Source: Candidatus Portnoybacteria bacterium (GTDB taxonomy: Bacteria > Patescibacteriota > Minisyncoccia > Portnoybacterales > GWB1-42-6). Taken from it: a DNA stretch of 64,000 bases. The stretch covers positions 67 through 64,066 of the forward strand of contig JACQXN010000006.1 of NCBI GenBank assembly GCA_016208745.1, read 5' to 3'. The position numbers and the translations under genes were made by a program. The notes below the pieces were generated by a model, which did not search any database, had not been told where the DNA came from, and was given only the letters and a program-made list of their open reading frames with translations. Every line of letters starts with the position of its first letter. Positions within the stretch are counted from its first letter, which is position 1. This document shows, one piece after another, positions 1-64,000 of this stretch.

Positions 1-22
1 GTTGAAAATGACAAATTTTAAA

Positions 23-49
23 GCCCGACTTTCAAAGCCGGGCTTTTTT
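23..49 (+). terminator. GC hairpin (gcccg..cgggc) followed by a T6 run; candidate intrinsic terminator, hairpin also usable on the minus strand
   Basis: Stem gcccg/cgggc with an 11-nt loop, then tttttt, read directly from the sequence. Confidence 0.35.
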
Positions 50-62
50 AATTTCAAAATAA

Positions 63-398
63 CTAAAATTTAATAACGCCCTTTCTCTTTTTGGTATCGT
101 AAGTGGCTTCATAATAAATAGAAGCATCAAATGGAATAAAATCACCGCGATCGGTAAGGTCTGGAAACTTTTCACAGATTTTTTCGCTAGCAATAAAAAA
201 ACCAGAAATTTTCCACTTTTCAATTTCCATCCTATCTACGCCTGAGACAATAGCTTCTATAAACAATTTTCTATTCGCTCCGGTAAAAACAATCGTCCGG
301 ACAACACCCTCGGGTATCGGATCAAAGAGACTCAGTATAAGATCCCACCTTGAAGGTCCATCTGCAATCGCAAAATTATTAGATAATTCAGGGGCCAT
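63..398 (-). CDS. hypothetical protein (111 aa from MAPELSNN)
   Basis: ORF in the track. AAGGAGG sits 5 nt upstream of the internal ATG at 398, so the longer track start at 431 is unlikely. Confidence 0.55.
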   Translation of the reverse strand: MAPELSNNFAIADGPSRWDLILSLFDPIPEGVVRTIVFTGANRKLFIEAIVSGVDRMEIEKWKISGFFIASEKICEKFPDLTDRGDFIPFDASIYYEATYDTKKRKGVIKF

Positions 399-457
399 AC
401 GCACCTCCTTAATATAATTTTCGCTCCGCATATACGTAACGGGCGCTCAATCTAAAA

Positions 458-1048
458 TCAAAATCTCACGCTCAACCCACTCACGACAACATCTCGCGAA
501 CAACCGAAAAAACATCGTATCCTTGATTGTTTGAATTCCTGATGATTCCAGAGCCGATAAGCAGTCCACAAAGAATGGGCTATTTTTATAGCCTCAACAT
601 AAACAATATCCAGCCCCTGCTCATTGCGTTCAATGAGCTCCAAATCACCATAACCATTGCCTATTTCGTGGCGAATGACATACCTAATAGGGTTTATAAT
701 ATTCCAAGCTAACCAACCGATAATGAAGCTATTATCTTTTGGCGCTTTTGTGCGCAATAGAATTTCGCTTGATAAAATTTCTGCCGCAGTCCCGCCAAGC
801 GCGATATTTCGCAAACGCGTTTTACTATCTGCCGAAATTTCCCAACGCAATTCAGTCCCATCAAATCCCCAATCTAATTTTTCACCATAGATTCCGGCCA
901 TAATTTGATGGCCTGCTTCGTGCGAAACAAAACCAACTCCCATGCCCGCAAAAAACAATCCCCATTCTTTTACCATACCCTCTGCTTGAGCAGTGAACGG
1001 CATTGCCAGTAAACATAGAAAAATCAAACCAATCTTCGCCTTTCTCAT
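458..1048 (-). CDS. secreted protein with N-terminal signal peptide and an HEAGH (HExxH) motif; possible zinc metallopeptidase
   Basis: Hydrophobic N-terminus ending AQA, an HEAGH motif, and an AAGGGGGAT ribosome-binding site upstream. Confidence 0.55.
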   Translation of the reverse strand: MRKAKIGLIFLCLLAMPFTAQAEGMVKEWGLFFAGMGVGFVSHEAGHQIMAGIYGEKLDWGFDGTELRWEISADSKTRLRNIALGGTAAEILSSEILLRTKAPKDNSFIIGWLAWNIINPIRYVIRHEIGNGYGDLELIERNEQGLDIVYVEAIKIAHSLWTAYRLWNHQEFKQSRIRCFFGCSRDVVVSGLSVRF

Positions 1049-1093
1049 CTAAATCCCCCTTTTTTTAAGTTTTTAAGTTGCTAATCTCTATTT

Positions 1094-1240
1094 TTGTCAT
1101 TCCGATCCGTCCGCTAAGGCGGACGAGAGGAATCTCCCACTCGCCTCGCTTAGCGAGAGCGAAGCGGGCGAATGTGGGCAATATTGTCCCGCATACGCGG
1201 GAGATTCTTCGGCTCGCTTCGCTCGCCTCAGAATGACAAA
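1094..1240. repeat. 147-bp GC-rich imperfect palindrome with nested stems (outer tttgtcattc/gaatgacaaa); related to the motifs at 5553-5690, 13350-13430 and 27195-27260
   Basis: Outer 10-bp inverted repeat and inner pairs ggaatctccc/gggagattc, gagcgaagcg/cgcttcgctc, gtccgc..gcggac and cccgc..gcggg. The track ORFs 1097..1297 and 1233..1607 lie inside it. Confidence 0.5.
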
Positions 1241-1348
1241 CTTGCTCAAAGAAATATTAAAATACCCTACCACATCCTCGCCCTTCGAGTCAATCAAAAA
1301 ACGCCCCGCATTTTTACAAGGCGTTTTTAAAATTTTGTCATACCGAAT

Positions 1349-1750
1349 TTATTTCGGCATCACTTGTCTTTTTGTTTCTTCCTTAATTTCTTTTATCCAT
1401 TGGGGCATTTTTCTTTTGACATACCCGATCGAACCTTCTTTTCCGAAGTCTAGCGAAACCGATCTACACGTACACGGCAGAAACCTTAAAAAGATTTTTA
1501 CAATGCTATCATTTTCTAAACCACAAAAGGCTTCAGGATTATCGATAATTGCATTGTCCGCTGCGGTTGCAAAACAATCCGCCAATTTAGCAAGTAAATC
1601 CGCATGACTGCTTATATGAAATGGCTCCAAGCGATCAATAGATTCTCTTGCCTGAATTCGTGCCCGCCTCACACTATTTAGAGTTTTTTCGTCTAAATTT
1701 AATTGTTCCAATCCATCAAAATCATGCTCTCCGTTTCCGACATGCGACAT
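1349..1750 (-). CDS. hypothetical protein (133 aa from MSHVGNGEHDF; contains RLEPFH, a possible Rx4H HEPN-like motif)
   Basis: AAGGAGGG sits 5 nt upstream of the ATG at 1750. The track ORF is longer and would overlap the upstream gene. Confidence 0.5.
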   Translation of the reverse strand: MSHVGNGEHDFDGLEQLNLDEKTLNSVRRARIQARESIDRLEPFHISSHADLLAKLADCFATAADNAIIDNPEAFCGLENDSIVKIFLRFLPCTCRSVSLDFGKEGSIGYVKRKMPQWIKEIKEETKRQVMPK

Positions 1751-1763
1751 GATACCCTCCTTC

Positions 1764-1991
1764 TTAATCTTTAAACCACGTTTTCCCGGGCAACGGATTC
1801 CCGCCCCATAATTTTTTTGAAGTGCGACGATATTCCTCGCCATCCTTAAAGATCTTTTTAAGGATGATTTCGACTTCTTCTATTCGCGCCGCCGTCTCCG
1901 GGTCAAAAGAACCTAGTTGTACAATAGTAACTTCTACGCCTTTTTTTCTTAATTCTTCTTGCAATTCCTGAAGTTTTTTATTTTCTGGCAT
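1764..1991 (-). CDS. small hypothetical protein (75 aa), probably co-transcribed with 1349..1750
   Basis: AAGGAGGA ribosome-binding site and a 14-nt gap to the downstream gene. Confidence 0.4.
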   Translation of the reverse strand: MPENKKLQELQEELRKKGVEVTIVQLGSFDPETAARIEEVEIILKKIFKDGEEYRRTSKKLWGGNPLPGKTWFKD

Positions 1992-2054
1992 GACAATCCT
2001 CCTTGTATTTATTTAATTTTTAAGTTACTTTAATAAAATTATTTTCTTTTTGCC

Positions 2055-3566
2055 TTATCTATAATTCGGTGGTTCTTTGGTAATAGTAATGTTATGAGGG
2101 TGAGATTCATCAAGGCCGCCGCCGGAAATTCGATAGAAATCAGCTTTATCCTGCAACTCTTTAATATTTGCTGCGCCAACATATCCCATGCCGCTACGCA
2201 ATCCGCCGAGAAGTTGATAAATTATTTCAGCAACTTCGCCTTTATAAGGCACAGCTCCCTCAACGCCCTCTGGAACAAGTTTATTTTTCGCTCCGTCTGG
2301 CTGCCTGTATCTTTCCCGCGCTGCCTTACTTTCCTGCATCGCACCCAAAGACCCCATGCCTCGGTAATTTTTATAAGGCACTCCCTGTATTATGACCATT
2401 TCGCCCGGTGCCTCTTTCGTGCCGGCAAGTAGATTGCCAAGCATAACCGAATCAGCGCCTGCGCCGATAGCAATGCTGATATCGCCTGAATATCTTATGC
2501 CTCCGTCTGCACAAACAGGAATACCGGAGCCTCGAACGGCTTTAGAACAATTATAAACTGCCGTCAGCTGTGGACACCCAATGCCGGCGACAATTCTAGT
2601 TGTACAAATAGAACCTGGGCCTTGCCCAACTTTTATTCCGTCCGCGCCGGCCAAAGCCAGCCGTTTAGCTGACTCCGGTTCTGAAATATTGCCAACAACA
2701 ATATCAAGAGCGGGGAATTGCTTCTTCGCCTGTTTTAAAATTTCCAAAGCCGGCTGAGAATCCCCGTGAGCGGTATCAACGACTATTACATCGACACCTC
2801 TGCCTGTCAACATCTCTATCCTTTCAAGCGCCTCGCTCCCAACGCCAACAGCCGCACCCACTCTTAGTTGTCCGTTTTTATCCAAATTATAATTAGAGGA
2901 GCCGCCACTCACTATGCGTTTGACGTCAGAAAAAACATACATACCGGCCAGTTTTTTCTGAGAGTCAACCAAAGGCAGAACTTTCTTTTTACTTTTTTGC
3001 ATTATCTGAAACGCTTCATTGATTGTTGTCCCCTTTTTTGCGATAACGAGCTCTTTTGACATTACCTTCTTGGCAAACGCGCTCTGGTCAATACAAAATT
3101 CAAAGTCATTATTTGTTAAAAGACCGACCAAAATTCCATTACCATTAACGACCGGGAAGCTATGGAAAGAATAACCCTTTTCTTCCTGTCGTCTTTTTAT
3201 ATTCTCCATTGTTTCATTCTCATTAACGCAGATTGGTTTTTCTATCAAGCCATTGAGATAAAATTTAACCCGCGCCACTTCATGCGCCTGCTGCGAAGGA
3301 GAAAATCCGCGATGAATAATGCCAATCCCTCCAAGTTTTGCGAGCTCAATAGCCATATGATGGGTCGTCACAGTATCCATAGGTGCACTCGCCAAGGGGC
3401 ATTTGAGCGTTATATTTCTAGAAAATTTAGTTGTTAAATCAACATCGGCTGGCGCGATTTTTGAATGACCGGTTCTTAAACGCACGTCATCATAAGACAG
3501 CGCCAGGCCCAACCCTTCCATTGCGCTAAAAAATGAATCCTTTTTTATAATTTTCCGCTTTTTCAT
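2055..3566 (-). CDS. guaB: inosine-5'-monophosphate dehydrogenase
   Basis: IMPDH catalytic loop GSICTTR, tandem CBS-domain insert, GGIRYSGDI and YRGMGS motifs. Confidence 0.95.
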
Positions 3567-3669
3567 ATAAAATATCGCAACGTACGCAAATTGGCTTTTG
3601 AAATGTAGCGTCCCATAATTAAAATATGAGACACAGATGCTTGATTAGGACGAATTTGATCAAATTCCC

Positions 3670-4698
3670 TTACTCTAATTCTTTCTCCTGTAACACAGCC
3701 GCTTCTTTTACTTTTTTAACAATCTCCGTTATTAATTTTGGATTCTCCTGCAAATATTTTTTGGCTGCTTCCATGCCTTGGCCCAGTTTTATATCTCCGT
3801 AATTTAACCAAGCGCCGCCTTTGGAAACAATTCCATATTTAACGGCCGCGCTTATTACGTCCCCCTCAAAAGATATGCCTTTGTTATACATAATATCAAA
3901 TTCCGCGATTCTAAAAGGCGCAGCAACTTTGTTTTTAACCACTTTGGCCTTAACGCGATTGCCAATAATCGCGTCGCCTTGTTTTATCTGCGCGGTGCGG
4001 CGAACATCAATGCGAACAGAAGAATAAAATTTTAATGCTTTGCCGCCCGGTGTTTCTTCTGGATTGCCAAAGACAATGCCAATTTTCATTCTGATCTGAT
4101 TGATAAAAACAACCGCTGTGCCTGATTTGGCAACAATCGCCGTTAATTTTCGCAAAGCTTGCGACATTAATCTGGCCTGAAGTCCCATATGCTGCTGCCC
4201 CATTTCACCTTCAATCTCTGCTTTGGGAGTCAAGGCCGCGACAGAGTCAATAACAATAATATCAACCGCTGCTGAACGCACTAAACTTTCAACAATATCT
4301 AATGCCTGCTCGCCTGTGTCTGGCTGGGATATCAGCAAATCATCAATTTTAACACCGATTCTTTTGGCGTATTCCGGGTCCAAAGCATGTTCGGCATCCA
4401 CAAAAGCCGCCAAACCTCCCCGCTTCTGGGCTTGGGCAACAGTATGAAGGGCTAAAGTGGTCTTGCCGCTTGATTCCGGGCCGTATACCTCTATTATCCT
4501 GCCCTTGGGCATACCCCCCACTCCTAGGGCCAAATCAAGCGAAATAGAGCCAGTTGGAATGGCATCTACATCAACTCTTCTAGCCTCGCCAAGCTTCATA
4601 ATTGACCCTTCCCCAAATTTATCTTTTATCTCCTCCACAGCTGTTTCCAGCGCCTTCATTTTTTCGTCTTTTTCCCCTCCCTCTTGTGTTTTAGGCAT
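3670..4698 (-). CDS. recA: recombinase RecA
   Basis: Walker [10 protein letters not shown] and RecA L1/L2 regions. The start is set at MPKTQ; an alternative ATG (MKALE) has GAGGGAGGGG 15 nt upstream. Confidence 0.93.
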
Positions 4699-4702
4699 AA
4701 TA

Positions 4703-4815
4703 ATTAATAGATGCAAATTTACGCAAAACAGAATCATAGAAGCCAATTTACGCCAAATTGGCGTTTTATTTGGCTTCTAAATTTTTATTGGCGTTTATCT
4801 CGCTTCTATAGTTTT
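4703..4815 (-). promoter_or_regulatory. recA upstream region carrying repeated AATTTACGC / GCGTAAAT motifs and a CGCCAA-A-TTGGCG palindrome; its distal ~50 bp are near-identical to 6428-6478
   Basis: Read directly from the sequence; see the finding on conserved upstream motifs. Confidence 0.45.
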
Positions 4816-5523
4816 TTATTCAATAAACTTAAAAGTGGAAAGAATTTGGTTTTCTGTCTGCTTATATTCAGAAATAATTTCTCTATTTTGTTGGCTAATT
4901 ACTTCTAGATTCTTAGTGCAATTCTGCGTCTCAGAGCTACAGCCCTCTATTACCCAATTAGTAAATTTCATTTTATATACATAGTCACCAGCACAAACTT
5001 CTATCGTATCAAAATAATATACTCCTAATCCCGCACGACGAGTCCCTTGAATGCCACTAATATTTATTTTTTCTAAATCTGCCGATCCGCAATAATTGTC
5101 CGTATCTTTTGACCAAACTGAAATTTCAAAATTATAGGTATTATTATTAAATAAATTGACTCTTTTCAATAGGCCGGCTACAATGTTCTTTGGCTCTTGC
5201 AACGAAAGCAGGCCCGGATATTTAAACTCAAATCCATACTCCTCATTCCGATAAGTCTCCCAATCGCTAATATCAATTTCGGGACATTCCCCTCCTTCGC
5301 ACAAAGCTTCGTAAGGACAAAGCGTGAATTCGCAATTAGGCCCGGTCCGGCCAACATATGATCCGTCAGGACAAAGCTTAGCTTCCATAGTACAAGTTTT
5401 TTGCCGCATTCCAAAAGTATCTAAAATCCAATTATTAATCTTGTTTTGCTGCCATAAATAAACCTCGCCTGCTATAAGCAGTAATACAATAATTATCAAC
5501 AAAATTATTTGTATTTTAGACAT
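4816..5523 (-). CDS. membrane-anchored or secreted cysteine-rich hypothetical protein
   Basis: N-terminal transmembrane helix, many Cys residues and N-x-T/S sites. Confidence 0.6.
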   Translation of the reverse strand: MSKIQIILLIIIVLLLIAGEVYLWQQNKINNWILDTFGMRQKTCTMEAKLCPDGSYVGRTGPNCEFTLCPYEALCEGGECPEIDISDWETYRNEEYGFEFKYPGLLSLQEPKNIVAGLLKRVNLFNNNTYNFEISVWSKDTDNYCGSADLEKINISGIQGTRRAGLGVYYFDTIEVCAGDYVYKMKFTNWVIEGCSSETQNCTKNLEVISQQNREIISEYKQTENQILSTFKFIE

Positions 5524-5699
5524 GTTTTTACCCTTGCATGGTGAAAGTTTTATTAGAAAATCGCGGCGAGTGAAGCGTTAAAAAATTGCCGAGCGAGCCA
5601 CCCCAATGTAATCATTGGGGCGAGTGCGAGTTTACGAGGCAATTTTAGCTTAAGTGAGCCCGATTTTCTTAAAACTTTCGCCCTGCAAGTAATCTTTTG

Positions 5700-5727
5700 G
5701 TTACTTTTCTGTTAGCAGAAAAGTAAC
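5700..5727 (-). terminator. 12-bp stem hairpin gttacttttctg/cagaaaagtaac immediately after the rodZ-like stop
   Basis: Perfect hairpin, but the trailing T-run is weak. Confidence 0.35.
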
Positions 5728-5736
5728 GTAAAAAGG

Positions 5737-6369
5737 TTATTTCACCATAATCTGCCTTAAAATTTCGCTCTTTTTCCCAAATCTATTCTCTGCTTCAAAT
5801 TTTAAAGTATTCATCCCGAGACTTAAATTAATTTCCTGTCTGAACTTTCCATCTTTATCAATATAAACTTGCTCGCCATTAACTGTCAATTTGGCCGAGG
5901 AGTCGGTTTGCCCGGAAATTTCTATTGACGAACGGCTGGTAGTTAAATCTTCGCTAGGATAATCCAGATTAATTTTTGGCGGCGCAACAATATAATCAAT
6001 CTGATAAACAAGGTATCCAATAATTAAAACAATTAAAATAGCGATTATCCCAAAACTAATTGTCCTAGGCGTAATAACAAGTTTCGGTGATTTTAAAATC
6101 GGCAATTCCTTTAATTTTCTTTGCCTTAGAATTTTATTCCCATTCAACTCCTCTTTATATTGAGCTAGTGTCTCTTCTGTTGGCAAGTTTAAAATCTTAA
6201 TATATTTTTTCAAAAAAGCCTGCATATAAACAGGTGCAGGCAATTTTTCATATTCGCTTTTTTCCAAGCGATCTAAATATTTAACCTGGATTTTGGAAAG
6301 TTCCGCTGCTTTTTCTAAACTCAAACCAGCCTCCTCTCTTGCTTTTTTAAGTCGTTCAGCTAAAGTCAT
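5737..6369 (-). CDS. RodZ-like cytoskeleton protein (N-terminal XRE-type HTH, one TM helix, C-terminal periplasmic domain)
   Basis: HTH resembling LSLEKAAELSKIQVKYLDRLE, a central hydrophobic helix, RodZ-type domain order. Confidence 0.6.
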   Translation of the reverse strand: MTLAERLKKAREEAGLSLEKAAELSKIQVKYLDRLEKSEYEKLPAPVYMQAFLKKYIKILNLPTEETLAQYKEELNGNKILRQRKLKELPILKSPKLVITPRTISFGIIAILIVLIIGYLVYQIDYIVAPPKINLDYPSEDLTTSRSSIEISGQTDSSAKLTVNGEQVYIDKDGKFRQEINLSLGMNTLKFEAENRFGKKSEILRQIMVK

Positions 6370-6470
6370 ATCCGTATAAGCCGATTTACGCTAACCAATT
6401 TAACGCTACTTCACGCCAAATCTTGCGTTTTATTTGGCTTCTAAATTTTTATTGGCGTTCATCTGGGCTT
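6370..6470 (-). promoter_or_regulatory. upstream region of the rodZ-like gene with AATTTACGC-type repeats; 6428-6478 is near-identical to 4767-4815
   Basis: Direct comparison of the two intergenic sequences. Confidence 0.45.
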
Positions 6471-8657
6471 CTATATTTCATCTGTATTCTCAAAATGATC
6501 CGCACCGGTTTCCCTGCTTAGATAAACATCTCTTGGTTTTGCGCCTTCGCCCGGCCCGATAATGCCTTTATCCTCCAGCATATCAAGCAATCGCGCGGCT
6601 CTGGCATAGCCAACTCGCAATCTCCTTTGTAAAAGCGAGGCTGAAGCCTTTCCCGCTTCAACCACTAATTTTTTTGCCTCTTCATATAAATTATCGTCTA
6701 TATCTGAGTCGCCTTCGCTGAAAAGGCCGGCTTGTCCCTGATGAGCTTGCGCAATATCATCGCTAAAATCCGCTTTGGCTTGTTTGGCTAAAAATTCAGA
6801 CACTTTTTTCACTTCCTTATCAGAAACAAACGTTGCCTGGATACGGCGCGGTTTTGAGGCGTCGCCGGAAAGGAATAACATATCGCCATTACCTAATAAT
6901 TTCTCCGCCCCTGCCGCGTCCAAAATAGTTCTTGAATCAATCTGCGAAGCAACTTGAAAAGCGATACGCGAAGTAATATTTGCCTTAATCAGACCGGTAA
7001 TAACTTCCACTGACGGCCGCTGAGTCGCTAAAACTAAATGGATGCCGACTGCTCTGGCCATCTGCGCCAATCTAACAACTGCCGCTTCAACATCCCGGCC
7101 ATGCGAAGCCATTAAATCAGCCAGCTCATCCACAATAATAACAATATAAGGCATTGGCTCGTCTAAGTCGCCATCAATAAATTTTTTATTATAAGTTATA
7201 ATATCGCGCGCTTGCACTCCTGATAAAACTTCGAATCTTCGTTCCATTTCCGAGACTGCCCAACGCAAAGCATTAACAGTCTTTTGTGGGTCAACAATAA
7301 CCGGCGTTAACAAATGCGGCAGACCATTATAAATGGGAAATTCCACGCGCTTAGGATCAATTAAGATAAGTTTCAAAAAATTAGGCGCGTGGCGATAAAG
7401 CAAGCTCAAGATTAAAGTATTTAAACAAATGGTTTTTCCAGTTCCGGTTGCGCCGGCAATTAAAAGATGGGGCATTTTTTCAAGACCACCAAAAACCGGC
7501 ACGCCAGCCACATCGCGGCCCAAAGCCAAAGTAAGCATTTTGTGATCTTGAGTAAATTCAAGCTGTTCAACCAGATTTCTTAATCTAACTTTCATCACTG
7601 CTTTATTAGGAAGCTCAAGACCCACAAGCGAGCGACCCGGAATTGGCGCTTCAATCCTTATTGGATGCGCGGCCAAAGCCAAAGATAAATCATTTTGCAA
7701 AGAAGTGATTTTGGAAAGCTTAACGCCCTGCGCCGGACGCAGAGTGTATTGCGTGACTGTCGGCCCGATATTAACTTCCGCCATTTCGACTTCTATGCCA
7801 AATTGCTGAAGCGTTCTTTTTATAATATTGGCATTGGCCTTGATATCGCCGCTGGTTGGTTCGCCGCTATCGCCTTCCAATAAATCAAGCGGCGGAAGCT
7901 GATAATTTTCTAGCGTCATTTTCTGGGTTAATAAAAATTCTATGCCCGGCTTGCTTTTATCCTCTCCTTTGCCCTTGGCCCTTTTCTTTGAGTCTTCTTC
8001 TTCGTCTTTATCCTCAATAGAATTCACCTTAAAGTTTGGAGAAGGAAAAACTTTATTCATAAAAGAACTGATGGTTGAGGGTTCGCCACCGGAAAGGCTA
8101 GCCTGACCTGTCGCCAATTCATCTTCTTTTTTACCAAAAAGCCGTTTGGTTATATTTTTCAGAGAAATGTTAAAAGTGACTAAAATAGAAATTAAAACCA
8201 ACGCAAAGAGGATTAAATATGCCGCGTAGACGCCAAAAAACTTTAGCATAGGCCAGACTGCAAAAAAACCGATATAGCCGCCGCCCTTGCCCGGCATTAA
8301 CTGATTTTTAGCAAAGATTAATTGGAAAATTCCCAAAAAACTGACCAAAAAGATTCCTGCGCCAATAAGCGATGTGCTTAAAATATCTTCGTGAAGGGAT
8401 TTTAAAATAGCAATGCCGCCAAGCGTCAGCGCCAACGGCAAAAGAAAATAGCCCCAACCAAAAATCATGGCGCCGATTTTATAAAAATAATTACCAAATG
8501 ACCCAGCCAAGCCAAAAAAGCTTAAAACAGAAATCAGCGCAAAAACAAAAACTAAAATAGCGATAATGCCTTTTTTGGTTTCATCGCCCAAACTGATTTT
8601 TGACTTTTTAAACGGCCTGTCCTTGTCTTTCTCTTTTGAGTTATTATTTTTGACCAT
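6471..8657 (-). CDS. ftsK: DNA translocase FtsK/SpoIIIE
   Basis: N-terminal TM segments, Walker A GATGTGKT, Walker B VDELADLM, and a C-terminal gamma winged-helix domain. Confidence 0.92.
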   Translation of the reverse strand: MVKNNNSKEKDKDRPFKKSKISLGDETKKGIIAILVFVFALISVLSFFGLAGSFGNYFYKIGAMIFGWGYFLLPLALTLGGIAILKSLHEDILSTSLIGAGIFLVSFLGIFQLIFAKNQLMPGKGGGYIGFFAVWPMLKFFGVYAAYLILFALVLISILVTFNISLKNITKRLFGKKEDELATGQASLSGGEPSTISSFMNKVFPSPNFKVNSIEDKDEEEDSKKRAKGKGEDKSKPGIEFLLTQKMTLENYQLPPLDLLEGDSGEPTSGDIKANANIIKRTLQQFGIEVEMAEVNIGPTVTQYTLRPAQGVKLSKITSLQNDLSLALAAHPIRIEAPIPGRSLVGLELPNKAVMKVRLRNLVEQLEFTQDHKMLTLALGRDVAGVPVFGGLEKMPHLLIAGATGTGKTICLNTLILSLLYRHAPNFLKLILIDPKRVEFPIYNGLPHLLTPVIVDPQKTVNALRWAVSEMERRFEVLSGVQARDIITYNKKFIDGDLDEPMPYIVIIVDELADLMASHGRDVEAAVVRLAQMARAVGIHLVLATQRPSVEVITGLIKANITSRIAFQVASQIDSRTILDAAGAEKLLGNGDMLFLSGDASKPRRIQATFVSDKEVKKVSEFLAKQAKADFSDDIAQAHQGQAGLFSEGDSDIDDNLYEEAKKLVVEAGKASASLLQRRLRVGYARAARLLDMLEDKGIIGPGEGAKPRDVYLSRETGADHFENTDEI

Positions 8658-8710
8658 AGAAGAGTTTCTTTAATTCTAGCCCTTTTACATAGCTAAGTCA
8701 AAACAAAAAA

Positions 8711-8743
8711 TCCACAGAAAAAGCGGCCAAGAATAATCGGCCG
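8711..8743 (-). terminator. intrinsic terminator downstream of 8779..9489 (hairpin gcggccaag..cttggccgc then a T-run on the minus strand)
   Basis: Hairpin followed by TTTTT on the minus strand. Confidence 0.55.
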
Positions 8744-8778
8744 CCTTATAATAATTTGAACACTACTTTAAGAGTAGG

Positions 8779-9489
8779 CTATTTTTTGACTACCCCTCCT
8801 TCATAATCATGGTAAAAAACTAATTCCGGCGAAGATATTCGGGTTATAATCTCTCTCCCCTTGAACGATTCAAACTCGCTTGTGCCCACCAAATTTCTGT
8901 AAATCAGATTACCCTCAACATACTTTATTTCCCCTCTGCCCCCAAGAAATAGTTTCTCCTTGTATGCTTTTAGTAGAGCTTTCTTAAGGAAAGCAGTGGT
9001 CTTTTGCTCGTCAACATATTTTTCTATACATTGGCCTCCATAACGCATCCACCAAACCAGTTCCTTATCAAAAGAGATAATAGTAAAACCAAAACTTCTT
9101 CCGTTTCCCACGCTAAAATAGGTGTCTCGGTATTCATATCTTTTTCCGTCGGCATAATCACACCAGAAATATCTTTCTGCGTTTGGAAGTTCCTCGAGGG
9201 CTTCCGGAGACGCACCAGAAGCATAGGTGCTTATACTGGCTTTAAAGAAAAAATCTTTGAGCTGCGAGCCGTCGATCTTTAGAGGAGCTGGTAGAACCGC
9301 TAGTCTCCAATCGCTGCCGAATGATTTTGTGTATACAGAGGAAATGTCTCTTTTATTCATGGTCAGCAAGCGACCTGGATTAATAATTATAACATCTGTA
9401 TCGACTCTCAGAAGTTTGCCAATTTTATAGGTTCCGTCAGCGCATATAACCTTTATCTGTTCTCTTATGCTTACCTCTAGTTCATCCAT
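8779..9489 (-). CDS. hypothetical protein (start moved to MDELEVS)
   Basis: ORF in the track; the upstream extension carries no recognisable signal. Confidence 0.5.
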   Translation of the reverse strand: MDELEVSIREQIKVICADGTYKIGKLLRVDTDVIIINPGRLLTMNKRDISSVYTKSFGSDWRLAVLPAPLKIDGSQLKDFFFKASISTYASGASPEALEELPNAERYFWCDYADGKRYEYRDTYFSVGNGRSFGFTIISFDKELVWWMRYGGQCIEKYVDEQKTTAFLKKALLKAYKEKLFLGGRGEIKYVEGNLIYRNLVGTSEFESFKGREIITRISSPELVFYHDYEGGVVKK

Positions 9490-9584
9490 AAAAACACCTC
9501 GTTTAAATTTTATTTTGTTAATTTGCTTTCCTCTTTGATAAAACAGGATAGCATATTTTAATTGTCGCGTAAATAGCAAAAACC

Positions 9585-9615
9585 GCCGATTAAGAAACCG
9601 ACGGTCTTTGTTTAT
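9585..9615 (-). terminator. intrinsic terminator after rpoC (hairpin accgtcgg..ccgacggt then a T-rich tract)
   Basis: Hairpin and T-run read on the minus strand. Confidence 0.5.
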
Positions 9616-9625
9616 AAATATTTAT

Positions 9626-12600
9626 CTATTTTTTCTCTTCCTGTTCCGCCTCTTCTCTCCTATAACCCGTTCCCGCTGGAATTAATTTCCCGATAATCAC
9701 GTTCTCTTTCAAGCCCCGCAAGCGGTCTTTTTTACCAGCAATTGCTGCGCCGATTAAAACGCGGGCTGTTTCTTGAAACGAAGCAGATGAAAGCCAACTT
9801 TCAGTGGTTAAGGAAACTTTACTAATTCCCATCAGTAATTGGTAAGCAGTAGCTGGCTTGCTTTTTTCAGCCTTTACTCTATCGTTTTCCAATAAAAACT
9901 CGCTTTTTTCAACAATATCGCCAGAGGAAAATTGCGTGTCGCCAACATCCTTAATTCTTAAACGGGAAAACATCTGCTTAATAATAATTTCCAGATGCTT
10001 ATCGTTAATTCCTTCGCCCTGCGAGGTATAAATATTTTGCACTTCTCTTAAAATATAACGATGAACCGCCTCCTTGCCAGCTAAACGATAAAGCTCCTTT
10101 AAATCAAGGTGGCCTTCGCATAATTGCTGGCCTTTAGTTACCAAATCACCCTGCTTAACCCAGAGCCCTTGATTAAGCGCCACCGTATAATTTTTTATCT
10201 CTTCTTTGGAGACTGGTTTCTTTTTTGAGCCAGACGCTTTTTCTTTAATTTGGCCGCTGATTTTAACTATGCGCTGATTTTCTTTGTCCTCGATCTCCAC
10301 TACTTGTCCGTCCAATTCAGAGACTAATCCTTTGCCTCTTGGCGGACGACATTCAAAAATTTCTTCAACGCGCGGCAAACCTTGAGTAATATCTCCGCCG
10401 CCAGCTACGCCGCCTGTATGAAAAGTTCTCATAGTTAACTGAGTGCCCGGCTCGCCGATTGCCTGCGCCGTAACAATTCCGACCGCTTCTCCCAGTTTTA
10501 CTAATTGATTATTACCCAAATCATAACCATAACACATCTGGCAAACGCCATGACGCGATTGACAGGTAATAACAGAGCGGACTTTTATTTTTTCTAACCC
10601 CGCCTCATCAATCTTTTTGGCCGTCTGTTTATCAATCAAAGCGCCTTTTTTGGCAATAATCTCATTTCTAACTTTAATATCTTCCAAATTTACCCGGCCA
10701 ATGACTCTTGAGGCTAAAGAATGACCCATGCCAATACCGTCTTCTTTATAAATATAAATTCCTTCTTTGCTATGGCAGTCTGCTTCCCTAATAACAATAT
10801 CCTGCGCCACATCAACCAAGCGCCTCGTTAAATAACCGGCCGAAGAGGTTCTCAAAGCTGTATCAGCTGTTCCTTTTCGGGCGCCGTGAGTGGCAATAAA
10901 GAATTCCAAAACATTAAATCCTTCTTTAAAAGAGCTCTTAATAGGTAGCTCAATAATATCGCCGGCTGGGTTAATCACCAATCCCTTCATACCTGTCATC
11001 TGCGATATCTGCCCCCAAGAACCGCGGGAACCAGAAGCCACCATAGCCATAACAGGACCATTTGGATCAAGGCATTTAACCACTAATTTTGAAATTTTAT
11101 CAATGACGCTAAACCAGGTTTCAATGATTCTAGCCCGTCTTTCTTCGCGGGTTAAAAGCCCTTCCAAATATTGATGGTGGATTGTTTCAACGTCTTTTTC
11201 TGCCTTTTCTATTATCTCTGCTTTTTCAGGCGGGACTATAAGATCATCCATTCCCCAAGAGATCCCTGAACGGGTGGCAAATTCAAACCCGATTTCTTTT
11301 ATTTTATCTAAAATAGCCGCGGCTTTTTTAATTCCGCATTTTTCAATGATTTCGCTGATTAAAGCCAGCAAGGTTTTTTTATCTAATTCCTTGTTGATAA
11401 AAGAAATTTCTTGTGGCAAATACTGATTAACAATTATTCTACCAACGCATGTTTCGGTTAACCCCTTTTTCTCTTCAACGTTTATACTGGAAGATAAGAT
11501 TTTAATTTTTGCCTGCAAATCTATATCATCAAATTCATAAGCCAAAATCGCCTCTTGGGGATTGGCAAAATTTTTATTTTCTCCTTTTTTGCCTTCTTTG
11601 ATTTTAGTCATCCAGAAGCAACCCAAAATCATATCCTGAGTCGGAATAGCAATTGGATCGCCAGTAGCCGGCTTTAATAAATTATTGGCCGAAAGCATAA
11701 TTTTGCCCGCTTCGTTTTGCGCTTCCTGAGTTAAAGGCAAATGAACAGCCATTTGATCGCCATCAAAATCCGCGTTAAAAGCGCGGCAGACAACCGGATG
11801 AATTTGAATAGCGCTACCTTCAATCAAAATCGGTTTGAAAGCCTGGATGCCCAAACGATGAAGGGTCGGAGCGCGATTGAGCAAGACATATCTATCCTGA
11901 ATTACTTCTTCCAAAATTGCCCAAGCCTCATCGGTTTCCTGTTCAATTAAACGGCCGGCGCCTCTGATATTGTGAGCCAATTCTCTTTCCACTAATTTCT
12001 GAATAACAAATGGTTTGAATAATTCCAAAGCCATATGTTTTGGCAAGCCGCATTGATAAAGTTTAAGCTCCGGGCCGACCACAATAACCGAACGGCCTGA
12101 ATAATCAACTCTTTTGCCCAAAAGATTCTGTCTGAATCTTCCTTGTTTGCCTTTTAACATGTCGGCCAGAGATTTAAGCTGGCGCTTCTGGCCCGTGGCC
12201 GCCATAACCGGGCCTTGCCCGCGCCGAGCAGAATTATCAATCAAAGCGTCAACTGCCTCCTGCAACATTCTTTTTTCATTACGGCAAATAACTTCTGGCG
12301 CATTTAATTCTATTAATCTTTTCAAACGATTGTTTCTATTAATAACACGGCGATATAAATCATTTAAATCAGACGTGGCGTAACGGCCGCCGTCTAGCGC
12401 CACCATTGGCCGCAAATCAGGCGGCAAAACCGGCAAAATAGTCACAATCATCCATTCGGGCCTCAGCTTTTCTTTTATCATTCCTTCTATCAAGCTTAAT
12501 CTTTTCATTGCCCGGCGCTTGGCCACATCAGATAATTTATCAATCTGATTTTTAATTTCTTCTTTCAAAACGCCTAAATCAATTTCTGTAAGGATTTTTC

Positions 12601-13279
12601 TCACCGCTTCAGCGCCAATGCCAACCTCAAAAACCTGAGCATATTTCATACTCAATTCAAAATAGTCGTTTTCTGAAAGAATCTGCAATTTATGCAAACC
12701 CCTTAAGTCAGCCACGCCTTTATCCCGCGATTCCTTAATTTTTTGCTTTTCTCCCGGGGTTTGAGCGGTTTTTGTTTTCTGCTTATATTCTTGGTCTATT
12801 TCTTTCAATGTTCTTTCTCTGGAAGCTTCATCAACTTTTGTCACAATGTAGCTCGCAAAATAAATGACTTTTTCCAAATCTTGAACAGACAAATCTAAAA
12901 CTAGTCCTATTCTTGAAGGAACGCCGCGTAGAAACCAAATATGAGAAACCGGGGTAGCTAAACCAATATGCCCCATTCGCTCGCGCCTGACAATTGAACG
13001 AGTTACTTCCACGCCGCATTTATCACAAATGATTCCTTTATATCTTATTCTTTTATATTTTCCGCAATAACATTCCCAGTCTTTTTCCGGACCAAAAATC
13101 CGTTCGCAAAACAGGCCGTCTTTTTCCGGTTTTTGTGTTCTGTAATTTATAGTCTCTGGTTTTAAAACTTCGCCATGCGACCATCTCAAAATCTCTTCGG
13201 GCGAAGCCAAAAACAGCTTTATTGCCTGAAAGTCAGAAACCTTTACGCTCATAAAATTTGGATTGGTCTTGTTGTCCAT
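9626..13279 (-). CDS. rpoC: DNA-directed RNA polymerase subunit beta'
   Basis: NADFDGDQM catalytic motif, zinc-binding Cys clusters, 1217 aa. Confidence 0.97.
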   Translation of the reverse strand: MDNKTNPNFMSVKVSDFQAIKLFLASPEEILRWSHGEVLKPETINYRTQKPEKDGLFCERIFGPEKDWECYCGKYKRIRYKGIICDKCGVEVTRSIVRRERMGHIGLATPVSHIWFLRGVPSRIGLVLDLSVQDLEKVIYFASYIVTKVDEASRERTLKEIDQEYKQKTKTAQTPGEKQKIKESRDKGVADLRGLHKLQILSENDYFELSMKYAQVFEVGIGAEAVRKILTEIDLGVLKEEIKNQIDKLSDVAKRRAMKRLSLIEGMIKEKLRPEWMIVTILPVLPPDLRPMVALDGGRYATSDLNDLYRRVINRNNRLKRLIELNAPEVICRNEKRMLQEAVDALIDNSARRGQGPVMAATGQKRQLKSLADMLKGKQGRFRQNLLGKRVDYSGRSVIVVGPELKLYQCGLPKHMALELFKPFVIQKLVERELAHNIRGAGRLIEQETDEAWAILEEVIQDRYVLLNRAPTLHRLGIQAFKPILIEGSAIQIHPVVCRAFNADFDGDQMAVHLPLTQEAQNEAGKIMLSANNLLKPATGDPIAIPTQDMILGCFWMTKIKEGKKGENKNFANPQEAILAYEFDDIDLQAKIKILSSSINVEEKKGLTETCVGRIIVNQYLPQEISFINKELDKKTLLALISEIIEKCGIKKAAAILDKIKEIGFEFATRSGISWGMDDLIVPPEKAEIIEKAEKDVETIHHQYLEGLLTREERRARIIETWFSVIDKISKLVVKCLDPNGPVMAMVASGSRGSWGQISQMTGMKGLVINPAGDIIELPIKSSFKEGFNVLEFFIATHGARKGTADTALRTSSAGYLTRRLVDVAQDIVIREADCHSKEGIYIYKEDGIGMGHSLASRVIGRVNLEDIKVRNEIIAKKGALIDKQTAKKIDEAGLEKIKVRSVITCQSRHGVCQMCYGYDLGNNQLVKLGEAVGIVTAQAIGEPGTQLTMRTFHTGGVAGGGDITQGLPRVEEIFECRPPRGKGLVSELDGQVVEIEDKENQRIVKISGQIKEKASGSKKKPVSKEEIKNYTVALNQGLWVKQGDLVTKGQQLCEGHLDLKELYRLAGKEAVHRYILREVQNIYTSQGEGINDKHLEIIIKQMFSRLRIKDVGDTQFSSGDIVEKSEFLLENDRVKAEKSKPATAYQLLMGISKVSLTTESWLSSASFQETARVLIGAAIAGKKDRLRGLKENVIIGKLIPAGTGYRREEAEQEEKK

Positions 13280-13482
13280 AACTAATTAAAATAGAGTCAA
13301 TTTAAATTTCTTTATCTTGCATCGAAAAATTTTGTAAGAAAATTGATATGAGCGAGGCGTAAAAAATTGGCGACGGAGGAGTGAAGCGACGAGTTTAGGA
13401 GCTAATTTTTAGATGAGCGAATCCCTGCCTGGCGGCAGACAGGCAATTTTCTCAAAATTTTATACCTGGAAGCAGTTCTTTC

Positions 13483-13512
13483 TGCCACTTTCTTGCTACC
13501 AAGAAAGTGGCA
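13483..13512 (-). promoter_or_regulatory. 13-bp perfect stem hairpin (tgccactttcttg/caagaaagtggca) just after the true rpoB stop, inside an unusually long (~250 bp) rpoB-rpoC spacer
   Basis: Perfect inverted repeat with no T-run; possibly an attenuator or RNase III processing site. Confidence 0.4.
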
Positions 13513-13530
13513 ATAAAATTATATATCTTT

Positions 13531-16500
13531 TTATCCTTTCTCCCCGCCATATCCCTCATTATCTTCTTCTCTTTCTCTTTTGGCGCCGATTAAATCAACG
13601 CCCAAACCAAGAGCTTTTAATTCTGCCACTAAAACATTAAAAGAAGCGGGGATATTTGGCGCTTTAATTGTCTGGCCGCGAATAATCGCGTCAAAAGCCC
13701 GCCAAACTGGGCTTTGCCGCCCAATGGCTGTTGAGTAATTAAAGAATATGGCCCGATAGAACGCATATGGATTTTGTCTTCAACTAGATGATGAAGCTTC
13801 ATCATATAAATATATCCAACCGTCACTTTCTGCTTGAATGGTTCGCCTGTCTGGCTATCAAAAATTGTTACTTTCCCGTCTTCAGGCAAGCCAGCTTTTA
13901 TTAATTGCTCCTTAATTTCTGTTTCTGTCGCGCCATCAAGCGCCGGAGTTATCGCTCTAAATCCTAATTTATGCCCAGCCCAGCCAAGATGTGTTTCAAG
14001 AATCTGCCCAATATTCATACGGGAGGCCACGCCTAAAGGATTTAAAATAATATCAACTGGAGTGCCGTCTTCCAGATAAGGCATTTCTTCAACCGGCAAA
14101 ACCTTAGAAACAACGCCTTTATTGCCGTGACGGCCGGCGAATTTATCGCCGACCATAACTTTTCTTAATTGAGCAACTTCCACCTGAATGGTTTTTATAA
14201 CACCCGCTTTCAATTTGTCTCCTTTTTCTCTTGAAAAAATCTTAATGCCGACAATCCGGCCGCGCTTTCCATGAGGCAGACGCAATGAAGTATCTTTAAC
14301 ATCTCGCGCTTTTTCGCCAAAAATCGCCCTTAATAATCTTTCTTCAGCTGTTAAATCAGCCTCTCCTTTAGGAGAAATTTTGCCAACCAAAATATCGTTG
14401 GGGCCGACTTCAGCGCCGATTCTAACAATCCCTTCTTCGTCTAAATCCTTTAATCGCTCTTCGCCGACATTAGGAATATCGGGCGTCGTGATTTCCGGCC
14501 CAAGCTTAGTTTCTCTAACATCGCAATAAAAATCTTCAATGTGAATTGAGGTAAAACGGTCGTCTCTAACGACTTTTTCAGAAATTACAATTGCGTCTTC
14601 AAAGTTGCTGCCTCGCCAAGGAATAAAAGCCACCAAGAGATTTTGGCCCAAAGCCATATAGCCATTATCCGTGGCTGCGCCGTCGGCAATCGCCTCACCC
14701 TTTTTAATAATTTGGCCCAGCCCAACTAAAGGGTGCTGGTTAATGCAAGAGAATTGGTTAGTCCGCATAAAATTGCGTAGATTATAGCGGACGATTTTCC
14801 GTTTTCCAGTTTTTGAATCCTTGTTATCAGTTTCAATTTCAATGTGGCTAGCATCAACGCCGATAACTTTACCATTTTCCTGAGAAACTAAAATCTGGCC
14901 GGAATCAAGGGCGGCTTTTTTCTCTGTGCCCGTGGCCACCAATGGAGCTTGCGGCACAACACAAGAAACAGCTTGGCGTTGCATGTTTGAGCCCATCAAA
15001 GCACGATTAGCATCGTCGTTTTCCAAAAATGGGATTAAAGAAGTAGCTATAGAAATACATTGTTGAGGAGAAACATCCATAAAATCAATCTTTTCCCGCT
15101 TGGTAATTGAGGCCTGCCCCTTAACCCTGGCTTCAACTCTTGGCTCAGTCAATCGTCCGTCTTTGTCCACCGGCACGCCAGCGTGAGCAATATCGTGTTT
15201 CTGTTCCTGAAAAGCATCTATAAAAACAATCTCATTTGTTACTTTGCCATCTTTGACTCTACGATAGGGAGTTTCTAAAAATCCAAATTCGTTTAATCTG
15301 GCGTATGTTGTCAAATTGCCCACCAGACCAATATTTGGACCTTCAGGAGTTTGAATCGGACAGATTCTGCCATAATAAGTTGAGTGAACATCACGTACTT
15401 CAAAGCCAGCTCTTTCTCTGGTTAAGCCGCCCGGACCCATTGTGGAGAGCCTTCGTTTATGCTCAAGCTCTGCCAATGGATTTATCTGGTCCATAAACTG
15501 CGAAAGCTGGGAAGTGGTAAAAAATTCTTTGACTGCCGCCATAAAGGGGCGGGCATTGATCAATTGAGCAGGCGTTAAAGTAGTGATATCTAAAGTAGTC
15601 ATACGATCCCTGATAATTCTCTCCATTCTATCTAGACCAACCCTCAACTTATTCTGCAAAAGTTCTCCGATATTTCTTAAACGGCGGTTAGCTAAATGAT
15701 CAATATCATCAGGTTGGGCGTCAGAATCATTATTCAATTTGATAATTTCTTTAATTACCGCGACTAGATCCTCTATCCTTAAAATTCTAAGCTCTCTTGT
15801 CGTAGGCGTCTCCAAGCCAAGCCTTTGGTTGAATTTCCAACGGCCGACTTTTGCTAAATCATAGCGTTCAAAGTTAAAAAACATCGCCTCAATCATTTGC
15901 TGGGCATTATCAACGGTTGCCAAATCACCCGGCCTCAATCGTTTATAAACTTCAATAAATCCTTCGCCCTTGTTTTTGGCTTGGTCTTTTTTAATTGTCG
16001 CTTCAATATATTTATTGTCAGGATCTTTATCAACATCCTTGAAAGTTTTCAATAACTCCTCGTCTGTTTCTATGCCAAAAGCCCGAAGCAAAGATGTAAC
16101 GGGCACCTTTCTTTTGCGGTCAATTTTAACGCCAATAGAATTATCTAGATCGGTTTCAAATTCCAGCCACGCTCCGCGATTGGGAATAATTTTTGCTCCA
16201 AAAAGCCTGCGGCCGCGATGCTCCTGCATAGTAAAAAATACCCCAGAAGACCTTATCAACTGGGAAATAATAACCCGCTCGACACCATTAACAATAAACG
16301 TACCGCGGGCTGTCATCAAAGGAAACTCACCAAGATAGATCTCTTGTTCCTTGACCTCGCCGCTATTTTTATTGACCAGACGTACCTTTCCTCTAAGGGG
16401 CGCTTCAAAAGAAGCGTTTTGAGCTTTAGCTGCTACCTCGTCGTACTTTGGCTCATCTAAATAATAATCAACAAAATAAAGTTCAAGCTCTTTGCCAGAC

Positions 16501-16640
16501 CAGTCTCTGACTGGAGAAAATTCTTCAAATAATTCCTTTAAGCCCCGAGACATAAACCAATTATAAGAGTTGAGCTGAAGCTCAATTAAATTTGGCAAAG
16601 GAATGGCTGATGGATGTTTACCGAAAAATTTTTCCTGCAT
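13531..16640 (-). CDS. rpoB: DNA-directed RNA polymerase subunit beta. The reading frame is disrupted near 13698 and the ORF as read stops at 13629. The conserved C-terminus (RAFDAIIRGQTIKAPNIPASFNVL...) continues in another frame to the stop at 13531.
   Basis: N-terminus and core motifs up to GGKAQFGG are intact. About 33 universally conserved residues (QRFGEMEVWALEAYGAA...KSDD) are missing and the frame is shifted. Confidence 0.9.
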
Positions 16641-17051
16641 AAAATGTGGCCTTATAAAATTACGAAAGAGATACGAAAATACAAAAATTTAACTTATCTG
16701 CCCCGCTCTAAAATAAGAAAAGGGGTTTTTGTGCTTTCGTAAAAATTTCGTAATTTCTTAAGGATAAAGGACAAACAAAAATACAACCAAAAGCACCCTT
16801 TTAGGGCTTGGTCTTTTAAAGGGTGAAAATAGAGTTAGCTTTTCAAAATAATAAGAAAAGGCTTAAAAATATGTAATTCCGCTTTTTTGCAAAAGCGGGC
16901 AAAATTCATTAAAAACTATATTATTTCTAGTTTATTACTATATCAAAAATTTGTCAAGTCTTTTGTGTGTCTGACATGATCATGTCAGGAAGTGTTAAGT
17001 CGTGCCAATGGCGTGCGATCGCAACAAGTTGGCACATTTCACACAACAATC

Positions 17052-18140
17052 CTATCTCCTCAACATCAAGCTCTGCACAATCCCCAAAGCAGTAAAATTT
17101 ATTAAAAGTCCGCTGCCGCCGTATGAGACGAAAGGCAAAGAAAGGCCGGTGATTGGCAAAAGGCCCAACGTTACTCCAATATTAATAAACATCTGGGCAA
17201 AAAGCATTAGGCAAACGCCAGCGGAAAAAATTCGAGAAAAATTGTTTTCGCTTTGCAAAGAAATTCTTATCAGCCTGTAAAAAACAATGCCAAACATAGA
17301 AAACAAAAACAGCACACCGACAAATCCCCATTCTTCAGCATAGGCGGCAAAAATAAAATCAGCGTGTTTTTCCGGTAAAAAATCCAAGCGGCCCTGGCTC
17401 CCCTGTCCCAGCCCCCGGCCGAAAAGGCCGCCCGAACCAATAGCAATCTTGGATTGAATTAAATTATAACTTGCGCCGAAAGGATCTCTTTGGGGATTAA
17501 CAAATGTTAAGAATCTTTCTTTTTGATATGGCTTAAAAACACCAAGCCAGGCAACGCTGAATATTATACAGGCGCCGATTAGAACCAGAATCAAATGCCG
17601 TAACTTAATGCCGGCTAAAATTATAAGGCCTACCCAGATAGCAGCCAAAATTAGAACTGAACCAAGATCAGGCTGCAGAAGAATAAGGCCGGCGGGCAAA
17701 AAAACATAAAAGCCGGAAATAATAATATGCCGCATCCGATACATTTCAATGTGCCGCATTGAAAAATATTTCGCCAAAATCAAAATAATAGTCAGCTTTA
17801 TCAGCTCCACCGGCTGAAATCCTAAAATACCGATTCTTATCCAGCTTTGAGTACCTCTGATTGATTTTCCAAATATCAAAAGCCCAAGAAGCAATGCCAA
17901 CCCAGTCAAATATAAAACAATGAGCAAGATGGGGTAATTTTTGAAAATCCTAAAATCAAAAAATGTAAGCGCGATTAATAGCACCAGGCCGGCAGCAACA
18001 AAAATTGCCTGTTTTTCAAAAAAAATAAAACTGGATTTTCCAAAATTGACGCTGTAAAGAGTTATCAAACCCAGAATACACAGAATTATTACCGCGCCAA
18101 TTAAAATCCAGTCAAGTTTTTTTATATGAAGCCAGAAATT
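17052..18140 (-). CDS. rodA: SEDS-family cell-wall polymerase (RodA/FtsW). The N-terminal boundary is uncertain: the track ORF runs to a GTG at 18230 inside a MITE-like repeat.
   Basis: Ten predicted TM helices and a GSGGLFGRGLGQGSQ motif. The 30-aa N-terminal extension is translated from repeat DNA. Confidence 0.8.
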   Translation of the reverse strand, partial: NFWLHIKKLDWILIGAVIILCILGLITLYSVNFGKSSFIFFEKQAIFVAAGLVLLIALTFFDFRIFKNYPILLIVLYLTGLALLLGLLIFGKSIRGTQSWIRIGILGFQPVELIKLTIILILAKYFSMRHIEMYRMRHIIISGFYVFLPAGLILLQPDLGSVLILAAIWVGLIILAGIKLRHLILVLIGACIIFSVAWLGVFKPYQKERFLTFVNPQRDPFGASYNLIQSKIAIGSGGLFGRGLGQGSQGRLDFLPEKHADFIFAAYAEEWGFVGVLFLFSMFGIVFYRLIRISLQSENNFSRIFSAGVCLMLFAQMFINIGVTLGLLPITGLSLPFVSYGGSGLLINFTALGIVQSLMLRR

Positions 18141-18150
18141 CAATTTGTTG

Positions 18151-18245
18151 CTACAGAATACAGATGGCTTACAGATATACAGATAAACTTTCTTTTCACA
18201 GATTAAGCTTCTAAATCTGTATATCTGCACTTATCTGTATTCTGG
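18151..18245. mobile_element. MITE-like element, about 95 bp, with terminal inverted repeats CTACAGAATACAGAT / ATCTGTATTCTG
   Basis: Terminal inverted repeats are shared with the 201-bp copy at 62762-62962. Confidence 0.55.
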
Positions 18246-18256
18246 TAGCTCGAATA

Positions 18257-19081
18257 TTAGAGCCCTCGCTCATCCGGGTTTCCGTGTTTACGCATATAAT
18301 TATCGTCTAAAAACAAATTGGTCTCAACCTGCATATCAAGGGATGGTTTTATATTTTCTAAAAACTGATAAAACCATTTTGCGGAAAAATGACGATTTTC
18401 GCCAGCTGTTAAGGTTCTTATTTCTGTATTTGAAACAGCAATCGCTTTCCCTGCCTGATTAAAAATGACAATATCTACGTAGACTTTATCTAGGTCAAAG
18501 GATGTCCTATTTTCAACCACCCCTGTTGCTTCAGCCAAAAAAGCAGACGCATTATCAATCCTTAAATTTTTATCATTTATATAAAGATCGGGCGACTGAT
18601 AATCCCTTAATTGCTGCCAGGAATTTTTATCAATTTTTTCAATTTCAAGTTTTGCTGAAGCGACTTCTTCGCTGCTGACAATATTATTTTCAATTATATA
18701 TCTGGAGCTATTTGGCAGGATAAAAGATGCGCCTTCTTTACTGATAACTATCTGCCCGTTTTTATCTTTTAAATCAAAGCGGTATTTGAAATAGGGAACA
18801 CCAAAATTTGGATTTGGATTTTTGACTTTTGCCACCAAGTCATAGACTCCCTCTCTTGATTTAATTGCCTGCGTCAAATCTATCTGGATATCCTTTAATG
18901 TTAAAACCTCGCAAGAAATGCATGGCCCGCCGCAATCAATCTCCTGCTCGCCTTGATTCCTTATGCCGTCAAAGCAATTTGGCTGGGGCCTACTAGAAAA
19001 ATAAAAAATCACGCCAACAATAATTAAGCACAAGATGACTATTGAAACGATTGCGATTTGCTTTCGAGAACGATAAAACAT
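18257..19081 (-). CDS. membrane-anchored hypothetical protein
   Basis: N-terminal TM helix followed by a Cys-containing extracytoplasmic region. Confidence 0.55.
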   Translation of the reverse strand: MFYRSRKQIAIVSIVILCLIIVGVIFYFSSRPQPNCFDGIRNQGEQEIDCGGPCISCEVLTLKDIQIDLTQAIKSREGVYDLVAKVKNPNPNFGVPYFKYRFDLKDKNGQIVISKEGASFILPNSSRYIIENNIVSSEEVASAKLEIEKIDKNSWQQLRDYQSPDLYINDKNLRIDNASAFLAEATGVVENRTSFDLDKVYVDIVIFNQAGKAIAVSNTEIRTLTAGENRHFSAKWFYQFLENIKPSLDMQVETNLFLDDNYMRKHGNPDERGL

Positions 19082-19297
19082 TTTTTCTCGCCATTGCTCG
19101 TCATATTATTTATTAATGAATTAATGAATCTTCAATCCGTTAATGAACAATAAATAATACGAGCGTAGGTAAAAAATAAAACGAAAGAAAGCTTAAATTA
19201 ATGAATAATTTATTAGTATTTCAGCTTTTATGTATTATAAACCCGTAAAACAAAAAAGGGAAGCAAGCGTTTCTCGTCAAAACAAAAAACACCTTCA

Positions 19298-19420
19298 GCG
19301 CACTTACGGGGACTACCTACTTTCTCTGGAAAACCAGATATCATCGGCCTTGGCATATTTCACTTCTGTGTTCGGAATGGGAACAGGTGGGACAATGCCA
19401 GTATAATCCCCATAAGTACG
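19298..19420 (-). rRNA. rrf: 5S ribosomal RNA
   Basis: CCACCTGTTCCCATTCCGAACACAGAAGTGAAA core; the 5' and 3' ends pair with each other. Confidence 0.88.
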
Positions 19421-19468
19421 TTTAAGGTGTTTTAAAAAATTAGAGAATTAAAAATAGTTAATGGTTAG

Positions 19469-19560
19469 GGACCCTACTAAATTACTAATCATTACCAATT
19501 TTACGAATATTAAATTTTTATTAGTAATATTAGTAAAAATTAGTAATTTAGTAGGGTCCT
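19469..19560. repeat. 22-bp-arm inverted repeat in the 23S-5S spacer (gggaccctactaaattactaat ... attagtaatttagtagggtccc); probable processing stem
   Basis: Perfect inverted repeat. Confidence 0.5.
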
Positions 19561-20520
19561 GGCAAAAATTTAGACAGATGGATGATTTATTAGTACTCCT
19601 TGGCTTAACGCATTACTGCGCTTACACCTAGAGCCTATCAACCTTGTAATCTTCAAGGAATCTACGATACCTAATCTTGGGGTCTGCTTCGCGCTTATAT
19701 GCTTTCAGCGCTTATCAGATCCATACATAGCTACTCAGCAGTGCACCGGGCGGTGCAGCTGATACACCAGAGGTATGTTCTTCTCGGTCCTCTCGTACTA
19801 GAGAAGACTCCCCTCAAGTATCCACGCCTGCAGCAGATAGAGACCAACCTGTCTCACGACGGTTTGAACCCAGCTCACGTACCTCTTTAATTGGCGAACA
19901 GCCAAACCCTTGGGGCCTTCTTCAGTCCCAGGATGAGATGAGCCGACATCGAGGTGCCGAACAGTATCGTCGATATGGACTCTTGGATACTACCAGCCTG
20001 TTATCCCCGGAGTAGCTTTTAGCCGATGATCTTCCACCTTCCTATGAAGTATGGTCGGTTCACTAAGTTCCGCTTTCGCGACTGCGCGACATGTCCGTCT
20101 TGCAGTAAAGCCAGCTTATGCCTTTACGCGTCAGGGCCGATTTCCATCCGGCCCAAGCTGACCTTGATAAACGCCTCCGTTACTCTTTTGGAGGCTAGCG
20201 CCCCACTAAAACTGCCCACCAGGCACTGTTCCCGTCCCGTTTTGCGAGACAGGTTAGAACAAAGTTTTTTAAAGATGGGTGTTTCATTGGCGGATCCATG
20301 CAGGCCGAAACCTACACTTCAAATCCTACCCACTACGCTACGCATTAAAAAACAAGGCTCAATACCAAGCTGCAGTAAAGCTTCCGGGGTCTTTTCGTCT
20401 AGCTGCAGGTACCCGGCATCTTTACCGGAATTGCATTTTCACCGAGCTCCTCGTTGAGACAGTCCCCAAGTCGTTACGCTTTTCATGCGCGTCAGAACTT
20501 ACCTGACAAGGAATTTCGCT

Positions 20521-21373
20521 CAAATGTGTTATTCTGCCCTCGACTTTAGTCAGGGCAACTCTATATATCGCTATATAGTTCGGACTATATCTTCTCCGTG
20601 ATTTGCGGAGTTTGGCGTATAGTCTCTGGGGATTCTAAAAACTTGGATGGTTTGCACCGGTTAATTTTTTCCATTAAACCGGCGATCTTTTTCATTCCTC
20701 TGTACTTAAAATGTCTTTGAGAAATCATCATTTTGACGATCTTCGCGAACACTTTAAAATCTTTTTCTTTGGCGGTTTTGAGATTATTCTTTTCAAAAAA
20801 TGGAATAATCTTTGCATTCAAATCCGAAATGGATCTAACGCAATAACGAAAAAGGGGTTCTTTATGGTTGTCGTGGCGGCGGTTGATAAATATTTTTCCG
20901 CACTCAAAGAAATTTTGAATCATTTTTAATGAATTCAAACTTTTTTCTCCTTGAGTAACTACAAACTCCGGAAAAACTTGCCAACCAAATTTTGTTCTCG
21001 CGTTACGAATCATCGTAACGGAAAAACATCCTTCACCGTCAACATAACCAACTATCCATCCGATTGTTTTTAGCCTTTCCTGCGGATTGTCTGGCGCCTC
21101 TTCCTTAAAGGGCACACTGGTAGATTTTTTACTTGGCATAATGTTTCATTTGTTATGGTAACATTATACCATAGTATCTCCAGATACTCCAGATTTTCCC
21201 GTCCCGCAAGCCTTCCCTTATTGTGAAATTGTCACAATAACGTGACTTACGGATTCCCGAAATTGCATTTTTCCTTCGCAACCATACGGCTGCGGGATTG
21301 CGATTTGTTTCCAATCGCTTCGATCTTGGACAAATCGGGAACATATAGCCAAATTTTACTAAAGCAGTTTCCT
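20521..21373 (-). mobile_element. group I intron in the 23S gene at the position equivalent to E. coli U1931 (5' exon ends ..AAAGT, the intron ends in G, the 3' exon begins AGCGAAATTCC)
   Basis: Exon junction deduced by comparison with the conserved helix 69-71 sequence; the intron carries a homing-endonuclease ORF. Confidence 0.75.
20585..21139 (-). CDS. LAGLIDADG homing endonuclease (single-motif type) encoded in the intron
   Basis: GWIVGYVDGEGCF motif in a 184-aa ORF that lies within the 23S gene. Confidence 0.85.
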   Translation of the reverse strand: MPSKKSTSVPFKEEAPDNPQERLKTIGWIVGYVDGEGCFSVTMIRNARTKFGWQVFPEFVVTQGEKSLNSLKMIQNFFECGKIFINRRHDNHKEPLFRYCVRSISDLNAKIIPFFEKNNLKTAKEKDFKVFAKIVKMMISQRHFKYRGMKKIAGLMEKINRCKPSKFLESPETIRQTPQITEKI

Positions 21374-23583
21374 ACTTTAACACGATTATAGTTATCGCGG
21401 ACGTTCACTGGCGCTTAGCACAGTGAGCCTAGACGCACATCACCACATTCAGGCTAAACTTATAGTTTTACTCTTTATTGATTGGCGAAATTGCCGTCAT
21501 ATTAAAGAGCTTGCTTAATCTTTGAAGATTAAAAAGAAAAACTACAAATCTGCACTGAACGCAGTAAAGTGCGCCCAGACCCCCATGTTTAACGTTCCAG
21601 CACTGGTCAAGCGTCAGCCCCTATACTTCCTCTTGCGAGTTTGCAGGGACCTGTGTTTTTGGTAAACAGTCGCTTGGGGTCTTTAGCTGCGGCCCAATCG
21701 CATCGCGCTATGCACGACGCATAAATTTAAAATGTAAAAATCGAAAGTCAAAATTTAAGTGTCGCTTTGTGACAAATTATAATAAATTCGCCGCAGGCGA
21801 ATACCAAAATTTTACATTTTGCCCGCCCCGCTTCGCTTGGCGAGGCCGGGGATATTTTAATTTTGCATTTAGCGTCACACGCAGTGTGATGCGATCAGGC
21901 AGGTCATATTGCGAACTTACGACACGTTGTTTTGCCGAGTTCCTTAACGAGGACTCACTCGTTCGCCTGAGGCTACTCGCCTCGCCCACCTGTGTCGGTT
22001 TTCAGTACGGTTCCCTTATTTTTGACTCTAGAAGTTTTTCTTGGCAGCTCCTTCGTCCGAATTACCCCGCCTTCTAAGCCCGTCACCAAGATCTATAGAA
22101 CAAACTATTTTTTACCTCAAAAAAATAATGTCCTATAATCTGGTCATGAGCATAGAGGGCGGGGCTTTTCTCAATTTCGGAAATTATTCTGCCGGATTTG
22201 CCTGACAGACATTCCAAAACCAAGAATGATAATCCAATAAATCACTCAGACTTTTAAACTGCGTCACTCCGTTGAAAAAATAAGGAAGTGCAGGAATATT
22301 AACCTGCTGTCCATTATCCGAGCATCTCTGCTCTAGACTTAGGACCGACTAACCCTTGGATGATAATCATTGCCAAGGAAACCTTAGGCTTGCGGCGGTC
22401 CGGTCTTTCACCGGACTTGTGGTTACTTATTCCAACATTCTCTCTTCCTAACGCTCCAGCGAACCTCACGATTCGCCTTCACAGCAGTTAGAAATGCTCC
22501 CCTACCGCCTCGCGCTCCGCACGAAGAAATCCTAAATTAAAAATTCTAAATCCGAAACAAATTCCAAATTAAAATTTCCAAATCATAAAACGAAAATTTA
22601 ATTTAATTCTTGAATTTTGATCATTTGAATTTGTTTAGAGTTTGGGATTTAGTGCTAGAATTTCCTTGTGCGAAGCACAAGACCCATATCTTCGGTACTA
22701 AGCTTAGCCCCGATAAATCTTCGGTGCAAAATCTCTAGATTAGTGAGCTGTTACGCACTCTTTAAAGGATGGCTGCCTCTAAGCCAACCTCCTAACTGTT
22801 AGAGAAACTTCACCGCCTTGTTGACACTTAGCTTAGTTTAGGGACCTTAGATGATGATCTGGGCTGTTTCCCTTTTGACTATGGAGCTTCGCCCCCACAG
22901 TCTGACTCTGATGATAAAAATCTCGGCATTCGGAGTTTGATTAGGTCCGGTAGGAAAAATCCATCCAAACCCATTCAGTGCTCTACCTCCAAGACACAAA
23001 CATCAGGCTAGCCCAAAAGCTATTTCGGGGAGAACCAGCTATTACCAAGCTCGATTAGCTTTTCACTTCTTACCACAGCTCATCCCCCAGTGTTGCACGG
23101 CTGGTGGGTTCGGGCCTCCCCCTGATTTTACTCAGGGTTCACCCTGGCCATGGCAAGCTCGCCTTGGCTTCGGGTCTTAAATGTGCTGCATATTCACAGA
23201 TCGCAAATAGCTCGTCAGGCGCAGCCCGATAAGCGATTCGCAATAAGTGAAAGTCGCGCTATTAACACTTGGTTTCCCTATATCTCCGTCCCGAAGGACT
23301 TAGAAAAAGCAACACATATAAACTCGTTGGATCGTTCTGCAAAAAGCACACGGTCACCCACACGCATCTCGCTACTCGAGATGCTAAATTAAAAGTTTAA
23401 AGTTAAAATTTAAAAGTTATTGAGTGAAAAATTTTGAGACAAAATTTTTCACGAATTCCTAAATTTTTAACTTTTCATTTTTCATTTTTAACTTAGCGCA
23501 TCTTGCCCAGCAAGATGCGCGCAGGCTCCCATTCATTGTAAGTATATGGTTTCAGGGACTATTTCATCGCCCTCATCGGGCTG

Positions 23584-23622
<39 letters not shown>

Positions 23623-23918
23623 GATATTGAGTATTTAGCCTTGGCACAATAGTCGTGCCGGATTCCGACAAGGTAGTCTTGGCCTCGCCGTACTTAAGAA
23701 CAATAACTAGGAGCATAAAACCGTTTTCGCTTACGGGGCTATTACCCTCTTTGGCACCGGTTTTCCATCCGGTTTCTGCTAACGAAGCCTTATAATTTGA
23801 TCTCCCTCTGGAACCTAATCAACAAGTCCAAGAAGTTTACCCTGAGCTTGTCGAAGGGCTCCAGAACGTTATTACCTTACAACACCCATACACCGCACAT
23901 CGCTGAGCTCTGTGCGTG

Positions 23919-24056
23919 AAATGTCTAATTTCTAATTATTCTAATTTCTAAGCAAATCCCAAATTTTTAAATATCCAATAATAAAAAGTAGTATTTTGTC
24001 ATTGGAAATTGGAAATTCATTAGATTAATTAGACTAATTAGGTCAATTAGAAATTT
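23919..24056. repeat. 138-bp AT-rich palindromic element (arms AATTTCTAATT...ACCTAATT / AATTAGGT..AATTAGAAATT) inserted at a 23S domain I helix tip
   Basis: Same family as 24154-24247, 50463-50597 and 51001-51138; complementary flanking rRNA sequences close the helix. Confidence 0.6.
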
Positions 24057-24153
24057 CGCACGAAACGCAGTGAAGTGCGGTAGATGGGTTTAGGCTCTTC
24101 CCTTTTCGCTCGCCGCTACTGGGGGAATGAGCGGTCTCGCAATCGCTCGCCGC

Positions 24154-24247
24154 AATGTCTAATTTCTAATCCCTAATTTATCTAATCCAGTCCCGCAGGG
24201 CGGGACATTTTTAGAATAATTAGGTTAATTACGAATAATTAGAAATT
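24154..24247. repeat. 94-bp AT-rich palindromic element of the same family inside 23S, with a central gtcccgc/gcgggac hairpin
   Basis: Arm sequences shared with the other family members. The flanking rRNA motif GCGGCGAGCGA is duplicated across the element, consistent with a closing helix. Confidence 0.6.
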
Positions 24248-24327
24248 GCGCGTATCGAACGATAGTGAGATCGCCTTATTTTCTTTTCCTCCGCTTACTA
24301 GAATGTTTTACTTCAGCGGGTTAACTC

Positions 24328-24618
24328 CTGCTCAGATTTTTGGAGGGGATCATATTTATAGACGATCCCCCTAATAAATTAACATGCCCTAAGGCCTGTA
24401 TCATTGTATGTGACCAGGGCCACAAATGTCTCGCCAACGATAGCCAATGCGGTCGAAAGAACTTCGGGTTGTTCTTTTTTTTCCCATTGATTAATCTCTT
24501 CTCTTAATCGTACCATTGCACCCAAAGCATTCTCTGGCGGAACTCTTTCCACAACAAATTCCATTACCATACTATGTCCTCCTTTTTCAGAATTATTTAC
24601 TCCAAAAATCTGAGCAGG
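24328..24618 (-). other. intervening sequence of about 290 nt near the 23S 5' end, closed by a 19-bp inverted repeat (CCTGCTCAGATTTTTGGAG / CTCCAAAAATCTGAGCAGG) and containing a protein-coding ORF
   Basis: The insertion lies between conserved 23S segments (..GGGGAAACCC.. and ..GAAGTAAAACAT..), and the stem is a perfect 19 bp. Confidence 0.65.
24379..24570 (-). CDS. 63-aa hypothetical protein encoded inside the 23S intervening sequence (MVMEFVVERVPPENALGAMVRLREEINQWEKKEQPEVLSTALAIVGETFVALVTYNDTGLRAC)
   Basis: AAAGGAGG lies 7 nt upstream of the ATG. The longer track ORF 24379..24669 would read through conserved rRNA. Confidence 0.5.
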   Translation of the reverse strand: MVMEFVVERVPPENALGAMVRLREEINQWEKKEQPEVLSTALAIVGETFVALVTYNDTGLRAC

Positions 24619-24948
24619 TATACCGATTTTATCGGTATGGGTTTCCCCATTCGGATATCCCCGGATCAAAGCTTGCTAGACAGCTCCCCGAGGCTTAACG
24701 CAGTCACGCCACGTCCTTCATCGCCTCAATATCCCTAGGCATCCACCATACACCCTTAGCCATCTGTCTAAATTTTTGCCCCCAAGCCAAAGCTTGGGAT
24801 TGCCACGCTAAGCGCGGCCTAGATGACTAATAATTAAGTAACCATTAACGTTATCTGATTCTCTAATTTCACCCCGTCCCACAATACATTTGTGGCGGGG
24901 TTCTTTTATACCTGCTATATTCAATTTTCAAGTTGCTATCATTTTTCA

Positions 24949-24988
24949 TCAGCGGAAAAATGATAAATTTTTATCATTTTTCCGCTGA
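24949..24988. repeat. 40-bp perfect palindrome (tcagcggaaaaatgataa-attt-ttatcatttttccgctga) in the rRNA operon leader or upstream region
   Basis: 18-bp arms. Confidence 0.5.
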
Positions 24989-25179
24989 CACCCATAAGCC
25001 TTATGAGTCCTATCGGTCCTATTTTGAAATAAAAATCCGCTTCTTCTGGAAGCGGCCCGCTAAAACCAAAACGCAAACAAGACGTCTTTTATCCGCTTCC
25101 TTTATTTAATCTGGTGATATTTAACTTCATATTTTGGTTTAACATTCTTCTATCACGCCTAGCGTGATCTTCGTCCCTC

Positions 25180-25207
25180 ATTTTATCAAATTGACAGAGC
25201 CTGTCAA
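25180..25207 (-). promoter_or_regulatory. candidate sigma70-type promoter for the 23S-5S operon (TTGACA-N16-TAAAAT on the minus strand) within a TTGACAG/CTGTCAA palindrome
   Basis: -35 at 25202-25207 and -10 at 25180-25185, both on the minus strand. Confidence 0.5.
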
Positions 25208-25236
25208 TAGTCAAGGTGCACGAAATATTCACGCCT

Positions 25237-25266
25237 TGACTTTAACGGCGTTAATATATTAAAATA
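25237..25266 (+). promoter_or_regulatory. candidate promoter TTGACT-N18-TAAAAT for 25301..25630
   Basis: -35 and -10 hexamers located 35-65 nt upstream of the AAAGGAGG ribosome-binding site and ATG. Confidence 0.45.
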
Positions 25267-25300
25267 TTGAATTAAATAAAGTTCTTTAAAGGAGGTAAAA

Positions 25301-25630
25301 ATGCCGGTATTTATATACGAACCAGACGCATTTAAAAAAATCTGCCTGGTTGAAGGACCGGATTATGCCGAAAACCAAAAAGATTTCGGAATCTGCGGCT
25401 TCGATGCTTTTAAGAAACGGTGGGAAGAAGCAATAAAACAAAATCCGGCCTTAAAAGAAACCGAGGGTTGCTACGCCATATCCGTTGACTCCAACAGCGC
25501 AATTTATGGCTGGGGAGGATACAACCGCTACATTGTTTTCTATTCCGGCGAGATCCTTTTTTCAAGTAATCACGCGATAAACGAAGCCGCCCTGAAACTA
25601 GCGAAAGAAGTCGGCTTTCGCACCATATAA
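25301..25630 (+). CDS. hypothetical protein (109 aa)
   Basis: Strong ribosome-binding site AAAGGAGG 8 nt before the ATG. Confidence 0.6.
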   Translation: MPVFIYEPDAFKKICLVEGPDYAENQKDFGICGFDAFKKRWEEAIKQNPALKETEGCYAISVDSNSAIYGWGGYNRYIVFYSGEILFSSNHAINEAALKLAKEVGFRTI

Positions 25631-25693
25631 ATGCTCGCAAAAAACTCCTTAGAATTAATTAGGGAGTTTTTTTAATCCAATCAGTCAAGATTT

Positions 25694-26362
25694 TTAACTG
25701 TGGTTGCCATTACTTTTATCATTATTAACAAACAACATAATCTTTTTCTCAAAAAGATTCTCGGCGATTTTACTTAAGATTGCAAAAACGACCACAATGA
25801 GCGCTAGTCCTATAGTTAAAAGCTTAACATCATGCTTTATCTTTTCCAGATTATGGGCGAAAAAATATCCCAAAGACATAAATAAGGTGGTCCAAACGAT
25901 GGAAGCAATAAGTTGGTATTTTATAAATTGCCTGAAATTGAATTTGATTGCGCCGGCCGCGATTAAACTAATCCGATTCAAACCATACATAAACTTAGAT
26001 ATAAAAATGAAAAGTCCGCCATTTTTTTGCATCATCTGCTCAATTCTTTTAAATCTGACCGATGTCATAAAAAACCAACGACCATATTTGGAAATAAATT
26101 TATCCCCGTATTTTATGCCAACCAAAAACCAAAGATAGTCGCCAGCCAAAACTCCTAAAAATGAGATGAAAAATGAATCCCAGAAATCAAGATAATCCAG
26201 CCGAACCAACGCTCCGATTATTAATAGAGTCTCCTCGCCCAAAAAAATCAATAACAGAAAAATTAATCCGTAAATCAGGAAATGTGGGTAAGCTAAAAAA
26301 TTATATAGTAGCCTCGAGAGCATAAAAAGAAACCTCGAAACGAATACACCCGAATGACTCAA
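25694..26362 (-). CDS. DedA/VTT-domain family membrane protein (start may be the internal Met MLSRLLY)
   Basis: Multi-TM with DedA-like conserved segments GDYLWFLVG and GRWFF..RF. Confidence 0.6.
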   Translation of the reverse strand: MSHSGVFVSRFLFMLSRLLYNFLAYPHFLIYGLIFLLLIFLGEETLLIIGALVRLDYLDFWDSFFISFLGVLAGDYLWFLVGIKYGDKFISKYGRWFFMTSVRFKRIEQMMQKNGGLFIFISKFMYGLNRISLIAAGAIKFNFRQFIKYQLIASIVWTTLFMSLGYFFAHNLEKIKHDVKLLTIGLALIVVVFAILSKIAENLFEKKIMLFVNNDKSNGNHS

Positions 26363-26413
26363 ATATGATTCGAGTAATTCGGGTGTAATTCAATCCTGAT
26401 TCAAAATCTTAAA

Positions 26414-26575
26414 TTAGTCCTTTTTCTTGCCCATTATTCTAAACATCTTTGTGCCGCATTCTGGGCAGATTCCGGTCATTGCCCGACGTTCAACTCCGCC
26501 TTTGCCTTTCATGGCAACTTCTTTGGCGTCCTTCATTTCTCTTTTGGCTTTACATTTAACGCAATATGCTTCCAT
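26414..26575 (-). CDS. 53-aa zinc-ribbon protein (MEAYCVKCKAKREMKDAKEVAMKGKGGVERRAMTGICPECGTKMFRIMGKKKD), absent from the ORF track
   Basis: CxxC..CPEC motifs on the minus strand; the track's plus-strand ORF 26427..26612 is antisense to it. Confidence 0.5.
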   Translation of the reverse strand: MEAYCVKCKAKREMKDAKEVAMKGKGGVERRAMTGICPECGTKMFRIMGKKKD

Positions 26576-26729
26576 AAATTTTTGTTTTATTATAAAAAAT
26601 TATTCCTCCTGATCCTCTTCTGATACAAGAGGATAAAATCGACCTTAGAGATTTCCTTATATTAAATTTTGCCTAACTCTTATATTATACAGCTAAACTG
26701 GTTAATATGCAACTTATTTCTCCACATAT

Positions 26730-27113
26730 TCAGATTCTACCCATTTTTCGGCGTTTTTCCGCTTCCCTTATTTCTCTTTCCGAAGAACCGAAATGATGAG
26801 CAATTTCATGCCAAACCGTATTTTTTACAACCTCTTTAATGCTTTCGGGAGAATCAGTATAGGCTTCTATTGGTTTTCTAAAAATCGTGATTTTGTCCGG
26901 TAGGGCTGAATAAAAGGTTCCTCGCTTTATCTGCGGCACTCCCTCATAAAGCCCGAATAAAAAATCATCTTTCCTTAATTGAAGCTTCTTTTTCTGCTCT
27001 GGCGTTGGCTCATCATCAATAACAATCGCCACATTTTTCAATTTTGCCAAAAACTCTTTTGGAATCTGGGCAATTCCTTCTTCAACTAGTTTTTCAAATT
27101 CATTCATTTCCAT
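26730..27113 (-). CDS. zincin-like metallopeptidase (DUF1025-type, HExxH)
   Basis: WHEIAHHFG motif in a ~127-aa protein. Confidence 0.65.
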   Translation of the reverse strand: MEMNEFEKLVEEGIAQIPKEFLAKLKNVAIVIDDEPTPEQKKKLQLRKDDFLFGLYEGVPQIKRGTFYSALPDKITIFRKPIEAYTDSPESIKEVVKNTVWHEIAHHFGSSEREIREAEKRRKMGRI

Positions 27114-27194
27114 AGATTACGAATAACACAACCTATGTATAAAATCAATGCTTTATCATATTGAACTTGTTTCGGCATCTGATGGGACAAGAAG

Positions 27195-27260
27195 CATCTA
27201 GATTCCGGCTCCCTTCCGCCTTTGGCGGACGGACAAGCAAGGCCGGAATGACAAAATAAA
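27195..27260. repeat. GC-rich hairpin element attccggc..ccgcctttggcgg..gccggaat followed by gacaaaa; related to 1094-1240
   Basis: Shares the ..cgcctt.ggcggacgga.. and ggaatgacaaa segments with the reverse complement of 1094-1130. Confidence 0.4.
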
Positions 27261-27270
27261 ACTTTATTAA

Positions 27271-27633
27271 TCAGACAAGATTCTTCCTTCTGGCTAGAAC
27301 CTCCCAAACTTCTTCGGGAATTGGCGGCGGCTCATGAATAGGGCTTATACCCGGATACCGCCACGTACTGATAATCGTAATTTTCTTTAAACTTTTAACC
27401 TTAGACTTTAAACTTTTAACTTCTTGAAACATTGCCCAGATTTCATACGGATGCTTCTTTGAGCCGGTTTTTTGCATAACCGCTGTGGTGTTAGGCGCGA
27501 CGCCAACCTCTTTTCGGTCGGGGAAACGCAAAACACGCTTTATCCGGCTTTCGGATAAATTATATTGACGGAGCTTATGCCGGCTATGCTGAGTCCAGTA
27601 TAAATCATCTGACTTTGGTAAAGGATTCATCAT
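27271..27633 (-). CDS. hypothetical protein (120 aa)
   Basis: ORF with ATGA start/stop overlap to the upstream gene. Confidence 0.5.
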   Translation of the reverse strand: MMNPLPKSDDLYWTQHSRHKLRQYNLSESRIKRVLRFPDRKEVGVAPNTTAVMQKTGSKKHPYEIWAMFQEVKSLKSKVKSLKKITIISTWRYPGISPIHEPPPIPEEVWEVLARRKNLV

Positions 27634-28058
27634 TAAGCATTCTTATTCTTTGACTCTTTTTTTATAACTATCCAGTGATAAAGATATAAAGGCAGACCAA
27701 CCAAAATCATCGCTAAATTAAACGAAGCATCTCTTTGCCTTCTGGAGGTTACTGGATCAACATTGCTTCTTTGCTCTTTCCATTGATTATATGAAACCAG
27801 CCATTGTTGGATGTTAGCTTTTTCTGATTCACTTAAAGTGGTTTGCGCGCCAGTGCTTAAGTCTTGAAGTTTCTCAACCGCAATAGGCGCCGAAAACGGC
27901 TCTTTATACATAACTCTTTCTTCGTCTTCTGCTTTGGTAAAAACAAAAGCTTTAAGTCCCATATCAATAAACCTGATGCCACCGATTGTCAAAAGCACCA
28001 AGCCCAAAAGGGCGAAAGTATAAAGATAAAATGTTCTGATTAATGAATGTTTGTCCAT
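27633..28058 (-). CDS. hypothetical membrane protein (two TM helices)
   Basis: ORF with hydrophobic N- and C-terminal helices. Confidence 0.55.
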   Translation of the reverse strand: MDKHSLIRTFYLYTFALLGLVLLTIGGIRFIDMGLKAFVFTKAEDEERVMYKEPFSAPIAVEKLQDLSTGAQTTLSESEKANIQQWLVSYNQWKEQRSNVDPVTSRRQRDASFNLAMILVGLPLYLYHWIVIKKESKNKNA

Positions 28059-28065
28059 GATATTT

Positions 28066-28170
28066 AACTTCTTAGTTATTCCCTCCTCCCCTCAAATGAG
28101 GGGAGGATTAAGGTGGGGTGATAAAATTGATTTTCAACACCTCCTCTTTAATTCTCCTCCTCAACTGAGG
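28066..28170 (-). promoter_or_regulatory. two similar stem-loops whose stems are CCUCC / GGAGG (CCTCCCCTC-aaat-GAGGGGAGG and CTCCTCCTC-aact-GAGGAGGAG) in the leader of 27633..28058
   Basis: GC-rich hairpins in an AT-rich genome; the stems consist of Shine-Dalgarno and anti-Shine-Dalgarno-like sequence. Confidence 0.4.
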
Positions 28171-28226
28171 AGGAGAGGATAAATAAAAAAAATTTATTAA
28201 CTCGAAACAATTAATAGAGTAGTAAT

Positions 28227-28445
28227 TTATTTAATCTCCACTATCTTATTCCTACTAGATGCCCCTGAAGTAATTCTTATCCTTGAGCGCGCGACAGAAA
28301 AATATTGCGCCAATGCTTTAATTATTGCTTCATTGGCTCGACCTTTTTCTGGCGGCTCGCAAACTGCCACCACAAAATGAGTTTCCGATATTTTCTCAAT
28401 AAATTCCTTTCTAGCCCGGGGTTTTGCCTGAACAAATATTTTCAT
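28227..28445 (-). CDS. DUF167/YggU-family protein
   Basis: A 72-aa protein with the pattern ..PEKGRANEAIIKALAQYF.V..S.I.I.SG.SSR.K. Confidence 0.6.
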   Translation of the reverse strand: MKIFVQAKPRARKEFIEKISETHFVVAVCEPPEKGRANEAIIKALAQYFSVARSRIRITSGASSRNKIVEIK

Positions 28446-28539
28446 CTTATTATGGAGCGCCTTCCTTAATTTTATATTAATTCTACCCCTTCCTATATTC
28501 TGGCGTCAAACAAAAAAATAATAGTAAATTAACATTTGT

Positions 28540-28583
28540 AAATTTGCCAGTTAGTATGCTATAGCATACTAACTGGCAAATTT
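28540..28583. promoter_or_regulatory. 44-bp perfect palindrome with core AGTATGCTATAGCATACT, downstream of 28614..29225
   Basis: Perfect 22-bp arms; the core is shared with 29194-29226. Confidence 0.5.
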
Positions 28584-28613
28584 TTCTTTCTAGTCTTTCG
28601 TTCTAAGTAAAGC

Positions 28614-29225
28614 CTATAAATCAAAAATGTTTTTTAAATACAAATCATTATCTATCTTCTCTATTACGCCATAAAGTATATGGGGTTTTATTTGATAAAA
28701 TTCCGCGATAAAGTTAATTTCGTCTTCGCATTCAAACGGATGCACAAAGACACTTTTCTGTAATTCGTGGAATCCTATCTTTTTTAATCTGAACCTGAAA
28801 GCATCCCGCGCCATTTTTTGTTCCTCCGGAATGTCAAAAATTACAATCCTCCATTTTCTATCCCAAGCCTGCTTCTTAATTCTCATATCTTCTAATTGGT
28901 ATTTTAACGCCTTTGTTTTTCCATTGTCAGCCAAAACCATTGAAATAACGCCATCTCTATCCGTTTTTATATTAACTAACTTTGACCGATATAGTTCTCT
29001 TATATCTTGTTTTATTCTATCTTCTTTTATTTGTTTCCACCCTTTTCCAATTGCTTTTACTATATGAAATTGCCGTTCCGGGGAACGGTTAAGACAAAGA
29101 GCAGCGCCGCCCATCAATATAAGTAAAATTTTCTTTTTGTTGGTATTTAAATCACTCACTTTATTTATTTTTATTATACGCCATATCAATTTTGGAGTAA
29201 ATATGCTATAGCATAGTAACTCCAA
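28614..29225 (-). CDS. protein with a C-terminal Cas2/VapD-like domain (IVIFDIPEEQKMARDAFRFRLKKIGFHELQKSVFV) and an N-terminal possible winged-helix domain; PaaX-like architecture; flanked by related palindromes
   Basis: The C-terminal pattern resembles the Cas2/VapD fold signature (hh.YDh...RR.kh.k.L..yG.R.Q.SVF). Palindromes sit at the start and 30 nt after the stop. Confidence 0.4.
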   Translation of the reverse strand: MELLCYSIFTPKLIWRIIKINKVSDLNTNKKKILLILMGGAALCLNRSPERQFHIVKAIGKGWKQIKEDRIKQDIRELYRSKLVNIKTDRDGVISMVLADNGKTKALKYQLEDMRIKKQAWDRKWRIVIFDIPEEQKMARDAFRFRLKKIGFHELQKSVFVHPFECEDEINFIAEFYQIKPHILYGVIEKIDNDLYLKNIFDL

Positions 29226-29226
29226 A
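29194..29226. promoter_or_regulatory. palindrome ttggagtaaATATGCTATAGCATAgtaactccaa overlapping the start of 28614..29225; candidate operator
   Basis: Core TATGCTATAGCATA is shared with 28540-28583. Confidence 0.45.
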
Positions 29227-29290
29227 AAACACAGAAGAGACTCTCATTGTATGTTATATTTGATCTAATCATGGGTAATATTGTAAATAC

Positions 29291-29319
29291 TTGACACGTG
29301 GTTTAGTTTTTTATATCAT
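29291..29319 (+). promoter_or_regulatory. candidate promoter TTGACA-N17-TATCAT for the GNAT gene
   Basis: Canonical hexamers about 50 nt upstream of AAGGAGGG and the ATG at 29369. Confidence 0.5.
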
Positions 29320-29368
29320 AATTCATCGCACAAATCTGTCATTTAATAATCAAATAAGGAGGGATATT

Positions 29369-29920
29369 ATGCTGGTAGGAAAAAGCGTTACTTTGAGACC
29401 GTTGGGAATAGAAGATATCGACTTTTTTCTTAAATGGTTCAACAATCCAGAAATAACAAAGTTTCTACTTATGTATCTGCCGATGACGAAGCTATCCGAA
29501 GAAAAATGGCTGCGGGAAGTGGCAAAAAAGCAAGAACCAGTTTTCACAATACTTGTAAATACTCCGAGCGAAAGACCCCCAATCGGCGCTTGTGGACTCC
29601 ACAAGATTGATCAAAAAGACAGAAGGGCTGAATTCGGAATCGTACTCGGAGAAAAGAATGCATGGGGCTGTGGTTTCGCCCGAGAGGCAGGCGAGCTTTT
29701 GATAAGCTATGGTTTCAATTCGCTTAATCTTCATAAGATAGAATCAGCTTACATAGCAACAAACATTAGAAGCATGAGACTTCATAACAAATTAGGGTTT
29801 TTGGAGGAAGGAAGGAAAAGGAACCACACATTTAAAGAGGGCCAATATCGCGATATGATTATTTTCGGCCTTCTTCGGGAAGAGTGGGAACAAGCGAAAG
29901 AAAGAAAAAAGAAAGAATAA
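29369..29920 (+). CDS. GNAT-family N-acetyltransferase (RimJ/RimL-like)
   Basis: Acetyl-CoA binding region ..GLHKIDQKDRRAEFGIVLGEKNAWGCGFAREA..; ribosome-binding site AAGGAGGG. The track start at 29291 has no ribosome-binding site. Confidence 0.8.
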   Translation: MLVGKSVTLRPLGIEDIDFFLKWFNNPEITKFLLMYLPMTKLSEEKWLREVAKKQEPVFTILVNTPSERPPIGACGLHKIDQKDRRAEFGIVLGEKNAWGCGFAREAGELLISYGFNSLNLHKIESAYIATNIRSMRLHNKLGFLEEGRKRNHTFKEGQYRDMIIFGLLREEWEQAKERKKKE

Positions 29921-30010
29921 ACAGACAGACCAGCGCTACAATGTGTCGGTTTTTTAAACCAAAAGAGACGTCTACGCGTCTCTTTTAAAATTGCATTTGA
30001 AACTCTTGCC

Positions 30011-31069
30011 TTACAGCGCCACAATCTCTTCCCAAGGCAACCCCTCTTTGCCAAAATGTCCATAAGCAGCGGTTTGGCGGTAAATCGGCCGGCGGAGATT
30101 CAATCGTTCAATAATCGCCTGCGGCCGGAAATCAAAATTCTTATTCACTATTTCATCAATGCTCTCCCCTTTTTCATTAATCGCCTCAACCATTAAAGGT
30201 TCAACGCGGCCGATGGCATAAGCCACTGAAACTAAACATTTTTTAGCTAGGCCATTAGCCACAATATTTTTGGCGGCAAAACGAGCCATATAAGCGGCTG
30301 ATCGATCAACTTTTGTCGGATCTTTCCCAGAAAAAGCGCCGCCGCCATGCGGAATTAAACCGCCATAAGTATCAACCATAATCTTTCTGCCGGTTAAGCC
30401 GGTGTCAGCCTCAAACCCGCCCTGCACGAATTTGCCGGTTGGATTAACTAATATTTCGGCGCCATTGTAATCTTCTTCGTCAAAAGCCGATTTAATTACT
30501 TTTTCAATAATTTCTCTTTTTATATCATCTTGCGAAACCGAATCGCTATGCTGACAGCTAACTAGAATTTTTTCTGTGCCGTGGCTGTTAATAGTTACCT
30601 GCGATTTACCATCTGGAAAAAGCCAGGTGGCTTGGCCACTTCTCCTTAATTTTTCTAAACCTTGCGCCAGTTTATGCGCCATAACAACTCCTTTGGGCAA
30701 AAATTGAGAAGTTTCATCTGTCGCATAACCATACATAATGCCTTGATCTCCGGCGCCACCCGTATCAACTCCCTGCGCAATGTCGGGCGATTGCTGGACA
30801 ACATTAGTAATAACTTTTAACTCGTTCTGATGGCCGATATCGCGATAAACCTGTCGGCCAAGATTGGCAAAATCAACTTGCGCGTTAGTTGTCAGCTCGC
30901 CGCAAATAACTAATATCCCGTGTCCGCCAAAACTTTCAATGGCAACTCTGCTTTTTGGGTCTTGCCTTAAACATTCGTCTAAAACAGCATCCGAAATCTG
31001 ATCGCAGATTTTATCCGGATGCCCCGAGGTAACGCTTTCAACTGTATACATCTTTGTGCTGTATGTCAT
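30011..31069 (-). CDS. metK: S-adenosylmethionine synthetase
   Basis: GHPDKICDQISDA, GAGDQGIMYGYA and GGGAFSGKDPTKVDRS motifs; the true start may be the internal MYTVESV. Confidence 0.95.
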   Translation of the reverse strand: MTYSTKMYTVESVTSGHPDKICDQISDAVLDECLRQDPKSRVAIESFGGHGILVICGELTTNAQVDFANLGRQVYRDIGHQNELKVITNVVQQSPDIAQGVDTGGAGDQGIMYGYATDETSQFLPKGVVMAHKLAQGLEKLRRSGQATWLFPDGKSQVTINSHGTEKILVSCQHSDSVSQDDIKREIIEKVIKSAFDEEDYNGAEILVNPTGKFVQGGFEADTGLTGRKIMVDTYGGLIPHGGGAFSGKDPTKVDRSAAYMARFAAKNIVANGLAKKCLVSVAYAIGRVEPLMVEAINEKGESIDEIVNKNFDFRPQAIIERLNLRRPIYRQTAAYGHFGKEGLPWEEIVAL

Positions 31070-31154
31070 ACTGGGTAGTAGAAATTTGACTATGATTTAA
31101 ATTCGGAACGCCGAATTTAAATCATAAGGTCTTTTTAGTTTTCTACAATTTAAA

Positions 31155-31292
31155 AAATCTTTCCACGCGGAAAGATTTCTCTAAAATTATCTTTCCCCCG
31201 TGGGGCTAGAGTTGGCACCTCTCCTTCAATTATTTGAAGAAGGTTGTCGGCAGGTCATAGGGCTAGTTCCCTCGCTACACTCTGTAATAATT
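31155..31292 (-). promoter_or_regulatory. SAM-I (S-box) riboswitch with an intrinsic terminator, in the metK leader
   Basis: Minus-strand sequence ..TTATTACAGAG..GCGAGGGAACTAGCCCTATGACCTGCCGACAACC..GGTGCCAACTCTAGCC..AGATAA matches the S-box consensus. It is followed by the hairpin aaatctttcc-gcgt-ggaaagattt and a T-run. Confidence 0.7.
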
Positions 31293-31299
31293 ATTTTAT

Positions 31300-31346
31300 C
31301 CCCACACCAGAACGCTACAACCATGGGCACAAACCCATGGTGTGGG
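31300..31346. repeat. hairpin repeat family member R1 (CCCCACACCAGAACGCTAC..inner hairpin..CCATGGTGTGGG) in the metK leader
   Basis: Related copies lie at 35196-35250 and 41636-41756, with compensatory stem changes. Confidence 0.55.
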
Positions 31347-31363
31347 AATTTATTTTTCTAAAA

Positions 31364-31392
31364 TATTGTTTTAAGTTTATAGAAAAAAATTT
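31364..31392 (-). promoter_or_regulatory. candidate metK promoter TTGACA-N17-TAAACT (minus strand)
   Basis: Hexamers read on the minus strand, upstream of R1 and the riboswitch. Confidence 0.4.
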
Positions 31393-31513
31393 ATTGTGTC
31401 AAAAAAATTTATCCACAATATTAATTATTTTTCTTTTCTACTATTGAAAACTTGACAAAATAGATGCGCCTGCCATAGACTAATAATCAATACTATGGTT
31501 CTTTTTTTCTTGT

Positions 31514-31661
31514 GACCGCGTAGGCTTAAATGGTAAAGCGCCCGATCGTAATCGGCCTCGTGCTGGAGGGCATTTTAGAGAAGTTCAGTTAGCGTTGACG
31601 CGTAAACTGCTAACGAAGAATCCAAAAATGCGAGATGTCGGTTCGAATCCGACCGCGGCCA
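31514..31661 (+). ncRNA. tRNA-like structured RNA gene: canonical T-arm GTCGG-TTCGAAT-CCGAC plus acceptor 3' strand and a 5' acceptor/D-arm-like start, but about 148 nt long with extra internal hairpins. It could be a tRNA with an insertion or intron, or another tRNA-like RNA.
   Basis: Candidate promoter TTGACA..TAGACT at 31452-31481. Internal hairpins include CCGAT-cgta-ATCGG, CCTC-gtgctg-GAGG and GCATTTT..AAAATGC. Two terminator hairpins follow at 31730-31757 and 31762-31783. Confidence 0.45.
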
Positions 31662-31729
31662 CACCCCCACTTTTCTAAGTGCGGGACGAAAGTTTTTCTG
31701 GTAGGCACCTGTCCGGTGCCTTTCGCAGG

Positions 31730-31783
31730 GGTCGTCTATATGACGACCTTATTATTTTAATAGGCGCCATCAGCGCCTATTTT
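31730..31783 (+). terminator. two consecutive intrinsic terminators (ggtcgtc-tatat-gacgacc + T-run; aggcgcc-atca-gcgcct + T-run)
   Basis: Hairpins followed by T-runs on the plus strand. Confidence 0.55.
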
Positions 31784-31793
31784 CAAACAAGAA

Positions 31794-32120
31794 CTATAAT
31801 TCCGTCTTAATCAGAAACAATCTCTTTTTAAATCCGCCTCGTTTTTTATTTTTTAGCTTTTGCCTATCTTCAATCCCTTTCTTCGTCAAACCGATCTCCA
31901 ATATTAGAACATCTAATAATTCCTGAATATCAACAACTTCGTTAATAATTTAATCTTTACTTTTAGCGGCGATCAGCTCTTTTGCTTCCTCAAGCACTTT
32001 TTTCTTTATTTCTCTCAAATATTCTTTCTTGCTTAAAGTCCGCCAATATGGCTTTTCTCCCGCCGCTTCAATAATTTCTAGAATTCTATCTCTGATTAAT
32101 TTATTGTATTTTTTTATCAT
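31794..32120 (-). pseudogene. MazG-like nucleotide pyrophosphohydrolase (KLIRDRILEII.. type) interrupted by an in-frame TAA at 31950-31952; the C-terminal half continues in the same frame (..EVVDIQELLDVLILEIGLTKKGIEDRQKLKNKKRGGF..)
   Basis: Manual minus-strand translation. The 56-aa N-terminal part and the 52-aa C-terminal part are separated only by the stop codon. Confidence 0.5.
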
Positions 32121-32367
32121 CCTCTTCCTCCTTTTTACCTAAAAATTTTGCTATATAAATTGAGGCCAAAACGACAAAAAAAGTTATCGCTAAAGCATAA
32201 ATAAATTTAGCTAAAAGCGTATTTTGTTTTAGCGGAAAAAGGAAATCTATAAAAGCCTTGATCGCTTCATTCCAGGCCAAGCCAGCGACCAAACCAAGGG
32301 CGGTCATTACATAGCCGGCTGTGCTTTTGCGAATTTCCTCTTTTATTTTTTTCTTTTGTTCGTCCAT
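32101..32367 (-). CDS. small membrane protein (88 aa)
   Basis: ORF with two hydrophobic helices; overlaps the MazG-like start by 20 nt. Confidence 0.45.
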   Translation of the reverse strand: MDEQKKKIKEEIRKSTAGYVMTALGLVAGLAWNEAIKAFIDFLFPLKQNTLLAKFIYALAITFFVVLASIYIAKFLGKKEEEDDKKIQ

Positions 32368-32583
32368 TTTTTTGAGTTTTAATAATTAGACTATTTCGCC
32401 TGCTATTTATTATAACATTCTCTATTAATTATTAAAATCAGGAGAGGCCAGATCAAGAAAGGCTAACTATTGCTTTTTTTGACAAATGCTGTATAATATG
32501 GGAAATTATTCCTGTTCTTTACACATCCTGCCCTAACGGCTTAGCCGTGGGCTAAAATTATATAAAATCATAAGGAGGAGAAA

Positions 32584-33069
32584 ATGAACCCCGAAACAGC
32601 CCTATTTAATAAAGAGTCTCGATTTGGTGCAATCTACGCAGAACCAACAGCATGGGATGCAGCAGCCGAAAGACTTATGCTTTCTGCGCCCCCGACAATC
32701 AAAAATATTTTCTTTGATAGAGGGGATATAAAAAAGTTAAGAAAAAAAGTCGCAGAGGAAAAACCAAATCTACCAGACTGGGCAATATCAATGTTCTCAG
32801 ATGCATTGTATGACATTCTTGCGGACGAGAGAAGACCGATTGAAGAAGAATTTACAAACAGCATTGAGTCGCTTATGACAAAAGAGGCTGTTCTACCAAC
32901 CGATGATCCGCTACAATTCAGATTGAGGCTTAGCGACACGTTTGCCAGAACCCTCCAGGGATTTATGGGGGACATCGTCCCCGCAGAAAAGATTTTTTTT
33001 AAAAACTTCATTGAAGAAAACAATCGACCCGACGGCTTATTATCGCTTAGAGTCGTAATCCGAAAATAA
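32584..33069 (+). CDS. hypothetical protein (161 aa)
   Basis: Ribosome-binding site AAGGAGGAG, and a terminator follows. Confidence 0.6.
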   Translation: MNPETALFNKESRFGAIYAEPTAWDAAAERLMLSAPPTIKNIFFDRGDIKKLRKKVAEEKPNLPDWAISMFSDALYDILADERRPIEEEFTNSIESLMTKEAVLPTDDPLQFRLRLSDTFARTLQGFMGDIVPAEKIFFKNFIEENNRPDGLLSLRVVIRK

Positions 33070-33078
33070 CCCTCCTAT

Positions 33079-33104
33079 GGACAGCTTAACCGCTGTCCTT
33101 TTTT
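33079..33104 (+). terminator. intrinsic terminator ggacagc-ttaacc-gctgtcc + TTTTTT
   Basis: Canonical hairpin followed by a T-run. Confidence 0.7.
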
Positions 33105-33158
33105 AGTACGCAAATAGCGCAAAATTCTATGCAAATTGCGCTCATGCTAATAGCCCCC

Positions 33159-34451
33159 TTATGGCCGCTTCTTTTTAAAGCTAATCTTCATTGTAAAAAT
33201 CTTGTCTGAAGCAAAAATTTTGGCGGCGATAAAAACAAAAACAACAAAAAAGAAAGCTAAATATAAAATACCGTACCAGACGCTGGAAGTCTGGCCCAAT
33301 AGTAAATTTGGCGCGGCCATAAATGGGTGCGAGAATGGAATCAGCCAAATTAAAATTTTCATGCCAGAGGAGAAAGAAGAAACATCAAGAAACATAGTCA
33401 GGATATAGGGGATTAAAACTAAAACCATAAGCGGCGCGACAACTCCTTGCGCCGCTTTTGAATCTTCCGCAAAAGAGCCTAAAATTATCGCAATAGCCAA
33501 AGCCGCCAAAATTCCCAAAAAGAGAGAAAGACCAAGCATTAGATAATCGGGCGTGCTTAAAGTCAGTCCAAGCTGGGCAATCGCCGCTTTGGAAGCTTCG
33601 TCAGTCGCAGCCGCGCCGCCAATCGCACCGCCGGTTATTCCAGACATATAATAACGCATACCAAAAAGATAAACGCCGGCTGTGAGCAAAGCAACAAGAC
33701 CAGCTGCCATTAATTTCGAAGCCACAACCGCTTTTCTTGAAATAGGGCTTGAAAGCAAAGTTTCAAGGGTTTTATTTTCTTTTTCCGTGGCAATAGAGGT
33801 GGCGATAAGCTGAGAAGCTAAAACAATAACTAAAAATAAAATTATCGGAATAAAAGTGGTTTGCGAAGTGATGAATCCAGAAACCAAAGTCGGGCTGATA
33901 TTGGCCTGTTTTTCGCCGATAACAACAAAATCATCTGCCAAGACCGGTTGTTTAATTGCTATTGGATCTATCTTGGGATTAGAATTTGCCAATAGCTGAT
34001 TGCTCAACCCATCGTTTATGGCGCCGAGCGCGGCTTTTAGAATCTGGCTATTAACAGAGGCCATCACCGAAAAATTTTTCATTATAGTATAGACCTCCAT
34101 TTTTTGCGGTTGAAAATTCTTAATTCCAGCCTCAAAACCGCTTGGAATAATTAAGGCTACTTTTGCGTTTTTCTCTTTTGCTTTAGCGATAACTTCTTCT
34201 GCGCCGCCGCTATGGGAAACATTGGGCAGAAAATTAGTTTTTTCGATAATGCTTATTACTTGCTGAGAAGTCGCTGATTTATCTAAATCCAATATCTCTA
34301 TGGCCTGCGGCGCTTTGGCTTTTGATGTTTCTTTGCCGATTATTTTTCCGACAAAAACAAACACGACAACAATAACCAAAAGCGGCACCAGCATCTGCGG
34401 GGTCAAAAGCTCCTGGATTTCTTTTTTTAATAAAGTGAGAAATTTTTTCAT
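33159..34451 (-). CDS. ABC-2 type transporter permease
   Basis: N-terminal TM helix, large extracytoplasmic loop, C-terminal TM bundle; start/stop overlap with the ATPase gene. Confidence 0.75.
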   Translation of the reverse strand: MKKFLTLLKKEIQELLTPQMLVPLLVIVVVFVFVGKIIGKETSKAKAPQAIEILDLDKSATSQQVISIIEKTNFLPNVSHSGGAEEVIAKAKEKNAKVALIIPSGFEAGIKNFQPQKMEVYTIMKNFSVMASVNSQILKAALGAINDGLSNQLLANSNPKIDPIAIKQPVLADDFVVIGEKQANISPTLVSGFITSQTTFIPIILFLVIVLASQLIATSIATEKENKTLETLLSSPISRKAVVASKLMAAGLVALLTAGVYLFGMRYYMSGITGGAIGGAAATDEASKAAIAQLGLTLSTPDYLMLGLSLFLGILAALAIAIILGSFAEDSKAAQGVVAPLMVLVLIPYILTMFLDVSSFSSGMKILIWLIPFSHPFMAAPNLLLGQTSSVWYGILYLAFFFVVFVFIAAKIFASDKIFTMKISFKKKRP

Positions 34452-35179
34452 TATTTATTGATTGTCAATTTCATAAATACTTCTTCTAAATTACTAGCGC
34501 TATATTCTTCTTTTAATTGCCCGGCTGTGCCGATGTCATGAATTTTTCCTTTATCAATAATAGCGAGCCGGTGCGATAAAAATTCTATTTCCAGCATATT
34601 ATGCGATGAGAGCAGAACTGCCATTCCCTGCAAGGATAAATCGCGAACTATTTTTCTAATTTCCAAAGCGTTAATAACGTCTAGGCCGCTTGTCGGCTCA
34701 TCTAGTATCGCCAGCCTTGGTCGCGTCATCACGGTTCTGGCCAACAAAAGCTTTCGCGTCATACCTTTTGAATAGGTTTTGACCTTGTCTTTCAGGCGAT
34801 TTCCGAGCCCGCAGATTAAAACCGCCATATCAATATATTCTTTTTGCTTATTTTTTTCGTCACTAAAAAGAGCGGCCATAAATCTTAAATAACTTATGCC
34901 GCTCAAGTTTTTATAAGCGCCTGCCTCTTCAGGCAGATAGCTGATTATTTGACGCACTTTATCAGCCTGCTTGCGCACGTCCAAACCATAGATAGAGGCG
35001 CCACCATCACTTAAAGTCAGAACCGTCGCTAAAATTCTCAAAGTCGTTGATTTTCCCGCGCCATTTGGTCCAATTAGCGCAAAAATCTCGTTTTCTGCCA
35101 CATCAAAACTAATATCATCAACTGCCTTAATATTTCCGTAAGCTTTGCTTAAATTTTTAACCTCAACCGCGTTTGGCAT
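34451..35179 (-). CDS. ABC transporter ATP-binding protein
   Basis: Walker A GPNGAGKST, signature LSGISYLR-like, Walker B ILDEPTSGLD. Confidence 0.9.
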   Translation of the reverse strand: MPNAVEVKNLSKAYGNIKAVDDISFDVAENEIFALIGPNGAGKSTTLRILATVLTLSDGGASIYGLDVRKQADKVRQIISYLPEEAGAYKNLSGISYLRFMAALFSDEKNKQKEYIDMAVLICGLGNRLKDKVKTYSKGMTRKLLLARTVMTRPRLAILDEPTSGLDVINALEIRKIVRDLSLQGMAVLLSSHNMLEIEFLSHRLAIIDKGKIHDIGTAGQLKEEYSASNLEEVFMKLTINK

Positions 35180-35195
35180 ATTATTTATCTATTTA

Positions 35196-35250
35196 CCCCG
35201 TTACCAGAACGCCACGGGCGTAAGCCCGTGGTAACGGGGTTTACCCATTC
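35196..35250. repeat. hairpin repeat family member R2 (CCCCGTTACCAGAACGCCAC GGGC-gtaa-GCCCGTGGTAACGGGG)
   Basis: The shared frame CCAGAAyGCyAC is kept while stem positions are co-varied relative to R1 and R3. Confidence 0.55.
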
Positions 35251-35326
35251 GTACGAATAAGACAATGAAGGTTCAATAAGTTTTTTAATAGTGTTAATTA
35301 ATAAAAACTGGGTTTTATTTAATAAT

Positions 35327-36166
35327 TTATTTCAATAACTTGTTTGCATAATCCAAAGATGAATCGCCCGAAATCACAACGTCAAAACTATTTTTAAACT
35401 GCTCTAGATCCCGCTCTATGTCTTCGTTAAGAAACCCTATCTTTATTATATTCTTACAATCAAAACCTTTTATCATTTCAATATCAGCCGGCCGGTCGCC
35501 AAGCAATAAAACATTTTTCCTGTTTTCTATTATATCAAAAACAGGAAAATCCTGAATAGCGGTATCATCTTTATTCATATTATGAATAATTGGCTGTTTA
35601 ATCCTGATTGCTCTCCCGTTCTCGTCCCATTCAAACGCGTTTGAAATTATATGGATATTTTCATACAATCTATTTTCTTTTTCAAAATACATTGATATAC
35701 AATCGCCGCCCAAACCGCTTGAAGACATTATAACCAAGGGAATTTTATGCGCCCACAAAAAATCAACAAATTCGCCAAATCCTTCCCTTGTCTTAATTTT
35801 CCCAGACTCAACCACCGATTCTAGATCCTTTTTAGTTAAGCCGGATTTAATTAATAAATCAAAATGCGTCATCCACCATTCTTCCATTGCTTTTTTCTTT
35901 TCTTCAATTGGGATGCTTGGATTAATATCAATTGGATTATATTTTTCATAAAGCGCTTGGGCTTTTTGGGCGTAATCAGAAGTTAAATAATTCCCGTCGC
36001 GTAAAACTGAAATTAAAGAAGGTGTGCTTTTTCCATCAACAAAAGCTTTTGTTAAGGTTCTATCAAAATCGCTCAAAACATGCAAGTTATCCACTCCGTC
36101 CTCTAGAATTTTCTTTTTCAACCCTTCTAATCTTTCCTGATTTGGAATAATAACGTCTTGAGACAT
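35327..36166 (-). CDS. HAD-superfamily hydrolase, 5'-nucleotidase (UMPH-1)-like
   Basis: LSDFDRTLT (DxDxT) motif and a C-terminal GDRPADIEM-like motif. Confidence 0.65.
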   Translation of the reverse strand: MSQDVIIPNQERLEGLKKKILEDGVDNLHVLSDFDRTLTKAFVDGKSTPSLISVLRDGNYLTSDYAQKAQALYEKYNPIDINPSIPIEEKKKAMEEWWMTHFDLLIKSGLTKKDLESVVESGKIKTREGFGEFVDFLWAHKIPLVIMSSSGLGGDCISMYFEKENRLYENIHIISNAFEWDENGRAIRIKQPIIHNMNKDDTAIQDFPVFDIIENRKNVLLLGDRPADIEMIKGFDCKNIIKIGFLNEDIERDLEQFKNSFDVVISGDSSLDYANKLLK

Positions 36167-36199
36167 AATAATCTTCCCTCCTTTTTGATTACTATTTAA

Positions 36200-36228
36200 A
36201 TTTTAAACCCCTTATTAAAATAAGGCAA
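36200..36228 (-). promoter_or_regulatory. candidate promoter TTGCCT-N17-TAAAAT (minus strand) for the HAD gene; part of a 38-nt motif repeated at 37375-37418
   Basis: Hexamers plus AAAGGAGGG ribosome-binding site downstream. Confidence 0.5.
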
Positions 36229-36240
36229 CAATTTAAAAAA

Positions 36241-37350
36241 CTAATAAATAATTTGTTTTAATTCCGGCGCCGCAGAAACTTGTACAATTTTAAATGGCAG
36301 GCGCCCTAACACTTGCCCCTTGCTATTAACGATATCCACTCGCCATTTGCCCGGCGCAAGCCCTAGTCTATTATATGAGTAGCCGCGATAGCCGCCATCT
36401 CGGCCGCCAATAATTTCGTAATTAACTTTGCTTTTTTGGACCCACTCCTCCAAATTCGGATCATAGAAAAACCAAACATGATAAATTTCAGTTTTGATTT
36501 TAGTCGGCGCAAAAACAGCGGCATAAGTATAGACGCGTTGGCCGGGCTGCCAATGGACAACCGGGTTATAATCACGGAAAAAGACATACCATGGTTTTGG
36601 CTCAACCAGAATTTCCCAGCCATTAGAAGTTCTGGCAACTGAATGCGCAATAGCACCCTCTTTTAATGACAAAGGAATCGGCGGAATAATATTAGTAAAA
36701 TATAAGATATTTAAAATAAAGTATATTGCCGCTATCCCGCCAATTAACCATTTTTTGCTATGCTCTACTGGCTCGCGCACAAAAAAGCGAAGAATAAATA
36801 AAAACAAGGCAATAAATGCAAGGCTCGCCGCGCCGCTTAATAAAAATATGCTGTTGCCTATGCGGTCTAACGCAATTGGCATAGCAAAAACCAGATATAA
36901 AAAAATTACCGCAAAGAAAGAATATATTTGAATAATTAAATGCCGATAACGGCTGCGGAAAAATTCATTGCCAACCAGCAATAAAACCAACGCCGCCAAA
37001 AATGGCCAGCTAACAGCGATACTGCTGCTTTCTCCGTAAAAAATTAAAAAAGAGCTAAAAAGGCCGCCGATTGAAAATTGAAGAAAAAACGGAACGCCAA
37101 TTGAAATAAGTTCAAAAAAACGAATTTTTAAATGATGCCCCTGAGCGTAACGTAGGCGGATCTGATAAATATTAAGATAAATTATCGCCAGACCCGTCAG
37201 AATTAAATAAAAAATCATCAGTAAATTATCGTAAAGCAAATCAATCCGCCTCAAATATAAAATATGCCAGACAAATCCGATGATAAACCCAGCCGGAGAA
37301 ACGATGTGTTCAATTTTCTCATAACGCTTTATAAGGTCTTCTACTTTCAT
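36241..37350 (-). CDS. polytopic membrane protein with a C-terminal soluble domain (function unknown)
   Basis: About 8 TM helices. Confidence 0.6.
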   Translation of the reverse strand: MKVEDLIKRYEKIEHIVSPAGFIIGFVWHILYLRRIDLLYDNLLMIFYLILTGLAIIYLNIYQIRLRYAQGHHLKIRFFELISIGVPFFLQFSIGGLFSSFLIFYGESSSIAVSWPFLAALVLLLVGNEFFRSRYRHLIIQIYSFFAVIFLYLVFAMPIALDRIGNSIFLLSGAASLAFIALFLFILRFFVREPVEHSKKWLIGGIAAIYFILNILYFTNIIPPIPLSLKEGAIAHSVARTSNGWEILVEPKPWYVFFRDYNPVVHWQPGQRVYTYAAVFAPTKIKTEIYHVWFFYDPNLEEWVQKSKVNYEIIGGRDGGYRGYSYNRLGLAPGKWRVDIVNSKGQVLGRLPFKIVQVSAAPELKQIIY

Positions 37351-37374
37351 TGATTTTTTAGTTAGTATAAAAAT

Positions 37375-37403
37375 ATTTTAATCCCCTTCTTTAAATAAAG
37401 CAA
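37375..37403 (-). promoter_or_regulatory. candidate promoter TTGCTT-N17-TAAAAT (minus strand) for 36241..37350
   Basis: Same motif family as 36200-36228. Confidence 0.5.
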
Positions 37404-37418
37404 CAATTTAAAAAGCGG

Positions 37419-37440
37419 GATAAGAATTTATCCCGCTAAT
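37419..37440 (-). terminator. intrinsic terminator gcgggataa..ttatcccgc + T-run after 37451..38329
   Basis: Hairpin followed by TTTTT on the minus strand. Confidence 0.6.
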
Positions 37441-37450
37441 ACTCTCCTGC

Positions 37451-38329
37451 TTAAACTTTCATTTCCTTCCGCGCTTTATCGTGCAAAGCGGCTAGGCCAG
37501 CAAGCAATGTTAATTGTTGCGCCGGATTATCAACGTTGTGACAGCTAAACCTATAACCGAACCCTCTTTTCATATCAGATTCTGCGCCATAGACAGGGTT
37601 AAGGCCGCAAGCGTTTCCGGGGCAGCTCACATTCAACCGACCTTTTGTATCAGCAACATAAGCCTCAATATCGCGCCTGTCAAAGTCGCTCGCGCCTATC
37701 ATATAATCGTAGGCAATTTTCATTGCCTGAACCATTTCTTGAATTTGAGTACGCGGCTCTAAAGTTCTAAGCCATCTGACTAAATCAGGGCTATATTCTC
37801 CTCCAAGCGGCGCGCCCCTATCTAAAGTGACGTATGCCTCAACTATCAAAAGCTGGGGGAGACTGGAAGAAATTTCTCTTTCAAGCCCCGCGAAGCTGAA
37901 GAAAACGCCACAGCTGGCTGAAACTTTATTTGCTAAAGCCCAATCATATTTGTGTTCTCGGCCGGATCCAAAGCAGCGGAAACATTCTGCGCCAATAACT
38001 TTGTCTTTTCCTATACCCTTGCATCTTGGACACTTTTCCCCTGTTTCTTTTTTAACCTTTGGCAGGGGGACGCTGAATTTGATAAAACCATTTTCTTCGC
38101 CGATTCTGACAAAAGCATTATCAGAACCAAAATCTTTATCGAAGCTGGATTCAAAATTTGCGAAACCAAATTCTTTTTTGTAATCGGCAACTACGGGGGC
38201 GGCAGACAAAATATGGGCATCCGCCCCTACAAATTCCCTGCGAATACTTAAAATAATGGCTGGATTATTTCCGCCAGACCAGCCTAGCTCATACCAGCAA
38301 GGCGACCCGTCATGAGTGAATATCTTCAT
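37451..38329 (-). CDS. hypothetical protein with a CPRCKG..CFRCFGSG zinc-finger-like segment
   Basis: ORF only. Confidence 0.55.
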   Translation of the reverse strand: MKIFTHDGSPCWYELGWSGGNNPAIILSIRREFVGADAHILSAAPVVADYKKEFGFANFESSFDKDFGSDNAFVRIGEENGFIKFSVPLPKVKKETGEKCPRCKGIGKDKVIGAECFRCFGSGREHKYDWALANKVSASCGVFFSFAGLEREISSSLPQLLIVEAYVTLDRGAPLGGEYSPDLVRWLRTLEPRTQIQEMVQAMKIAYDYMIGASDFDRRDIEAYVADTKGRLNVSCPGNACGLNPVYGAESDMKRGFGYRFSCHNVDNPAQQLTLLAGLAALHDKARKEMKV

Positions 38330-38423
38330 TTGAAACCTCCTTTTATTTATGATTTTAAGAACAATTTTACCCTCATATTATTAAAATAGTCTATAACACA
38401 ATCCGGATCTTATCAAGATTTTC

Positions 38424-39653
38424 TTGCTTTATTTAATTTTTATATGCCATAATAAAATTATGAGGATATTATCAAATGATTTTTTTTCAAACGCCTTCCC
38501 TGCAAAACAAGTATCATCCGGCGGACCAGCGAGATTTGCGAAAAGCCTTTCCCAGGCAGCTATAAATGAAGGTGGCTCCTGGATTGGCATTATTATAAGA
38601 AACGAGAAAGAATCTCAGATTAAAATTGAAAATCTAAAAAAAGAAGGCCGCGCTTCCTATTGGAAACTTACGCTTCCTACTAAACTCTATAAAAAAATTA
38701 CGCTTGGCAAAAAAAATAATTCTCCTGAAATAATTTTAAAGCCTGTTATTGACAAGCTTAAATTATTTATTGAGAAAAGCCGACCGGATGTTATTTTTTT
38801 AAATGGCTTCTCTATATATGCATGGATAGTTTTGAAAGCGGCTTTTGAAACAAAAACTCCCCTGGTCATCAAACACGCTGGAATCCTCAAAAAAGAAATT
38901 GACATATATCATGATTTTTTCAGCAAGGCTGGGGCAAAAATCCTTTATGAGACTGAACGAGAAATTTCTGATATAGCAAGGTATGAGATATTTTTAAATA
39001 AATGGAGCTGGAATGTTTATAATAAAGAGGTTCGCAAAGTAAGTAAAAAACAAGGGGTAATCATACCGCTTCCTCTGCCAAACGGTTATATTTTAAAACG
39101 GCACAAACCAAAACGCGTTGAAAAAATAATTCATATTGGAATGGTGGCGCGCTGGGATAGAATAAAAAATCATCCGGCTGCCCTGGCTTTAGCCAAAAGG
39201 ATAAACGAACTCAAGCTTCCCTGGAAAATACATTCAATAACTTTAATCCCCGAAACAAAGCACAATCCGCAATTAAAAGAAGAGTATAAAAAATATATAT
39301 CTGTTGAAAAGCAAAGAAGCGCTGAAGCTTTAAAAAAATTCTACAGAAAAATGGACTTAATTATAATTCCTTCTCATTTTGATGTTTCCCCGGGTATTGT
39401 GCTGGAAGCTGTTTCAGAAGGAGTCGGCGTTTTAATTTCGCCCAACGTAGGCTGGGTTAGTGAATTTAAAAGAGCAGGCGCTGGCGAATGGATAATTGAT
39501 TTTTCAAACCCAGATAAAGTTGTAAGAAGAATTAAAAAACTAATCGGCAAAGAAATCCCCTATTCCTTGCTCAAATCAATAGAGGAAAATCATAATTCAA
39601 AAAGAGTTTTTGGAAAATATTTAGAAATTTTTAAAAAAGCAACAAAAATATGA
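38424..39653 (+). CDS. glycosyltransferase, GT1/GT4-like (start possibly the internal MRILSNDFF)
   Basis: C-terminal GT-B Rossmann region with a ..IIPSHFDVSPGIVLEA.. (E..E-type) motif. Confidence 0.65.
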   Translation: MLYLIFICHNKIMRILSNDFFSNAFPAKQVSSGGPARFAKSLSQAAINEGGSWIGIIIRNEKESQIKIENLKKEGRASYWKLTLPTKLYKKITLGKKNNSPEIILKPVIDKLKLFIEKSRPDVIFLNGFSIYAWIVLKAAFETKTPLVIKHAGILKKEIDIYHDFFSKAGAKILYETEREISDIARYEIFLNKWSWNVYNKEVRKVSKKQGVIIPLPLPNGYILKRHKPKRVEKIIHIGMVARWDRIKNHPAALALAKRINELKLPWKIHSITLIPETKHNPQLKEEYKKYISVEKQRSAEALKKFYRKMDLIIIPSHFDVSPGIVLEAVSEGVGVLISPNVGWVSEFKRAGAGEWIIDFSNPDKVVRRIKKLIGKEIPYSLLKSIEENHNSKRVFGKYLEIFKKATKI

Positions 39654-40711
39654 AAATAGCTCAACTTGTTTCAAATTTACATTCAGCTTCGCCTTTGGCA
39701 AATTACGCTATATATTCACATGTTGCCTGGCTAACCAACGGGCTGGTTGAGCTAGGACATAGTGTTGATTTATTCGCGGCCGGCGACTCCCAAACTAAAG
39801 GCGAACTTTCTTCTGTCACGCCCGAATCAACATATACAATACCAGATATGACAGAAGACATAAAAAAACATTATGTCCATCTTTTAATATCTAAATGCTA
39901 TAACCGCGCCAAAGAAGTTGATATTATTCATTCTCATTTTAATTTATTAAGCTCTTTTTATTCGAATATTGTCTGCACGCCAACCGTTCAGTCTATTCAT
40001 AGTCCGGTAAATGAAAATGTGCGCCCTTTATTATCGCAATTTAAAAATAACCGCTACATTTCTTTCTCTTTAGCACAACGAAAAGCTTTGCCTGAATTAA
40101 ACTGGATTGCCAATATATATCATGGCGTTGATACCGATTTATTTTCTTATAATCCAGACCCTCTGGATTATTTTTTATTTTTAGGCAGAGTTACAGAAGA
40201 CAAAGGCGTACATCTGGCTATTGAGGCTGCTAAAGCCGCAAATGTCCCTTTGATAATCGCCGGCAAGAGCTACCCAACAGAGGGTTATTGGCATGGAAAA
40301 ATTGAAGAGCATATTGATGGTAAAATGATTAGGTACGTCGGCGAGGCGGATTTTGAAAAGAAAATTGAATGGTTAAAAAAAGCTAAATGCTTGCTTATGC
40401 CAGTGCAATGGGAGGAGCCGTTCGGCATGGTAATGATTGAGGCTATGGCCTGCGGCACGCCAGTGGTTGGATTCAAGCGGGGCTCTATTCCTGAAGTTGT
40501 CGCTGATCGCAAAACAGGCTATGTTGTTGAAAATGTTTCTGAAATGGTTGAGGCGATAAAAAACATTGATAAAATCAGCCGTCAAGAGACGCGTAAACGG
40601 GCCGAAATTTATTTTAGCGTGGAAAAAATGGTTTCTGGCTACGCGAAAGTTTATCAACGCGTCATTGAAGAACATAAATTCCGCGAAGACAAGAAAAATA
40701 ACAAAAGCTAG
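39650..40711 (+). CDS. glycosyltransferase family 4
   Basis: FLGRVTEDKG.. and EPFGMVMIEAMACGTPVV motifs; 4-nt overlap with the upstream glycosyltransferase. Confidence 0.85.
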   Translation: MKIAQLVSNLHSASPLANYAIYSHVAWLTNGLVELGHSVDLFAAGDSQTKGELSSVTPESTYTIPDMTEDIKKHYVHLLISKCYNRAKEVDIIHSHFNLLSSFYSNIVCTPTVQSIHSPVNENVRPLLSQFKNNRYISFSLAQRKALPELNWIANIYHGVDTDLFSYNPDPLDYFLFLGRVTEDKGVHLAIEAAKAANVPLIIAGKSYPTEGYWHGKIEEHIDGKMIRYVGEADFEKKIEWLKKAKCLLMPVQWEEPFGMVMIEAMACGTPVVGFKRGSIPEVVADRKTGYVVENVSEMVEAIKNIDKISRQETRKRAEIYFSVEKMVSGYAKVYQRVIEEHKFREDKKNNKS

Positions 40712-40734
40712 TTTTTCTAACAAATAAAAATAAC

Positions 40735-40775
40735 GCGCTCCGTGAAAAAAGTTTAAAACGGAGCGCGTTATGAAT
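40735..40775 (-). terminator. 11-bp stem hairpin aacgcgctccg..cggagcgcgtt with a T-rich tail on the minus strand
   Basis: Hairpin and T-run on the minus strand. Confidence 0.5.
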
Positions 40776-40815
40776 ATCTGCTTCCAAAATATAACCTATT
40801 TTCTGCCGAAATTTT

Positions 40816-41283
40816 TTACATAGACAAGCAACCAAAACCGCCAAACCCCTTGCCGTGCTTTCCCATCATCTTTGTCATTTGCCCCATATGCTCTTCCATA
40901 AACTGCATACGCTGGTCAGCCTGAGCCTGAGTGATTACCCCCTGATCAACTAAGGTCTTTAAATAATCGGTCATCTGCTGTTTTCTTTGATCAGTCATTT
41001 TCTGTTTTAGCTGTTCGGTGGTAATGTTGTGCTCTTTGGCCAATTCTTCCAGGGTCTTGCCTTGAGCCCAAGCATTTTTTACATCATCAATGCCAACGCC
41101 CAATAAGTCAGCTTCTTTCTGAAACATTGTTTGCTGTTGTTGTGCCATCTGTTCGGGAGTGGCATTGTTGGCTGTACCCATTCCAAACATCCCGAAATGA
41201 AACCAGCCTTGAGCAGAGGCAACGCCTGCTATCGCAAGCCCCATGACAGGCAGAATCAAATAAAGAAGGTATCTTTTTTTCAT
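40816..41283 (-). CDS. secreted Gln/Met-rich hypothetical protein with signal peptide
   Basis: Signal peptide ending ASAQG. Confidence 0.55.
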   Translation of the reverse strand: MKKRYLLYLILPVMGLAIAGVASAQGWFHFGMFGMGTANNATPEQMAQQQQTMFQKEADLLGVGIDDVKNAWAQGKTLEELAKEHNITTEQLKQKMTDQRKQQMTDYLKTLVDQGVITQAQADQRMQFMEEHMGQMTKMMGKHGKGFGGFGCLSM

Positions 41284-41594
41284 AAACTTTAAAGTTAATA
41301 ATTATTTCTCTATTTTAATTTTAGATTAATAATTTTACTCTCCGTCCCGCTGAATTATACTCAGCAAATATTTTTACTGAGAGTTCGCAGGATTTCGACC
41401 TTTTCCAGCACAACGACGAGAGACAAGCCGTTCTGGATTATTATATAATACGACGCCTCTTATTTATTTATTTCGCTTATACGGTCTTCATTTAAGAAGG
41501 AAAGCAGGATGAACAATTCGCCTCTCATAGAAAGATAACCTTCATCCGGCTTTCATTAATTATTACAAATAAGGCACGGGATATATTACAAAAT

Positions 41595-41623
41595 TAAAAC
41601 GGGGATTTTGTCCCCGTTTTTTT
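41595..41623 (-). terminator. intrinsic terminator aacggggattttgtccccgtt flanked by T/A runs, downstream of the P-type ATPase
   Basis: Hairpin with U-runs on both strands. Confidence 0.6.
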
Positions 41624-41635
41624 ATACCCATAAAC

Positions 41636-41756
41636 AAACTTTGCCCCCACACCAGAATGCCCCACGCGTGAGCGCGGAGATAAATGGTGAAATGACCCCG
41701 CAGAGTATAGTCCCAATCCATGAGCGCAAACCCATGGTGTGGGGGTTTGCTAATCT
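41636..41756. repeat. hairpin repeat family member R3 (CCCCCACACCAGAATGCCCCAC ... CCATGGTGTGGGGG) carrying a ~70-nt internal insertion
   Basis: Terminal arms nearly identical to R1. Confidence 0.5.
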
Positions 41757-43797
41757 AGTACTTTTTAACTTTTAGCATTTTGGCATTTATCGCCACAACC
41801 ACAGTGCTTAATGACATAAAGATGGCTCCCAAAGCCGGCGAGAGCAAAATTCCAGAACCTGCCAAAACCCCTGCCGCCAATGGAATCGCCACTACATTAT
41901 AACCAGTCGCCCAAGCTAAATTTTGCACCATTTTTTTGTAAGTCGCCTTGCCAAAAAGAACGAGCGAGGCAATATCTATAGGATTGCTGTTGACTAAAAT
42001 TATATCTGCGGTTTCCGCAGCAATATCAGTCCCGCTGCCAATGGCAATTCCCACATCCGCCTGAGCCAATGCTGGGGCATCGTTTATTCCGTCTCCAACC
42101 ATCGCCACGTATTCTCCTTTAGATTGAAGCTCTTTAACTTTCTCTTGTTTTTGATGTGGCAAAACGCCAGCAAAATATCCATCCAGCTTCAACTCATTGG
42201 ATACATTTTTGGCAGAACTTTCATTATCCCCAGTCAGCATCCACATCTTGATTTTTTCTTTTCTTAATAACTTTATGGCATCATACGATTCATCTCGGAT
42301 TGTGTCGGAAAGATTTAAGGCACCGACTAAAGTCAGTCCATTATTTTCAACCGCCACAAATATCAGCGTGCCCTCCATTTGATTTAATGAATCTGGAGCG
42401 GTTAATCCCAGATCTTTCAAATATCCGGGGCTGGAAATTATTGTTTTTTTGTTATCAACGATTGCTTCTATGCCCCTGCCTTTTATTGCTTTAAAACTAG
42501 CTACTTCTAGTTTCCCAATTTTTTTGTTTTCCGCTTCAGCAATTATCGCTCTAGCAATAGGATGTTCGGAATTTTGTTCCAAAGCTGTAGCGATTTTTAA
42601 AATTTTGTCTTCGCTATAATTATTGTCCAAAGCATAAATTTTTTTTACACTGAATGTTCCCTTGGTTAATGTCCCAGTCTTGTCAAAAATAATTGTTGTT
42701 ATTTTTCTTGCGTTTTCAAAAGCCGTCCGATTTCTAATTAAAAGTCCGTTTTGGGCCGATATGGTCGTGGAAATCGCCACAACCAAGGGCACTGCCAATC
42801 CAAGAGCGTGAGGACAAGCAATAATAAGGACTGTGGCTGTCCGTTCTATTGCAAAGGCGATATCCTTGCCCAAAACAAGCCAAGTTACAAAAGTTATCGT
42901 TCCAATTGTGAGAGCGATGAGTGTCAGCCAAAATGCCGCTCTATCGGCCAAAAGCTGGGTTTTTGATTTTGAACTTTGGGCATTTTTCACCAGTTTTATC
43001 ACTTTAGAAAGATATGTCTCCTCGCCCACGCCCTCCACTCGTATTTCCAACGAACCCTCCTCCGTAATAGAGCCGCCAATGATTTTAGAATTTATTTCTT
43101 TTGAAACTGGTTTAGCTTCGCCAGTAAGCATTGACTCATTCACAAAACTTTCTCCTTTTGCTACAATCCCGTCAGTTGGAATTTTCTCGCCTGGTTTTAC
43201 TAAAATTATGTCTCCCCTTTTAAGCTCGCCAACATCCACATCAATCATTTCATTGCCTTTTTTAAGATGGGCTTTGTCGGGAATAAGTTGAGACAATTTC
43301 TCCAGGGCTCTTGACGCCCCCATTGCTGATTTCATCTCCAGCCAATGTCCCAAAAGCATAATATCAATCAAGGTGGCTAGTTCCCAAAAAAATACTTCGC
43401 CCCCAAGTCCAAAAGTTACCGCCAAACTATAAAAATATGCCACAGAGATAGCCAAAGAGATAAGCGTCATCATTCCTAACGCTTTATGCTTGATTTCTCC
43501 CACCGCGCCGACAAGAAATGGACTGCCACCAAAGAAAAAAACAAACGATGAGATTAATAATAAAATTATTTGGTCGTTTGGGAATCTGAAAGAAATATTC
43601 AGCAAATCTTGAATGAACGGAGAAAGAAACAAAATTGGCAAAGTCAAAGCCAAGGAAACATAGAATTTTCTTTTGAAATTTTCAATGGAATGGCCGGCGT
43701 GTTTATTATACCCTTCTTCCTGATCGTGATTATGTTTCATTTCTGCCATAGGCGAAGAATGGTTCATTTTCTCATGGTTATGATGATTGTGTTCCAT
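41755..43797 (-). CDS. P1B-type heavy-metal ATPase, CopB-like (His-rich N-terminus, CPH motif)
   Basis: DKTGTLT, CPH, MLTGDN and GDGINDAPAL motifs; N-terminal MEHNHHNH.. Confidence 0.9.
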   Translation of the reverse strand: MEHNHHNHEKMNHSSPMAEMKHNHDQEEGYNKHAGHSIENFKRKFYVSLALTLPILFLSPFIQDLLNISFRFPNDQIILLLISSFVFFFGGSPFLVGAVGEIKHKALGMMTLISLAISVAYFYSLAVTFGLGGEVFFWELATLIDIMLLGHWLEMKSAMGASRALEKLSQLIPDKAHLKKGNEMIDVDVGELKRGDIILVKPGEKIPTDGIVAKGESFVNESMLTGEAKPVSKEINSKIIGGSITEEGSLEIRVEGVGEETYLSKVIKLVKNAQSSKSKTQLLADRAAFWLTLIALTIGTITFVTWLVLGKDIAFAIERTATVLIIACPHALGLAVPLVVAISTTISAQNGLLIRNRTAFENARKITTIIFDKTGTLTKGTFSVKKIYALDNNYSEDKILKIATALEQNSEHPIARAIIAEAENKKIGKLEVASFKAIKGRGIEAIVDNKKTIISSPGYLKDLGLTAPDSLNQMEGTLIFVAVENNGLTLVGALNLSDTIRDESYDAIKLLRKEKIKMWMLTGDNESSAKNVSNELKLDGYFAGVLPHQKQEKVKELQSKGEYVAMVGDGINDAPALAQADVGIAIGSGTDIAAETADIILVNSNPIDIASLVLFGKATYKKMVQNLAWATGYNVVAIPLAAGVLAGSGILLSPALGAIFMSLSTVVVAINAKMLKVKKY

Positions 43798-43802
43798 AAT
43801 TT

Positions 43803-44219
43803 TTATTTAGCAGCTCTACTATAGAATATATAACATAGCGACGGGACAAGCATCATTTGAAGTATTGGGGTTAATCCCACGTTAAGCAAAGGGGCAATCG
43901 GCATCATGGAATTATATCCCCACCTGCCAGTCGTAAGAGAATATTTTTCAACAAGAACCGCTATAATAAGACCCGTAATAATTAATGATACAAGCCTTTT
44001 TGTATTATATCTATCATTAAAAAATTTATTTCCAAAGATAAGGCGGTTTATCATAAAGATAATAGCAATTATTACTATATCTCCCAAGCTAGCCATAAGA
44101 TGTACTTTTATTAACCCGCTTGTTCCGGAATAATGTGGTGTATACAAAAAGGCTTGAGAAATTTCCCAGACAAAATTTAAAATAAAAGTTATTATTAAAA
44201 AGATTGCTATTCTTTTCAT
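43803..44219 (-). CDS. hypothetical membrane protein (138 aa)
   Basis: Four predicted TM helices. Confidence 0.5.
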   Translation of the reverse strand: MKRIAIFLIITFILNFVWEISQAFLYTPHYSGTSGLIKVHLMASLGDIVIIAIIFMINRLIFGNKFFNDRYNTKRLVSLIITGLIIAVLVEKYSLTTGRWGYNSMMPIAPLLNVGLTPILQMMLVPSLCYIFYSRAAK

Positions 44220-44426
44220 ATTTATATCATACTAAAAAATCCCAACCCTTACGAGGGGAAAAAAATCAAGCCTTTATGGCTTGAAAAATTAAGGCTCCGA
44301 ATGTGAGCAATGTTAGGAACATTTTCGAGAGACAAAATAAGTACATTCTTATATACCTGATTCGAGAAGTTTCGCTAACTCATAAACTTACCCCGCATCG
44401 CTACTCACTATTGTTGCAGCAGTTTA

Positions 44427-44672
44427 TTAAAAGTCATCTACTCCTGCCTTATAGAGGACAAGCCATAATATCAACGCGACAAACATGATAACCAAGTGAG
44501 CAAAAGCAATCCCGTAAAAAACCCGTCGCCTCTTAAAAAAAGAGTAGGCCATGACCGGTATTGATATATAAAATACGGTCTTATTATAAGGAAGGAAGAT
44601 TACCATGGCTAAGAAGGTAATAAAAAAACTAAGTAAAAATTCTTTTTTTGCTGAGTTGTGCTGTAAAGTCAT
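44427..44672 (-). CDS. small membrane protein (81 aa)
   Basis: ORF with two TM helices; a terminator hairpin lies at 44262-44280. Confidence 0.35.
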   Translation of the reverse strand: MTLQHNSAKKEFLLSFFITFLAMVIFLPYNKTVFYISIPVMAYSFFKRRRVFYGIAFAHLVIMFVALILWLVLYKAGVDDF

Positions 44673-44718
44673 CTAGTTGTAGAGGGTATTAAATATTTTA
44701 TAATATGCTAAGCGATAT

Positions 44719-45165
44719 TTATTTGCATGCCCCAAGCTCATTGCCTTGACCATCTATCCAATATTGTCCCCTAGCTTCACATTGTTGTTTTAATTCTTGT
44801 CTTATCTGTTCTGGGCTTTTAGAGAAGTTATAACCCCTTAATGGTTTATCAATTATGAAAAAAGTTATTAGCAAAAATATAATGGCGATCACTTTTCCTG
44901 TTTTTGAATAAAAAAATATGATTGCAATTAGGTAAAAAAATAGTAAATCAGGTATTATAAAGTGGTATTTCAAAAATCCAGAGGCTAAAAAAGGCAAGCT
45001 GAGAGCGAAAAACTTAAAAGGGAAACCGACCCCCTCTCTTATTCCAAGCTTAAAATCTACTACTTGAAAAAGAATAAAAAAAGAGAAGCACAAAATAATT
45101 TTACCTAAGGTTGGCCTTAATAGTTTTTTTAGTTCCATATATAAGCGTAAGAAAGGATGCCTCAA
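44719..45165 (-). CDS. hypothetical membrane protein (148 aa)
   Basis: ORF with hydrophobic helices. Confidence 0.4.
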   Translation of the reverse strand: MRHPFLRLYMELKKLLRPTLGKIILCFSFFILFQVVDFKLGIREGVGFPFKFFALSLPFLASGFLKYHFIIPDLLFFYLIAIIFFYSKTGKVIAIIFLLITFFIIDKPLRGYNFSKSPEQIRQELKQQCEARGQYWIDGQGNELGACK

Positions 45166-45176
45166 AAAAGACTTCT

Positions 45177-45250
45177 TGGCTGCGGGGGAAGGAATCGGAC
45201 CTTCATACCGGCTTCCAAAGAGCCGTGTCCTACCATTAGACGACCCCGCA
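45177..45250 (-). tRNA. tRNA-Gln (UUG) with a U1:A72 pair and encoded CCA
   Basis: Manual cloverleaf: acceptor TGCGGGG/CCCCGCA, D-stem GTCT/GGAC, anticodon stem CGGCT/AGCCG with loop CTTTGGA, and a T-arm with a non-canonical TCCGATT loop. Confidence 0.75.
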
Positions 45251-45976
45251 ATTTTTATAAATACCTTCTATCCATCCTGCTATTTTTCTGTTTAGGTTTG
45301 TACTTTTAGCAATAGTAATTCTTAATAATCCGCAGTAATTTTCACCAACATTTTTTCTTTTTGTATTTATTTTATTTTTCTTCCAGACAATTTGCTTAAA
45401 TCGAGATATCGGAAAATCTGTTATTTTTGACCAATACTTCTGGATTTCTCGTTCTCTTTTAACAGCAGTCTCGTGCAAATAAATTGAGAAAGTGATATCG
45501 CTAGGCAAAACCTGACAACATTTCTGGAGCCATCCTAAAAATATTTTTATCATCCGCGGGTCTGAATTGCCAAATTGAACTCTTGTCCCTCTTTGATGCT
45601 CTTTGGATCCCTCGGCCCAATAAAGAGCTACTCCGATAAGCCAAAGATCTCTTTTGCTTATTGCCCTTATTTCTCTTTTCGCCGCGGCTTTTATCTCTTC
45701 CGTGATTTTAATACGTTTTTCCCTACACGTCTGTTGCGCCTTAAATTGTGCTTGTCTCCGTTTTTCGGTTAGACGCTGTTTTTGTTTTTTAGCCAGACTA
45801 ACGTCTTTTAGCCACACCGACAATGTTGATTTCGCAACTGGCAACAATTTCAAAATCTCACTATATGATAAACCTCGTTTTCTATATCTGATAGCTAAAT
45901 TTTTTCTTGTTCCTTTTTTATCATAAACCACAGTTATTATCTTCTTTATTATATAACTGTGGTTCGGATACATCAA
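45236..45976 (-). CDS. HTH-containing hypothetical protein; its 3' end overlaps the tRNA-Gln 5' end
   Basis: HTH-like RGLSYSEILKLLPVAKSTLSVWLKDV; possible LAGLIDADG-like segment LIGVALYWAEGSK; 4-nt overlap with dnaX. Confidence 0.4.
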   Translation of the reverse strand: MMYPNHSYIIKKIITVVYDKKGTRKNLAIRYRKRGLSYSEILKLLPVAKSTLSVWLKDVSLAKKQKQRLTEKRRQAQFKAQQTCREKRIKITEEIKAAAKREIRAISKRDLWLIGVALYWAEGSKEHQRGTRVQFGNSDPRMIKIFLGWLQKCCQVLPSDITFSIYLHETAVKREREIQKYWSKITDFPISRFKQIVWKKNKINTKRKNVGENYCGLLRITIAKSTNLNRKIAGWIEGIYKNCGVV

Positions 45977-47112
45977 GTCCGTTTGTTCTCTAGTATCTCC
46001 ACAATCACCAATTCTAGCGGCAGTTGCGGAAATACGGCAGATTTGATCTGGTTCTCGGCGTCAATAAATAATCTAACTAGCTTAATTAAATCCGTAGCGG
46101 AAAATTTTTGCCCCTGCTCTAAAATATTTTTTAGTTGCTCTTGCGTAAATTCTGGCGCCACGAGATTTTTAAATTCGTTTATCTGTGATTCAGCAGCGGT
46201 TTTTAAAATCATCATTTTCCGGAAATAATTTATCAAAGATTTGGCAAATTGCGATAAATCATATCCTTCTTCGGCGATTTTATTAATAAAGACAATTGCT
46301 CCGGCCGCGTCTTTTTTGACAATAAAATCAACCATTGAGACTACTGCCGAAATATCAACTGTTCCCAAAATCGTTTGCACTTCTTCTAACGTTATTTCTT
46401 TATCCTCCATCGCCATCACTTGCCCTAAAAGTGATTCGGCATCTCTAACTCCGCCATCAGCGTTTAAAGCAATCAACTCCAGCGCCGCCTGGTCAATTTT
46501 TATTTTCTCTTCTTTGGCAATAAATTTTAAACGTTCAACTAAATCCGGCAAAATCAATTTATGAAAATCAAATCTTTGGCAGCGCGAAATAATGGTTTGC
46601 GGCATTTTATGGATCTCGGTTGTGGCTAAAATAAATATGGCATGCTTTGGCGGCTCTTCCAAGGTTTTTAATAACGCATTAAAAGCCTCGCGCGTTAACA
46701 TATGCACTTCGTCAATAATGAAAACTTTGTATTTTAACCGCGTTGGGCTAAATTTTATTCCTTCGCGCAATTCCCTTATTTCATCTATGCCGCGATTGGA
46801 GGCGGCATCAATTTCTATTAAATCAAGGCTTCTGCCCGCGTTTATTTCTTCACAATTGTCGCATTTATTACAGGGCTCATAGCTATGTCCAGAGCTTGTC
46901 GAAGGACAATTAACTGCCTTCGCTAAAATTCTGGCCACAGTTGTTTTGCCGGTTCCTCGCGGGCCGGTGAAAAGATAAGCGTGCGCGGTTTTGCCCAAAA
47001 CAATCGCATTAGTTAAGGTTTTAATAATGTGCGACTGATTAACAACCTCCCCAAAGCTTCTGGGGCGATATTTGCGATATAAAACGAGATTTTCCATAGG
47101 GAGTAATCGCAA
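45973..47112 (-). CDS. dnaX: DNA polymerase III subunit gamma/tau (short form)
   Basis: Walker A GPRGTGKTT, Zn module CNKCDNC, SRC-like box and Walker B IIDEVHML. Confidence 0.92.
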   Translation of the reverse strand: MRLLPMENLVLYRKYRPRSFGEVVNQSHIIKTLTNAIVLGKTAHAYLFTGPRGTGKTTVARILAKAVNCPSTSSGHSYEPCNKCDNCEEINAGRSLDLIEIDAASNRGIDEIRELREGIKFSPTRLKYKVFIIDEVHMLTREAFNALLKTLEEPPKHAIFILATTEIHKMPQTIISRCQRFDFHKLILPDLVERLKFIAKEEKIKIDQAALELIALNADGGVRDAESLLGQVMAMEDKEITLEEVQTILGTVDISAVVSMVDFIVKKDAAGAIVFINKIAEEGYDLSQFAKSLINYFRKMMILKTAAESQINEFKNLVAPEFTQEQLKNILEQGQKFSATDLIKLVRLFIDAENQIKSAVFPQLPLELVIVEILENKRT

Positions 47113-47205
47113 ATATACGAATCTGGAATAATATACCGATATACGAATTCGTATAGATCTGTATATTCGTATATTTGGGATAATTCGTATATTCGTGATT
47201 ACTCC
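47101..47205. promoter_or_regulatory. iteron-like array of TATACGAAT / ATTCGTATA repeats (at least four, including the palindrome TATACGAATTCGTATA) overlapping the dnaX start
   Basis: Repeats read directly from the sequence; the outer arms gagtaatcg..cgtgattactc are inverted. Confidence 0.45.
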
Positions 47206-47269
47206 AATATTAACTTAAAACCAAAAAAGGCGCAATTTATATCGCGCCTCTTATCATCCCACAAAATAG

Positions 47270-47968
47270 CTAAACAATCTTTCTCTGTTCCGGCTCAGAC
47301 GGCGCGATGATAGACGGTTCGGGCTTAGCGGCGTCTTTTTGGTCAAAAACAATAAATTTATAACCAATAAAGTTCCAAAGAAGCGATAGGGCAGTCGCGG
47401 CTGCTTTAGCAAGATTTGCCCAAATAGCGGGGCTTAAGTCGAAAAACGGATTGATATAAGTTGTAATTAGATAAACCAGCCCGCTGTTTACGCCAAGCCC
47501 GATAAGGCTCACGATCATAAATTGCGTAAATTCCTTACCCACGCTCTCTTTCTGAGCTTGAGATTCGCGAGCCTCTTTAAATGTCCAGAAACGATTCCAA
47601 GTATAGGAATTGGTAATAGCGATCACAAAAGAAATAGCGTTAAATAAAATTATATATTCCCCCTTATAAATGCCGGACTGCCACATCAGAATATTAAGTA
47701 TCTCAAAATCAATGAGAGTATTGAGGCCGCCTACCAAAACATATTTGACGAACTGATAAACAATTTTTATTTTTTTACCAATCAAAAATGCGACATAAAG
47801 CCCGAAAGAACACAAAATCGGCAAAATTATTATTAAAGCCCACAGATAAGGAATCTGCTTTTCTATAAAACCGATTTTAAGCGCAATAATAACCAAAAGG
47901 GCAACTACCAGCCCGATAATTAAACTTGATATAAAATCTCTTTTTTTGAAAGTAATTTCTTGATTCAT
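47270..47968 (-). CDS. GtrA-family membrane protein
   Basis: VGGLNTLIDF..N..SF.....N..WTF repeated motif and four TM helices. Confidence 0.7.
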   Translation of the reverse strand: MNQEITFKKRDFISSLIIGLVVALLVIIALKIGFIEKQIPYLWALIIILPILCSFGLYVAFLIGKKIKIVYQFVKYVLVGGLNTLIDFEILNILMWQSGIYKGEYIILFNAISFVIAITNSYTWNRFWTFKEARESQAQKESVGKEFTQFMIVSLIGLGVNSGLVYLITTYINPFFDLSPAIWANLAKAAATALSLLWNFIGYKFIVFDQKDAAKPEPSIIAPSEPEQRKIV

Positions 47969-47990
47969 AATTGCGTCTTTTTAAAAATTA

Positions 47991-50456
47991 TTAAAGTTTT
48001 TGCGCTATTGTATTAGTATTTGTGACAGCTGACTTGCCACGATTTATTATCTCTTCTTCTACTAAATTTTTATCACGCCCGTATTTTAGACGGGATAATT
48101 GTTTAACGGCCTGAGTTTTTGTCAAGTCGCCCTTTTGAGGCGGATAAATTTGGATATTAAACGGCAGAGAAGTTGCGCCATTAATTAATAGTTTAACATA
48201 CGCGTTATAATTATCAATGTTTATTAAATCATTCTGATTAAAAACCGGCTCAAATTGTTTAACCAAAAATTCGGCATCAGTCGCGCCGACCCGAAAAGAA
48301 ATCATCGAGCCGACATTGCCAAAAACAGAAGACTTTATTTTATCGGCTAGCTGACCGATAAACTGATGCGCAATAATTAAATTTAAGCGATATTTTCTGG
48401 CTTCAGATAAAATAGTGGCAATGCTCTCTGTGGCAAAATTTTGAAATTCATCAATATAAAGATAGAAGTCCCGCCGCTCTTCTTCGGCAATATCAATCCG
48501 CGAAAAAGCGGCCATTAAAAGCTTGCCAACATTTATCAATCCCAAAAGACTACTATTTATATCGCCTAGCCTCCCTTTTGACAAATTAACTAAAAGTATT
48601 TTTTTGTTATCAATAATCTCACGATAATTAATGCTGCTTTTTGCCTGACCGATAATTGGCCGCATATAATCGTTGGCGATAAAAACATTGAATTTGGAAG
48701 TAATATAAGGAACCATATTTTGCAGGGAAGCTTCCCCGCCTGCTTTTTCTGCTTCTTTTTCCCAAAAATCTTTGACTACCGGATTTTTACATTTAACCAA
48801 TAGCCTTAAACGAAATTCCTTGTCCGCTAAAACTTTTGGCACCTCCATTAATGTTACCTGCTCTTGCGGATCATCCATCAAAAGCAAAAGGGCATTTCGG
48901 GTATATTGCTCAAACATCGGGCCGCCGGTTGTCCGCAAATCATAAAGTTTGTCAAAAATATTTATTAATTCATTGACAATAAAAGTTTTTTGCTCGGGGA
49001 ATCGGCCGTCATATTCAAGCATATTTAAACCAACCGGCCGTTCTAAATCCGCCGGGTCAATCAAAATTATATCTTCCGCTCTATTATCTGGCGTTAAGCT
49101 TAAAATCTTTTCCACTAAATCGCCGTGCGGGTCAATTATACCAACGCCTTTGCCGACCAAAATATCCTGCATTGCTAAATTACAAATTAAATTGCTTTTG
49201 CCAGTTCCTGTTTGACCAATTAAATAAAGATGGCGCCGCCTGTCATCTTCCGCTAATTTGACTTCTAGCTCAGCCCCCCTGAAAATATTTTTCCCTAGAA
49301 TCAATCCTTCTTTTGATAAATTGGTTGGTGCAGCTGCTTGTTTGGCTTTTAGAAATTTAACCTGCGGCGCGGAAAGGTTGGTCTGCGGCAGATGAAAAAG
49401 ACTGGTTAGCTCTTCGGTGTTTAAAAGCATTCTTTGGCGCTGGCTAAAAAACCGAAAAGAAAAATTATAAATAAGTTTTTTTAAAGCGCGGCCGGATAAT
49501 CTTTTAGCTTTGATGCTATTAAAATTCGGATGGTTAAACTGGGAAAATGCGCCTTCAAGATGCGACAAAATCTCGTCAGCCTCAATCTTCGTTGGGGCAG
49601 AAGCCAATAATCTAACATTGACATCGAAACCAATTTTGCCGGCCTTTTCTTCAAGCGCTTTTATCTGTTCCTGCTGCATTGGGGTTAAAGTCGGGAGCGG
49701 CGGAGTTGGTTGCTGAGGTTTTTTAGAGGTTAGTTCTAACCCTTTTGACGCCGCCTTTACTAATGTTGTTGCTTTTTTAGCCTGCTCAAAAGTTCTATTT
49801 TTTTGCATTTCTCTGGCAATTTTTAAAGAGCGCTTTCGCCAATTAGAAGAAGTGGATTTAAAAACAATCTGAATCGCAGCGCCTTCTCCTATCTCATCTA
49901 ATTTACTGAAAGAATTAACAATTTCTGATAACGGATCGCTTTCCAACGATTTGTATGTTTTAAAAGGGAGATAATAATTTTTCGTTAAAGAAAGGAAGGA
50001 ACCAGAAGAGGCGCCTTGTGGATTAAAAATATTGTAGTCGCGGATACGATCAATTTGAGCTTCCGGGAAAAAACCATGAATTTGTTTTTCAAGCATATTT
50101 TGCAATCTTTTTGGCGCGGCCAAATAAAAAGAAATTTCCTGGCCAAAATGCGGCACCGCCATTTCAAAAACAACAGTCAAGGGCCCATAGACAAAAGCGT
50201 CTTTGGCTGATTGTTTAAATCCGGTTAAGGCCGAGTAAAGCTGCTCCATCACAGCGATCACTTCTTTTTCGCTTTTTTGGGGCGATCCTTCCTGTTTTTG
50301 GGCGCGAGGCAATGAAATCAAAAACAAGCCCATATTTAGGGCTCTAAAAACGCTTCCCTTGCTTCTTGCCGCTTCATAAACAAGCCATAGACCAAGCAAA
50401 GCCGCGCAAAAAGCTAAACCAATCGTTATAGGGACTAGAATTAGATTGAAATCCAT
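47991..50456 (-). CDS. VirB4/TraC-like (type IV secretion/conjugation family) P-loop ATPase with an N-terminal TM helix
   Basis: Walker A LIGQTGTGKS at mid-protein, GIIDPHGDL, Walker B YLYIDEFQNF, C-terminal AHQ..QL motif; 821 aa. Confidence 0.5.
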   Translation of the reverse strand: MDFNLILVPITIGLAFCAALLGLWLVYEAARSKGSVFRALNMGLFLISLPRAQKQEGSPQKSEKEVIAVMEQLYSALTGFKQSAKDAFVYGPLTVVFEMAVPHFGQEISFYLAAPKRLQNMLEKQIHGFFPEAQIDRIRDYNIFNPQGASSGSFLSLTKNYYLPFKTYKSLESDPLSEIVNSFSKLDEIGEGAAIQIVFKSTSSNWRKRSLKIAREMQKNRTFEQAKKATTLVKAASKGLELTSKKPQQPTPPLPTLTPMQQEQIKALEEKAGKIGFDVNVRLLASAPTKIEADEILSHLEGAFSQFNHPNFNSIKAKRLSGRALKKLIYNFSFRFFSQRQRMLLNTEELTSLFHLPQTNLSAPQVKFLKAKQAAAPTNLSKEGLILGKNIFRGAELEVKLAEDDRRRHLYLIGQTGTGKSNLICNLAMQDILVGKGVGIIDPHGDLVEKILSLTPDNRAEDIILIDPADLERPVGLNMLEYDGRFPEQKTFIVNELINIFDKLYDLRTTGGPMFEQYTRNALLLLMDDPQEQVTLMEVPKVLADKEFRLRLLVKCKNPVVKDFWEKEAEKAGGEASLQNMVPYITSKFNVFIANDYMRPIIGQAKSSINYREIIDNKKILLVNLSKGRLGDINSSLLGLINVGKLLMAAFSRIDIAEEERRDFYLYIDEFQNFATESIATILSEARKYRLNLIIAHQFIGQLADKIKSSVFGNVGSMISFRVGATDAEFLVKQFEPVFNQNDLINIDNYNAYVKLLINGATSLPFNIQIYPPQKGDLTKTQAVKQLSRLKYGRDKNLVEEEIINRGKSAVTNTNTIAQKL

Positions 50457-50462
50457 CTGAAA

Positions 50463-50597
50463 AATTTCTAATTGACCTAATTTCTAATTGATTTAATCAA
50501 ATCCCAATGATTCAATAATTAATGCTAAATTAATTCCGGGATTTGGGTATTGGGAATTTTTTAAAATAATTAGGTTAATTAGAATAATTAGAAATTT
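50463..50597. repeat. 135-bp AT-rich palindromic element (AATTTCTAATTGACCTAAT.. / ..ATTAGGTTAATTAGAATAATTAGAAATT), same family as the 23S insertions
   Basis: Terminal inverted repeats and internal ATCCCAA..TTGGGTATTGGGAATT segments are shared with 23919-24056 and 51001-51138. Confidence 0.6.
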
Positions 50598-50598
50598 C

Positions 50599-51009
50599 CT
50601 AGCTCTCTTTCAGTTTTCCTTTTTCAACCAGCTTCTGATAAAGCTCATCTATTAAGGTGTCGTGGAATTTATCAATAAGATACGGGTCTTCCGAAGCTTT
50701 GGCCGCTTGAACTGCTTTATCTATGCCCTGCTCAAAAGCCATATCAACTAGAATTTTTAACTGCCGGTCTTTGCTTGCATCGCTTAAATCGTCGCTAGCC
50801 GCAGCTTGCGGCGACGGTCCGGGAACAGGCAACACAGAAGGCTCGATTTTTTGCTGAGCTGGAGCTTCTTCTGTTTTTTCTTTTTCTACTTCTGGAACCA
50901 AAAGGGTCTCTGGCAAAACAGACCTTTCAATTTTTGGCTCTGCGCCCTTTACATTTTCAGTTGGTTCGCGATAAGGATCAGGCATTCTTTGAAAATATCT
51001 AATTTCCAA
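50599..51009 (-). CDS. acidic hypothetical protein (136 aa), exactly bounded by two palindromic elements
   Basis: ORF only. Confidence 0.4.
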   Translation of the reverse strand: MEIRYFQRMPDPYREPTENVKGAEPKIERSVLPETLLVPEVEKEKTEEAPAQQKIEPSVLPVPGPSPQAAASDDLSDASKDRQLKILVDMAFEQGIDKAVQAAKASEDPYLIDKFHDTLIDELYQKLVEKGKLKES

Positions 51010-51138
51010 TTTCTAATTTCTGATAAAGATCCCAATGACTAATGTCAAAAAATTCAGGCATTTAAAAATTAGATATTTATTGGATATTGGATATTGGAAA
51101 TTATTTAGGTCAATTAGAAATTAGGTTAATTAGAAATT
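51001..51138. repeat. 138-bp AT-rich palindromic element of the same family
   Basis: Arms aatttccaatttctaatttc.. / ..ggtcaattagaaattaggttaattagaaatt. Confidence 0.6.
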
Positions 51139-51444
51139 CAGCTTCTTCACGTGTTCTATCACTTCTTCCTTGAATCTAATTACTTCCTCATCAGTTATCT
51201 CATCAATATTTGGGACTTTGGAAATTAAAAAACGATAGATTTCCTGTTCGTTTTCCTGGCCTAAAAGTTTATCAAATTGTTCTTTGTCATCCAACGAAAG
51301 ACTCTTTATCACGCGCAAAAGAACCCTTTTTTGAATTAAGTCGCTCATTTTGCCAAGAAGTTCCAGCTTCCGCTCTTCGGGCAAATTATCTAAGCCCAGC
51401 TCGGTTATTATATTTTTTTTCAAAACTTCAGCGTTTTGAGTCAT
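51130..51444 (-). CDS. acidic hypothetical protein (104 aa)
   Basis: ORF only. Confidence 0.45.
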   Translation of the reverse strand: MTQNAEVLKKNIITELGLDNLPEERKLELLGKMSDLIQKRVLLRVIKSLSLDDKEQFDKLLGQENEQEIYRFLISKVPNIDEITDEEVIRFKEEVIEHVKKLNF

Positions 51445-51520
51445 AAATTTAAAACTAGCGAGTAGCGAATATAAAATTAGTTAAACTTTGGTTAAAAGTC
51501 TAACTTTGAGTATTTAAATA

Positions 51521-51790
51521 TTATTGCGCGTTTTGCATTTCAAAAAAATCAGCCACGCGCCACTGTTCATATTCATCGCCTAGCAAAGCGCGTAATTCAT
51601 CCTCTACCTCTTCTGACTTTTCATGTAAAAAAGGCTCTATCATTTTTTCAATCTGACCCTCTTTGTTTATCTCTAATGTTTCTCTTTCAAACATAGGCAT
51701 TTCCTTTCTTTGTTTAAAAATTATTTTATCTGCTTTAATTATCGCAGAAATAAATAGAATTAACAATCGCCTTAAATTAAAGTTATCCAC
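51521..51790 (-). CDS. small acidic hypothetical protein (probable start at the internal MPMFERE, 51700)
   Basis: ORF only. Confidence 0.4.
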   Translation of the reverse strand: MDNFNLRRLLILFISAIIKADKIIFKQRKEMPMFERETLEINKEGQIEKMIEPFLHEKSEEVEDELRALLGDEYEQWRVADFFEMQNAQ

Positions 51791-51853
51791 AAAGATACTT
51801 TATTTTCATAGTATAATTAATGTAACTAAGCATTAACTCTTTATAACAAAAAA

Positions 51854-53785
51854 ATGTCTAACTTAACCTCAAAGCTTCTTGCCGGTTTATTGCTCCTTTT
51901 TATGTTTGGCGTGGCATATTTTTCCATGCTTGACGATTCAGCCATTATGGACGAGGTGGCTCATTTGCCAGCTGGCTATTCTTACATTGCCAAGCAGGAC
52001 ATGCGTATAAATCCCGAGCATCCGCCTTTGATAAAAGATTTGGCGGGGTTATCGGTTTTTGCCTGGTCAAAAATTTCGGGCGCAAAAATTAACTTTCCTT
52101 CAGAAATCAAAGCCTGGACGCAAGAAACTAATAGCCAATGGGACTTTGGATTTGATTTTTTATATAAAGAAGGCAATCCGACTGAATCAATGATATTTTT
52201 TGGCCGCCTGCCAATGCTTTTTATTTTATTAATTCTTGGCATTTATATTTTTATCTGGACCAAACAGCTTTGGGGAAAAAAAGCCGCGCTCTTGGCCTTA
52301 TTCCTTTTTAGCTTTTCGCCAACCTTCATCGCTCATGGCCGCTTTGTAACAACAGACGTTGCCGCTGCTGCCGCATTCTTTATAGGAATATATCATTTTA
52401 TCGCCTGGCTAAAAAAACCGACAGCTTTGAATTTAATTACTGCCGGCGTTGTTTTTGGGTTAGCCCAACTGGCTAAATTTTCCTTATTTTTACTTGTGCC
52501 GCTTTTTGTGGTTTTGATTGTCGCCTGGATAATTATAAAAATTGCCCGCGCGCAAGAAACATCTCCTAACATAAAAGATCTTTTTGACGCCACACCAAAG
52601 CAAATTATTAAAGATTCTTGGCTAAAAATCAGCTGGCGCTATATTGGATGTTTTATTTTGATTTTAATAATCGGCTACGGACTCGTTGTCACGCCAGTCT
52701 ATTATTTCCATATTAAAAATTATCCGATTGAGAAGCAGACCCAAGACATAAAACATATTTTGTTAGCTGACGGAGAGTTTTTAACAAATGAGGCGCTTGG
52801 CAATTGCAAAGATCCGGCTCTAATCAAAAGATGTCCTTCGGAAATTGCTTTATGGATGGCTGATGAGAATCCTGCGTTGCGTGCCGTCTCTCAATATATG
52901 CTTGGTTTAATTATGGTTTTTCAGAGGGCCAGCGGCGGCAATACCACTTATTTTATGGGCGAGGTTTCAAATTTGGGCTGGCCATCTTATTTCCCGACGG
53001 TCTATCTTTTAAAAGAGCCCCTCGTTCTCCATATTCTGACAGCTCTGGCACTGATTATCTTTGCCGCAAAACTATTAAAAAGAAAAAAGGATGTTGCGCT
53101 AAAAGAAAGATCATTGTTAAAAAGATTTTTATCTTGGGTTAGCCTGAATTTTGAAAGCATTGCGATGATTTTATTTGTCGCTTTTTACTGGACTACCAGC
53201 ATAACTTCGCCATTAAATATCGGTGTTCGGCATGTATTGCCGACATTTCCCTTCATTTATGCTTTGGTTTCCGCGCAAGTTATATCTTGGGTCAGAAAGA
53301 AAAAAGACGAGCATAAATTTTATACCGTCTTTAAGCTCGCGCTACTTTTTGTTTTAATCGCTCAAATGGCTATTTCAGTTATTGCTGTTTATCCATCTTT
53401 CCTGGCATATTTTAATGAAGTAGTTGGCGGGCCAAAAAATGGTTACAAATACGCGGCTGATTCTAATTTAGATTGGGGACAAGATTTGAAAAGATTAAAA
53501 AACTGGACTGATGAAAACGGCATTAATAAAATCTATGTCAACTATTTTGGCGGCTCAATGCCAGAATATTATTTGGGAAACAAATTCCAGCCATGGTGGG
53601 GAGAAAGGAATCCGTCGGACTTAAAGCCGGGCGACTATTTAGCAGTTTCTGCTACATTCCTGCAAGGCGGCCGAGGCAAAGCTGTGCCGGGATTCAACCA
53701 GCCAACGGAGTTTTATAAATGGCTTGATAAATACGAACCAGCAAAGATAATTGGGCATTCGATATTTGTTTATAGAATGCCTTAA
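51854..53785 (+). CDS. polytopic membrane glycosyltransferase, ArnT/PMT (GT39/GT83)-like
   Basis: About 12 TM helices, a DE-containing first periplasmic loop (MDEVAH) and a C-terminal periplasmic domain. TATAAT at 51808 and a DnaA-box-like TTATCCACA at 51781 lie upstream. Confidence 0.6.
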   Translation: MSNLTSKLLAGLLLLFMFGVAYFSMLDDSAIMDEVAHLPAGYSYIAKQDMRINPEHPPLIKDLAGLSVFAWSKISGAKINFPSEIKAWTQETNSQWDFGFDFLYKEGNPTESMIFFGRLPMLFILLILGIYIFIWTKQLWGKKAALLALFLFSFSPTFIAHGRFVTTDVAAAAAFFIGIYHFIAWLKKPTALNLITAGVVFGLAQLAKFSLFLLVPLFVVLIVAWIIIKIARAQETSPNIKDLFDATPKQIIKDSWLKISWRYIGCFILILIIGYGLVVTPVYYFHIKNYPIEKQTQDIKHILLADGEFLTNEALGNCKDPALIKRCPSEIALWMADENPALRAVSQYMLGLIMVFQRASGGNTTYFMGEVSNLGWPSYFPTVYLLKEPLVLHILTALALIIFAAKLLKRKKDVALKERSLLKRFLSWVSLNFESIAMILFVAFYWTTSITSPLNIGVRHVLPTFPFIYALVSAQVISWVRKKKDEHKFYTVFKLALLFVLIAQMAISVIAVYPSFLAYFNEVVGGPKNGYKYAADSNLDWGQDLKRLKNWTDENGINKIYVNYFGGSMPEYYLGNKFQPWWGERNPSDLKPGDYLAVSATFLQGGRGKAVPGFNQPTEFYKWLDKYEPAKIIGHSIFVYRMP

Positions 53786-53818
53786 ATCAATAATTAGACA
53801 TAAATTAAAAAATCCATT

Positions 53819-54739
53819 CTAGGGATTTTTTAATTTATAATAAGCCCGATTCTCCACTCTTAAATCTATATAATCAAGCAAAGGTCTTTTTTCTTTTATT
53901 TCGTCATTTAAAACGCGCTTCAGAGCGTTAATCTGAGAAGAAACAGAATTATCAATATTAAGAAAAATTCGCCAGCCATCTGGCGCTAGAATTTCCAAAT
54001 CGCCAATAGATTTTGATTGAACTACAAAATCCGTCAAATTTAAATTAGCTACGGCTAATTCTTTTTTCGCGTTTAAAATAAAGCTTAATATTTTTGAATC
54101 CGCTGCTATATCTTTAATGGAAATAACGGATTCTGTCTGTGAATAAACAGTCGGCACTTCCCCACCGCTTAAAATCGGAGCTTGCGCAAAAGCAAAACCT
54201 GTCTCGTCTATAAAAAGACAATTTTCTATTCTGGCATCGGCTAAAGAAAAAATTGGCTCTGAACTTGTCGCATTTGATTCCCCTTCCGCAACCAAAACAG
54301 GCTCCGGTATTAAAACGCGGCACCAAATAGCCGCTGGCTTTCTTTGTTCTGCTTTAATGCTTATTGAATGGCCTCTTAAGTCTTTTACAAAAGACAATTT
54401 TTTTATTTCGGGAAAATTATCCAAAAGCGAGTTTCTTATTTCCGGTTCGGGCAATAAAACAAAATTGTCTTTAGGAATTTTATTAAAAAATTTCTTTTGC
54501 AAAATTTGGTTGCCTATTTCTTGTGCCTCTTTCGCTTTGGCTTCGCTAAAACCATCCAGATTAATTTTTTTGACCTTCAGGATTGGTGAAAAAATTGCTA
54601 AATAAGCTGTTCCGCCAGCCAGAAAAAAAATAATAACCACCCAAAAAATCAAAACCCGCCAATGGCGGTTTTTTGGTTTCTTGGATTTCCCAATATAATC
54701 AGGTTGGGAATAATATTTTTTGGTCTTAAATCCGGCCAT
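53819..54739 (-). CDS. ftsQ: FtsQ/DivIB-like cell division protein (TM helix + POTRA)
   Basis: Single TM helix followed by a POTRA-like segment (ILKVKKINLDGF..). Start set at MAGFK to avoid overlap with serS. Confidence 0.55.
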   Translation of the reverse strand: MAGFKTKKYYSQPDYIGKSKKPKNRHWRVLIFWVVIIFFLAGGTAYLAIFSPILKVKKINLDGFSEAKAKEAQEIGNQILQKKFFNKIPKDNFVLLPEPEIRNSLLDNFPEIKKLSFVKDLRGHSISIKAEQRKPAAIWCRVLIPEPVLVAEGESNATSSEPIFSLADARIENCLFIDETGFAFAQAPILSGGEVPTVYSQTESVISIKDIAADSKILSFILNAKKELAVANLNLTDFVVQSKSIGDLEILAPDGWRIFLNIDNSVSSQINALKRVLNDEIKEKRPLLDYIDLRVENRAYYKLKNP

Positions 54740-54749
54740 TGGGAGTTTG

Positions 54750-56024
54750 TTATTTTTTACCGATCTTCTCAAATCCTGTATATTTAACCAGTGCTTCCGG
54801 AACAACAACGCTGCCATCTTCTTGCTGGTAGTTTTCCAGAATTGCAATCATTATCCGGCCAGCAGCAAAAGCAGTGCCGTTTAATGTATGGACAAATTCC
54901 GATTTTTTGCTAACAGAGTTTTTATATTTAATATTTAAGCGCCGCGCTTGAAAATCTGTACAATTGGAAGTAGAATGAGTCTCGCGGAATTTATTTTCTG
55001 AAGGAATCCAAGTTTCTATATCAAAGGTGGCCGAAGATGGCCGGGCAAAATCAACTGAACATAATTGCGTAACTCGATAAGGCAATTTTAAAACTTGCAT
55101 TAATTTTTCTTCCATTGAAAGCAAAAGTTGGTGTTCTTTGACTGAATCCTCGGGTCGACAAAAAGAAAACATTTCTATTTTATCAAACTGGTGCACCCTT
55201 AAAATGCCTTTTGTGTCTTTACCGTAAGAGCCGGCTTCGCGCCGGAAACAAGTTGAAAATCCCGCATAGCGAATCGGCAAATCATTTTCTTCCAAGATTT
55301 CATTCATATGCATTGGCCCGATTGATTGCTCGGACGTGCCGACTAGATACAGGCTGTCTTCTTCAAAAAAATACCTTTCTTTTTGGTCTGCCTCGCTATC
55401 AATATATCCCATCGCTTTCATTGCTTCGGTTTTTATCATCACCGGCGGAATGATGGGTTTAAAATTCTCCTTTATTAAAGTTTCCATTGCTAATTGCACC
55501 AGCGCAAATTCAAGCATTGCGGCCTCATTTTTTAGATAGCCAAACCGACTGCCAGAAACCTTAGCCGCTCGCTCGGTGTCGATCAAATCAAACTCCGCGG
55601 CAATTTCCATGTAATCCTTTGGCTCAAAATCAAAATCCGGCTTTTCTCCAACCTCTCTTAAAACAACGTTATCATTTTCATCTTTGCCAAGGGGCACATC
55701 CGGCTGCATCATATTTGGCACAGCCAGCATAATGCTATTAAATTTTTCTTCTACCTCTTTCAGCTCGGACTCCAATTCCGCCATTTCCTCTTTTACCTTT
55801 TTCATCTCGCTTATTTTTTCGTTTCTTGTTTTCTCGTCTTTTTCTTTAGCGATTTCTTCACTAACCTTATTTTGCTCTGCGCGCAAACTCTCAACTTTCT
55901 GAATTAACTCCCGCCTTTTTTCATCCAATTCCAAAAGCGCGTCAATATCAATATCTACGCCGCGCGCTTGCGCATTCTTTTTAACCTTCTCCTTGTTTTC
56001 TCTGATAAACTTGATGTCTAGCAT
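54750..56024 (-). CDS. serS: seryl-tRNA synthetase
   Basis: N-terminal coiled-coil and class II motifs (..FRREAGS.., GLNGTAFAAGRIMIAILE). Confidence 0.95.
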   Translation of the reverse strand: MLDIKFIRENKEKVKKNAQARGVDIDIDALLELDEKRRELIQKVESLRAEQNKVSEEIAKEKDEKTRNEKISEMKKVKEEMAELESELKEVEEKFNSIMLAVPNMMQPDVPLGKDENDNVVLREVGEKPDFDFEPKDYMEIAAEFDLIDTERAAKVSGSRFGYLKNEAAMLEFALVQLAMETLIKENFKPIIPPVMIKTEAMKAMGYIDSEADQKERYFFEEDSLYLVGTSEQSIGPMHMNEILEENDLPIRYAGFSTCFRREAGSYGKDTKGILRVHQFDKIEMFSFCRPEDSVKEHQLLLSMEEKLMQVLKLPYRVTQLCSVDFARPSSATFDIETWIPSENKFRETHSTSNCTDFQARRLNIKYKNSVSKKSEFVHTLNGTAFAAGRIMIAILENYQQEDGSVVVPEALVKYTGFEKIGKK

Positions 56025-56126
56025 ATTAGTTTAATATTACAAAAGAACCTAAAATAGGTCAAATGAATAAAAAAATAAGGGAGCCTTAATGCTTCCCTTA
56101 TTTAGAAAAGTTATTTCATTTTATAT

Positions 56127-56561
56127 TCAGCAGAACCTTAAGGAACAGCGACCGCCGCTAATGCGTTCTTCTTCTCTCTCAAGAAAAAATCTTATAGCTT
56201 CGATCATCCGAACCCAAGATCCACAGCAATTCCATCTACGAATAATTACAGAGGAAGACGAACAAAGGTGGCGGACAAAAGAAAATTCTACAACTCCGTC
56301 CGCCTCCAGAAAAGATAAAAGCTTTTCATAATCTTTTTCGGGTATTTCTGTTGATTCTTTGCGATAATCTTTCTTTATTATTTCTTTTACTTCTGGTTTA
56401 ACGCCTAGCTGTTCAGCCGCATAAAGAATTTGATCCTTCTCCATCAAGTCGAAACGCTCCGAAAACGTGTGCGGCTTTGTGTGTGCAAAGGGAATAATAT
56501 AATCATTAAAATCCAACACTCTATTAGTTTTATCGCTTATTACGCTATGTATAACTGTCAT
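56127..56561 (-). CDS. hypothetical protein; the C-terminal ~45 aa look like read-through and the true stop may be earlier
   Basis: ORF only; Cys-rich low-complexity tail. Confidence 0.3.
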   Translation of the reverse strand: MTVIHSVISDKTNRVLDFNDYIIPFAHTKPHTFSERFDLMEKDQILYAAEQLGVKPEVKEIIKKDYRKESTEIPEKDYEKLLSFLEADGVVEFSFVRHLCSSSSVIIRRWNCCGSWVRMIEAIRFFLEREEERISGGRCSLRFC

Positions 56562-56594
56562 AAAACCCCCTTTTTGTTATGAAAATTGTTTACT

Positions 56595-57002
56595 TCAAAT
56601 AATCCAGTAATTTATTAACAACCATAAAACAAGCAGGTGGAATGAGCTGTCCACGACCGCATAAACCAAACTGGTAAAACTTATATCAAATTCCCGCAAT
56701 ACATCTCTGGAATTAAAGGCAGACTCGAATGTCCGGCCCCTTATAAGCTTCAACCATAAACTTGCCAGCAATACTCTGTCTATTATCCAATGCGAATGTA
56801 AGACTACTAGAAAAATAAAAAGGTCGCAAACCGCCCACAAAGAAAAATAAACCGCGACTGCATAAATAGTAGAATGCAGATAACAAATTCCAATCCCTCT
56901 CCATCCCGGCTCCATCTTGTTCAAAGCCATCTTTTTGGTCTGGAACCAATAATCTCCGGCAAAATGACCAAACAACGCCCAGATAAATAGCTCAGCGGCC
57001 AT
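56595..57002 (-). CDS. DUF3307-like membrane protein
   Basis: HFAGDYWFQT motif and four TM helices. Confidence 0.55.
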   Translation of the reverse strand: MAAELFIWALFGHFAGDYWFQTKKMALNKMEPGWRGIGICYLHSTIYAVAVYFSLWAVCDLFIFLVVLHSHWIIDRVLLASLWLKLIRGRTFESAFNSRDVLREFDISFTSLVYAVVDSSFHLLVLWLLINYWII

Positions 57003-57107
57003 ATTAACCTCCTCTCTGAATTATTATAGAACTAAAAACAGGTTAGCTTAATTGGATTATCCTTGTCAATAGAATCGCGAAAATAAGTATCGATAATCCT
57101 CGCTGCC

Positions 57108-57147
57108 AATTGTGCCAATACGTAGCGATCACTACGTATTGGCACAA
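57108..57147. promoter_or_regulatory. 40-bp palindrome attgtgccaatacgtag-cgatcac-tacgtattggcacaat upstream of 56595..57002
   Basis: 17-bp arms. Confidence 0.4.
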
Positions 57148-57191
57148 TGTATCATTGCTACCACGATCGAACAAAAATGATACAAATATAA

Positions 57192-57221
57192 AACCACCTC
57201 CGCGATATCGCCTTGGTGGTT
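57192..57221 (-). terminator. hairpin aaccacc..ggtggtt with a T-rich tail on the minus strand
   Basis: Hairpin and T-run read on the minus strand. Confidence 0.45.
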
Positions 57222-57464
57222 AAATTGATAATTCTTTGATTCTTTGATTTTTTATCCTTTTTACCTTTAAAAATTCTGTTTGCGCCACTACTTCTTCAAA
57301 AACTTTTTCCATGTCTCCCACGACAAAAAATATCAGTTTAGCTCCTCGAGGTTTTGGCAGCCTTGCCTGTCTTATCAAAGGAAAAACTCCCCATCTATCA
57401 CAGAATATCCCGCCGCGCCATTTTTCTTTCAAAAAAATCACCTCCTTTTTAAAGAACTGGTAAT

Positions 57465-58910
57465 TTATTGGCTTTCTTTACTCCGCATTGTTGGAAATAA
57501 GATCACTTCCCTTATATTAGAGTTATTTGTTAAAAGCTGAATTAATCTATCAATACCCATTCCCCAACCAGCAGCTGGCGGCATACCATATTCCAAAGCA
57601 TCAATAAAATCCTGGTCAAAACGCTGGATTTCTTCATCTCGCCCCATCTCTTGTTCTCTCATTCTTTTTTCCTGTTCTCGCGGATCATTTAATTCTGAAT
57701 ATGCATTAACTATTTCCATTCCGCCAATAATCAGTTGGAATCTAGCAACTTCTTTAGGATTTTCTGGCAGGCTTTTTGCCAATGGCGACATTTCCAAGGG
57801 ATGATTAATAACAAAAGTTGGTTGGATAATTTTTAGCTTAATGGTTTTGAAAAGCTCATCAATCATTTTATGACGCGGAGTATTTTTTTCTATTTTTTCT
57901 CCTGCCTTTTCCAGAGCGTTCACTAGCTCTTTCTCGTCTGCTTCTCCAATATTAATTTTATAATGCTCTGAAATTAAATCGCGCATTGAAATTCGTTTAA
58001 ACGGCGTGGCAAAATTAATTTTATTCTCCTGAAATTCTATCTCCAGCTCAGGCACTAAAAGATTGAACATTTTTTCGGTAAACTCCATTAATTGTTCGTA
58101 ATCAGCGTAGGCCCAATAAAATTCAAGCATTGTAAAATCGGGGTTATGAGATTTATCCATTCCCTCATTTCTAAAACAGCGGCCAATTTCGTAAACTTTC
58201 TCAAAACCGCCAACCAGCAATCTCTTTAAATAAAGCTCCGGCGCCACCCTTAAATACAAATCCATATCAAGCGCGTTAAGATGCGTTTTAAATGGCTTAG
58301 CTAGCGCTCCGCCAGGCAAAGGTTGCAAAATAGGCGTTTCTACTTCCATAAAACCTTCTGAATCAAGAAATTCACGCAGGCTTTTAATAATTTTACTGCG
58401 CATTAAAAAACACTCCTTAACTTCCTTATTCATCAATAAATCAAGATAACGCCTCCGGAATCTTTCTTCAACATCAGTTAAGCCATGCCATTTTTCCGGC
58501 AGCTGATTTAAAGATTTAGCCAGAATATTATATTTTTTTACTAACAAAGTCCGTTCGCCTTTTTGTGTTTTAAAAAGCGAGCCCTGCGCTTCAATAAAAT
58601 CTCCGACATCAAAATTATCAATAAAAAATTGGTAATCTTTATCGCCTATTTCGTCTTTTTTAAAATAAATCTGGATTTGAGCTGAAGCGTCTTCTAAATT
58701 AGCGAAAGTTGAGCCGCCATGCTCTCTAATAGAACGCAAACGACCAATTAAAATTATTTCTTTTCCTTCTTTTTCCAAATTATCAAAGCATTCTAAAACA
58801 TAATCTATAGATTTGCGCAAACCAGCCTTTATGGGAAAAGGGTTAATTCCAGCTGCTTTAATATTTTCTAACTTCTTTTGTCGGTCAGATTTTATTTTTT
58901 CCAACGACAT
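57465..58910 (-). CDS. lysS: lysyl-tRNA synthetase (class II)
   Basis: Anticodon-binding OB fold and class II motifs (..FRNEG.., GGMGIDRL). Confidence 0.95.
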   Translation of the reverse strand: MSLEKIKSDRQKKLENIKAAGINPFPIKAGLRKSIDYVLECFDNLEKEGKEIILIGRLRSIREHGGSTFANLEDASAQIQIYFKKDEIGDKDYQFFIDNFDVGDFIEAQGSLFKTQKGERTLLVKKYNILAKSLNQLPEKWHGLTDVEERFRRRYLDLLMNKEVKECFLMRSKIIKSLREFLDSEGFMEVETPILQPLPGGALAKPFKTHLNALDMDLYLRVAPELYLKRLLVGGFEKVYEIGRCFRNEGMDKSHNPDFTMLEFYWAYADYEQLMEFTEKMFNLLVPELEIEFQENKINFATPFKRISMRDLISEHYKINIGEADEKELVNALEKAGEKIEKNTPRHKMIDELFKTIKLKIIQPTFVINHPLEMSPLAKSLPENPKEVARFQLIIGGMEIVNAYSELNDPREQEKRMREQEMGRDEEIQRFDQDFIDALEYGMPPAAGWGMGIDRLIQLLTNNSNIREVILFPTMRSKESQ

Positions 58911-58913
58911 AAT

Positions 58914-59363
58914 TTATTTTATAGCTAGAATCTTATAGTTTATTTTTCCCTTAGGCGTCTCGACTTGAACCGTCTCCCCAACTTTATGACCTAAAAACGC
59001 CTTCCCTAAAGGCGACTCATTGGAAATTTTCCCTTCCGCAGGATTTGATTCTTCTGAACCAACGATGGTAAAGGTCTGTTTTCCCGCCTGAGAACTAACT
59101 TCAACTGTGCCGCCAATTTGAACAACAGAAGAACCCCCGTTTTTATTTATGACCATCGCATTTTTTAATACATCTTCCAACTCTAAAATTCTTCCTTCAT
59201 TAAATGCCTGGGCTTCTTTGGCTTGGAGGTATTCGGCATTTTCCGAAAGATCGCCAAGCGCTTTTGCCTCTTCCAGCCTTTTAGCAATTTCTTGCCTTTT
59301 TAATTTTAATTCTTCAACTTCCTTTTTTACTTGCTCTAATCCTTCTTTGGAAAGATACTTCAT
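58914..59363 (-). CDS. greA: transcription elongation factor GreA (start set at MKYLSKEG)
   Basis: Coiled-coil N-domain and C-terminal FKBP-like domain; the track start lies upstream inside the conserved promoter motif. Confidence 0.9.
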   Translation of the reverse strand: MKYLSKEGLEQVKKEVEELKLKRQEIAKRLEEAKALGDLSENAEYLQAKEAQAFNEGRILELEDVLKNAMVINKNGGSSVVQIGGTVEVSSQAGKQTFTIVGSEESNPAEGKISNESPLGKAFLGHKVGETVQVETPKGKINYKILAIK

Positions 59364-59465
59364 AAAATATAGAGGCGAATTTACGCTAAATAAATCCACG
59401 CAAATTTACGCCAAATTTTTTGCGTTATTCTGGCGTGTATTTCCTTGGCGTTATTTTGCTTCTAT
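59364..59465 (-). promoter_or_regulatory. greA upstream region with two AATTTACGC / GCGTAAAT repeats 25 nt apart plus a TTGGCGTT repeat
   Basis: Same motif family as the recA and rodZ-like upstream regions. Confidence 0.45.
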
Positions 59466-61385
59466 TTATTTAAAATACCAATTAAAAATTTCTTTAGCTA
59501 TTGGGACAGCAACAGATGAACCTTCGCCGGCGTCTTCCAACATAATAGCTAAAACAATCTTCGGATTATCGTAGGGCGCGAAGCCGACAAACCATGCATT
59601 TTCTCTTTCCTGCCCCGCAACCTGAGCAGTGCCTGTTTTGCCAGCGACCTTTACGGATAAATCGTCCAGAAATCTTGCCGAACCAGAAGTAACCGCCTCT
59701 CTCATTCCTTTTCTAATAACTGCTAGATTTTGAACACTAATAAAATTTTCCTTTAAAATCTGCGGCTCAAACACTTTGATATTATTTTTATCTGAATCCA
59801 CAATTTTGTCAACTAGCCTGGGCACAAAAAGTTTTCCACCATTGGCAATTGAAGCGATCGCGTTTGCCATTTGCAAAGGCGTCACCAACAAATCTCCTTG
59901 CCCAATTGAAACATGATATGTATCCCCGATAAACCACGCCTCGTTCTTTGTTTTTTCTTTCCATTCGGGATCCGGAATCAATCCGGCTTCTTCGGAAATA
60001 AAATCAATCCCGCTTTTTACGCCCAAACCAAAAAGTTCTAAATATTTCTTTATTCTTTCAACTCCCAGACCCTCAATCCCGCCATAACCCCCGCCTATTG
60101 TATAGAAGTAGACATTACAGGACTGGGCAATCGCTGAGTAAATATTAACTACCCCGTGAGCTTTCCAGTCAGGAAAATTATAAATAACATTAGGGTTGTA
60201 TTGATTAATAATTGAGATATTCCCCGAATCAAAAATAGTAGTGGAGGGCGTTACAATTTTTTCCTCAAGAGCAGCCGCGCCCAATAGCGGCTTAATAGTT
60301 GAACCAGAAGGATATTGACCAGAAACTACTCTATTGAACAAGGGCTTATCAGAATCTTTTAAAATCTTATCTAATTCTTCGGGCAAGGTATTCTGCTCAA
60401 AAACATTGCTGTCAAAGCTAGGAAAACTCGTCATTGCTAAAATATGCCCGTTATTTGGATCTAAAGCCACTGCTGCCGCTTTTGTTAAGTGTAGATCTTT
60501 GAGCTTTTGTGATATTGCCTGAAAAATTTTTTCCTGCAAATCCGAATCAATTGTCGTAACAATATTCTGGCCAGCTAGTTCCTCTTTTATTCCAAGCTCT
60601 TTGATTCGCTCGCCCAAAGAATCAACTTCTACTTGTTTTTCTCCAGCTTGCCCTCTTAATATTTCCTCATAAGAGGCTTCTAGCCCATTTTTGCCTATAC
60701 GTTCTATTAGAAAATAATCCGGAAACAGCTCAACTTCTTTCTGGGTAAGCCTGCCGGTATAACCTAAAATGTGGCTGGCCGCTTCGCTGAGCGGATATTG
60801 ACGAATAATGCTTTTTTCAATAGTTAGATAAGGAAAGTTGTCTTTCCTGGATTCCAATTCCAGAATTTTCTCTGGCGCCAGAGATGAGGCTAATAAAATG
60901 CGTTGGTTTTTTTCAAAATCGAAATTAATCAGTTCTTCATTAACTTTTTTTAGTTCCAAATCCAAAAGAAAACAGATTTGCTCAATCGCGTTATCCCTTT
61001 CTATTTTATTCTTTGGTAAATCTTGAGGCGTCAGCAAAACATCAAAACTCGGGAGATTATTAACCAGAGGTTTGAGATTTTTATCATAAATTAAACCGCG
61101 CGGTGCCAAAACTGGATAAATGCGCAGACTATTCCTTTTTGCTAAAACTAAGTAATTTTCGTTTTTAGTAATCTGAAAATAACCAGTTTGAAAAATTAAA
61201 ATTATAATAGTTATTAAAATAGCACCAAAAAAAGAGAGGAAAACTCTTTTCTTAATCGGGATTTCAAATCTTTGGTCTAAAAGATCAACTGATTTTTGGG
61301 CATCAAGCAAAACCTCTTCAGGTTCAATGCTTTCTTTAAAAGACCGCTGGACTTTATAATTTTTAAAACCGGGCCAAAAATCCAT
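59466..61385 (-). CDS. mrdA: penicillin-binding protein 2 (elongasome transpeptidase)
   Basis: SGSTIKP, SIN-like and KTGTAQ motifs; N-terminal TM helix. Confidence 0.9.
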   Translation of the reverse strand: MDFWPGFKNYKVQRSFKESIEPEEVLLDAQKSVDLLDQRFEIPIKKRVFLSFFGAILITIIILIFQTGYFQITKNENYLVLAKRNSLRIYPVLAPRGLIYDKNLKPLVNNLPSFDVLLTPQDLPKNKIERDNAIEQICFLLDLELKKVNEELINFDFEKNQRILLASSLAPEKILELESRKDNFPYLTIEKSIIRQYPLSEAASHILGYTGRLTQKEVELFPDYFLIERIGKNGLEASYEEILRGQAGEKQVEVDSLGERIKELGIKEELAGQNIVTTIDSDLQEKIFQAISQKLKDLHLTKAAAVALDPNNGHILAMTSFPSFDSNVFEQNTLPEELDKILKDSDKPLFNRVVSGQYPSGSTIKPLLGAAALEEKIVTPSTTIFDSGNISIINQYNPNVIYNFPDWKAHGVVNIYSAIAQSCNVYFYTIGGGYGGIEGLGVERIKKYLELFGLGVKSGIDFISEEAGLIPDPEWKEKTKNEAWFIGDTYHVSIGQGDLLVTPLQMANAIASIANGGKLFVPRLVDKIVDSDKNNIKVFEPQILKENFISVQNLAVIRKGMREAVTSGSARFLDDLSVKVAGKTGTAQVAGQERENAWFVGFAPYDNPKIVLAIMLEDAGEGSSVAVPIAKEIFNWYFK

Positions 61386-61869
61386 AAGTTTTCTTAGCGA
61401 TGATTAAAATGATTATGGCTAGTAAGGAATTTAGAATAAGTTCCGCAAGCCCAATTCTAAGTAAATTAAGCCAAGAGGGGATTTCTAATCCCAATCCAAA
61501 TAAATGAAAAACCTCCAATAAAATTATGTTTAATGCGCTGTATAGAAAACAAGCAAAAATGATAAGCGAAGCCTGACCGAATAAATCTGTGGTTTTGAAG
61601 ATATTTCGACCGATAAATTTAGCTGCCCAAAGGGTAAAAACAAAATTTAAAGCGTTAATCCCAAATGGCAGGCCCGAAAGAAAATCCATTAAAAGCCCGG
61701 CAACAAAAGCAAAAAATATAATAGATTTATCTTCTTTAATAATGGAGATAGATAAGATTGACGCCAGCAAGATGTTGGGGAAAACATTAAAAATAGATAA
61801 ACGGGGCACAATGCTTATCTGTAAAACCGCAAGAATAAACAAGAATAAAAAAATAGTTATTTTTCGCAT
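61363..61869 (-). CDS. mreD: rod shape-determining protein MreD
   Basis: 168-aa polytopic membrane protein between mreC and mrdA. Confidence 0.7.
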   Translation of the reverse strand: MRKITIFLFLFILAVLQISIVPRLSIFNVFPNILLASILSISIIKEDKSIIFFAFVAGLLMDFLSGLPFGINALNFVFTLWAAKFIGRNIFKTTDLFGQASLIIFACFLYSALNIILLEVFHLFGLGLEIPSWLNLLRIGLAELILNSLLAIIILIIAKKTYGFLARF

Positions 61870-61880
61870 TCTTTAAAAAA

Positions 61881-62690
61881 TCATTCGTTGCCCAAAATAA
61901 CAAAAACAGTTTCTATGTCTTTATAATTCACGGCTGGCTCAATCTTAAATCTTTGAAAAGCCTCGCTAGGCAAAGAAATTTTTGCTTCCGCCTTGCCAAT
62001 AATAAGGCCTCTGGGCAGATGTCCGTCAAGGCCAGAACTAATAATAATTTCTCCGGAGCTAATCTCTCTATCTGGCGGCACCATTTCCATAATCATGCCA
62101 ACGCCATGATCGCCCTTAGCTACACCGCCAGCTCTGCCCTCCTGCGTCAACGCGGACACCAGGGAGTTAGAATCTGTTAATGATAAAACTTCACTAAAAT
62201 TATCTTCTGTTTTCATCACTTTGCCGACTAAAAATCCTTCTCCAAAAATTACAGCCTGATTAATTTCCACCCCATCTTTGGCGCCTTTGTTTATTAAAAA
62301 ATATTGGCCTAAATTTCCTGGGTCAAAACCAATAATATCAGCCATCGCAATTTTTGATTTTAGAGGTGGCTTAATCTCCAGTTGCTGACGCAAAAGACTA
62401 TTTTCGTTTTCTAATTCGTAGACTTTCGCGGTCTTTAAGATAAGCTCCTGATTCTCTTTGGTTAATAACGTATTTTCTTTCGCCAAATCTTTTAAATTAA
62501 TGATAATTTTTAATCCGCCGGAAGTTTTCTGGCCCAAAAAAATAAACGGCTTTGATATTAAAGACGCGGACTTAAAAATAATCGTTTTCGGCAAAGCTAG
62601 CCAGCCAAAAGAATTAAAAAAAATCAGCAAAATAATTATTGCTGTAAAGCTAATTAGGAGATAAATTTTAGAAAAGTTTTTTTTAGGCAT
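61881..62690 (-). CDS. mreC: rod shape-determining protein MreC
   Basis: N-terminal TM helix, coiled-coil, beta-rich C-terminal domain; gene order mreB-mreC-mreD-mrdA. Confidence 0.85.
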   Translation of the reverse strand: MPKKNFSKIYLLISFTAIIILLIFFNSFGWLALPKTIIFKSASLISKPFIFLGQKTSGGLKIIINLKDLAKENTLLTKENQELILKTAKVYELENENSLLRQQLEIKPPLKSKIAMADIIGFDPGNLGQYFLINKGAKDGVEINQAVIFGEGFLVGKVMKTEDNFSEVLSLTDSNSLVSALTQEGRAGGVAKGDHGVGMIMEMVPPDREISSGEIIISSGLDGHLPRGLIIGKAEAKISLPSEAFQRFKIEPAVNYKDIETVFVILGNE

Positions 62691-62761
62691 CTAGGATGAT
62701 TATTGAATAAGAAGGTCTTAAAACTCTTAATTAATTTCGGCTAACCATAGATTACAGCCGG

Positions 62762-62962
62762 TTACAGAATACAGATAAGTATAGGTATATAGACACTTGG
62801 TCATTCGTTTAACGTTCATCGGTTGCGAAACTTGTATCGTTTAGCGTCAGGCGTTATTCGTCAAAAAGACGTAAAACCTAACCGCTTGGCGAAACGAGCC
62901 TCGTAACCTTAACCGCAAGACGGCATTTATCCGTATATCTGTATAAAATCTGTATTCTGTAG
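62762..62962. mobile_element. MITE-like element, about 201 bp, with terminal inverted repeats (TTACAGAATACAGAT.. / ..ATCTGTATTCTGTAG) inserted between mreB and mreC, abutting the mreB stop codon
   Basis: The terminal inverted repeats match the 95-bp copy at 18151-18245; the internal sequence differs. Confidence 0.55.
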
Positions 62963-64000
62963 CTATCTTGGCGGTTCCTGATATTGTGTTGAAACTAAAA
63001 CATTTTTCAGCGCGTCTACATCTTCCAAAACAATTCCGCAACCGCGAACAACAGCAGTTAAAGGGTCTTCTGTAATCTTGACAGGCATCTGCGTCTCTTG
63101 GGCGACCAACCTATCTAACCCCCTCAATAGACTTCCGCCGCCAGCCAAGATAATCCCACGTCCCATAATATCAGCTACTAATTCCGGCGGCGCCTCTTCA
63201 ATGGTTGAGCGCACAGCATTAACCAAGGTTTTAACCGAACGCTTCATCGCTTCCCTTATATGGTCAGAATTTACTATTACTTCTTTTGGCAAACCGGTGA
63301 TTAAATCCCGCCCGCGCATTGAGGTTTCTACTTTATCCTCAAGCGCAAAGGCTGAACCAATAGCAATTTTTATGTCTTCGGCTGTTTTTTCACCAAGCAA
63401 CAATTTAAATTCATCGCGGGCATATAAAATTATGTCCTCGTTTAGTTTGTCACCCGCAATTCGCAGGCTTCTGCAAACCACAACGCCCCCCAAAGAAATA
63501 ATAGCCACCTCTGTTGTGCCGCCGCCGATATCAACTACCATATTGCCGGCCGCCTCTTGAATAGGCAGGCGAGAACCAATTGCCGCAGCCATTGGCTCTT
63601 CAATCAAATAGACGTCTTTGGCGCCCGCGCTTCTCGTTGCGTCCTCGACTGCCCGCTTCTCAACCTCGGTAACACCCGACGGGACGCCAATCACCACCCT
63701 TGGACGGGATAGAAACTTTAAACTCTGCTTGCGAACTTGATTAATAAAATAGCGAAGCATCTGCTCGGCCACCTCAAAATCAGAGATTACTCCCTCAACT
63801 AAAGGGCGGCTCGCGACAATATGTGCAGGCGTTCGGCCAACCATTTTTTTGGCTTCATCGCCAACAGCTAAAATCTGACCGGTCTTCTGATTAACTGCCA
63901 CGACAGAAGGTTCGTTAATCACAATGCCGCGACCCTTAACATAGACCAATGTATTAGCGGTCCCAAGATCAATTCCTATGTCTCTTGAAAGTGAAGAAAA
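62963..64000 (-). CDS. mreB: rod shape-determining protein MreB (5' end runs off the window)
   Basis: Actin-fold motifs DLGTANTLVYVKGRGIV and DIGGGTTE; translation continues upstream to the window edge. Confidence 0.95.
   Translation of the reverse strand, partial: FSSLSRDIGIDLGTANTLVYVKGRGIVINEPSVVAVNQKTGQILAVGDEAKKMVGRTPAHIVASRPLVEGVISDFEVAEQMLRYFINQVRKQSLKFLSRPRVVIGVPSGVTEVEKRAVEDATRSAGAKDVYLIEEPMAAAIGSRLPIQEAAGNMVVDIGGGTTEVAIISLGGVVVCRSLRIAGDKLNEDIILYARDEFKLLLGEKTAEDIKIAIGSAFALEDKVETSMRGRDLITGLPKEVIVNSDHIREAMKRSVKTLVNAVRSTIEEAPPELVADIMGRGIILAGGGSLLRGLDRLVAQETQMPVKITEDPLTAVVRGCGIVLEDVDALKNVLVSTQYQEPPR

What the first reader, a model, noticed from the sequence alone, without database searches (positions are those of the whole stretch)
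13531..13720. rpoB reading frame broken by an apparent ~100-nt deletion that removes the universally conserved [17 protein letters not shown]...KSDD segment
The rpoB ORF reads correctly through ...GGKAQFGG. The next encoded residues, RAFDAIIRGQTIKAPNIPASFNVLVAELKALG..., are in a different frame. They correspond to the region after the missing ~33-residue segment, which contributes to the switch-3 and RNA-exit region. The ORF as read terminates at 13629 with a nonsense tail, while the true C-terminus runs to 13531. RpoB is essential and single-copy, so this is either an assembly or sequencing artefact or a dead allele. Either way it matters for interpreting the contig.
Basis: seen in the sequence. 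Interest (0 to 1): 0.55.

Follow-up and report, generated by a model that had tools for sequence, protein, structure and literature searches.

The report
Artefactual 109-base deletion in rpoB
The RNA polymerase beta-subunit gene in this draft genome of an uncultivated groundwater bacterium lacks 109 bases, but an independent assembly of the same population contains them, so the break is almost certainly an assembly error and not biology.

Summary
rpoB (minus strand, start 16640) reads correctly for 981 codons to ...PLGGKAQFGG (13700-13698). It then runs into a 22-codon nonsense tail with a stop at 13631-13629. The true C-terminus (AFDAIIRGQ...GEKG, stop 13533-13531) continues in the -1 frame. 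Compared with relatives, exactly 109 nt are missing: 36 codons ([36 protein letters not shown]) plus 1 nt. All 78 relatives that could be read through this point keep the segment.

The window matches an NCBI MAG, Candidatus Portnoybacteria, locus tags HY764_, contig 88,793 nt. This is probably NC_groundwater_1516_Pr4_B-0.1um_40_5, whose bin name I read as about 5x coverage. A Logan assembly of run SRR12113404 gives a contig (L091) that is 5691/5692 identical upstream and 143/143 identical downstream, and it carries the 109 nt in frame.

The stranded C-terminal codons still show strong purifying selection (pN about 0.1, pS about 0.8). Twenty-three other genes checked in the window look intact. 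Locus-tag and accession numbering imply that NCBI already treats rpoB as a pseudogene.

Verdict: a local misassembly in a low-coverage MAG. The organism has a normal rpoB. Low interest.

The parts
13698..16640 (-). rpoB 5' part: 981 intact codons, ATG at 16640 to the GGG (Gly) codon at 13700-13698
   Evidence: Pfam Rpb2_1, _2, _3, _45 and _6, all with full profile coverage. 87% identical to the best homologues. 5691/5692 nt identical to L091.
13697..13698 (-). Deletion junction. The dinucleotide GC (minus strand) is present at both ends of the missing 109 nt, so the breakpoint is ambiguous by 2 nt.
   Evidence: Alignments. Blastn coordinates: L091 1-5692 = window 19388-13697, and L091 5800-5942 = window 13698-13556.
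13629..13697 (-). Out-of-frame nonsense tail of the called ORF (LLTRLFAARQLKRQISPLLLMF, stop TAG at 13631-13629). It is the true C-terminal coding sequence read in the wrong frame.
13531..13698 (-). True rpoB 3' part in the -1 frame: AFDAIIRGQTIKAPNIPASFNVLVAELKALGLGVDLIGAKREREEDNEGYGGEKG plus stop TAA at 13533-13531. This is the remnant of Pfam Rpb2_7.
   Evidence: dN/dS (pN 0.09-0.12 against pS 0.81-0.88 versus L001 and L085). 143/143 identical to L091 over 13556-13698.
13483..13512 (.). Perfect 13-bp inverted repeat with a 4-nt loop in the rpoB-rpoC spacer. Context only; function not tested.
   Evidence: I2.
9626..13279 (-). rpoC immediately downstream, intact. NCBI calls it from the ATG at 13252 (1208 aa, MBI4708753.1).
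   Evidence: 84% identical to L001 over the first 400 aa, the same nearest relative as for rpoB.

Best explanation
This is a local assembly or scaffolding error in the deposited contig of a low-coverage metagenome-assembled genome. The contig lost 109 nt from inside rpoB. The left and right sequences were joined at a 2-nt coincidence (GC), which removed 36 universally conserved codons plus one base and pushed the last 55 codons out of frame. The living population has a normal, full-length rpoB of about 1072 codons. Shown: the deletion itself; an intact allele with identical flanks in an independent assembly; and no decay on either side of the break. Inferred: that the error arose during MEGAHIT assembly or IDBA-UD scaffolding at about 5x coverage, and which MAG this is.
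For: (1) The Logan assembly of run SRR12113404 gives contig L091 (5942 nt). It matches window 19388-13697 at 5691/5692 and window 13698-13556 at 143/143. Between these it holds 109 extra nt encoding [36 protein letters not shown] in frame.
(2) All 78 relatives that could be read through this point keep the segment, and the closest relatives show the same clean 109-nt gap.
(3) There is no decay. The 981 upstream codons are intact. The stranded downstream codons have pN 0.09-0.12 against pS 0.81-0.88 versus L001 and L085, similar to the upstream part (pN 0.07-0.09, pS 0.69). The break is therefore evolutionarily instantaneous.
(4) Both flanks have the same nearest relatives (L001, then L085), so this is not a chimera between lineages.
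(5) The lesion is isolated. Of 23 other ORFs scanned against Pfam, 19 matched a family and all but the DUF5671 protein covered the profile essentially end to end; rpoC is also intact.
(6) Provenance. Window proteins are exact matches to NCBI Candidatus Portnoybacteria proteins MBI4708749-MBI4708799, on a contig of 88,793 nt. A Portnoybacteria MAG of PRJNA640378 fits the window's 39.3% GC and its position next to RBG_19FT_COMBO_36_7. It is named ..._40_5, meaning GC 40% and about 5x coverage by the ggKbase naming convention (my own knowledge). That study used 150-bp reads, MEGAHIT, then IDBA-UD scaffolding (PMC7906910).
(7) Locus tags HY764_00930 and HY764_00950 leave room for three genes between them, but only two protein accessions exist (753 rpoC, 754 rodA). 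The 1003-aa product is not in the collection. This implies NCBI annotated rpoB as a pseudogene.
Against: No reads could be mapped. The evidence for the intact allele is one contig from one run. L091 differs from the window by one SNP (C/T at window 16302). The run whose contig is 100% identical to the window (SRR12113406, L093) stops at 16074, before the junction. The intact allele is therefore shown for a sister haplotype and not strictly for the MAG's own haplotype. That the SRR runs belong to the MAG's site, and the identity of the MAG itself, are inferred and not shown. The exact step that produced a gap-free 109-nt loss with only 2 nt of overlap is not identified.
Confidence: 0.88

Rival explanations
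1. The deletion is a real allele in part of the population. The haplotype carrying T at 16302 would carry a true 109-nt deletion, sampled from dead or dying cells or from relic DNA.
For: The intact contig L091 carries C at 16302, while the window and L093 carry T. The junction has a 2-nt microhomology, which is compatible with a real end-joining or slippage event.
Against: The deleted residues are invariant or nearly so in the 78 relatives read, and they match bacterial, archaeal and eukaryotic polymerases in the PDB. Loss of this segment plus the frameshifted C-terminus should be lethal (established knowledge of RNA polymerase). A lethal allele cannot dominate a population enough to become the assembled consensus. 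No decay is visible on either side. L091 runs through both breakpoints without the contig breaking.
Confidence: 0.07
2. This is a pseudogene copy of rpoB, and a second intact rpoB lies elsewhere in the genome.
For: Only 64 kb of the genome is visible, so a second copy outside the window cannot be excluded directly.
Against: The locus has the conserved rodA-rpoB-rpoC synteny of the relatives. The intact allele in L091 sits in this same context, with identical flanks for 5.7 kb. There is no second rpoB in the window and no relaxed selection.
Confidence: 0.02
3. The gene is expressed as it stands. A programmed -1 ribosomal frameshift at the junction yields a beta subunit that lacks 36 residues, or two separate polypeptides are made.
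For: The downstream frame is reachable by a -1 shift and is open from the junction to its stop.
Against: There is no X XXY YYZ slippery heptamer at CAGTTTGGCGGGCTTTTGAC (read). The downstream frame has no ATG, GTG or TTG before the GTG at 13629, so the conserved AFDAIIRGQ...SFNVL part has no independent start. The product would lack the first half of Rpb2_7. The intact allele exists in the same population.
Confidence: 0.005

Closest known systems
Local misassembly (collapsed or skipped segment) in short-read metagenome-assembled genomes
   Same: A clean internal loss with no N run in a low-coverage contig. It breaks a conserved single-copy gene. An independent assembly of the same population has the missing bases. 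The rest of the contig looks sound.
   Different: No repeat explains the collapse; only 2 nt are shared at the breakpoints. The responsible step (MEGAHIT graph simplification, the IDBA-UD scaffolding join, or curation) could not be identified.
Intact bacterial rpoB of Parcubacteria / Portnoybacteria (for example P0001, P0006, L001)
   Same: 87% amino-acid identity over 981 residues, the same domain order, and the same rodA-rpoB-rpoC neighbourhood. The repaired length would be about 1072 aa, against 1066-1071 aa in relatives.
   Different: The window copy lacks 109 nt, so it lacks a scorable Rpb2_7 domain.
Naturally split or fused RNA polymerase large-subunit genes (archaeal rpoB'/rpoB'', Helicobacter-type rpoB-rpoC fusion; from my own knowledge)
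   Same: The coding sequence falls into two reading frames or pieces. Some relatives fetched here do carry rpoB fused in frame to rpoC (L004, L026, L028, L041).
   Different: Natural splits keep every conserved residue and give each piece its own start. Here 36 conserved residues are absent and the 3' piece has no start codon.
Decaying pseudogene in a reduced symbiont genome
   Same: A frameshift and premature stop in a protein-coding gene. NCBI appears to flag it as a pseudogene (inferred).
   Different: There is one lesion only, strong purifying selection on both sides, the gene is essential, and an intact allele exists in the same population.

Membership tests
Bacterial RNA polymerase beta subunit (RpoB) | Pfam domains Rpb2_1, Rpb2_2, Rpb2_3, Rpb2_45 and Rpb2_6 in order | tested here: met
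   all five are found in the 1003-aa ORF, and Rpb2_6 is matched to profile position 373/373, ending at residue 978.
Bacterial RNA polymerase beta subunit (RpoB) | Complete C-terminal Rpb2_7 domain, including [12 protein letters not shown].YGA...KSDD | tested here: not met
   absent from the ORF. The -1 frame remnant matches only profile positions 54-84 of 87, at 18.4 bits against a cut-off of 32.1. The motif is present in 78/78 relatives read and in L091.
Assembly artefact | An independent assembly or reads from the same population carry the missing sequence between identical flanks | tested here: met
   L091 is 5691/5692 and 143/143 identical on the two sides, with the 109 nt in frame.
Assembly artefact | No or negligible read support for the deletion junction in the source sample | not testable with these tools
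   Reads cannot be mapped here. No Logan contig from SRR12113398 or SRR12113406 reaches the junction.
Decaying pseudogene | Relaxed selection (dN/dS near 1) and several disabling mutations | tested here: not met
   pN 0.07-0.12 against pS 0.69-0.88 on both sides of the break. There is a single lesion in about 3.2 kb.
Programmed -1 ribosomal frameshift site | Slippery heptamer X XXY YYZ at the shift point, and a product that keeps the conserved residues | tested here: not met
   The sequence CAG TTT GGC GGG CTT TTG has no such heptamer, and 36 conserved residues would be missing from the product.
Naturally split rpoB | Each piece has its own start codon, and together the pieces hold all conserved regions | tested here: not met
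   the first start codon in the downstream frame is the GTG at 13629, after the conserved part; the missing segment is nowhere in the window.

The most novel reading that the evidence does not exclude
The deletion is real in one haplotype of this episymbiotic Portnoybacteria population (the T-16302 haplotype). On this reading, cells or DNA with a dead rpoB were abundant enough in one filter sample to win the assembly. That could happen through a recent sweep of a lethal lesion in relic DNA, or through cells kept alive by polymerase from sister cells.
Probability: 0.04. Interest if true: 0.45.

Novelty: not a real feature. Interest (0 to 1): 0.07.

Why it matters
The finding matters only for data quality. 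The contig (probably WGS project JACQXN01, Candidatus Portnoybacteria NC_groundwater_1516_Pr4_B-0.1um_40_5) carries a 109-nt hole in an essential marker gene. rpoB from this MAG should not be used as it stands in phylogenies, in gene-content or pseudogene counts, or as evidence of genome decay in CPR bacteria. The missing bases can be restored from L091 positions 5691-5799. It also shows that a contig which otherwise looks clean at about 5x coverage can hide internal losses with no N run to warn the user.

Tried and rejected
(a) I searched for the missing segment elsewhere in the window, in case of a translocation or a trans-encoded piece. tblastn with the E. coli segment and a 15-mer search with the true 109 nt found nothing.
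(b) Exact look-ups of the window's RpoB (1003 aa) and RpoC (1217 aa) found nothing. RpoC is on record only with the start at 13252, and the look-up of encoding contigs returned no contig for it.
(c) The genome-contig scan returned 80 relatives but not the same species; the best was 89% amino-acid identity.
(d) The protein search gave at best 87% identity.
(e) The exact 27-mer scan of JGI metagenome contigs gave 9 loci, the best at 77.6% DNA identity, with no conspecific.
(f) Look-ups from the downstream side (DUF5680 gene) gave Logan contigs L094 and L095, which stop inside rpoC at 12284 and 11944. A look-up with rodA gave no further contigs. Only one contig therefore crosses the junction.
(g) I tested for a chimeric join between lineages and rejected it, because both flanks have the same nearest relatives.
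(h) I looked for a repeat-mediated collapse and rejected it: there are no repeats at the junction in the window and only 2 nt of microhomology in the intact sequence.
(i) I tested whether the whole assembly is error-prone (many frameshifts) and rejected this, because the other genes scanned have complete domains.
(j) P0067 looked like a second truncated rpoB at the same place. It proved to be an in-frame TGA in another organism, not a deletion.
(k) A search of the paper's supplements for the SRR run numbers found nothing, so the link between the runs and the MAG remains an inference.

Full report
**What is in the sequence**

The window carries rodA, rpoB and rpoC in that order on the minus strand.
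- rpoB starts at the ATG at 16640 and reads as a normal beta subunit for 981 codons.
- Pfam domains Rpb2_1, _2, _3, _45 and _6 are all present. Rpb2_6 is matched to its last profile position at residue 978.
- After ...PLGGKAQFGG (the GGG codon at 13700-13698) the frame gives 22 meaningless codons and a TAG at 13631-13629.
- The frame one base back reads AFDAIIRGQTIKAPNIPASFNVLVAELKALGLGVDLIGAKREREEDNEGYGGEKG, with its stop at 13533-13531. This is the normal end of RpoB.
- tblastn with the E. coli C-terminus hits both pieces in different frames and leaves query residues 32-66 unmatched.

**Size and position of the loss**

- DNA alignment with the nearest species representative (L001, Candidatus Portnoybacteria RBG_19FT_COMBO_36_7) shows one clean 109-nt gap between TTTGGCGG and GCTTTTGAC.
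- The nearest JGI metagenome contig (L085, 77.6% DNA identity) shows the same jump.
- 109 nt is 36 codons plus one base, which explains the -1 frame.
- Using the ungapped PDB match (query 1-115 = E. coli beta 1225-1339), the lost residues correspond to about beta 1268-1303.
- In Pfam terms the first half of Rpb2_7 is gone. The remnant matches only profile positions 54-84 and scores below the family cut-off.
- Of the 80 relatives fetched, 78 could be read through this point, and all 78 have [12 protein letters not shown].YG...KSDD..GR.. intact.
- The segment is not elsewhere in the window, and there is no second rpoB in the window.

**Is it old or new?**

The break shows no sign of age.
- Upstream, 300 codons compared with L001 and L085 give pN 0.07-0.09 against pS 0.69.
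- The 38 stranded downstream codons give pN 0.09-0.12 against pS 0.81-0.88.
- The out-of-frame piece has therefore been under purifying selection in its own frame for essentially the whole branch.
- There is no second lesion in 3.2 kb, so the break is evolutionarily instantaneous.
- Both flanks have the same nearest relatives: L001 at 82% and 84%, L085 at 78% and 78%. This rules out a join between different lineages.
- The junction region has no repeats and no slippery heptamer.
- The downstream frame has no start codon before the GTG at 13629. A split-gene or programmed-frameshift reading therefore has no support.

**Where the window comes from**

The source could be traced through exact protein look-ups.
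- Many window proteins are NCBI proteins of 'MAG: Candidatus Portnoybacteria bacterium', locus tags HY764_, on a contig of 88,793 nt. They also occur in Logan assemblies of SRA runs.
- Accessions run in gene order: FtsK MBI4708751, DUF5680 protein 752 (HY764_00930), RpoC 753, RodA 754, hypothetical 755 (HY764_00950).
- Locus tags step by 5, so three genes lie between 00930 and 00950, but only two have proteins.
- The 1003-aa product is not on record. I infer that NCBI annotated rpoB as a pseudogene.
- In the supplements of He et al. 2021 (PMC7906910), one Portnoybacteria MAG fits the window. It is SR1-18-Bp1_QB3_181220_Portnoybacteria_40_5 = NC_groundwater_1516_Pr4_B-0.1um_40_5, JACQXN000000000.
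- It fits because the window is 39.3% GC and because this MAG sits next to RBG_19FT_COMBO_36_7 in the paper's tree.
- The name encodes GC 40% and about 5x coverage. This naming convention is my own knowledge.
- The study used 150-bp paired reads and MEGAHIT, then IDBA-UD scaffolding.

**The decisive result**

- The neighbouring 274-aa protein led to three Logan contigs.
- L091 (run SRR12113404, contig 38839, 5942 nt) matches window 19388-13697 at 5691 of 5692 bases and window 13698-13556 at 143 of 143.
- Between those two matches it holds 109 extra bases: GCAGAGATTCGGTGAAATGGAAGTCTGGGCTTTGGAAGGTTATGGCGCCGCTTACACGCTTCAGGAAATGCTGACGATAAAATCAGATGATGTGGTCGGTCGCGCCAAT.
- These translate in frame as [36 protein letters not shown], followed by AFDAIIRGQ....
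- The two blast segments overlap by the dinucleotide GC, so the breakpoints share only 2 nt.
- The repaired gene would be about 1072 codons, against 1066-1071 in the closest homologues.

An independent assembly of reads from what is evidently the same population therefore has a normal rpoB.

**Limits**

- Only L091 crosses the junction.
- L092 (SRR12113398) ends at 14329 and L093 (SRR12113406) ends at 16074. L094 and L095, coming from downstream, end inside rpoC.
- L091 differs from the window by one SNP (16302 C/T). L093, which shares the window's T, does not reach the junction.
- I could not map reads, and I could not confirm which runs belong to the MAG's sample.
- A real deletion in the MAG's own haplotype is therefore not strictly excluded. 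It would be lethal, however, and could hardly become the consensus of an assembly.

**State of the rest of the window**

- I scanned 23 other ORFs against Pfam. Nineteen matched a family, and all but the DUF5671 protein covered the profile essentially end to end. Four short or uncharacterised ORFs had no match.
- The matched genes include ftsK, rodA, lysS, greA, a PBP2 gene, mreB/C/D, dnaX, the ABC transporter pair, the P-type ATPase and metK.
- rpoC is also intact.
- The contig is therefore not generally riddled with frameshifts, and this is a single local fault.

**Verdict**

It is not a biological feature of the organism. Interest is low. The practical consequence is to repair or mask rpoB in this MAG before using it.

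Noticed in passing
window 19570-24769 (-), with an ORF at 20585-21139 (-): The 23S rRNA gene spans 5.2 kb against a 2.9-kb Rfam model, so it holds about 2.3 kb of insertions. One insertion encodes a LAGLIDADG homing endonuclease (PF00961, E = 8.7e-24). Such rRNA insertions are typical of CPR bacteria (my own knowledge). Their number and boundaries were not mapped.
   Followed up: partly
window 19304-19414 (5S), 19570-24769 (23S); the rest of the window: 23S and 5S rRNA are adjacent, but Rfam finds no 16S rRNA anywhere in the 64 kb. That includes the 39 kb on the 5' side of the 23S gene. The 16S gene seems to be unlinked from 23S-5S.
   Followed up: partly
window 31184-31293 (-) and 30011-31069 (-): A SAM-I riboswitch (51.5 bits against a gathering score of 44.4) lies directly upstream of metK, the S-adenosylmethionine synthetase gene, which has all three Pfam domains.
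   Followed up: partly
L081 6929-6931 (ENA ERZ27250192, contig k141_1146429): Another Parcubacteria rpoB is cut in two by an in-frame TGA exactly at the Gly codon of QRF-G-EMEVW, where relatives have GGA. The gene caller made two genes of 976 aa and 82 aa. rodA and the rpoC fragment on the same contig are called without internal stops. This looks like a single G-to-T error or variant and not UGA=Gly recoding, but that was not tested further.
   Followed up: partly
L004, L026, L028, L041 (from about 6874 onward in L004, L028 and L041; about 4167 in L026): In four relatives, rpoB runs without a stop codon straight into rpoC (...NVEPVYDSPASRRDDFRALKISAASPEDILGWSHGEV...). This gives a fused rpoB-rpoC reading frame like the fusion known in Helicobacter (my own knowledge). 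These records are labelled 'Saccharibacteria', Paceibacteria or Patescibacteria MAGs.
   Followed up: no
window 19388, 16074, 14329, 13556, 12284, 11944: All three Logan contigs on the rodA side begin at the same base inside the 5S gene (19388). They end at different points in rpoB. No Logan contig found here covers window 12285-13555, which is the rpoB end, the spacer and the rpoC start. The region around the lesion is therefore hard to assemble in every run, consistent with low coverage.
   Followed up: partly
window 16302, 15231, 15219: Single-base differences between runs: T/C at 16302 (window and L093 against L091 and L092), and two more in L092. There are also 5 mismatches in L094. This shows closely related haplotypes of this population across the SRA runs.
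   Followed up: no
window 13483-13512: A perfect 13-bp inverted repeat with a 4-nt loop (TGCCACTTTCTTG / CAAGAAAGTGGCA) lies in the 250-nt rpoB-rpoC spacer. It could be an RNA hairpin between the two genes; its function was not tested.
   Followed up: no

Follow-up and report, generated by a model that had tools for sequence, protein, structure and literature searches.

Most rRNA genes of CPR bacteria contain insertions, and those of the intron type are understood. Repeats with a hairpin structure are also associated with RNA genes in other organisms: Rickettsia palindromic elements (RPE) likewise enter RNA genes, and both the heptamer STRR arrays of cyanobacteria, found in stem-loops of the tRNA-Leu intron, and the double-hairpin elements of Allomyces mtDNA are located in spacers and also in the variable stem-loops of structured RNAs.

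Short CPR rRNA insertions without an open reading frame (ORF) have been called 'uncharacterized' and are regarded as probable intervening sequences (IVS) of the RNase III type (Tsurumaki et al. 2024, PMC11270868). Classical 23S IVS, known among others from Salmonella, Leptospira and Campylobacter, are excised by RNase III at helices 9, 25 and 45, and the same survey of CPR insertions makes no mention of repeats, palindromes or copies outside rRNA (PMC11270868). After excision of an IVS the transcript is not re-ligated, and the 23S rRNA is left in fragments.

In the following we describe four copies of an AT-rich palindromic repeat in a stretch of 64,000 nucleotides (hereafter the window) from a Candidatus Portnoybacteria MAG, two of them within the 23S rRNA gene and two in spacers between protein genes. 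Our main reading, to which we give a probability of about 0.6, is that they belong to a CPR-wide, non-coding, modular palindromic repeat of the selfish, non-autonomous REP/REPIN/MITE kind, which would account for part of the short rRNA insertions.

Four palindromic copies in the window

The copies measure 94 - 145 bp and share the termini AATTTCTAATT ... AATTAGAAATT. Copy 1 (c1; 23919-24056), a full-length AT-rich modular hairpin, and copy 2 (c2; 24154-24247), a truncated form possessing the outer AATTAG arms only, are located in the 23S gene. Copy 3 (c3; 50463-50597) lies in the spacer between a small acidic ORF and an ATPase gene, and copy 4 (c4; 50994-51138) in the spacer between a DUF5663 gene and the same ORF; none of the four is assigned a strand. 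These boundaries agree with those of an earlier note on this DNA for c1, c2 and c3, while the start of c4 had to be moved to 50994.

The shared termini and common layout proposed in that note are borne out. AATTAGAAATT occurs five times in the 64 kb, every time within one of the four copies; c1 and c4 have an 18-mer in common, c2 and c3 a 17-mer, and the words shared by the copies have no occurrence in the remainder of the window. Likewise, a detector of the word architecture retrieved precisely these four copies from the window and gave 0 detections in 20 shuffles, and an arm profile built from other genomes only matched both arms of c1 (E = 5.4e-9 and 1.1e-6), of c3 (E = 1.6e-8 and 1.2e-7) and of c4 (E = 1.9e-8 and 7.1e-7). 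Ordinary AT-rich low-complexity similarity without common origin, which the earlier note had named as its possible refutation, is contradicted by these results, with no detection in shuffles, E-values down to 5e-9 and a word specificity far beyond chance.

The arms of c2 score only E = 0.008 and 0.044 with the profile, and the internal ATCCCAA/TTGG module that had been ascribed to all four copies is absent from it. It is a marginal, truncated member of the family. Its apex is formed by a GC-rich mini-hairpin, GTCCCGC-AGG-GCGGGAC (24190-24206, no strand assigned), a module that also tips spacer hairpins at loci L176, L135-L139 and L208. Terminal inverted repeats, small size and multiple copies (4 in 64 kb, more than 100 elsewhere) are traits that the elements share with MITEs. 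For the elements, Rfam gave no hit at the gathering threshold over the window, nor any at E <= 1 over positions 50400-51200, and a known RNA family was rejected as their identity.

Copies in the 23S rRNA gene and beside the ATPase gene

The 23S rRNA gene (19570-24769, minus strand; Rfam LSU_rRNA_bacteria, 2133 bits) has a length of 5200 nt as compared with the 2925-nt model and hosts, according to an insertion map against E. coli, at least six insertions besides c1 and c2; inserts are also found at H25 and H45, two positions classical for IVS. The copies occupy the tips of 23S helices, as had been claimed, namely the hairpin loops 274-295 (c1; E. coli ~271-296) and 225-232 (c2) of the LSU model, and in the folds the flanking rRNA remains complementary, with the helix bases paired. 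At the c1 site the whole insertion delimited by cmscan (23891-24082, minus strand, 192 nt) comprises a GC-richer outer (adaptor) stem in addition to the copy, and its fold is a single extended hairpin that rises from a paired base (dG -75.5); the words of its outer stem, CUUCACUGCGUUUCG / GAGCUCAGCGAUG, are similar to those in L127, L131 and L067. Similarly, the insertion at the c2 site (24130-24275, minus strand, 148 nt by cmscan) forms a single long hairpin on a paired base (dG -61.5). Thus at both sites a helix tip is replaced and its stem extended, as in IVS. The rRNA copies stand on an extra GC-rich adaptor stem, whereas the intergenic copies lack it.

A duplication of GCGGCGAGCGA had been thought to span one of the insertions. 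Its two copies (24106-24116 and 24143-24153) are, however, both located on one side of c2, so that no insertion is spanned; one is conserved H13/14 rRNA sequence and the other part of the GC-rich outer stem, and the pair was therefore rejected as a target-site duplication.

Both sites are plain short hairpins in at least six syntenic relatives and in E. coli. L129, L130, L132-134 and L005 have a short, plain hairpin where c1 is inserted, and the c2 site is a hairpin of 31-35 nt in six relatives, while it holds a hairpin of different words in L131 and a member of the same family in L067. Such sporadic presence among relatives is typical of IVS. Other lineages bear family copies at different 23S positions, as in L092 (E. 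coli 1853-1887) and L090 (~2835), and across loci the rRNA copies occur in both orientations.

A possible diverged relative is an AT-rich hairpin in the H45 insertion (22541-22650, minus strand) with the words AAAUUCUAG, UCCCAAAC / UUUGGAA, UUUAGAAUUU and an outer stem GCUUCGC...GCGGAGCG. Its vocabulary is alike by eye, but the arm profile matches it only at E = 0.83, and it was not counted as a family member; the same applies to a hairpin in the 5S-23S spacer with words similar by eye (E = 8.5). A conserved outer stem GCUUCGC...GCGGAGCG would rest on three rRNA cases, which are too few for such a claim.

The two spacer copies adjoin a gene for a HerA/VirB4/TraG-like P-loop ATPase (47991-50456, minus strand; Pfam DUF87, TrwB_AAD_bind and TraG-D_C, all weak matches) and lie on the two sides of the small acidic ORF (50599-50985, minus strand, 128 aa). 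They do fill the spacers around this ORF, as noted earlier, but its start had been placed at 51009, and an ATG at 50985 is more plausible. The fit is tight: c3 ends 2 nt from the stop codon of the small ORF (50599-50601) and begins 6 nt from the ATG of the ATPase (50454-50456), and the stop codon of the DUF5663 gene (51130-51132) falls within the terminal unit of c4.

The earlier note had linked the copies to an island adjacent to a VirB4-like gene. The ATPase has orthologs at 80 loci (53-74% identity), all 67 of 67 relatives have the small acidic ORF directly upstream of it in the same orientation, and the neighbours are the housekeeping genes DnaX, GtrA and PMT. The neighbourhood is thus a conserved core operon and not an island, and the conserved synteny rules out a mobile island beside VirB4. 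The junction orthologous to that of c3 is shorter than 25 nt in 27 of 59 relatives (spacer of 0-19 nt), and members of the family are present there in L137, L166 and L177. The junction orthologous to that of c4 measures 3 nt in L163 and is occupied by other hairpins in further relatives. Orthologous sites in relatives are empty or occupied by hairpins of the same design made of other words. Empty sites are known from relatives at ~55-80% identity only, not from strains of the same species.

Word grammar, placement and spread in Patescibacteria

A pattern search with the two termini yielded at least 119 stretches from many lineages of Patescibacteria. The word order CTAATT, CCAA, TTGG, AATTAG, which formed no part of the search pattern, is shared by over 100 of the 123 elements. 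The hosts are Patescibacteria, the labels 'Gammaproteobacteria' and 'Bdellovibrionales' on two entries being wrong. Family members measure about 95-145 bp. The outer arms consist of AATTAG units (period 7 or 9) and the inner arms of TTGG units (period 7), with an A/T hinge between the two blocks and a variable loop that at times contains a nested GC mini-hairpin. This word grammar is identical across Saccharibacteria, Microgenomates, Parcubacteria, Gracilibacteria, Peribacteria and Doudnabacteria, and the family is Patescibacteria-wide rather than local or genome-specific. There are genome-specific dialects (9-mer Jaccard 0.089 for copies of one genome and 0.034 for copies of different genomes, p = 3.5e-10), and the density of the family in the window is ~10 times that of 716 kb from relatives; both observations favour proliferation inside individual genomes.

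Each arm is a tandem array whose number of units varies and frequently differs from that of the opposite arm. Many other hairpins follow this tandem-unit design, the family being one 'flavour' of it. Such unequal arrays, the many word flavours of one design at a single orthologous site, and the lack of a duplication or a transposase would be expected if small native hairpins, such as helix tips and spacer stems, had expanded in place, by replication slippage of 7-9 nt units and template switching between arms, with the copies being convergent products of a genome biased towards AT; LIMP palindromes, from the mitochondrion of an alga, have the same construction (PMC4524435). We nevertheless consider growth in place distinctly improbable. 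Identical 17-20-mers, the two-word order and the termini recur at unrelated sites and in more than 100 other genomes, which is hard to obtain by convergence; dispersed copies share the dialects of their genomes; and the element boundaries are abrupt against empty sites.

The elements fill their spacers tightly also outside the window, with a median distance of 15-16 nt to the flanking ORFs and an ORF overlap in only 2 of 113 copies. Their placement is neutral with respect to gene orientation: 75/13/11% of the gene pairs are co-directional, convergent and divergent, as compared with 75.8/12.0/12.2% in the background (chi-square p = 0.91). Hairpins in spacers, followed at their right end most commonly by T (42%), might be taken for intrinsic terminators, but a U-tract is absent, the orientation mix equals background with eleven copies between divergent genes, copies occur within 23S rRNA, and a terminator scan found no match in the elements. 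Terminators, like the low-complexity similarity discussed above, are thus an extremely improbable explanation, and since the promoter/terminator scan equals shuffles and the orientation equals background, a promoter or terminator role was rejected altogether.

A different possibility is that the elements are functional cis-elements under selection, whose hairpins or AATTAG/TTGG arrays are recognised by a conserved CPR factor. They could, for example, be sites of processing by RNase III or another enzyme, stabilisers of mRNA, couplers of translation between cistrons, or DNA-binding arrays for nucleoid or uptake proteins. The identity of the grammar across six CPR groups, from Saccharibacteria to Doudnabacteria, agrees with a function of this kind, as do words that stay conserved although the intervening spacers do not maintain complementarity. 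Moreover, strongly structured spacers (by a z-score criterion) make up 16% of the junctions in the lineage vs 2% of coding controls, with ~2-fold enrichment at the ATPase junction (31%), and U-G wobbles on the RNA strand, together with compensatory changes, are present in the outer stems of copies in rRNA (n = 3). Yet the ATPase junction works with a minimal spacer in nearly half of the relatives and with unrelated hairpins in others; gene orientation is immaterial to placement, divergent pairs included; rRNA copies take either orientation; and the scan and Rfam results (no match at E <= 1) offer no known signal. In addition, sense and antisense strands did not differ in folding or in G-U content (36 vs 24, p = 0.33), so that G-U pairs have no strand bias relative to transcription, and RNA-level selection on the AT-rich core was dismissed because both strands fold equally well. 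On balance a cis-element is unlikely, albeit a reading to be reckoned with.

Known systems and the origin of the repeat

The copies in rRNA resemble 23S IVS in being AT-rich stem-loops without an ORF that replace helix tips and occur sporadically among relatives. They differ in their position in hairpins of domain I (E. coli ~225-232 and ~271-296) and in that the family is also dispersed through protein-gene spacers, excision being predicted at most. With the short CPR rRNA insertions they share the organisms, the size class (<200-250 bp) and the absence of an intron fold and of an ORF, and the Saccharibacteria 23S in L092 bears a copy of the family.

REP/REPIN sequences, which RAYT (Y1/HUH) transposases mobilise, are likewise extragenic, multi-copy hairpin repeats of ~100 nt with lineage dialects and without target duplication. 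Unlike them, however, the elements have no GTAG-type head, and their arms are arrays of 7/9-nt words instead of two inverted REPs; the typical imperfect palindrome of 20-40 nt with a head tetranucleotide, arranged as an inverted doublet, was not found. No cognate RAYT was found, the search covering the window and 1.66 Mb of loci, and the grammar of the family spans phylum-level groups, whereas REPs differ between species. MITEs (Correia of Neisseria, RUP, ERIC) and RPE are also small, non-autonomous, bounded by terminal inverted repeats and co-transcribed with their neighbours. In contrast to these MITEs, the elements show no target-site duplication and have no known parent IS, and in contrast to RPE the elements are never in-frame in proteins, having stop codons in all frames. 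A likeness in arm construction exists with the LIMP of the Lobosphaera incisa mitochondrion (PMC4524435), whose stems are arrays of short units with unequal numbers per arm; hosts and words differ, LIMPs are not reported in rRNA, and no homology is implied. The STRR arrays and the Allomyces double-hairpins are unit-array palindromes of this kind too, with other hosts and words and again no homology implied. [quoted passage not shown]

The mobile, MITE-like nature suggested in the earlier note finds agreement in the occurrence of one family in 23S helices and in spacers and in the empty orthologous sites. The target-site duplications that it proposed to look for did not appear: among 112 copies, direct repeats of 2-8 nt at the boundaries do not exceed the expectation from shuffled pairs. 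A 4-bp duplication could hide in the palindromic AATT termini.

No transposase gene adjoins any of the copies examined, and no other mobilising gene was found. A Y1 transposase is present in one relative (L131), and tblastn with it retrieved nothing from the window or the 1.66 Mb of loci, a weak test given that such genes are single-copy; no local Y1/RAYT association was seen. A phage vehicle was rejected, since a search of 2.9 million viral contigs gave a single match, a perfect palindrome unrelated to the family. Near-identical pairs of copies are absent, and hence there is no sign of recent activity.

According to our main reading, copies would be gained and lost site by site as selfish, non-autonomous inserted DNA, and would be kept only where a protruding hairpin is harmless, i.e. 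in short spacers within operons and at the tips or junctions of 23S helices. In an operon spacer the base of the hairpin would rejoin the upstream stop and the downstream start, and the 23S copies would make up part of the short, ORF-less (IVS-like) rRNA insertions of CPR bacteria. Movement may be due to a single-strand HUH/Y1 (RAYT/IS200-like) enzyme, or to recombination or template switching, which would fit the lack of duplications and the hairpin ends. Copies in 23S rRNA may be excised by RNase III together with the GC-rich adaptor stem, or be tolerated as expansion segments.

Several observations sit uneasily with selfish elements, namely the lack of a mobilising gene, of target-site duplications and of near-identical copies. 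Sharing of a grammar across phylum-level lineages is unusual for such elements and hints at constraint or frequent horizontal transfer. Furthermore, exchanging arms between elements weakens the pairing only marginally (-25.0 kcal/mol, as compared with -26.9 for native arms, p = 0.012), in contrast to ordinary MITEs and REPINs, in which the two arms descend as inverted copies.

The phylum-wide two-word grammar and the arms that fit barely better than swapped ones have led us to the tentative and rather doubtful idea that the elements, instead of being ordinary MITEs, depend on a dedicated, conserved trans-acting machinery, such as a CPR-specific protein binding or propagating the word arrays or a templated writing of units into hairpin tips. 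If so, they would constitute an element class not described before, or else a structural or regulatory signal common to CPR bacteria, and a single mechanism would connect the insertions in rRNA with those in operon spacers.

Under the preferred reading of a selfish repeat, part of the 'uncharacterized' short rRNA insertions would gain an identity, as a repeat family found also in the operon spacers of compact genomes. It now becomes testable with existing data whether CPR 23S rRNA is fragmented at the family sites, by what agent hairpin repeats are mobilised where transposases are very few, and why a single word grammar endures across deep lineages. The elements also break short-read assemblies and inflate the length of rRNA genes, and a model of the family would therefore aid MAG assembly and rRNA annotation. 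Indeed, contigs of short-read assemblies break at elements or rRNA, and one Logan contig ends inside copy 4.

Copies of a palindromic element inside and outside the 23S rRNA gene

Four AT-rich palindromic elements in the window, at 23919-24056, 24154-24247, 50463-50597 and 50994-51138 (copies 1-4), share words that are absent elsewhere in the 64 kb. All five occurrences of AATTAGAAATT fall within the four copies, while TTAGGTCAATTAGAAATT is common to copies 1 and 4 and TAGAATAATTAGAAATT to copies 2 and 3. A detector of their architecture (two CTAATT words, then two AATTAG words) returned exactly the four copies, and nothing from 20 shuffled windows. With an arm profile trained only on copies from other genomes, the E values of the two arms range from 5e-9 to 1e-6 for copies 1, 3 and 4, against just 0.008 and 0.044 for copy 2. 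The kinship suggested in the earlier note mostly holds, copy 2 being a short, marginal member that has the outer arms and, at 24190-24206, a GC mini-hairpin, but no ATCCCAA/TTGG module. Mini-hairpins of this form, GTCCCGCC-loop-GGCGGGAC, also cap AT-rich spacer hairpins in several relatives (the junction upstream of the ATPase gene in locus L176; the second junction in L135-L139 and L208), which suggests nested or modular elements. Three other AT-rich tandem-unit hairpins, at 19469-19559, 16650-16763 and 47100-47205, are built from different words (ACTAAT/ATTAGT in the 5S-23S spacer; TACGAAA; ATTCGTATA); they have the same design, but their membership of the AATTAG family is not significant.

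Copies 1 and 2 lie in the 23S rRNA gene (19570-24769, minus strand; Rfam LSU_rRNA_bacteria, 2133 bits), which is followed by the 5S gene. As proposed from the sequence, each interrupts a hairpin loop of the LSU model (copy 1 at positions 274-295, copy 2 at 225-232), and the stems around them are still paired. Copies 3 and 4 likewise occupy, as proposed, the whole spacers around a small acidic ORF (50599-50985, minus strand), although the boundaries had to be corrected: copy 4 starts at 50994 and the ORF most likely at the ATG at 50985. Copy 3 leaves 2 nt to the stop codon of this ORF and 6 nt to the ATG of the ATPase gene (47991-50456, minus strand), and the stop codon of the DUF5663 gene falls within the terminal unit of copy 4. 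AATTAG elements and rRNA break short-read assemblies: Logan contig SRR12113398_4318 (L123), with an identical DUF5663 protein, ends ~20 nt past the stop codon, within copy 4, and contigs carrying the 274-aa protein end in the 5S region.

The 23S gene measures 5200 nt against 2925 nt in the model, and when it is aligned to E. coli 23S the surplus falls at about eight sites. An 842-nt insert (20520-21362, near E. coli 1931-1943) is probably a group I intron of a type common in CPR; its ORF (20585-21139, minus strand) encodes a single-domain LAGLIDADG_1 endonuclease (E 8.7e-24) with more than 2700 homologs at E <= 1e-20. NCBI attributes an identical protein to a Candidatus Portnoybacteria MAG, which places the organism among the Parcubacteria/CPR. 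The 272-nt insertion in domain I (24336-24607, E. coli ~131-180) is a branched structure on a perfect 19-bp closing stem (24327-24345/24600-24618) and not a unit-array hairpin. The insertions at H25 (23386-23487), H45 (22505-22684) and E. coli ~1700-1760 (21673-21912), ~1870 (21416-21589) and ~1405-1596 (22012-22286) each form a long hairpin on paired bases; those at H25 and H45 have AT-rich unit-array cores, whose words differ from the AATTAG family. Elsewhere, perfect or near-perfect palindromes with loops of 0-2 nt occur at 28540-28583 (22+22 nt), 57109-57148 (20+20 nt) and, directly upstream of the 23S gene, 24949-24988 (19+19 nt), and a SAM riboswitch (S box) at 31184-31293 on the minus strand (51.5 bits, over the gathering score).

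Distribution of the family and orthologous sites

A search of species-representative genomes, requiring both termini 90-120 nt apart, yielded at least 119 stretches, about 10 of which match by chance, being coding DNA or palindromes of another kind. Among the matches listed, more than 100 share one layout outside the search pattern, with CTAATT in the first fifth, then CCAA, TTGG past the centre and AATTAG in the last third; AATTAG units are spaced by 7 nt in 87 cases and by 9 nt in 115, seldom by 8 nt, and TTGG units by 7 nt. The hosts of these matches include Saccharibacteria, Microgenomates groups, many Parcubacteria groups, and Doudna-, Peri- and Gracilibacteria. The AATTAG family is CPR-wide. 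Several element-bearing MAGs are labelled Gammaproteobacteria, Bacteroidales or Bdellovibrionales (L017, L018, L020, L024, L034, L067, L074, L076, L078, L079 and others). Such labels proved wrong where checked: every named homolog of the IF-2 of L020 ('Gammaproteobacteria') comes from Patescibacteria, and the 23S of L067 ('Bdellovibrionales') scores 649 bits against the window and 210 bits against E. coli. Both checked MAGs are Patescibacteria, and such record titles are therefore unreliable. Viral carriage was likewise dismissed, the sole viral-contig match being an unrelated palindrome.

The 113 family copies among the matches listed lie between co-directional (73), convergent (13) or divergent (11) genes, at the edge of a locus where only one flank has a called gene (14), or overlapping an ORF call (2). 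The mix of gene-pair orientations equals that of all adjacent gene pairs in the same loci (75.8% co-directional, 12.0% convergent and 12.2% divergent; chi-square p 0.91). The median distance to flanking ORFs is 15-16 nt, and in several cases TAA or TAG of the terminal unit supplies the neighbour's stop codon. Three listed copies reside in 23S genes of other lineages, namely in L067 at the copy-2 site, in L092 (Saccharibacteria) at E. coli 1853-1887 and in L090 (Parcubacteria) near E. coli 2835; in 23S genes, copies run either with the rRNA or against it.

Relatives fetched via proteins are not selected for carrying the element. Eight such loci preserve the synteny of 23S, 5S, a 273-aa protein and FtsW, and seven include the 5' part of 23S. 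At the copy-2 site, six of the seven have a plain hairpin of 31-35 nt and L131 one of AGTGAT/ATCACT units; at the copy-1 site, five (L129, L130, L132-134) have a short plain hairpin, and L127 and L131 hairpins with other words. In loci fetched by the terminus pattern, the latter site is plain in L005 and holds an other-word hairpin in L067. The 80 ATPase orthologs (identity 53-74%) gave 59 distinct junctions with the small ORF, 27 shorter than 25 nt and 27 of at least 60 nt; 18 (31%) are much more stably folded than shuffled versions of themselves (z <= -4). The AATTAG family fills the junctions of L137, L166 and L177/178, and other filled junctions contain tandem-unit hairpins of the same design with other words (at least 12) or GC-rich perfect hairpins. 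Variation of the same kind is seen between the DUF5663 gene and the small ORF, the site of copy 4. The earlier view that one repeat occurs both in 23S and in gene spacers and behaves as inserted DNA is supported, orthologous sites being plain or shorter than 25 nt in a number of relatives.

By contrast, the VirB4-adjacent island to which the rRNA insertions had been linked did not survive. The ATPase, with weak HerA/DUF87, TrwB and TraG-D_C matches, belongs to the conserved genes of the lineage: in 67 of 67 relatives it is preceded by the small ORF in the same orientation. Genes for DnaX, GtrA and a PMT-family glycosyltransferase are close by. There is therefore no island and no special link to rRNA insertions. 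Spacers with strong structure are widespread in these genomes (16% of junctions vs 2% of coding controls; 10 of 51 junctions in the window), and the enrichment at the ATPase junction is only about twofold.

Possible origin and spread of the elements

We interpret the elements, with a probability of roughly 0.58, as non-autonomous dispersed repeats that form hairpins, are of the REP/REPIN/MITE kind and persist at sites where a hairpin can protrude without harm. Within operon spacers its base would rejoin stop and start codons, and in rRNA a copy would lengthen a helix tip or create an additional helix at a junction. The 23S copies may be excised by RNase III together with their GC-rich outer stem, or tolerated as expansion segments. 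Sharing of 9-mers is higher within than between genomes (0.089 vs 0.034; p 3.5e-10), hinge dialects are specific to each genome, and the density of the AATTAG flavour in the window is ~10x that in 716 kb of relatives.

Alternatively, the elements could be selected cis-elements read by a conserved CPR factor, which we consider unlikely. Their grammar is indeed conserved across deep lineages, and their arms are weakly co-adapted (-26.9 kcal/mol for own arms vs -25.0 for arms swapped between elements; p 0.012), the helix consisting of conserved 6-bp word blocks with often mismatched intervening spacers. Whole elements fold far better than shuffles (mean z -6.5). However, the transcribed strand has no folding advantage over the complementary one (36 vs 24 of 61; Wilcoxon p 0.33), so that the AT-rich core bears no RNA-specific signature; a promoter/terminator scan of the elements equalled shuffles, and they have no Rfam match. 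Growth of hairpins in place by slippage, suggested by the unit-array design and the many word flavours, appears more improbable still. Both alternatives account less well than a REP/REPIN/MITE-like repeat for four traits taken together: long words that recur unchanged at unrelated sites, dialects specific to a genome, sharp boundaries against empty sites, and indifference to orientation.

The MITE-like mobility postulated earlier is accordingly retained as a dispersed hairpin repeat, its best-supported form. Against it, target-site duplications, which the earlier note had proposed to look for, are not visible at the family copies, where a 4-bp duplication might be masked by the palindromic AATT ends, and no transposase was found near the copies. 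Single-strand HUH/Y1 transposition would fit the hairpin ends and the missing duplication; recombination or template switching are also candidates. A Y1 (HUH) transposase gene of RAYT/IS200 type (PF01797), without homolog in the other 1.66 Mb examined, adjoins FtsW beside the rRNA operon in L131 (11998-12678) and represents a candidate type of mobilising enzyme.

A 2024 survey of CPR rRNA insertions sorts introns and homing endonucleases, regards short insertions without an ORF as 'uncharacterized' and probably RNase III IVS, and does not mention repeats, palindromes or hairpins (PMC11270868). Searches of full texts on CPR MITEs, palindromic intergenic repeats or the terminal word yielded nothing relevant. 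TIGR arrays, which occur in CPR, were excluded, as they consist of 36-nt units adjoining a Tas gene, unlike the AATTAG family; an architectural precedent for unit-array hairpins is provided by the LIMP palindromes of an algal mitochondrion.

The outer stem of the rRNA copies

The 23S copies stand on a GC-richer outer stem that intergenic copies lack. This stem accounts for the GCGGCGAGCGA duplication once thought to span an insertion: both GCGGCGAGCGA copies lie on the same side of copy 2 and therefore bracket nothing. The terminus AATGTCTAATTTCTAAT occurs six times in 1.7 Mb, and four of these cases are within 23S (copies 1 and 2, L090, L092), compared with 2 of 27 for the generic terminus (Fisher p 0.005). 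An outer-stem core, GCUUCGC...GCGGAGCG, recurs at three sites in three lineages (the H45 insert at 22505-22684; L090, ~4125-4299; L092, 1913-2088), with U-G wobbles on the rRNA-sense strand and compensatory flanking pairs. As a lead from n=3, this recurrence suggests an rRNA-adapted cassette whose outer stem would work at the RNA level, and the GCUUCGC...GCGGAGCG stem could represent a processing helix that has been conserved. Words of the GCGAGCG/GAGTGA type, resembling those of rRNA outer stems, also occur in two highly stable intergenic hairpins of higher GC content, at 1096-1245 (dG -77.6, spacer z -5.7) and 5536-5685 (dG -62.7, z -8.3).

Follow-up and report, generated by a model that had tools for sequence, protein, structure and literature searches.

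A Stem-Closed Cassette with a Small Orphan ORF at Helix 10 of a CPR 23S rRNA Gene: A Candidate Intervening Sequence with Exchangeable Cargo

In a Candidatus Portnoybacteria-like CPR bacterium the 23S rRNA gene, contained in a 64-kb stretch of DNA analysed at its full length (the window), carries at the tip of helix 10 (H10) a cassette in which a perfect 19-bp stem encloses a leader with a Shine-Dalgarno (SD) sequence, a 63-aa open reading frame (ORF) and a 3' hairpin. Coding inserts in bacterial rRNA have until now been either homing endonucleases of introns or, in intervening sequences excised by RNase III, members of the single S23p family, whose expression is open to doubt; here, small orphan genes that differ between closely related rRNA backgrounds sit in a conserved RNA frame equipped with a consensus ribosome-binding site (RBS). 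In our best reading the cassette appears to be a variant of the protein-coding rRNA intervening sequence (IVS) with exchangeable cargo, and we hold with moderate confidence that this IVS-like mini-gene would be cut out by way of its long stem, yielding a small mRNA.

Position and Architecture of the Insertion

The host 23S rRNA gene (Table 1) has a length of 5,200 nt against 2,925 nt for the model, with about 14 insertions catalogued, and because it was matched on the minus strand, the 63-aa ORF, its RBS and the rRNA all share one sense. About 13 further extensions at helix tips of this 23S have the look of expansion segments, AT-rich extensions are found at H25 and H45, and a group I intron with a LAGLIDADG gene is present at Ec1931; an ORF of the same 23S gene (20585-21139) matched LAGLIDADG_1 at 8.7e-24 and served as the positive control. 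The promoter-like site listed in Table 1 is, judging from its consensus match, the likely source of the cassette-carrying transcript, and a homologous counterpart is present in the leaders of L004 and L005, which belong to the relatives compared here (coded L004, L005, L009, L038, L055 and L066).

Table 1. Features of the cassette and its host gene, in coordinates of the window
Feature	Position	Strand	Basis or remark
Host 23S rRNA gene	19570..24769	-	Rfam RF02541, 2133 bits, model 1-2925
Whole cassette including both arms, 292 nt	24327..24618	-	Tip of helix 10
3' arm of closing stem (CUCCAAAAAUCUGAGCAGG)	24327..24345	-	Perfect 19-bp inverted repeat
3' GC hairpin (GGGGGAUCG..loop..GAUCCC)	24346..24371	-	MFE and centroid folds; stacked directly on 3' arm
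63-aa orphan ORF (MVMEFVVERVPPENALGAMVRLREEINQWEKKEQPEVLSTALAIVGETFVALVTYNDTGLRAC)	24379..24570	-	Translation, codon usage, SD
A-rich unstructured leader with SD AAAGGAGG	24571..24599 (SD 24578-24585)	-	7 nt before AUG
5' arm of closing stem in RNA (CCUGCUCAGAUUUUUGGAG)	24600..24618	-	Perfect 19-bp inverted repeat
Helix 9 hairpin (AUACCGAUAAAAUCGGUAU)	24620..24638	-	cmscan; one nt 5' of cassette
Promoter-like site, TTGACA-16-TGnTAAAAT, 11/12	25180..25207	-	Consensus match; about 410 nt upstream of 23S

An earlier sequence-only reading of this DNA had proposed a protein-coding insertion near helix 9 in the 5' domain of the 23S rRNA. Alignment to the covariance model RF02541 with cmscan confirmed the domain and corrected the helix: in E. 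coli numbering helix 9 is 131-148 and helix 10 is 150-176, and the insertion belongs to the latter. The alignment opens a 272-nt gap in the second hairpin loop that follows AAUGGGGAAACCC, and about 9 bp at the outer end of the inverted repeat align to the own stem of helix 10, the outer about 9 nt of the 5' arm serving as its 5' strand; the helix 9 hairpin is identical in L004 and L066. A pairwise MAFFT alignment of the whole 23S with that of E. coli misaligned the 5' domain, and for this reason the cmscan alignment was taken there. The other elements named by that reading, i.e., the perfect 19-bp stem, the ORF with its strong RBS (GGAGG at 24578-24582, 7 nt ahead of AUG) and an internal hairpin with GATCCCC, are all present, with the difference that the arm CCTGCTCAGATTTTTGGAG begins at 24327 rather than at 24328.

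The arm CCTGCTCAGATTTTTGGAG and its exact reverse complement are separated by 254 nt and represent the sole perfect long-range inverted repeat of at least 19 nt in the 64-kb window. The chance expectation for an 18-mer of the arm with up to three mismatches is 0.10 occurrences, and these arms (type A) occur within the 64 kb at H10 only. A 14-nt match of the arm-leader junction at 29190-29227 was dismissed as coincidental, being a palindrome beside an ordinary gene. The GGGGGAUC..GAUCCCC hairpin adjoins the 3' arm, and the predicted fold of the cassette region has an energy of -99.4 kcal/mol (z = -5.97 relative to dinucleotide shuffles). A permissive scan of 24320-24625 with Rfam found neither a known RNA family, its matches being at chance level (E of at least 0.76), nor group I intron structure.

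Because misassembly is common in rRNA regions of metagenome-assembled genomes, we considered whether a small gene had been mis-joined into an rRNA contig, and we regard such a chimera as hardly credible. Two independent Logan assemblies (SRR12113398 and SRR12113406), whose matches span the flanking genes, the leader and the cassette, are 100% identical to the window over 3.6 and 2.1 kb, and an assembly artefact was rejected on this ground. In addition, the insert is bounded precisely by complementary arms that complete helix 10, and relatives from unrelated studies show the same architecture at the same nucleotide.

Coding Signatures of the 63-aa ORF

The ORF, whose product includes the peptides VPPENALGAMVR, EEINQWEK and EQPEVLSTALAIVGETFVALVTYNDTGLR, has a codon log-odds score of 0.436 bits/codon in frame versus -0.38 and -0.45 out of frame, while genes of the genome average 0.291 and the best of 41 shadow ORFs reaches 0.258. 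Gene-like codon usage in one frame only is found also for the corresponding ORF of L004. When the interior of the window cassette was shuffled with dinucleotide composition kept, a sense ORF of at least 63 codons appeared in 81 of 5000 shuffles even though no RBS was required.

Concerning homology, a word-indexed search across 5.8e9 clusters yielded no protein other than the query, and an exhaustive HMMER search of 1.84e9 representatives returned, besides the protein itself, a low-complexity eukaryotic repeat protein that was judged spurious. Zero matches were obtained in Pfam, NCBIfam, PHROG, PADLOC and PDB sequences; for PF05635 (S23p / 23S_rRNA_IVP) this holds in Pfam and NCBIfam even at E <= 10, showing that the protein is not a member of the 23S intervening-sequence protein family. 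No LAGLIDADG, GIY-YIG, HNH or His-Cys box domain is found in the ORF, and the absence of resemblance to the first three had already been pointed out. The AF2 model (pLDDT 73.6) consists of a helix at 12-32 plus a beta-hairpin, and its structural matches are generic, with no known fold recognised among them. As there is no homologue, coding of the 63-aa ORF is supported by codon usage, the SD and the analogy with other cargo described below.

A different interpretation is that the insertion is a non-coding intervening sequence or expansion, in which the ORF and the RBS-like motif arose by chance or belong to the RNA structure. It accords with the orphan status of the H10 ORFs in the window, L004 and L066, none of which has a convincing fold match, with the lack of ORF conservation among homologous insertions, two frames of which are ORF-less, and with the Coxiella IVS, whose ORF is decaying and unexpressed. 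We nevertheless judge it quite improbable, because in three independent H10 interiors the ORF starts 5-8 nt after AGGAGG and stops just before the hairpin, and the chance of ORFs this long, with the SD not required, is by itself 0.3-1.6% per cassette in shuffles. The in-frame-only codon usage in the window and L004 points in the same direction, as does the fact that other insertions of the same 23S, the intron excepted, contain no sense ORF of at least 25 aa; furthermore, purifying selection acts strongly on one cargo that shares the frame, as explained in the next section.

Related Cassettes in Closely Related Genomes

L004 and L066, in which the flanking rRNA is about 94% identical to that of the window, have the same frame at helix 10. 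The leader of the window cassette is homologous to that of L004 (AAATAA..AAGGAGG.ACATA), and an AGGAGG-type site is present in all cassettes. L004 and L066 carry ORFs of 77 and 69 aa, respectively, with a homologous leader ahead of the ORF and a homologous or compensated hairpin after it, and each of the three H10 ORFs begins right after the SD and fills its own insertion. The two are also orphans with no family or convincing fold match, and the three have no significant mutual similarity (best pair p = 0.04, uncorrected for three comparisons). The possibility that the cargo ORFs are divergent homologues was examined by Smith-Waterman comparison with shuffles, which was non-significant for almost all pairs, and a doubled-sequence test for circular permutants was negative; hhalign of the window ORF against other cargo gave nothing. 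The sole hint of kinship is between the L066 H10 ORF and an L004 intron ORF (BLASTP E = 0.006, 37% over 41 aa).

Whether homologous insertions keep a conserved ORF, a test that the sequence-only reading had set for its proposal, received a mixed answer: frame and RBS are kept in L004 and L066 while the ORFs are unrelated, and L055 and L038-type insertions, the latter sharing the inner AGAUUUUUGGAG of the 5' arm, have no sense ORF, indicating that the stem can persist without cargo. The search of other CPR 23S genes for the same site, likewise suggested there, found H10 filled in L004, L066, L055, L005 and L038 as well as in the window, with contents that differ among them; the occupant in L005 is a different hairpin. 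No insert is present at the site in L009, nor in most of the 45 CPR 23S loci that were measurable (of 51).

The family frame can be described as a near-perfect stem of 16-21 bp, an A-rich AGGAGG leader, one or rarely two ORFs of 60-85 aa and a stacked 3' GC hairpin, and the window cassette has every one of these elements. Copies of the frame number three in L004 and two in L066, and it is found also in L005 and L009. In every family member the hairpin is stacked on the 3' arm, with compensatory changes in its stem, and the arm pairs that are not Watson-Crick, which occur at three independent positions, are G-U when read in the rRNA sense.

The frame is found also at other sites. The arm pair ACCTGCGCTTATTAGGGG / CTCCTAATAAGCGCAG encloses a 65-aa ORF within the Ec~1931 intron of L004 and also brackets, in the 23S leaders of L005, L009 and L066, a 73-aa ORF that is conserved, and a third arm sequence closes another SD-ORF-hairpin unit in the same L004 intron; L004 has in this way two cassettes in the intron slot held by the LAGLIDADG gene in the window. 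In the rRNA regions of relatives examined, type-B arms occur at three site types in five genomes. The travelling of arms with the cassette to sites beyond helix 10 had escaped the sequence-only reading.

The 73-aa leader cargo is clearly under purifying selection: 10 synonymous versus 1 non-synonymous differences were counted (dN/dS 0.02), and other pairs of leader cargo gave dN/dS of 0.18-0.21. At comparable rRNA divergence orthologous leader cargo keeps 86-98% protein identity, which argues that the difference among H10 cargo reflects replacement rather than drift. Because of this selection, together with the in-frame codon usage of the window ORF and the SD-linked, space-filling nature of the ORFs, we did not count the non-conservation of the ORF against coding. 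The leader site is polymorphic as H10 is, being filled in L005, L009 and L066 and empty in the window and L004.

Arms that are identical over 16 nt at three kinds of sites in five genomes, presence/absence polymorphism at both the leader site and H10, cargo swapped across rRNA backgrounds that are about 94% identical, and MITE-like copies with arms and no ORF (L055, L038-type) would also be understandable if the cassette were a DNA-level mobile element, its arms being terminal inverted repeats or recombination sites for a recombinase or transposase encoded elsewhere, its small ORFs passenger or accessory genes, and the RNA stem a by-product. The near-identity of type-B arms across genomes could indeed mean that they act as sites of DNA recombination rather than as a signal for RNA processing. 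Such an element is, in our estimate, unlikely as the explanation. Target-site duplications or flanking direct repeats are found at no copy, neither a transposase nor an integrase accompanies the copies, and known domains are missing from all cargo. All copies classed in the family lie in the rRNA sense inside rRNA-operon transcripts (23S leader, helix 10 and group I intron), a rule that a DNA transposon need not respect; copies found by arm sequence alone follow it too, where the restriction to rRNA operons holds for the 64 kb of the window, the relatives having been examined in their rRNA regions. The G-U nature of arm mismatches in the sense RNA, and a third arm sequence with the same architecture, point to selection on structure rather than on a DNA site. 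A mobile element of this kind would be compatible with the account of expression given below. Type-B arms are absent from IMG/VR, and a phage link through the type-A 16-mer was rejected because its IMG/VR matches are single, unpaired and of chance level.

Proposed Processing and Expression

In the IVS-like interpretation that we prefer, the cassette would be transcribed from the rRNA promoter within pre-23S, and the long stem would hold it folded apart from the rRNA and present a processing site for a double-strand-specific (RNase III-type) enzyme; no RNase III gene lies within the 64-kb window, which was the scope of this search. Cleavage would free a roughly 270-nt RNA with its two ends still paired and its 3' end capped by the hairpin, and translation would start at the exposed SD, either on this RNA or on the nascent precursor, yielding the 63-aa protein. 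The 23S rRNA would then consist of a 5' fragment of about 160 nt and the remainder, joined by helix 10. Cargo may be swapped by replacing the interior between conserved flanks, presumably by recombination.

More tentatively, and in our opinion rather doubtfully at present, the rRNA operon may serve in one CPR lineage as an expression platform for an exchangeable pool of mini-genes. Each cassette, with its own RBS and 3' hairpin, would then ride on the most strongly transcribed RNA of the cell and be cut at its stem into a stable mRNA, and swapping between genomes would take place through the conserved flanks of rRNA and stem. Should the cassettes prove to be excised and translated, rRNA precursors would double as mRNA sources in genome-reduced bacteria, rRNA genes would offer a route for horizontal exchange of small genes, and a gene class would be missed by annotation pipelines that mask rRNA or require Pfam-positive ORFs.

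The cassette may instead be an expansion segment that carries a genuine gene and is never excised, forming a surface extension of about 290 nt on the mature ribosome; the stem would serve only as insulation, letting helix 10 and domain I fold as usual despite the insert, and the ORF would be translated, if at all, from nascent pre-rRNA. The outer stem is after all helix 10 itself, the other helix-tip extensions of the same 23S resemble expansion segments, insertions of unresolved fate, often many, are known in CPR 23S genes (PMC11270868), and the coding signatures (codon usage, shuffles and dN/dS) fit this explanation equally. We think it rather unlikely, because the same long stems close the cassettes of the 23S leader, where no host helix needs insulating, and because perfect stems of 17-21 bp with a stacked hairpin far exceed what insulation needs. 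Translation of an ORF embedded in an assembled subunit is also implausible, and expression of a retained segment would thus be confined to a short co-transcriptional window. If retention is nonetheless the case, CPR ribosomes would have unusually large surface extensions of variable sequence.

Comparison with Known Systems

Like known IVSs, the insert takes the place of the terminal loop of a 23S helix and forms a longer stem-loop whose borders are complementary arms, and like the protein-coding IVSs of Leptospira, Coxiella, Brucella and Xanthomonas it has an ORF in the rRNA sense, a sporadic distribution among close relatives and a site at which rRNA continuity is evidently dispensable (PMC4990558). 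Canonical IVS sites are helices 9, 25 and 45 (PMC4990558), and the present insert at helix 10 lies outside them. The SD of the Coxiella IVS ORF is poor (PMC4990558), whereas that of the window cassette is of consensus strength. The Coxiella ORF is probably untranslated in vivo, and its excised RNA is quickly degraded, so that on expression this precedent, the best studied one, speaks against our reading. S23p proteins are four-helix bundles of about 115-130 aa, in contrast to the 63-aa protein, which is predicted to be alpha+beta; the comparison with Coxiella and Leptospira made in the sequence-only reading is thus useful for the possible way of working and fails for family membership. Differently from known IVSs, cargo varies here between close relatives and the frame is found also in the 23S leader and an intron. 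Known IVSs are excised by RNase III with no religation, leaving a fragmented 23S, as would be expected of the window cassette in the reading preferred here.

Brown et al. 2015 reportedly described "insertion sequences" in CPR rRNA genes, with which the cassette shares the host clade and the presence of many insertions per 23S at recurrent sites. Group I introns with LAGLIDADG genes make up some of the CPR insertions, and RNase III is presumed to act on short ones at IVS sites that are not introns (Tsurumaki et al. 2024, PMC11270868). In that study ORFs were annotated by Pfam domain only and others were left as "uncharacterized ISs". In the literature on CPR rRNA insertions that we examined, including PMC11270868, stem-closed, SD-led orphan mini-genes are not described, and neither are a shared frame nor its occurrence at multiple sites of the operon.

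Homing-endonuclease genes in rRNA group I introns resemble the cassette in being small autonomous ORFs within helix-closed structured RNA of the rRNA operon, and they are expressed from the host transcript, as the cassette would be; but the insert has no intron structure or endonuclease motif, and products of 60-85 aa are too small for known homing endonucleases. Integron cassettes are likewise small, mostly orphan and promoter-less ORFs exchanged at a fixed, highly expressed site; here, however, inspection of the ORFs of at least 150 aa in the 64-kb window revealed no evident integrase, attC, attI or cassette arrays are not apparent, and the palindromic arms flank the ORF rather than follow it. 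In Correia elements, transcribed terminal inverted repeats fold into RNase III-sensitive hairpins. The inverted-repeat hairpins of the cassettes may be a parallel to these elements and to MITEs, whereas the copies here have no target-site duplication and mostly carry SD-led ORFs, one of them under purifying selection. The likeness to integrons and to MITE / Correia elements is functional, and membership is not supported. The early mRNAs of phage T7 are reportedly cut from a polycistronic transcript by RNase III (Dunn and Studier), and the logic proposed here is alike, i.e., stem-loops cleaved to give discrete mRNAs with stabilising hairpin ends; the host transcript in our case would be the rRNA precursor.

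Eukaryotic ITS2 protrudes from helix 10, where the 3' end of 5.8S and the 5' end of 25S together make the "ITS2-proximal stem" (PMC3884665, PMC5513064). The topological position is identical, and with the helix 10 tip as one preferred site, a bacterial 5.8S-like/23S split would result from excision at the place of ITS2, the topology of eukaryotic 5.8S/25S, with a 5' fragment of 5.8S size. There is no sequence relationship, and ITS2 is non-coding and removed by a eukaryote-specific pathway, so that the parallel is positional only. The helix-10 site offers a natural bacterial system for studying the effect of a spacer at the ITS2 position on large-subunit assembly.

Host 23S gene and insertion site

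The Rfam covariance model of bacterial LSU rRNA aligned over its full length (1-2925, 2133 bits) to window 19570-24769 (-), where the 23S gene measures 5,200 nt against 2,925 in the model and its inserts total about 2.3 kb. A 272-nt gap in this alignment, corresponding to the 292-nt stem-closed cassette, falls in the loop of the second hairpin past AAUGGGGAAACCC, and the outer ~9 bp of the inverted repeat match that hairpin's own stem. Because the second hairpin after the equivalent E. coli motif is H10 (150-176), H9 (131-148) being the first, the cassette site is the tip of helix 10, directly 3' of H9. The sequence-only reading was thus right that 23S is interrupted, and its placement near helix 9 has to be moved to helix 10. 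The possibility that the cassette is an assembly chimera was rejected, since cassette and flanks recur with 100% identity in two Logan assemblies that are independent of each other.

The perfect 19-bp stem, the 63-aa ORF with a well-spaced ribosome-binding site and the internal hairpin described earlier were all found again, only the start coordinate (24328) being off by one. The cassette region has a folding z of -5.97.

Cassettes, inserts and ORFs in the window and in related rRNA loci (L numbers; Ec, E. coli numbering)
Feature	Location (strand)	Description
Closing-stem arms	24327-24345, 24600-24618 (-)	19 nt, 100% complementary, 254 nt between
Leader		29 nt, A-rich, after 5' arm; contains AAAGGAGG
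GGAGG in leader		7 nt ahead of the ORF's AUG
63-codon ORF	24570->24379 (-)
GC hairpin	24371->24346 (-)	7 nt past ORF; stacks directly on 3' arm
Other large 23S inserts	22518-22672, 23366-23520, 23891-24082, 24131-24278	First in H45, second in H25
853-nt insertion	20521-21373	After Ec~1931 of 23S
Intron ORF	20585-21139 (-)	184-aa single-domain LAGLIDADG_1 protein, Pfam 8.7e-24
L004 tandem cassettes	150-830 (-, rRNA sense)	Ec~1931 interior
L009 leader cassette	1725-2058
L005 leader cassette	3113-3413
L066 leader cassette	1-466
L008 insertion	4116-4456	After Ec~1954; perfect 20-bp arms, TTTTTGG-like core
L015 insertion	220-568	Between Ec~270 and 305; perfect 20-bp arms, TTTTTGG-like core

Coding capacity of the 63-aa ORF

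The protein has a single database entry, annotated as hypothetical and assigned to a Candidatus Portnoybacteria MAG. Codon log-odds were modelled from 31 long ORFs of the window. The 63-aa ORF scored 0.436 bits/codon in its own reading frame and -0.38 and -0.45 in the alternative ones, as compared with a mean of 0.291 (sd 0.123) for 63-codon windows of real genes and 0.258 for the best of 41 shadow ORFs. When the cassette interior was shuffled with dinucleotides preserved, 1.6% of the shuffles contained a sense ORF of this length, an SD not being required. Among the remaining large inserts of this 23S, the LAGLIDADG intron excepted, none has a sense ORF of at least 25 aa. All three lines of evidence favour coding.

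Helix-10 inserts of relatives

A survey based on the H11 motif typical of the lineage, with one genome per species, gave 51 loci, mostly of Patescibacteria, and a metagenome scan contributed 12 more. H8-to-H11 spacing was measurable in 45 of the 51 loci; it was 43-57 nt, meaning no insert, in most of them, and an insert occupied the H10 place in nine, the window counted. Two of the related loci, L004 and L066, have H9 exactly as in the window, about 94% identity in the 5' flanking rRNA, and inserts at the same nucleotide with the same architecture: a closing stem of 17-18 bp (CCTGCGCTTATTAGGGG / CTCCTAATAAGCGCAGG), an A-rich leader that contains AAGGAGG or AAAAAGGAGG, a 77- or 69-aa ORF, and a GC hairpin adjoining the CTCC arm. 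We refer to arms, SD-containing leader, small ORF and hairpin together as the frame, to the ORF inside it as the cargo, and to the arms of the window and of these two relatives as type A and type B.

Stem, leader (AAATAA..AAGGAGG.ACATA) and hairpin can be aligned between the window and L004, the hairpin retaining its loop CGTCT with compensatory stem changes, whereas the ORF cannot. No significant mutual similarity was found among the three H10 proteins, and a test for circular permutation was negative; the ORFs of both relatives are orphans too, and the codon usage of the L004 ORF, judged by the window's table, is gene-like. The same stem in L055 encloses only ~80 nt and no ORF, and the L038-type insert, seen in four loci, has the window's inner stem AGATTTTTGGAG but no sense ORF.

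Copies of the frame beyond helix 10

Searching the relatives' loci for type-B arms yielded further arm pairs. In the L004 insertion near Ec1931, two tandem cassettes replace the LAGLIDADG gene that the window has there: type-B arms surround AAAGGAGG, a 65-aa ORF and a hairpin GGGCGTC..GACGCCC, and the second unit has a third arm type, a 21-bp stem (ATTGCGTATCCAAATTTGGTT / AACCAAATTTGGATGCGCAAT), with an SD, a 73-aa ORF and a stacked hairpin. The 23S leaders of L005, L009 and L066 hold the type-B frame, preceded by a promoter-like TTGACA-16-TGnTAGAAT, with a conserved 73-aa orphan ORF (MARKQGYVRILKRHDRYIAEIIK...) as cargo; in L066 this is followed, inside the same stem, by a second SD-ORF of 60 aa with CxxC...CxxC motifs. 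The 73-aa ORF is under purifying selection, with 10 synonymous and 1 non-synonymous differences between L009 and L066 (dN/dS 0.02) and dN/dS of 0.18-0.21 in the remaining pairs; from this synonymous excess it follows that the frame carries real genes. The proteins of the intron and leader cassettes matched no known family.

The leader site is empty at the homologous position in the window and L004. A leader hairpin with a T-run, kept in L004, L005 and L009, marks the insertion point of the leader cassette; the window's leader has a perfect 19-bp hairpin (24949-24988) and a terminator-like T-run hairpin (25037-25055), both downstream of a promoter-like site.

Type-B arms are absent from the window, and type-A arms occur there as a single pair. 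When the window and 63 loci were screened without bias for any SD-led ORF (35-140 aa) enclosed by 13 or more consecutive pairs, seven of the nine ORF-bearing cassettes were regained; the two missed were the leader copies of L009, whose 3' arm lies just past the 110-nt search window, and of L066, truncated where the contig ends. In the 64-kb window the screen's only long-stem match was the H10 cassette. All frames fold identically when a tetraloop is swapped for the interior, and the non-Watson-Crick arm pairs, at three independent positions, are G-U in the sense orientation.

Proposed mechanism and comparison with known systems

Because the leader ORF encodes proteins 86-98% identical at comparable rRNA divergence, while the H10 cargoes are unrelated, the most likely course for the H10 cargo is replacement, not mere drift. 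The H10-like outer stem CCTGCGC of the type-B copies in leader and intron weakly suggests that these derive from a helix-10 copy.

Several features point to a cassette built for expression from the rRNA precursor: the frame is shared, the SD matches the consensus, coding signatures are present, the copies within rRNA-operon transcripts are strictly in sense orientation, and long stems occur also in the leader, which has no host helix to protect. Since the RNase III-excised IVS is the closest recorded mechanism (PMC4990558), we infer by analogy the excision, its enzyme and the translation: cleavage within the 19-bp stem would free an RNA of ~270 nt, its ends still paired and its 3' end capped by the stacked hairpin, which would be translated from the exposed SD. 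A sense ORF within such an IVS would rank among the cell's most abundant transcripts, but the Coxiella precedent is a caution that such ORFs may be silent, though the one in Coxiella has a poor SD (PMC4990558).

According to Tsurumaki et al. (2024; PMC11270868), 82% of CPR 23S genes contain inserts, which fall at 14 recurrent sites; these authors annotated the ORFs by Pfam only (LAGLIDADG, GIY-YIG, 23S_rRNA_IVP), leaving the others uncharacterised, and noted that some uncharacterised inserts may be RNase III-type IVSs. A description of these orphan SD-led cassettes was not found in the literature examined. The window cassette belongs neither to the S23p family nor to intron/homing-endonuclease systems and sits outside the canonical IVS helices, but would work most like a protein-coding IVS. 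The earlier observation is confirmed and its interpretation partly supported, the proposed functional likeness to such an IVS standing and S23p membership not. The cassette resembles an integron cassette in its exchangeable orphan cargo, but has none of the defining integron parts. As helix 10 is the eukaryotic 'ITS2-proximal stem' (PMC3884665, PMC5513064), excision would mimic the 5.8S/25S split, a parallel that is positional only. The finding draws its weight from a fixed frame whose cargo is swapped, from the occurrence of this frame at several sites of the operon and from selection on one of the cargoes; a lone odd ORF would not carry the same interest.

Other inserts and minor observations

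Apart from the cassette and the intron, the large inserts of this 23S consist of AT-rich, low-complexity hairpins of short motifs (e.g. TAATTAGAAATT, TTAAAAATGAAAA) and behave as dispersed elements. The H25 insert was found again at two places in L005, one of them helix 10 (95% over 57 nt), and the H45 insert in helix 10 of L008; motifs of 24131-24278 and 23891-24082 reappear in intergenic window hairpins (50457-50598, 51010-51129). In the 853-nt insertion, whose region is about 87% identical in L005, all Rfam group I intron families stayed below the gathering score. The L005 23S is the window's closest relative among the compared loci, and its contig (DATEXU010000017.1), labelled Thermodesulfobacteriota, has the CPR-type inserts, intron and leader cassette as well; it is probably mis-binned.

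On the strand antisense to rRNA, the L008 and L015 insertions have a near-consensus promoter (TTGACA-17/18-TACAAT/TACACT), an GGAGGTGA SD and small hydrophobic ORFs (65 and 61 aa, respectively), a layout reminiscent of type I toxin genes in which the rRNA precursor would be the antisense partner; the L008 insert also holds an 85-aa sense SD-ORF.

An AT-rich hairpin with 41-nt arms lies in the 23S-5S spacer (19469-19559). Two near-perfect palindromes with a common core (A/T)ATGCTATAGCAT, 28540-28583 (22+22 nt) and 29190-29227 (~19+19 nt), flank an ORF of 203 aa (28614-29225, -); a 14-nt likeness of the latter palindrome to the H10 arm-leader junction was dismissed as a chance match. A SAM (S-box) riboswitch (31184-31293, -; 51.5 bits) lies upstream of ORF 30011-31069 (-), whose N-terminus resembles S-adenosylmethionine synthetase.
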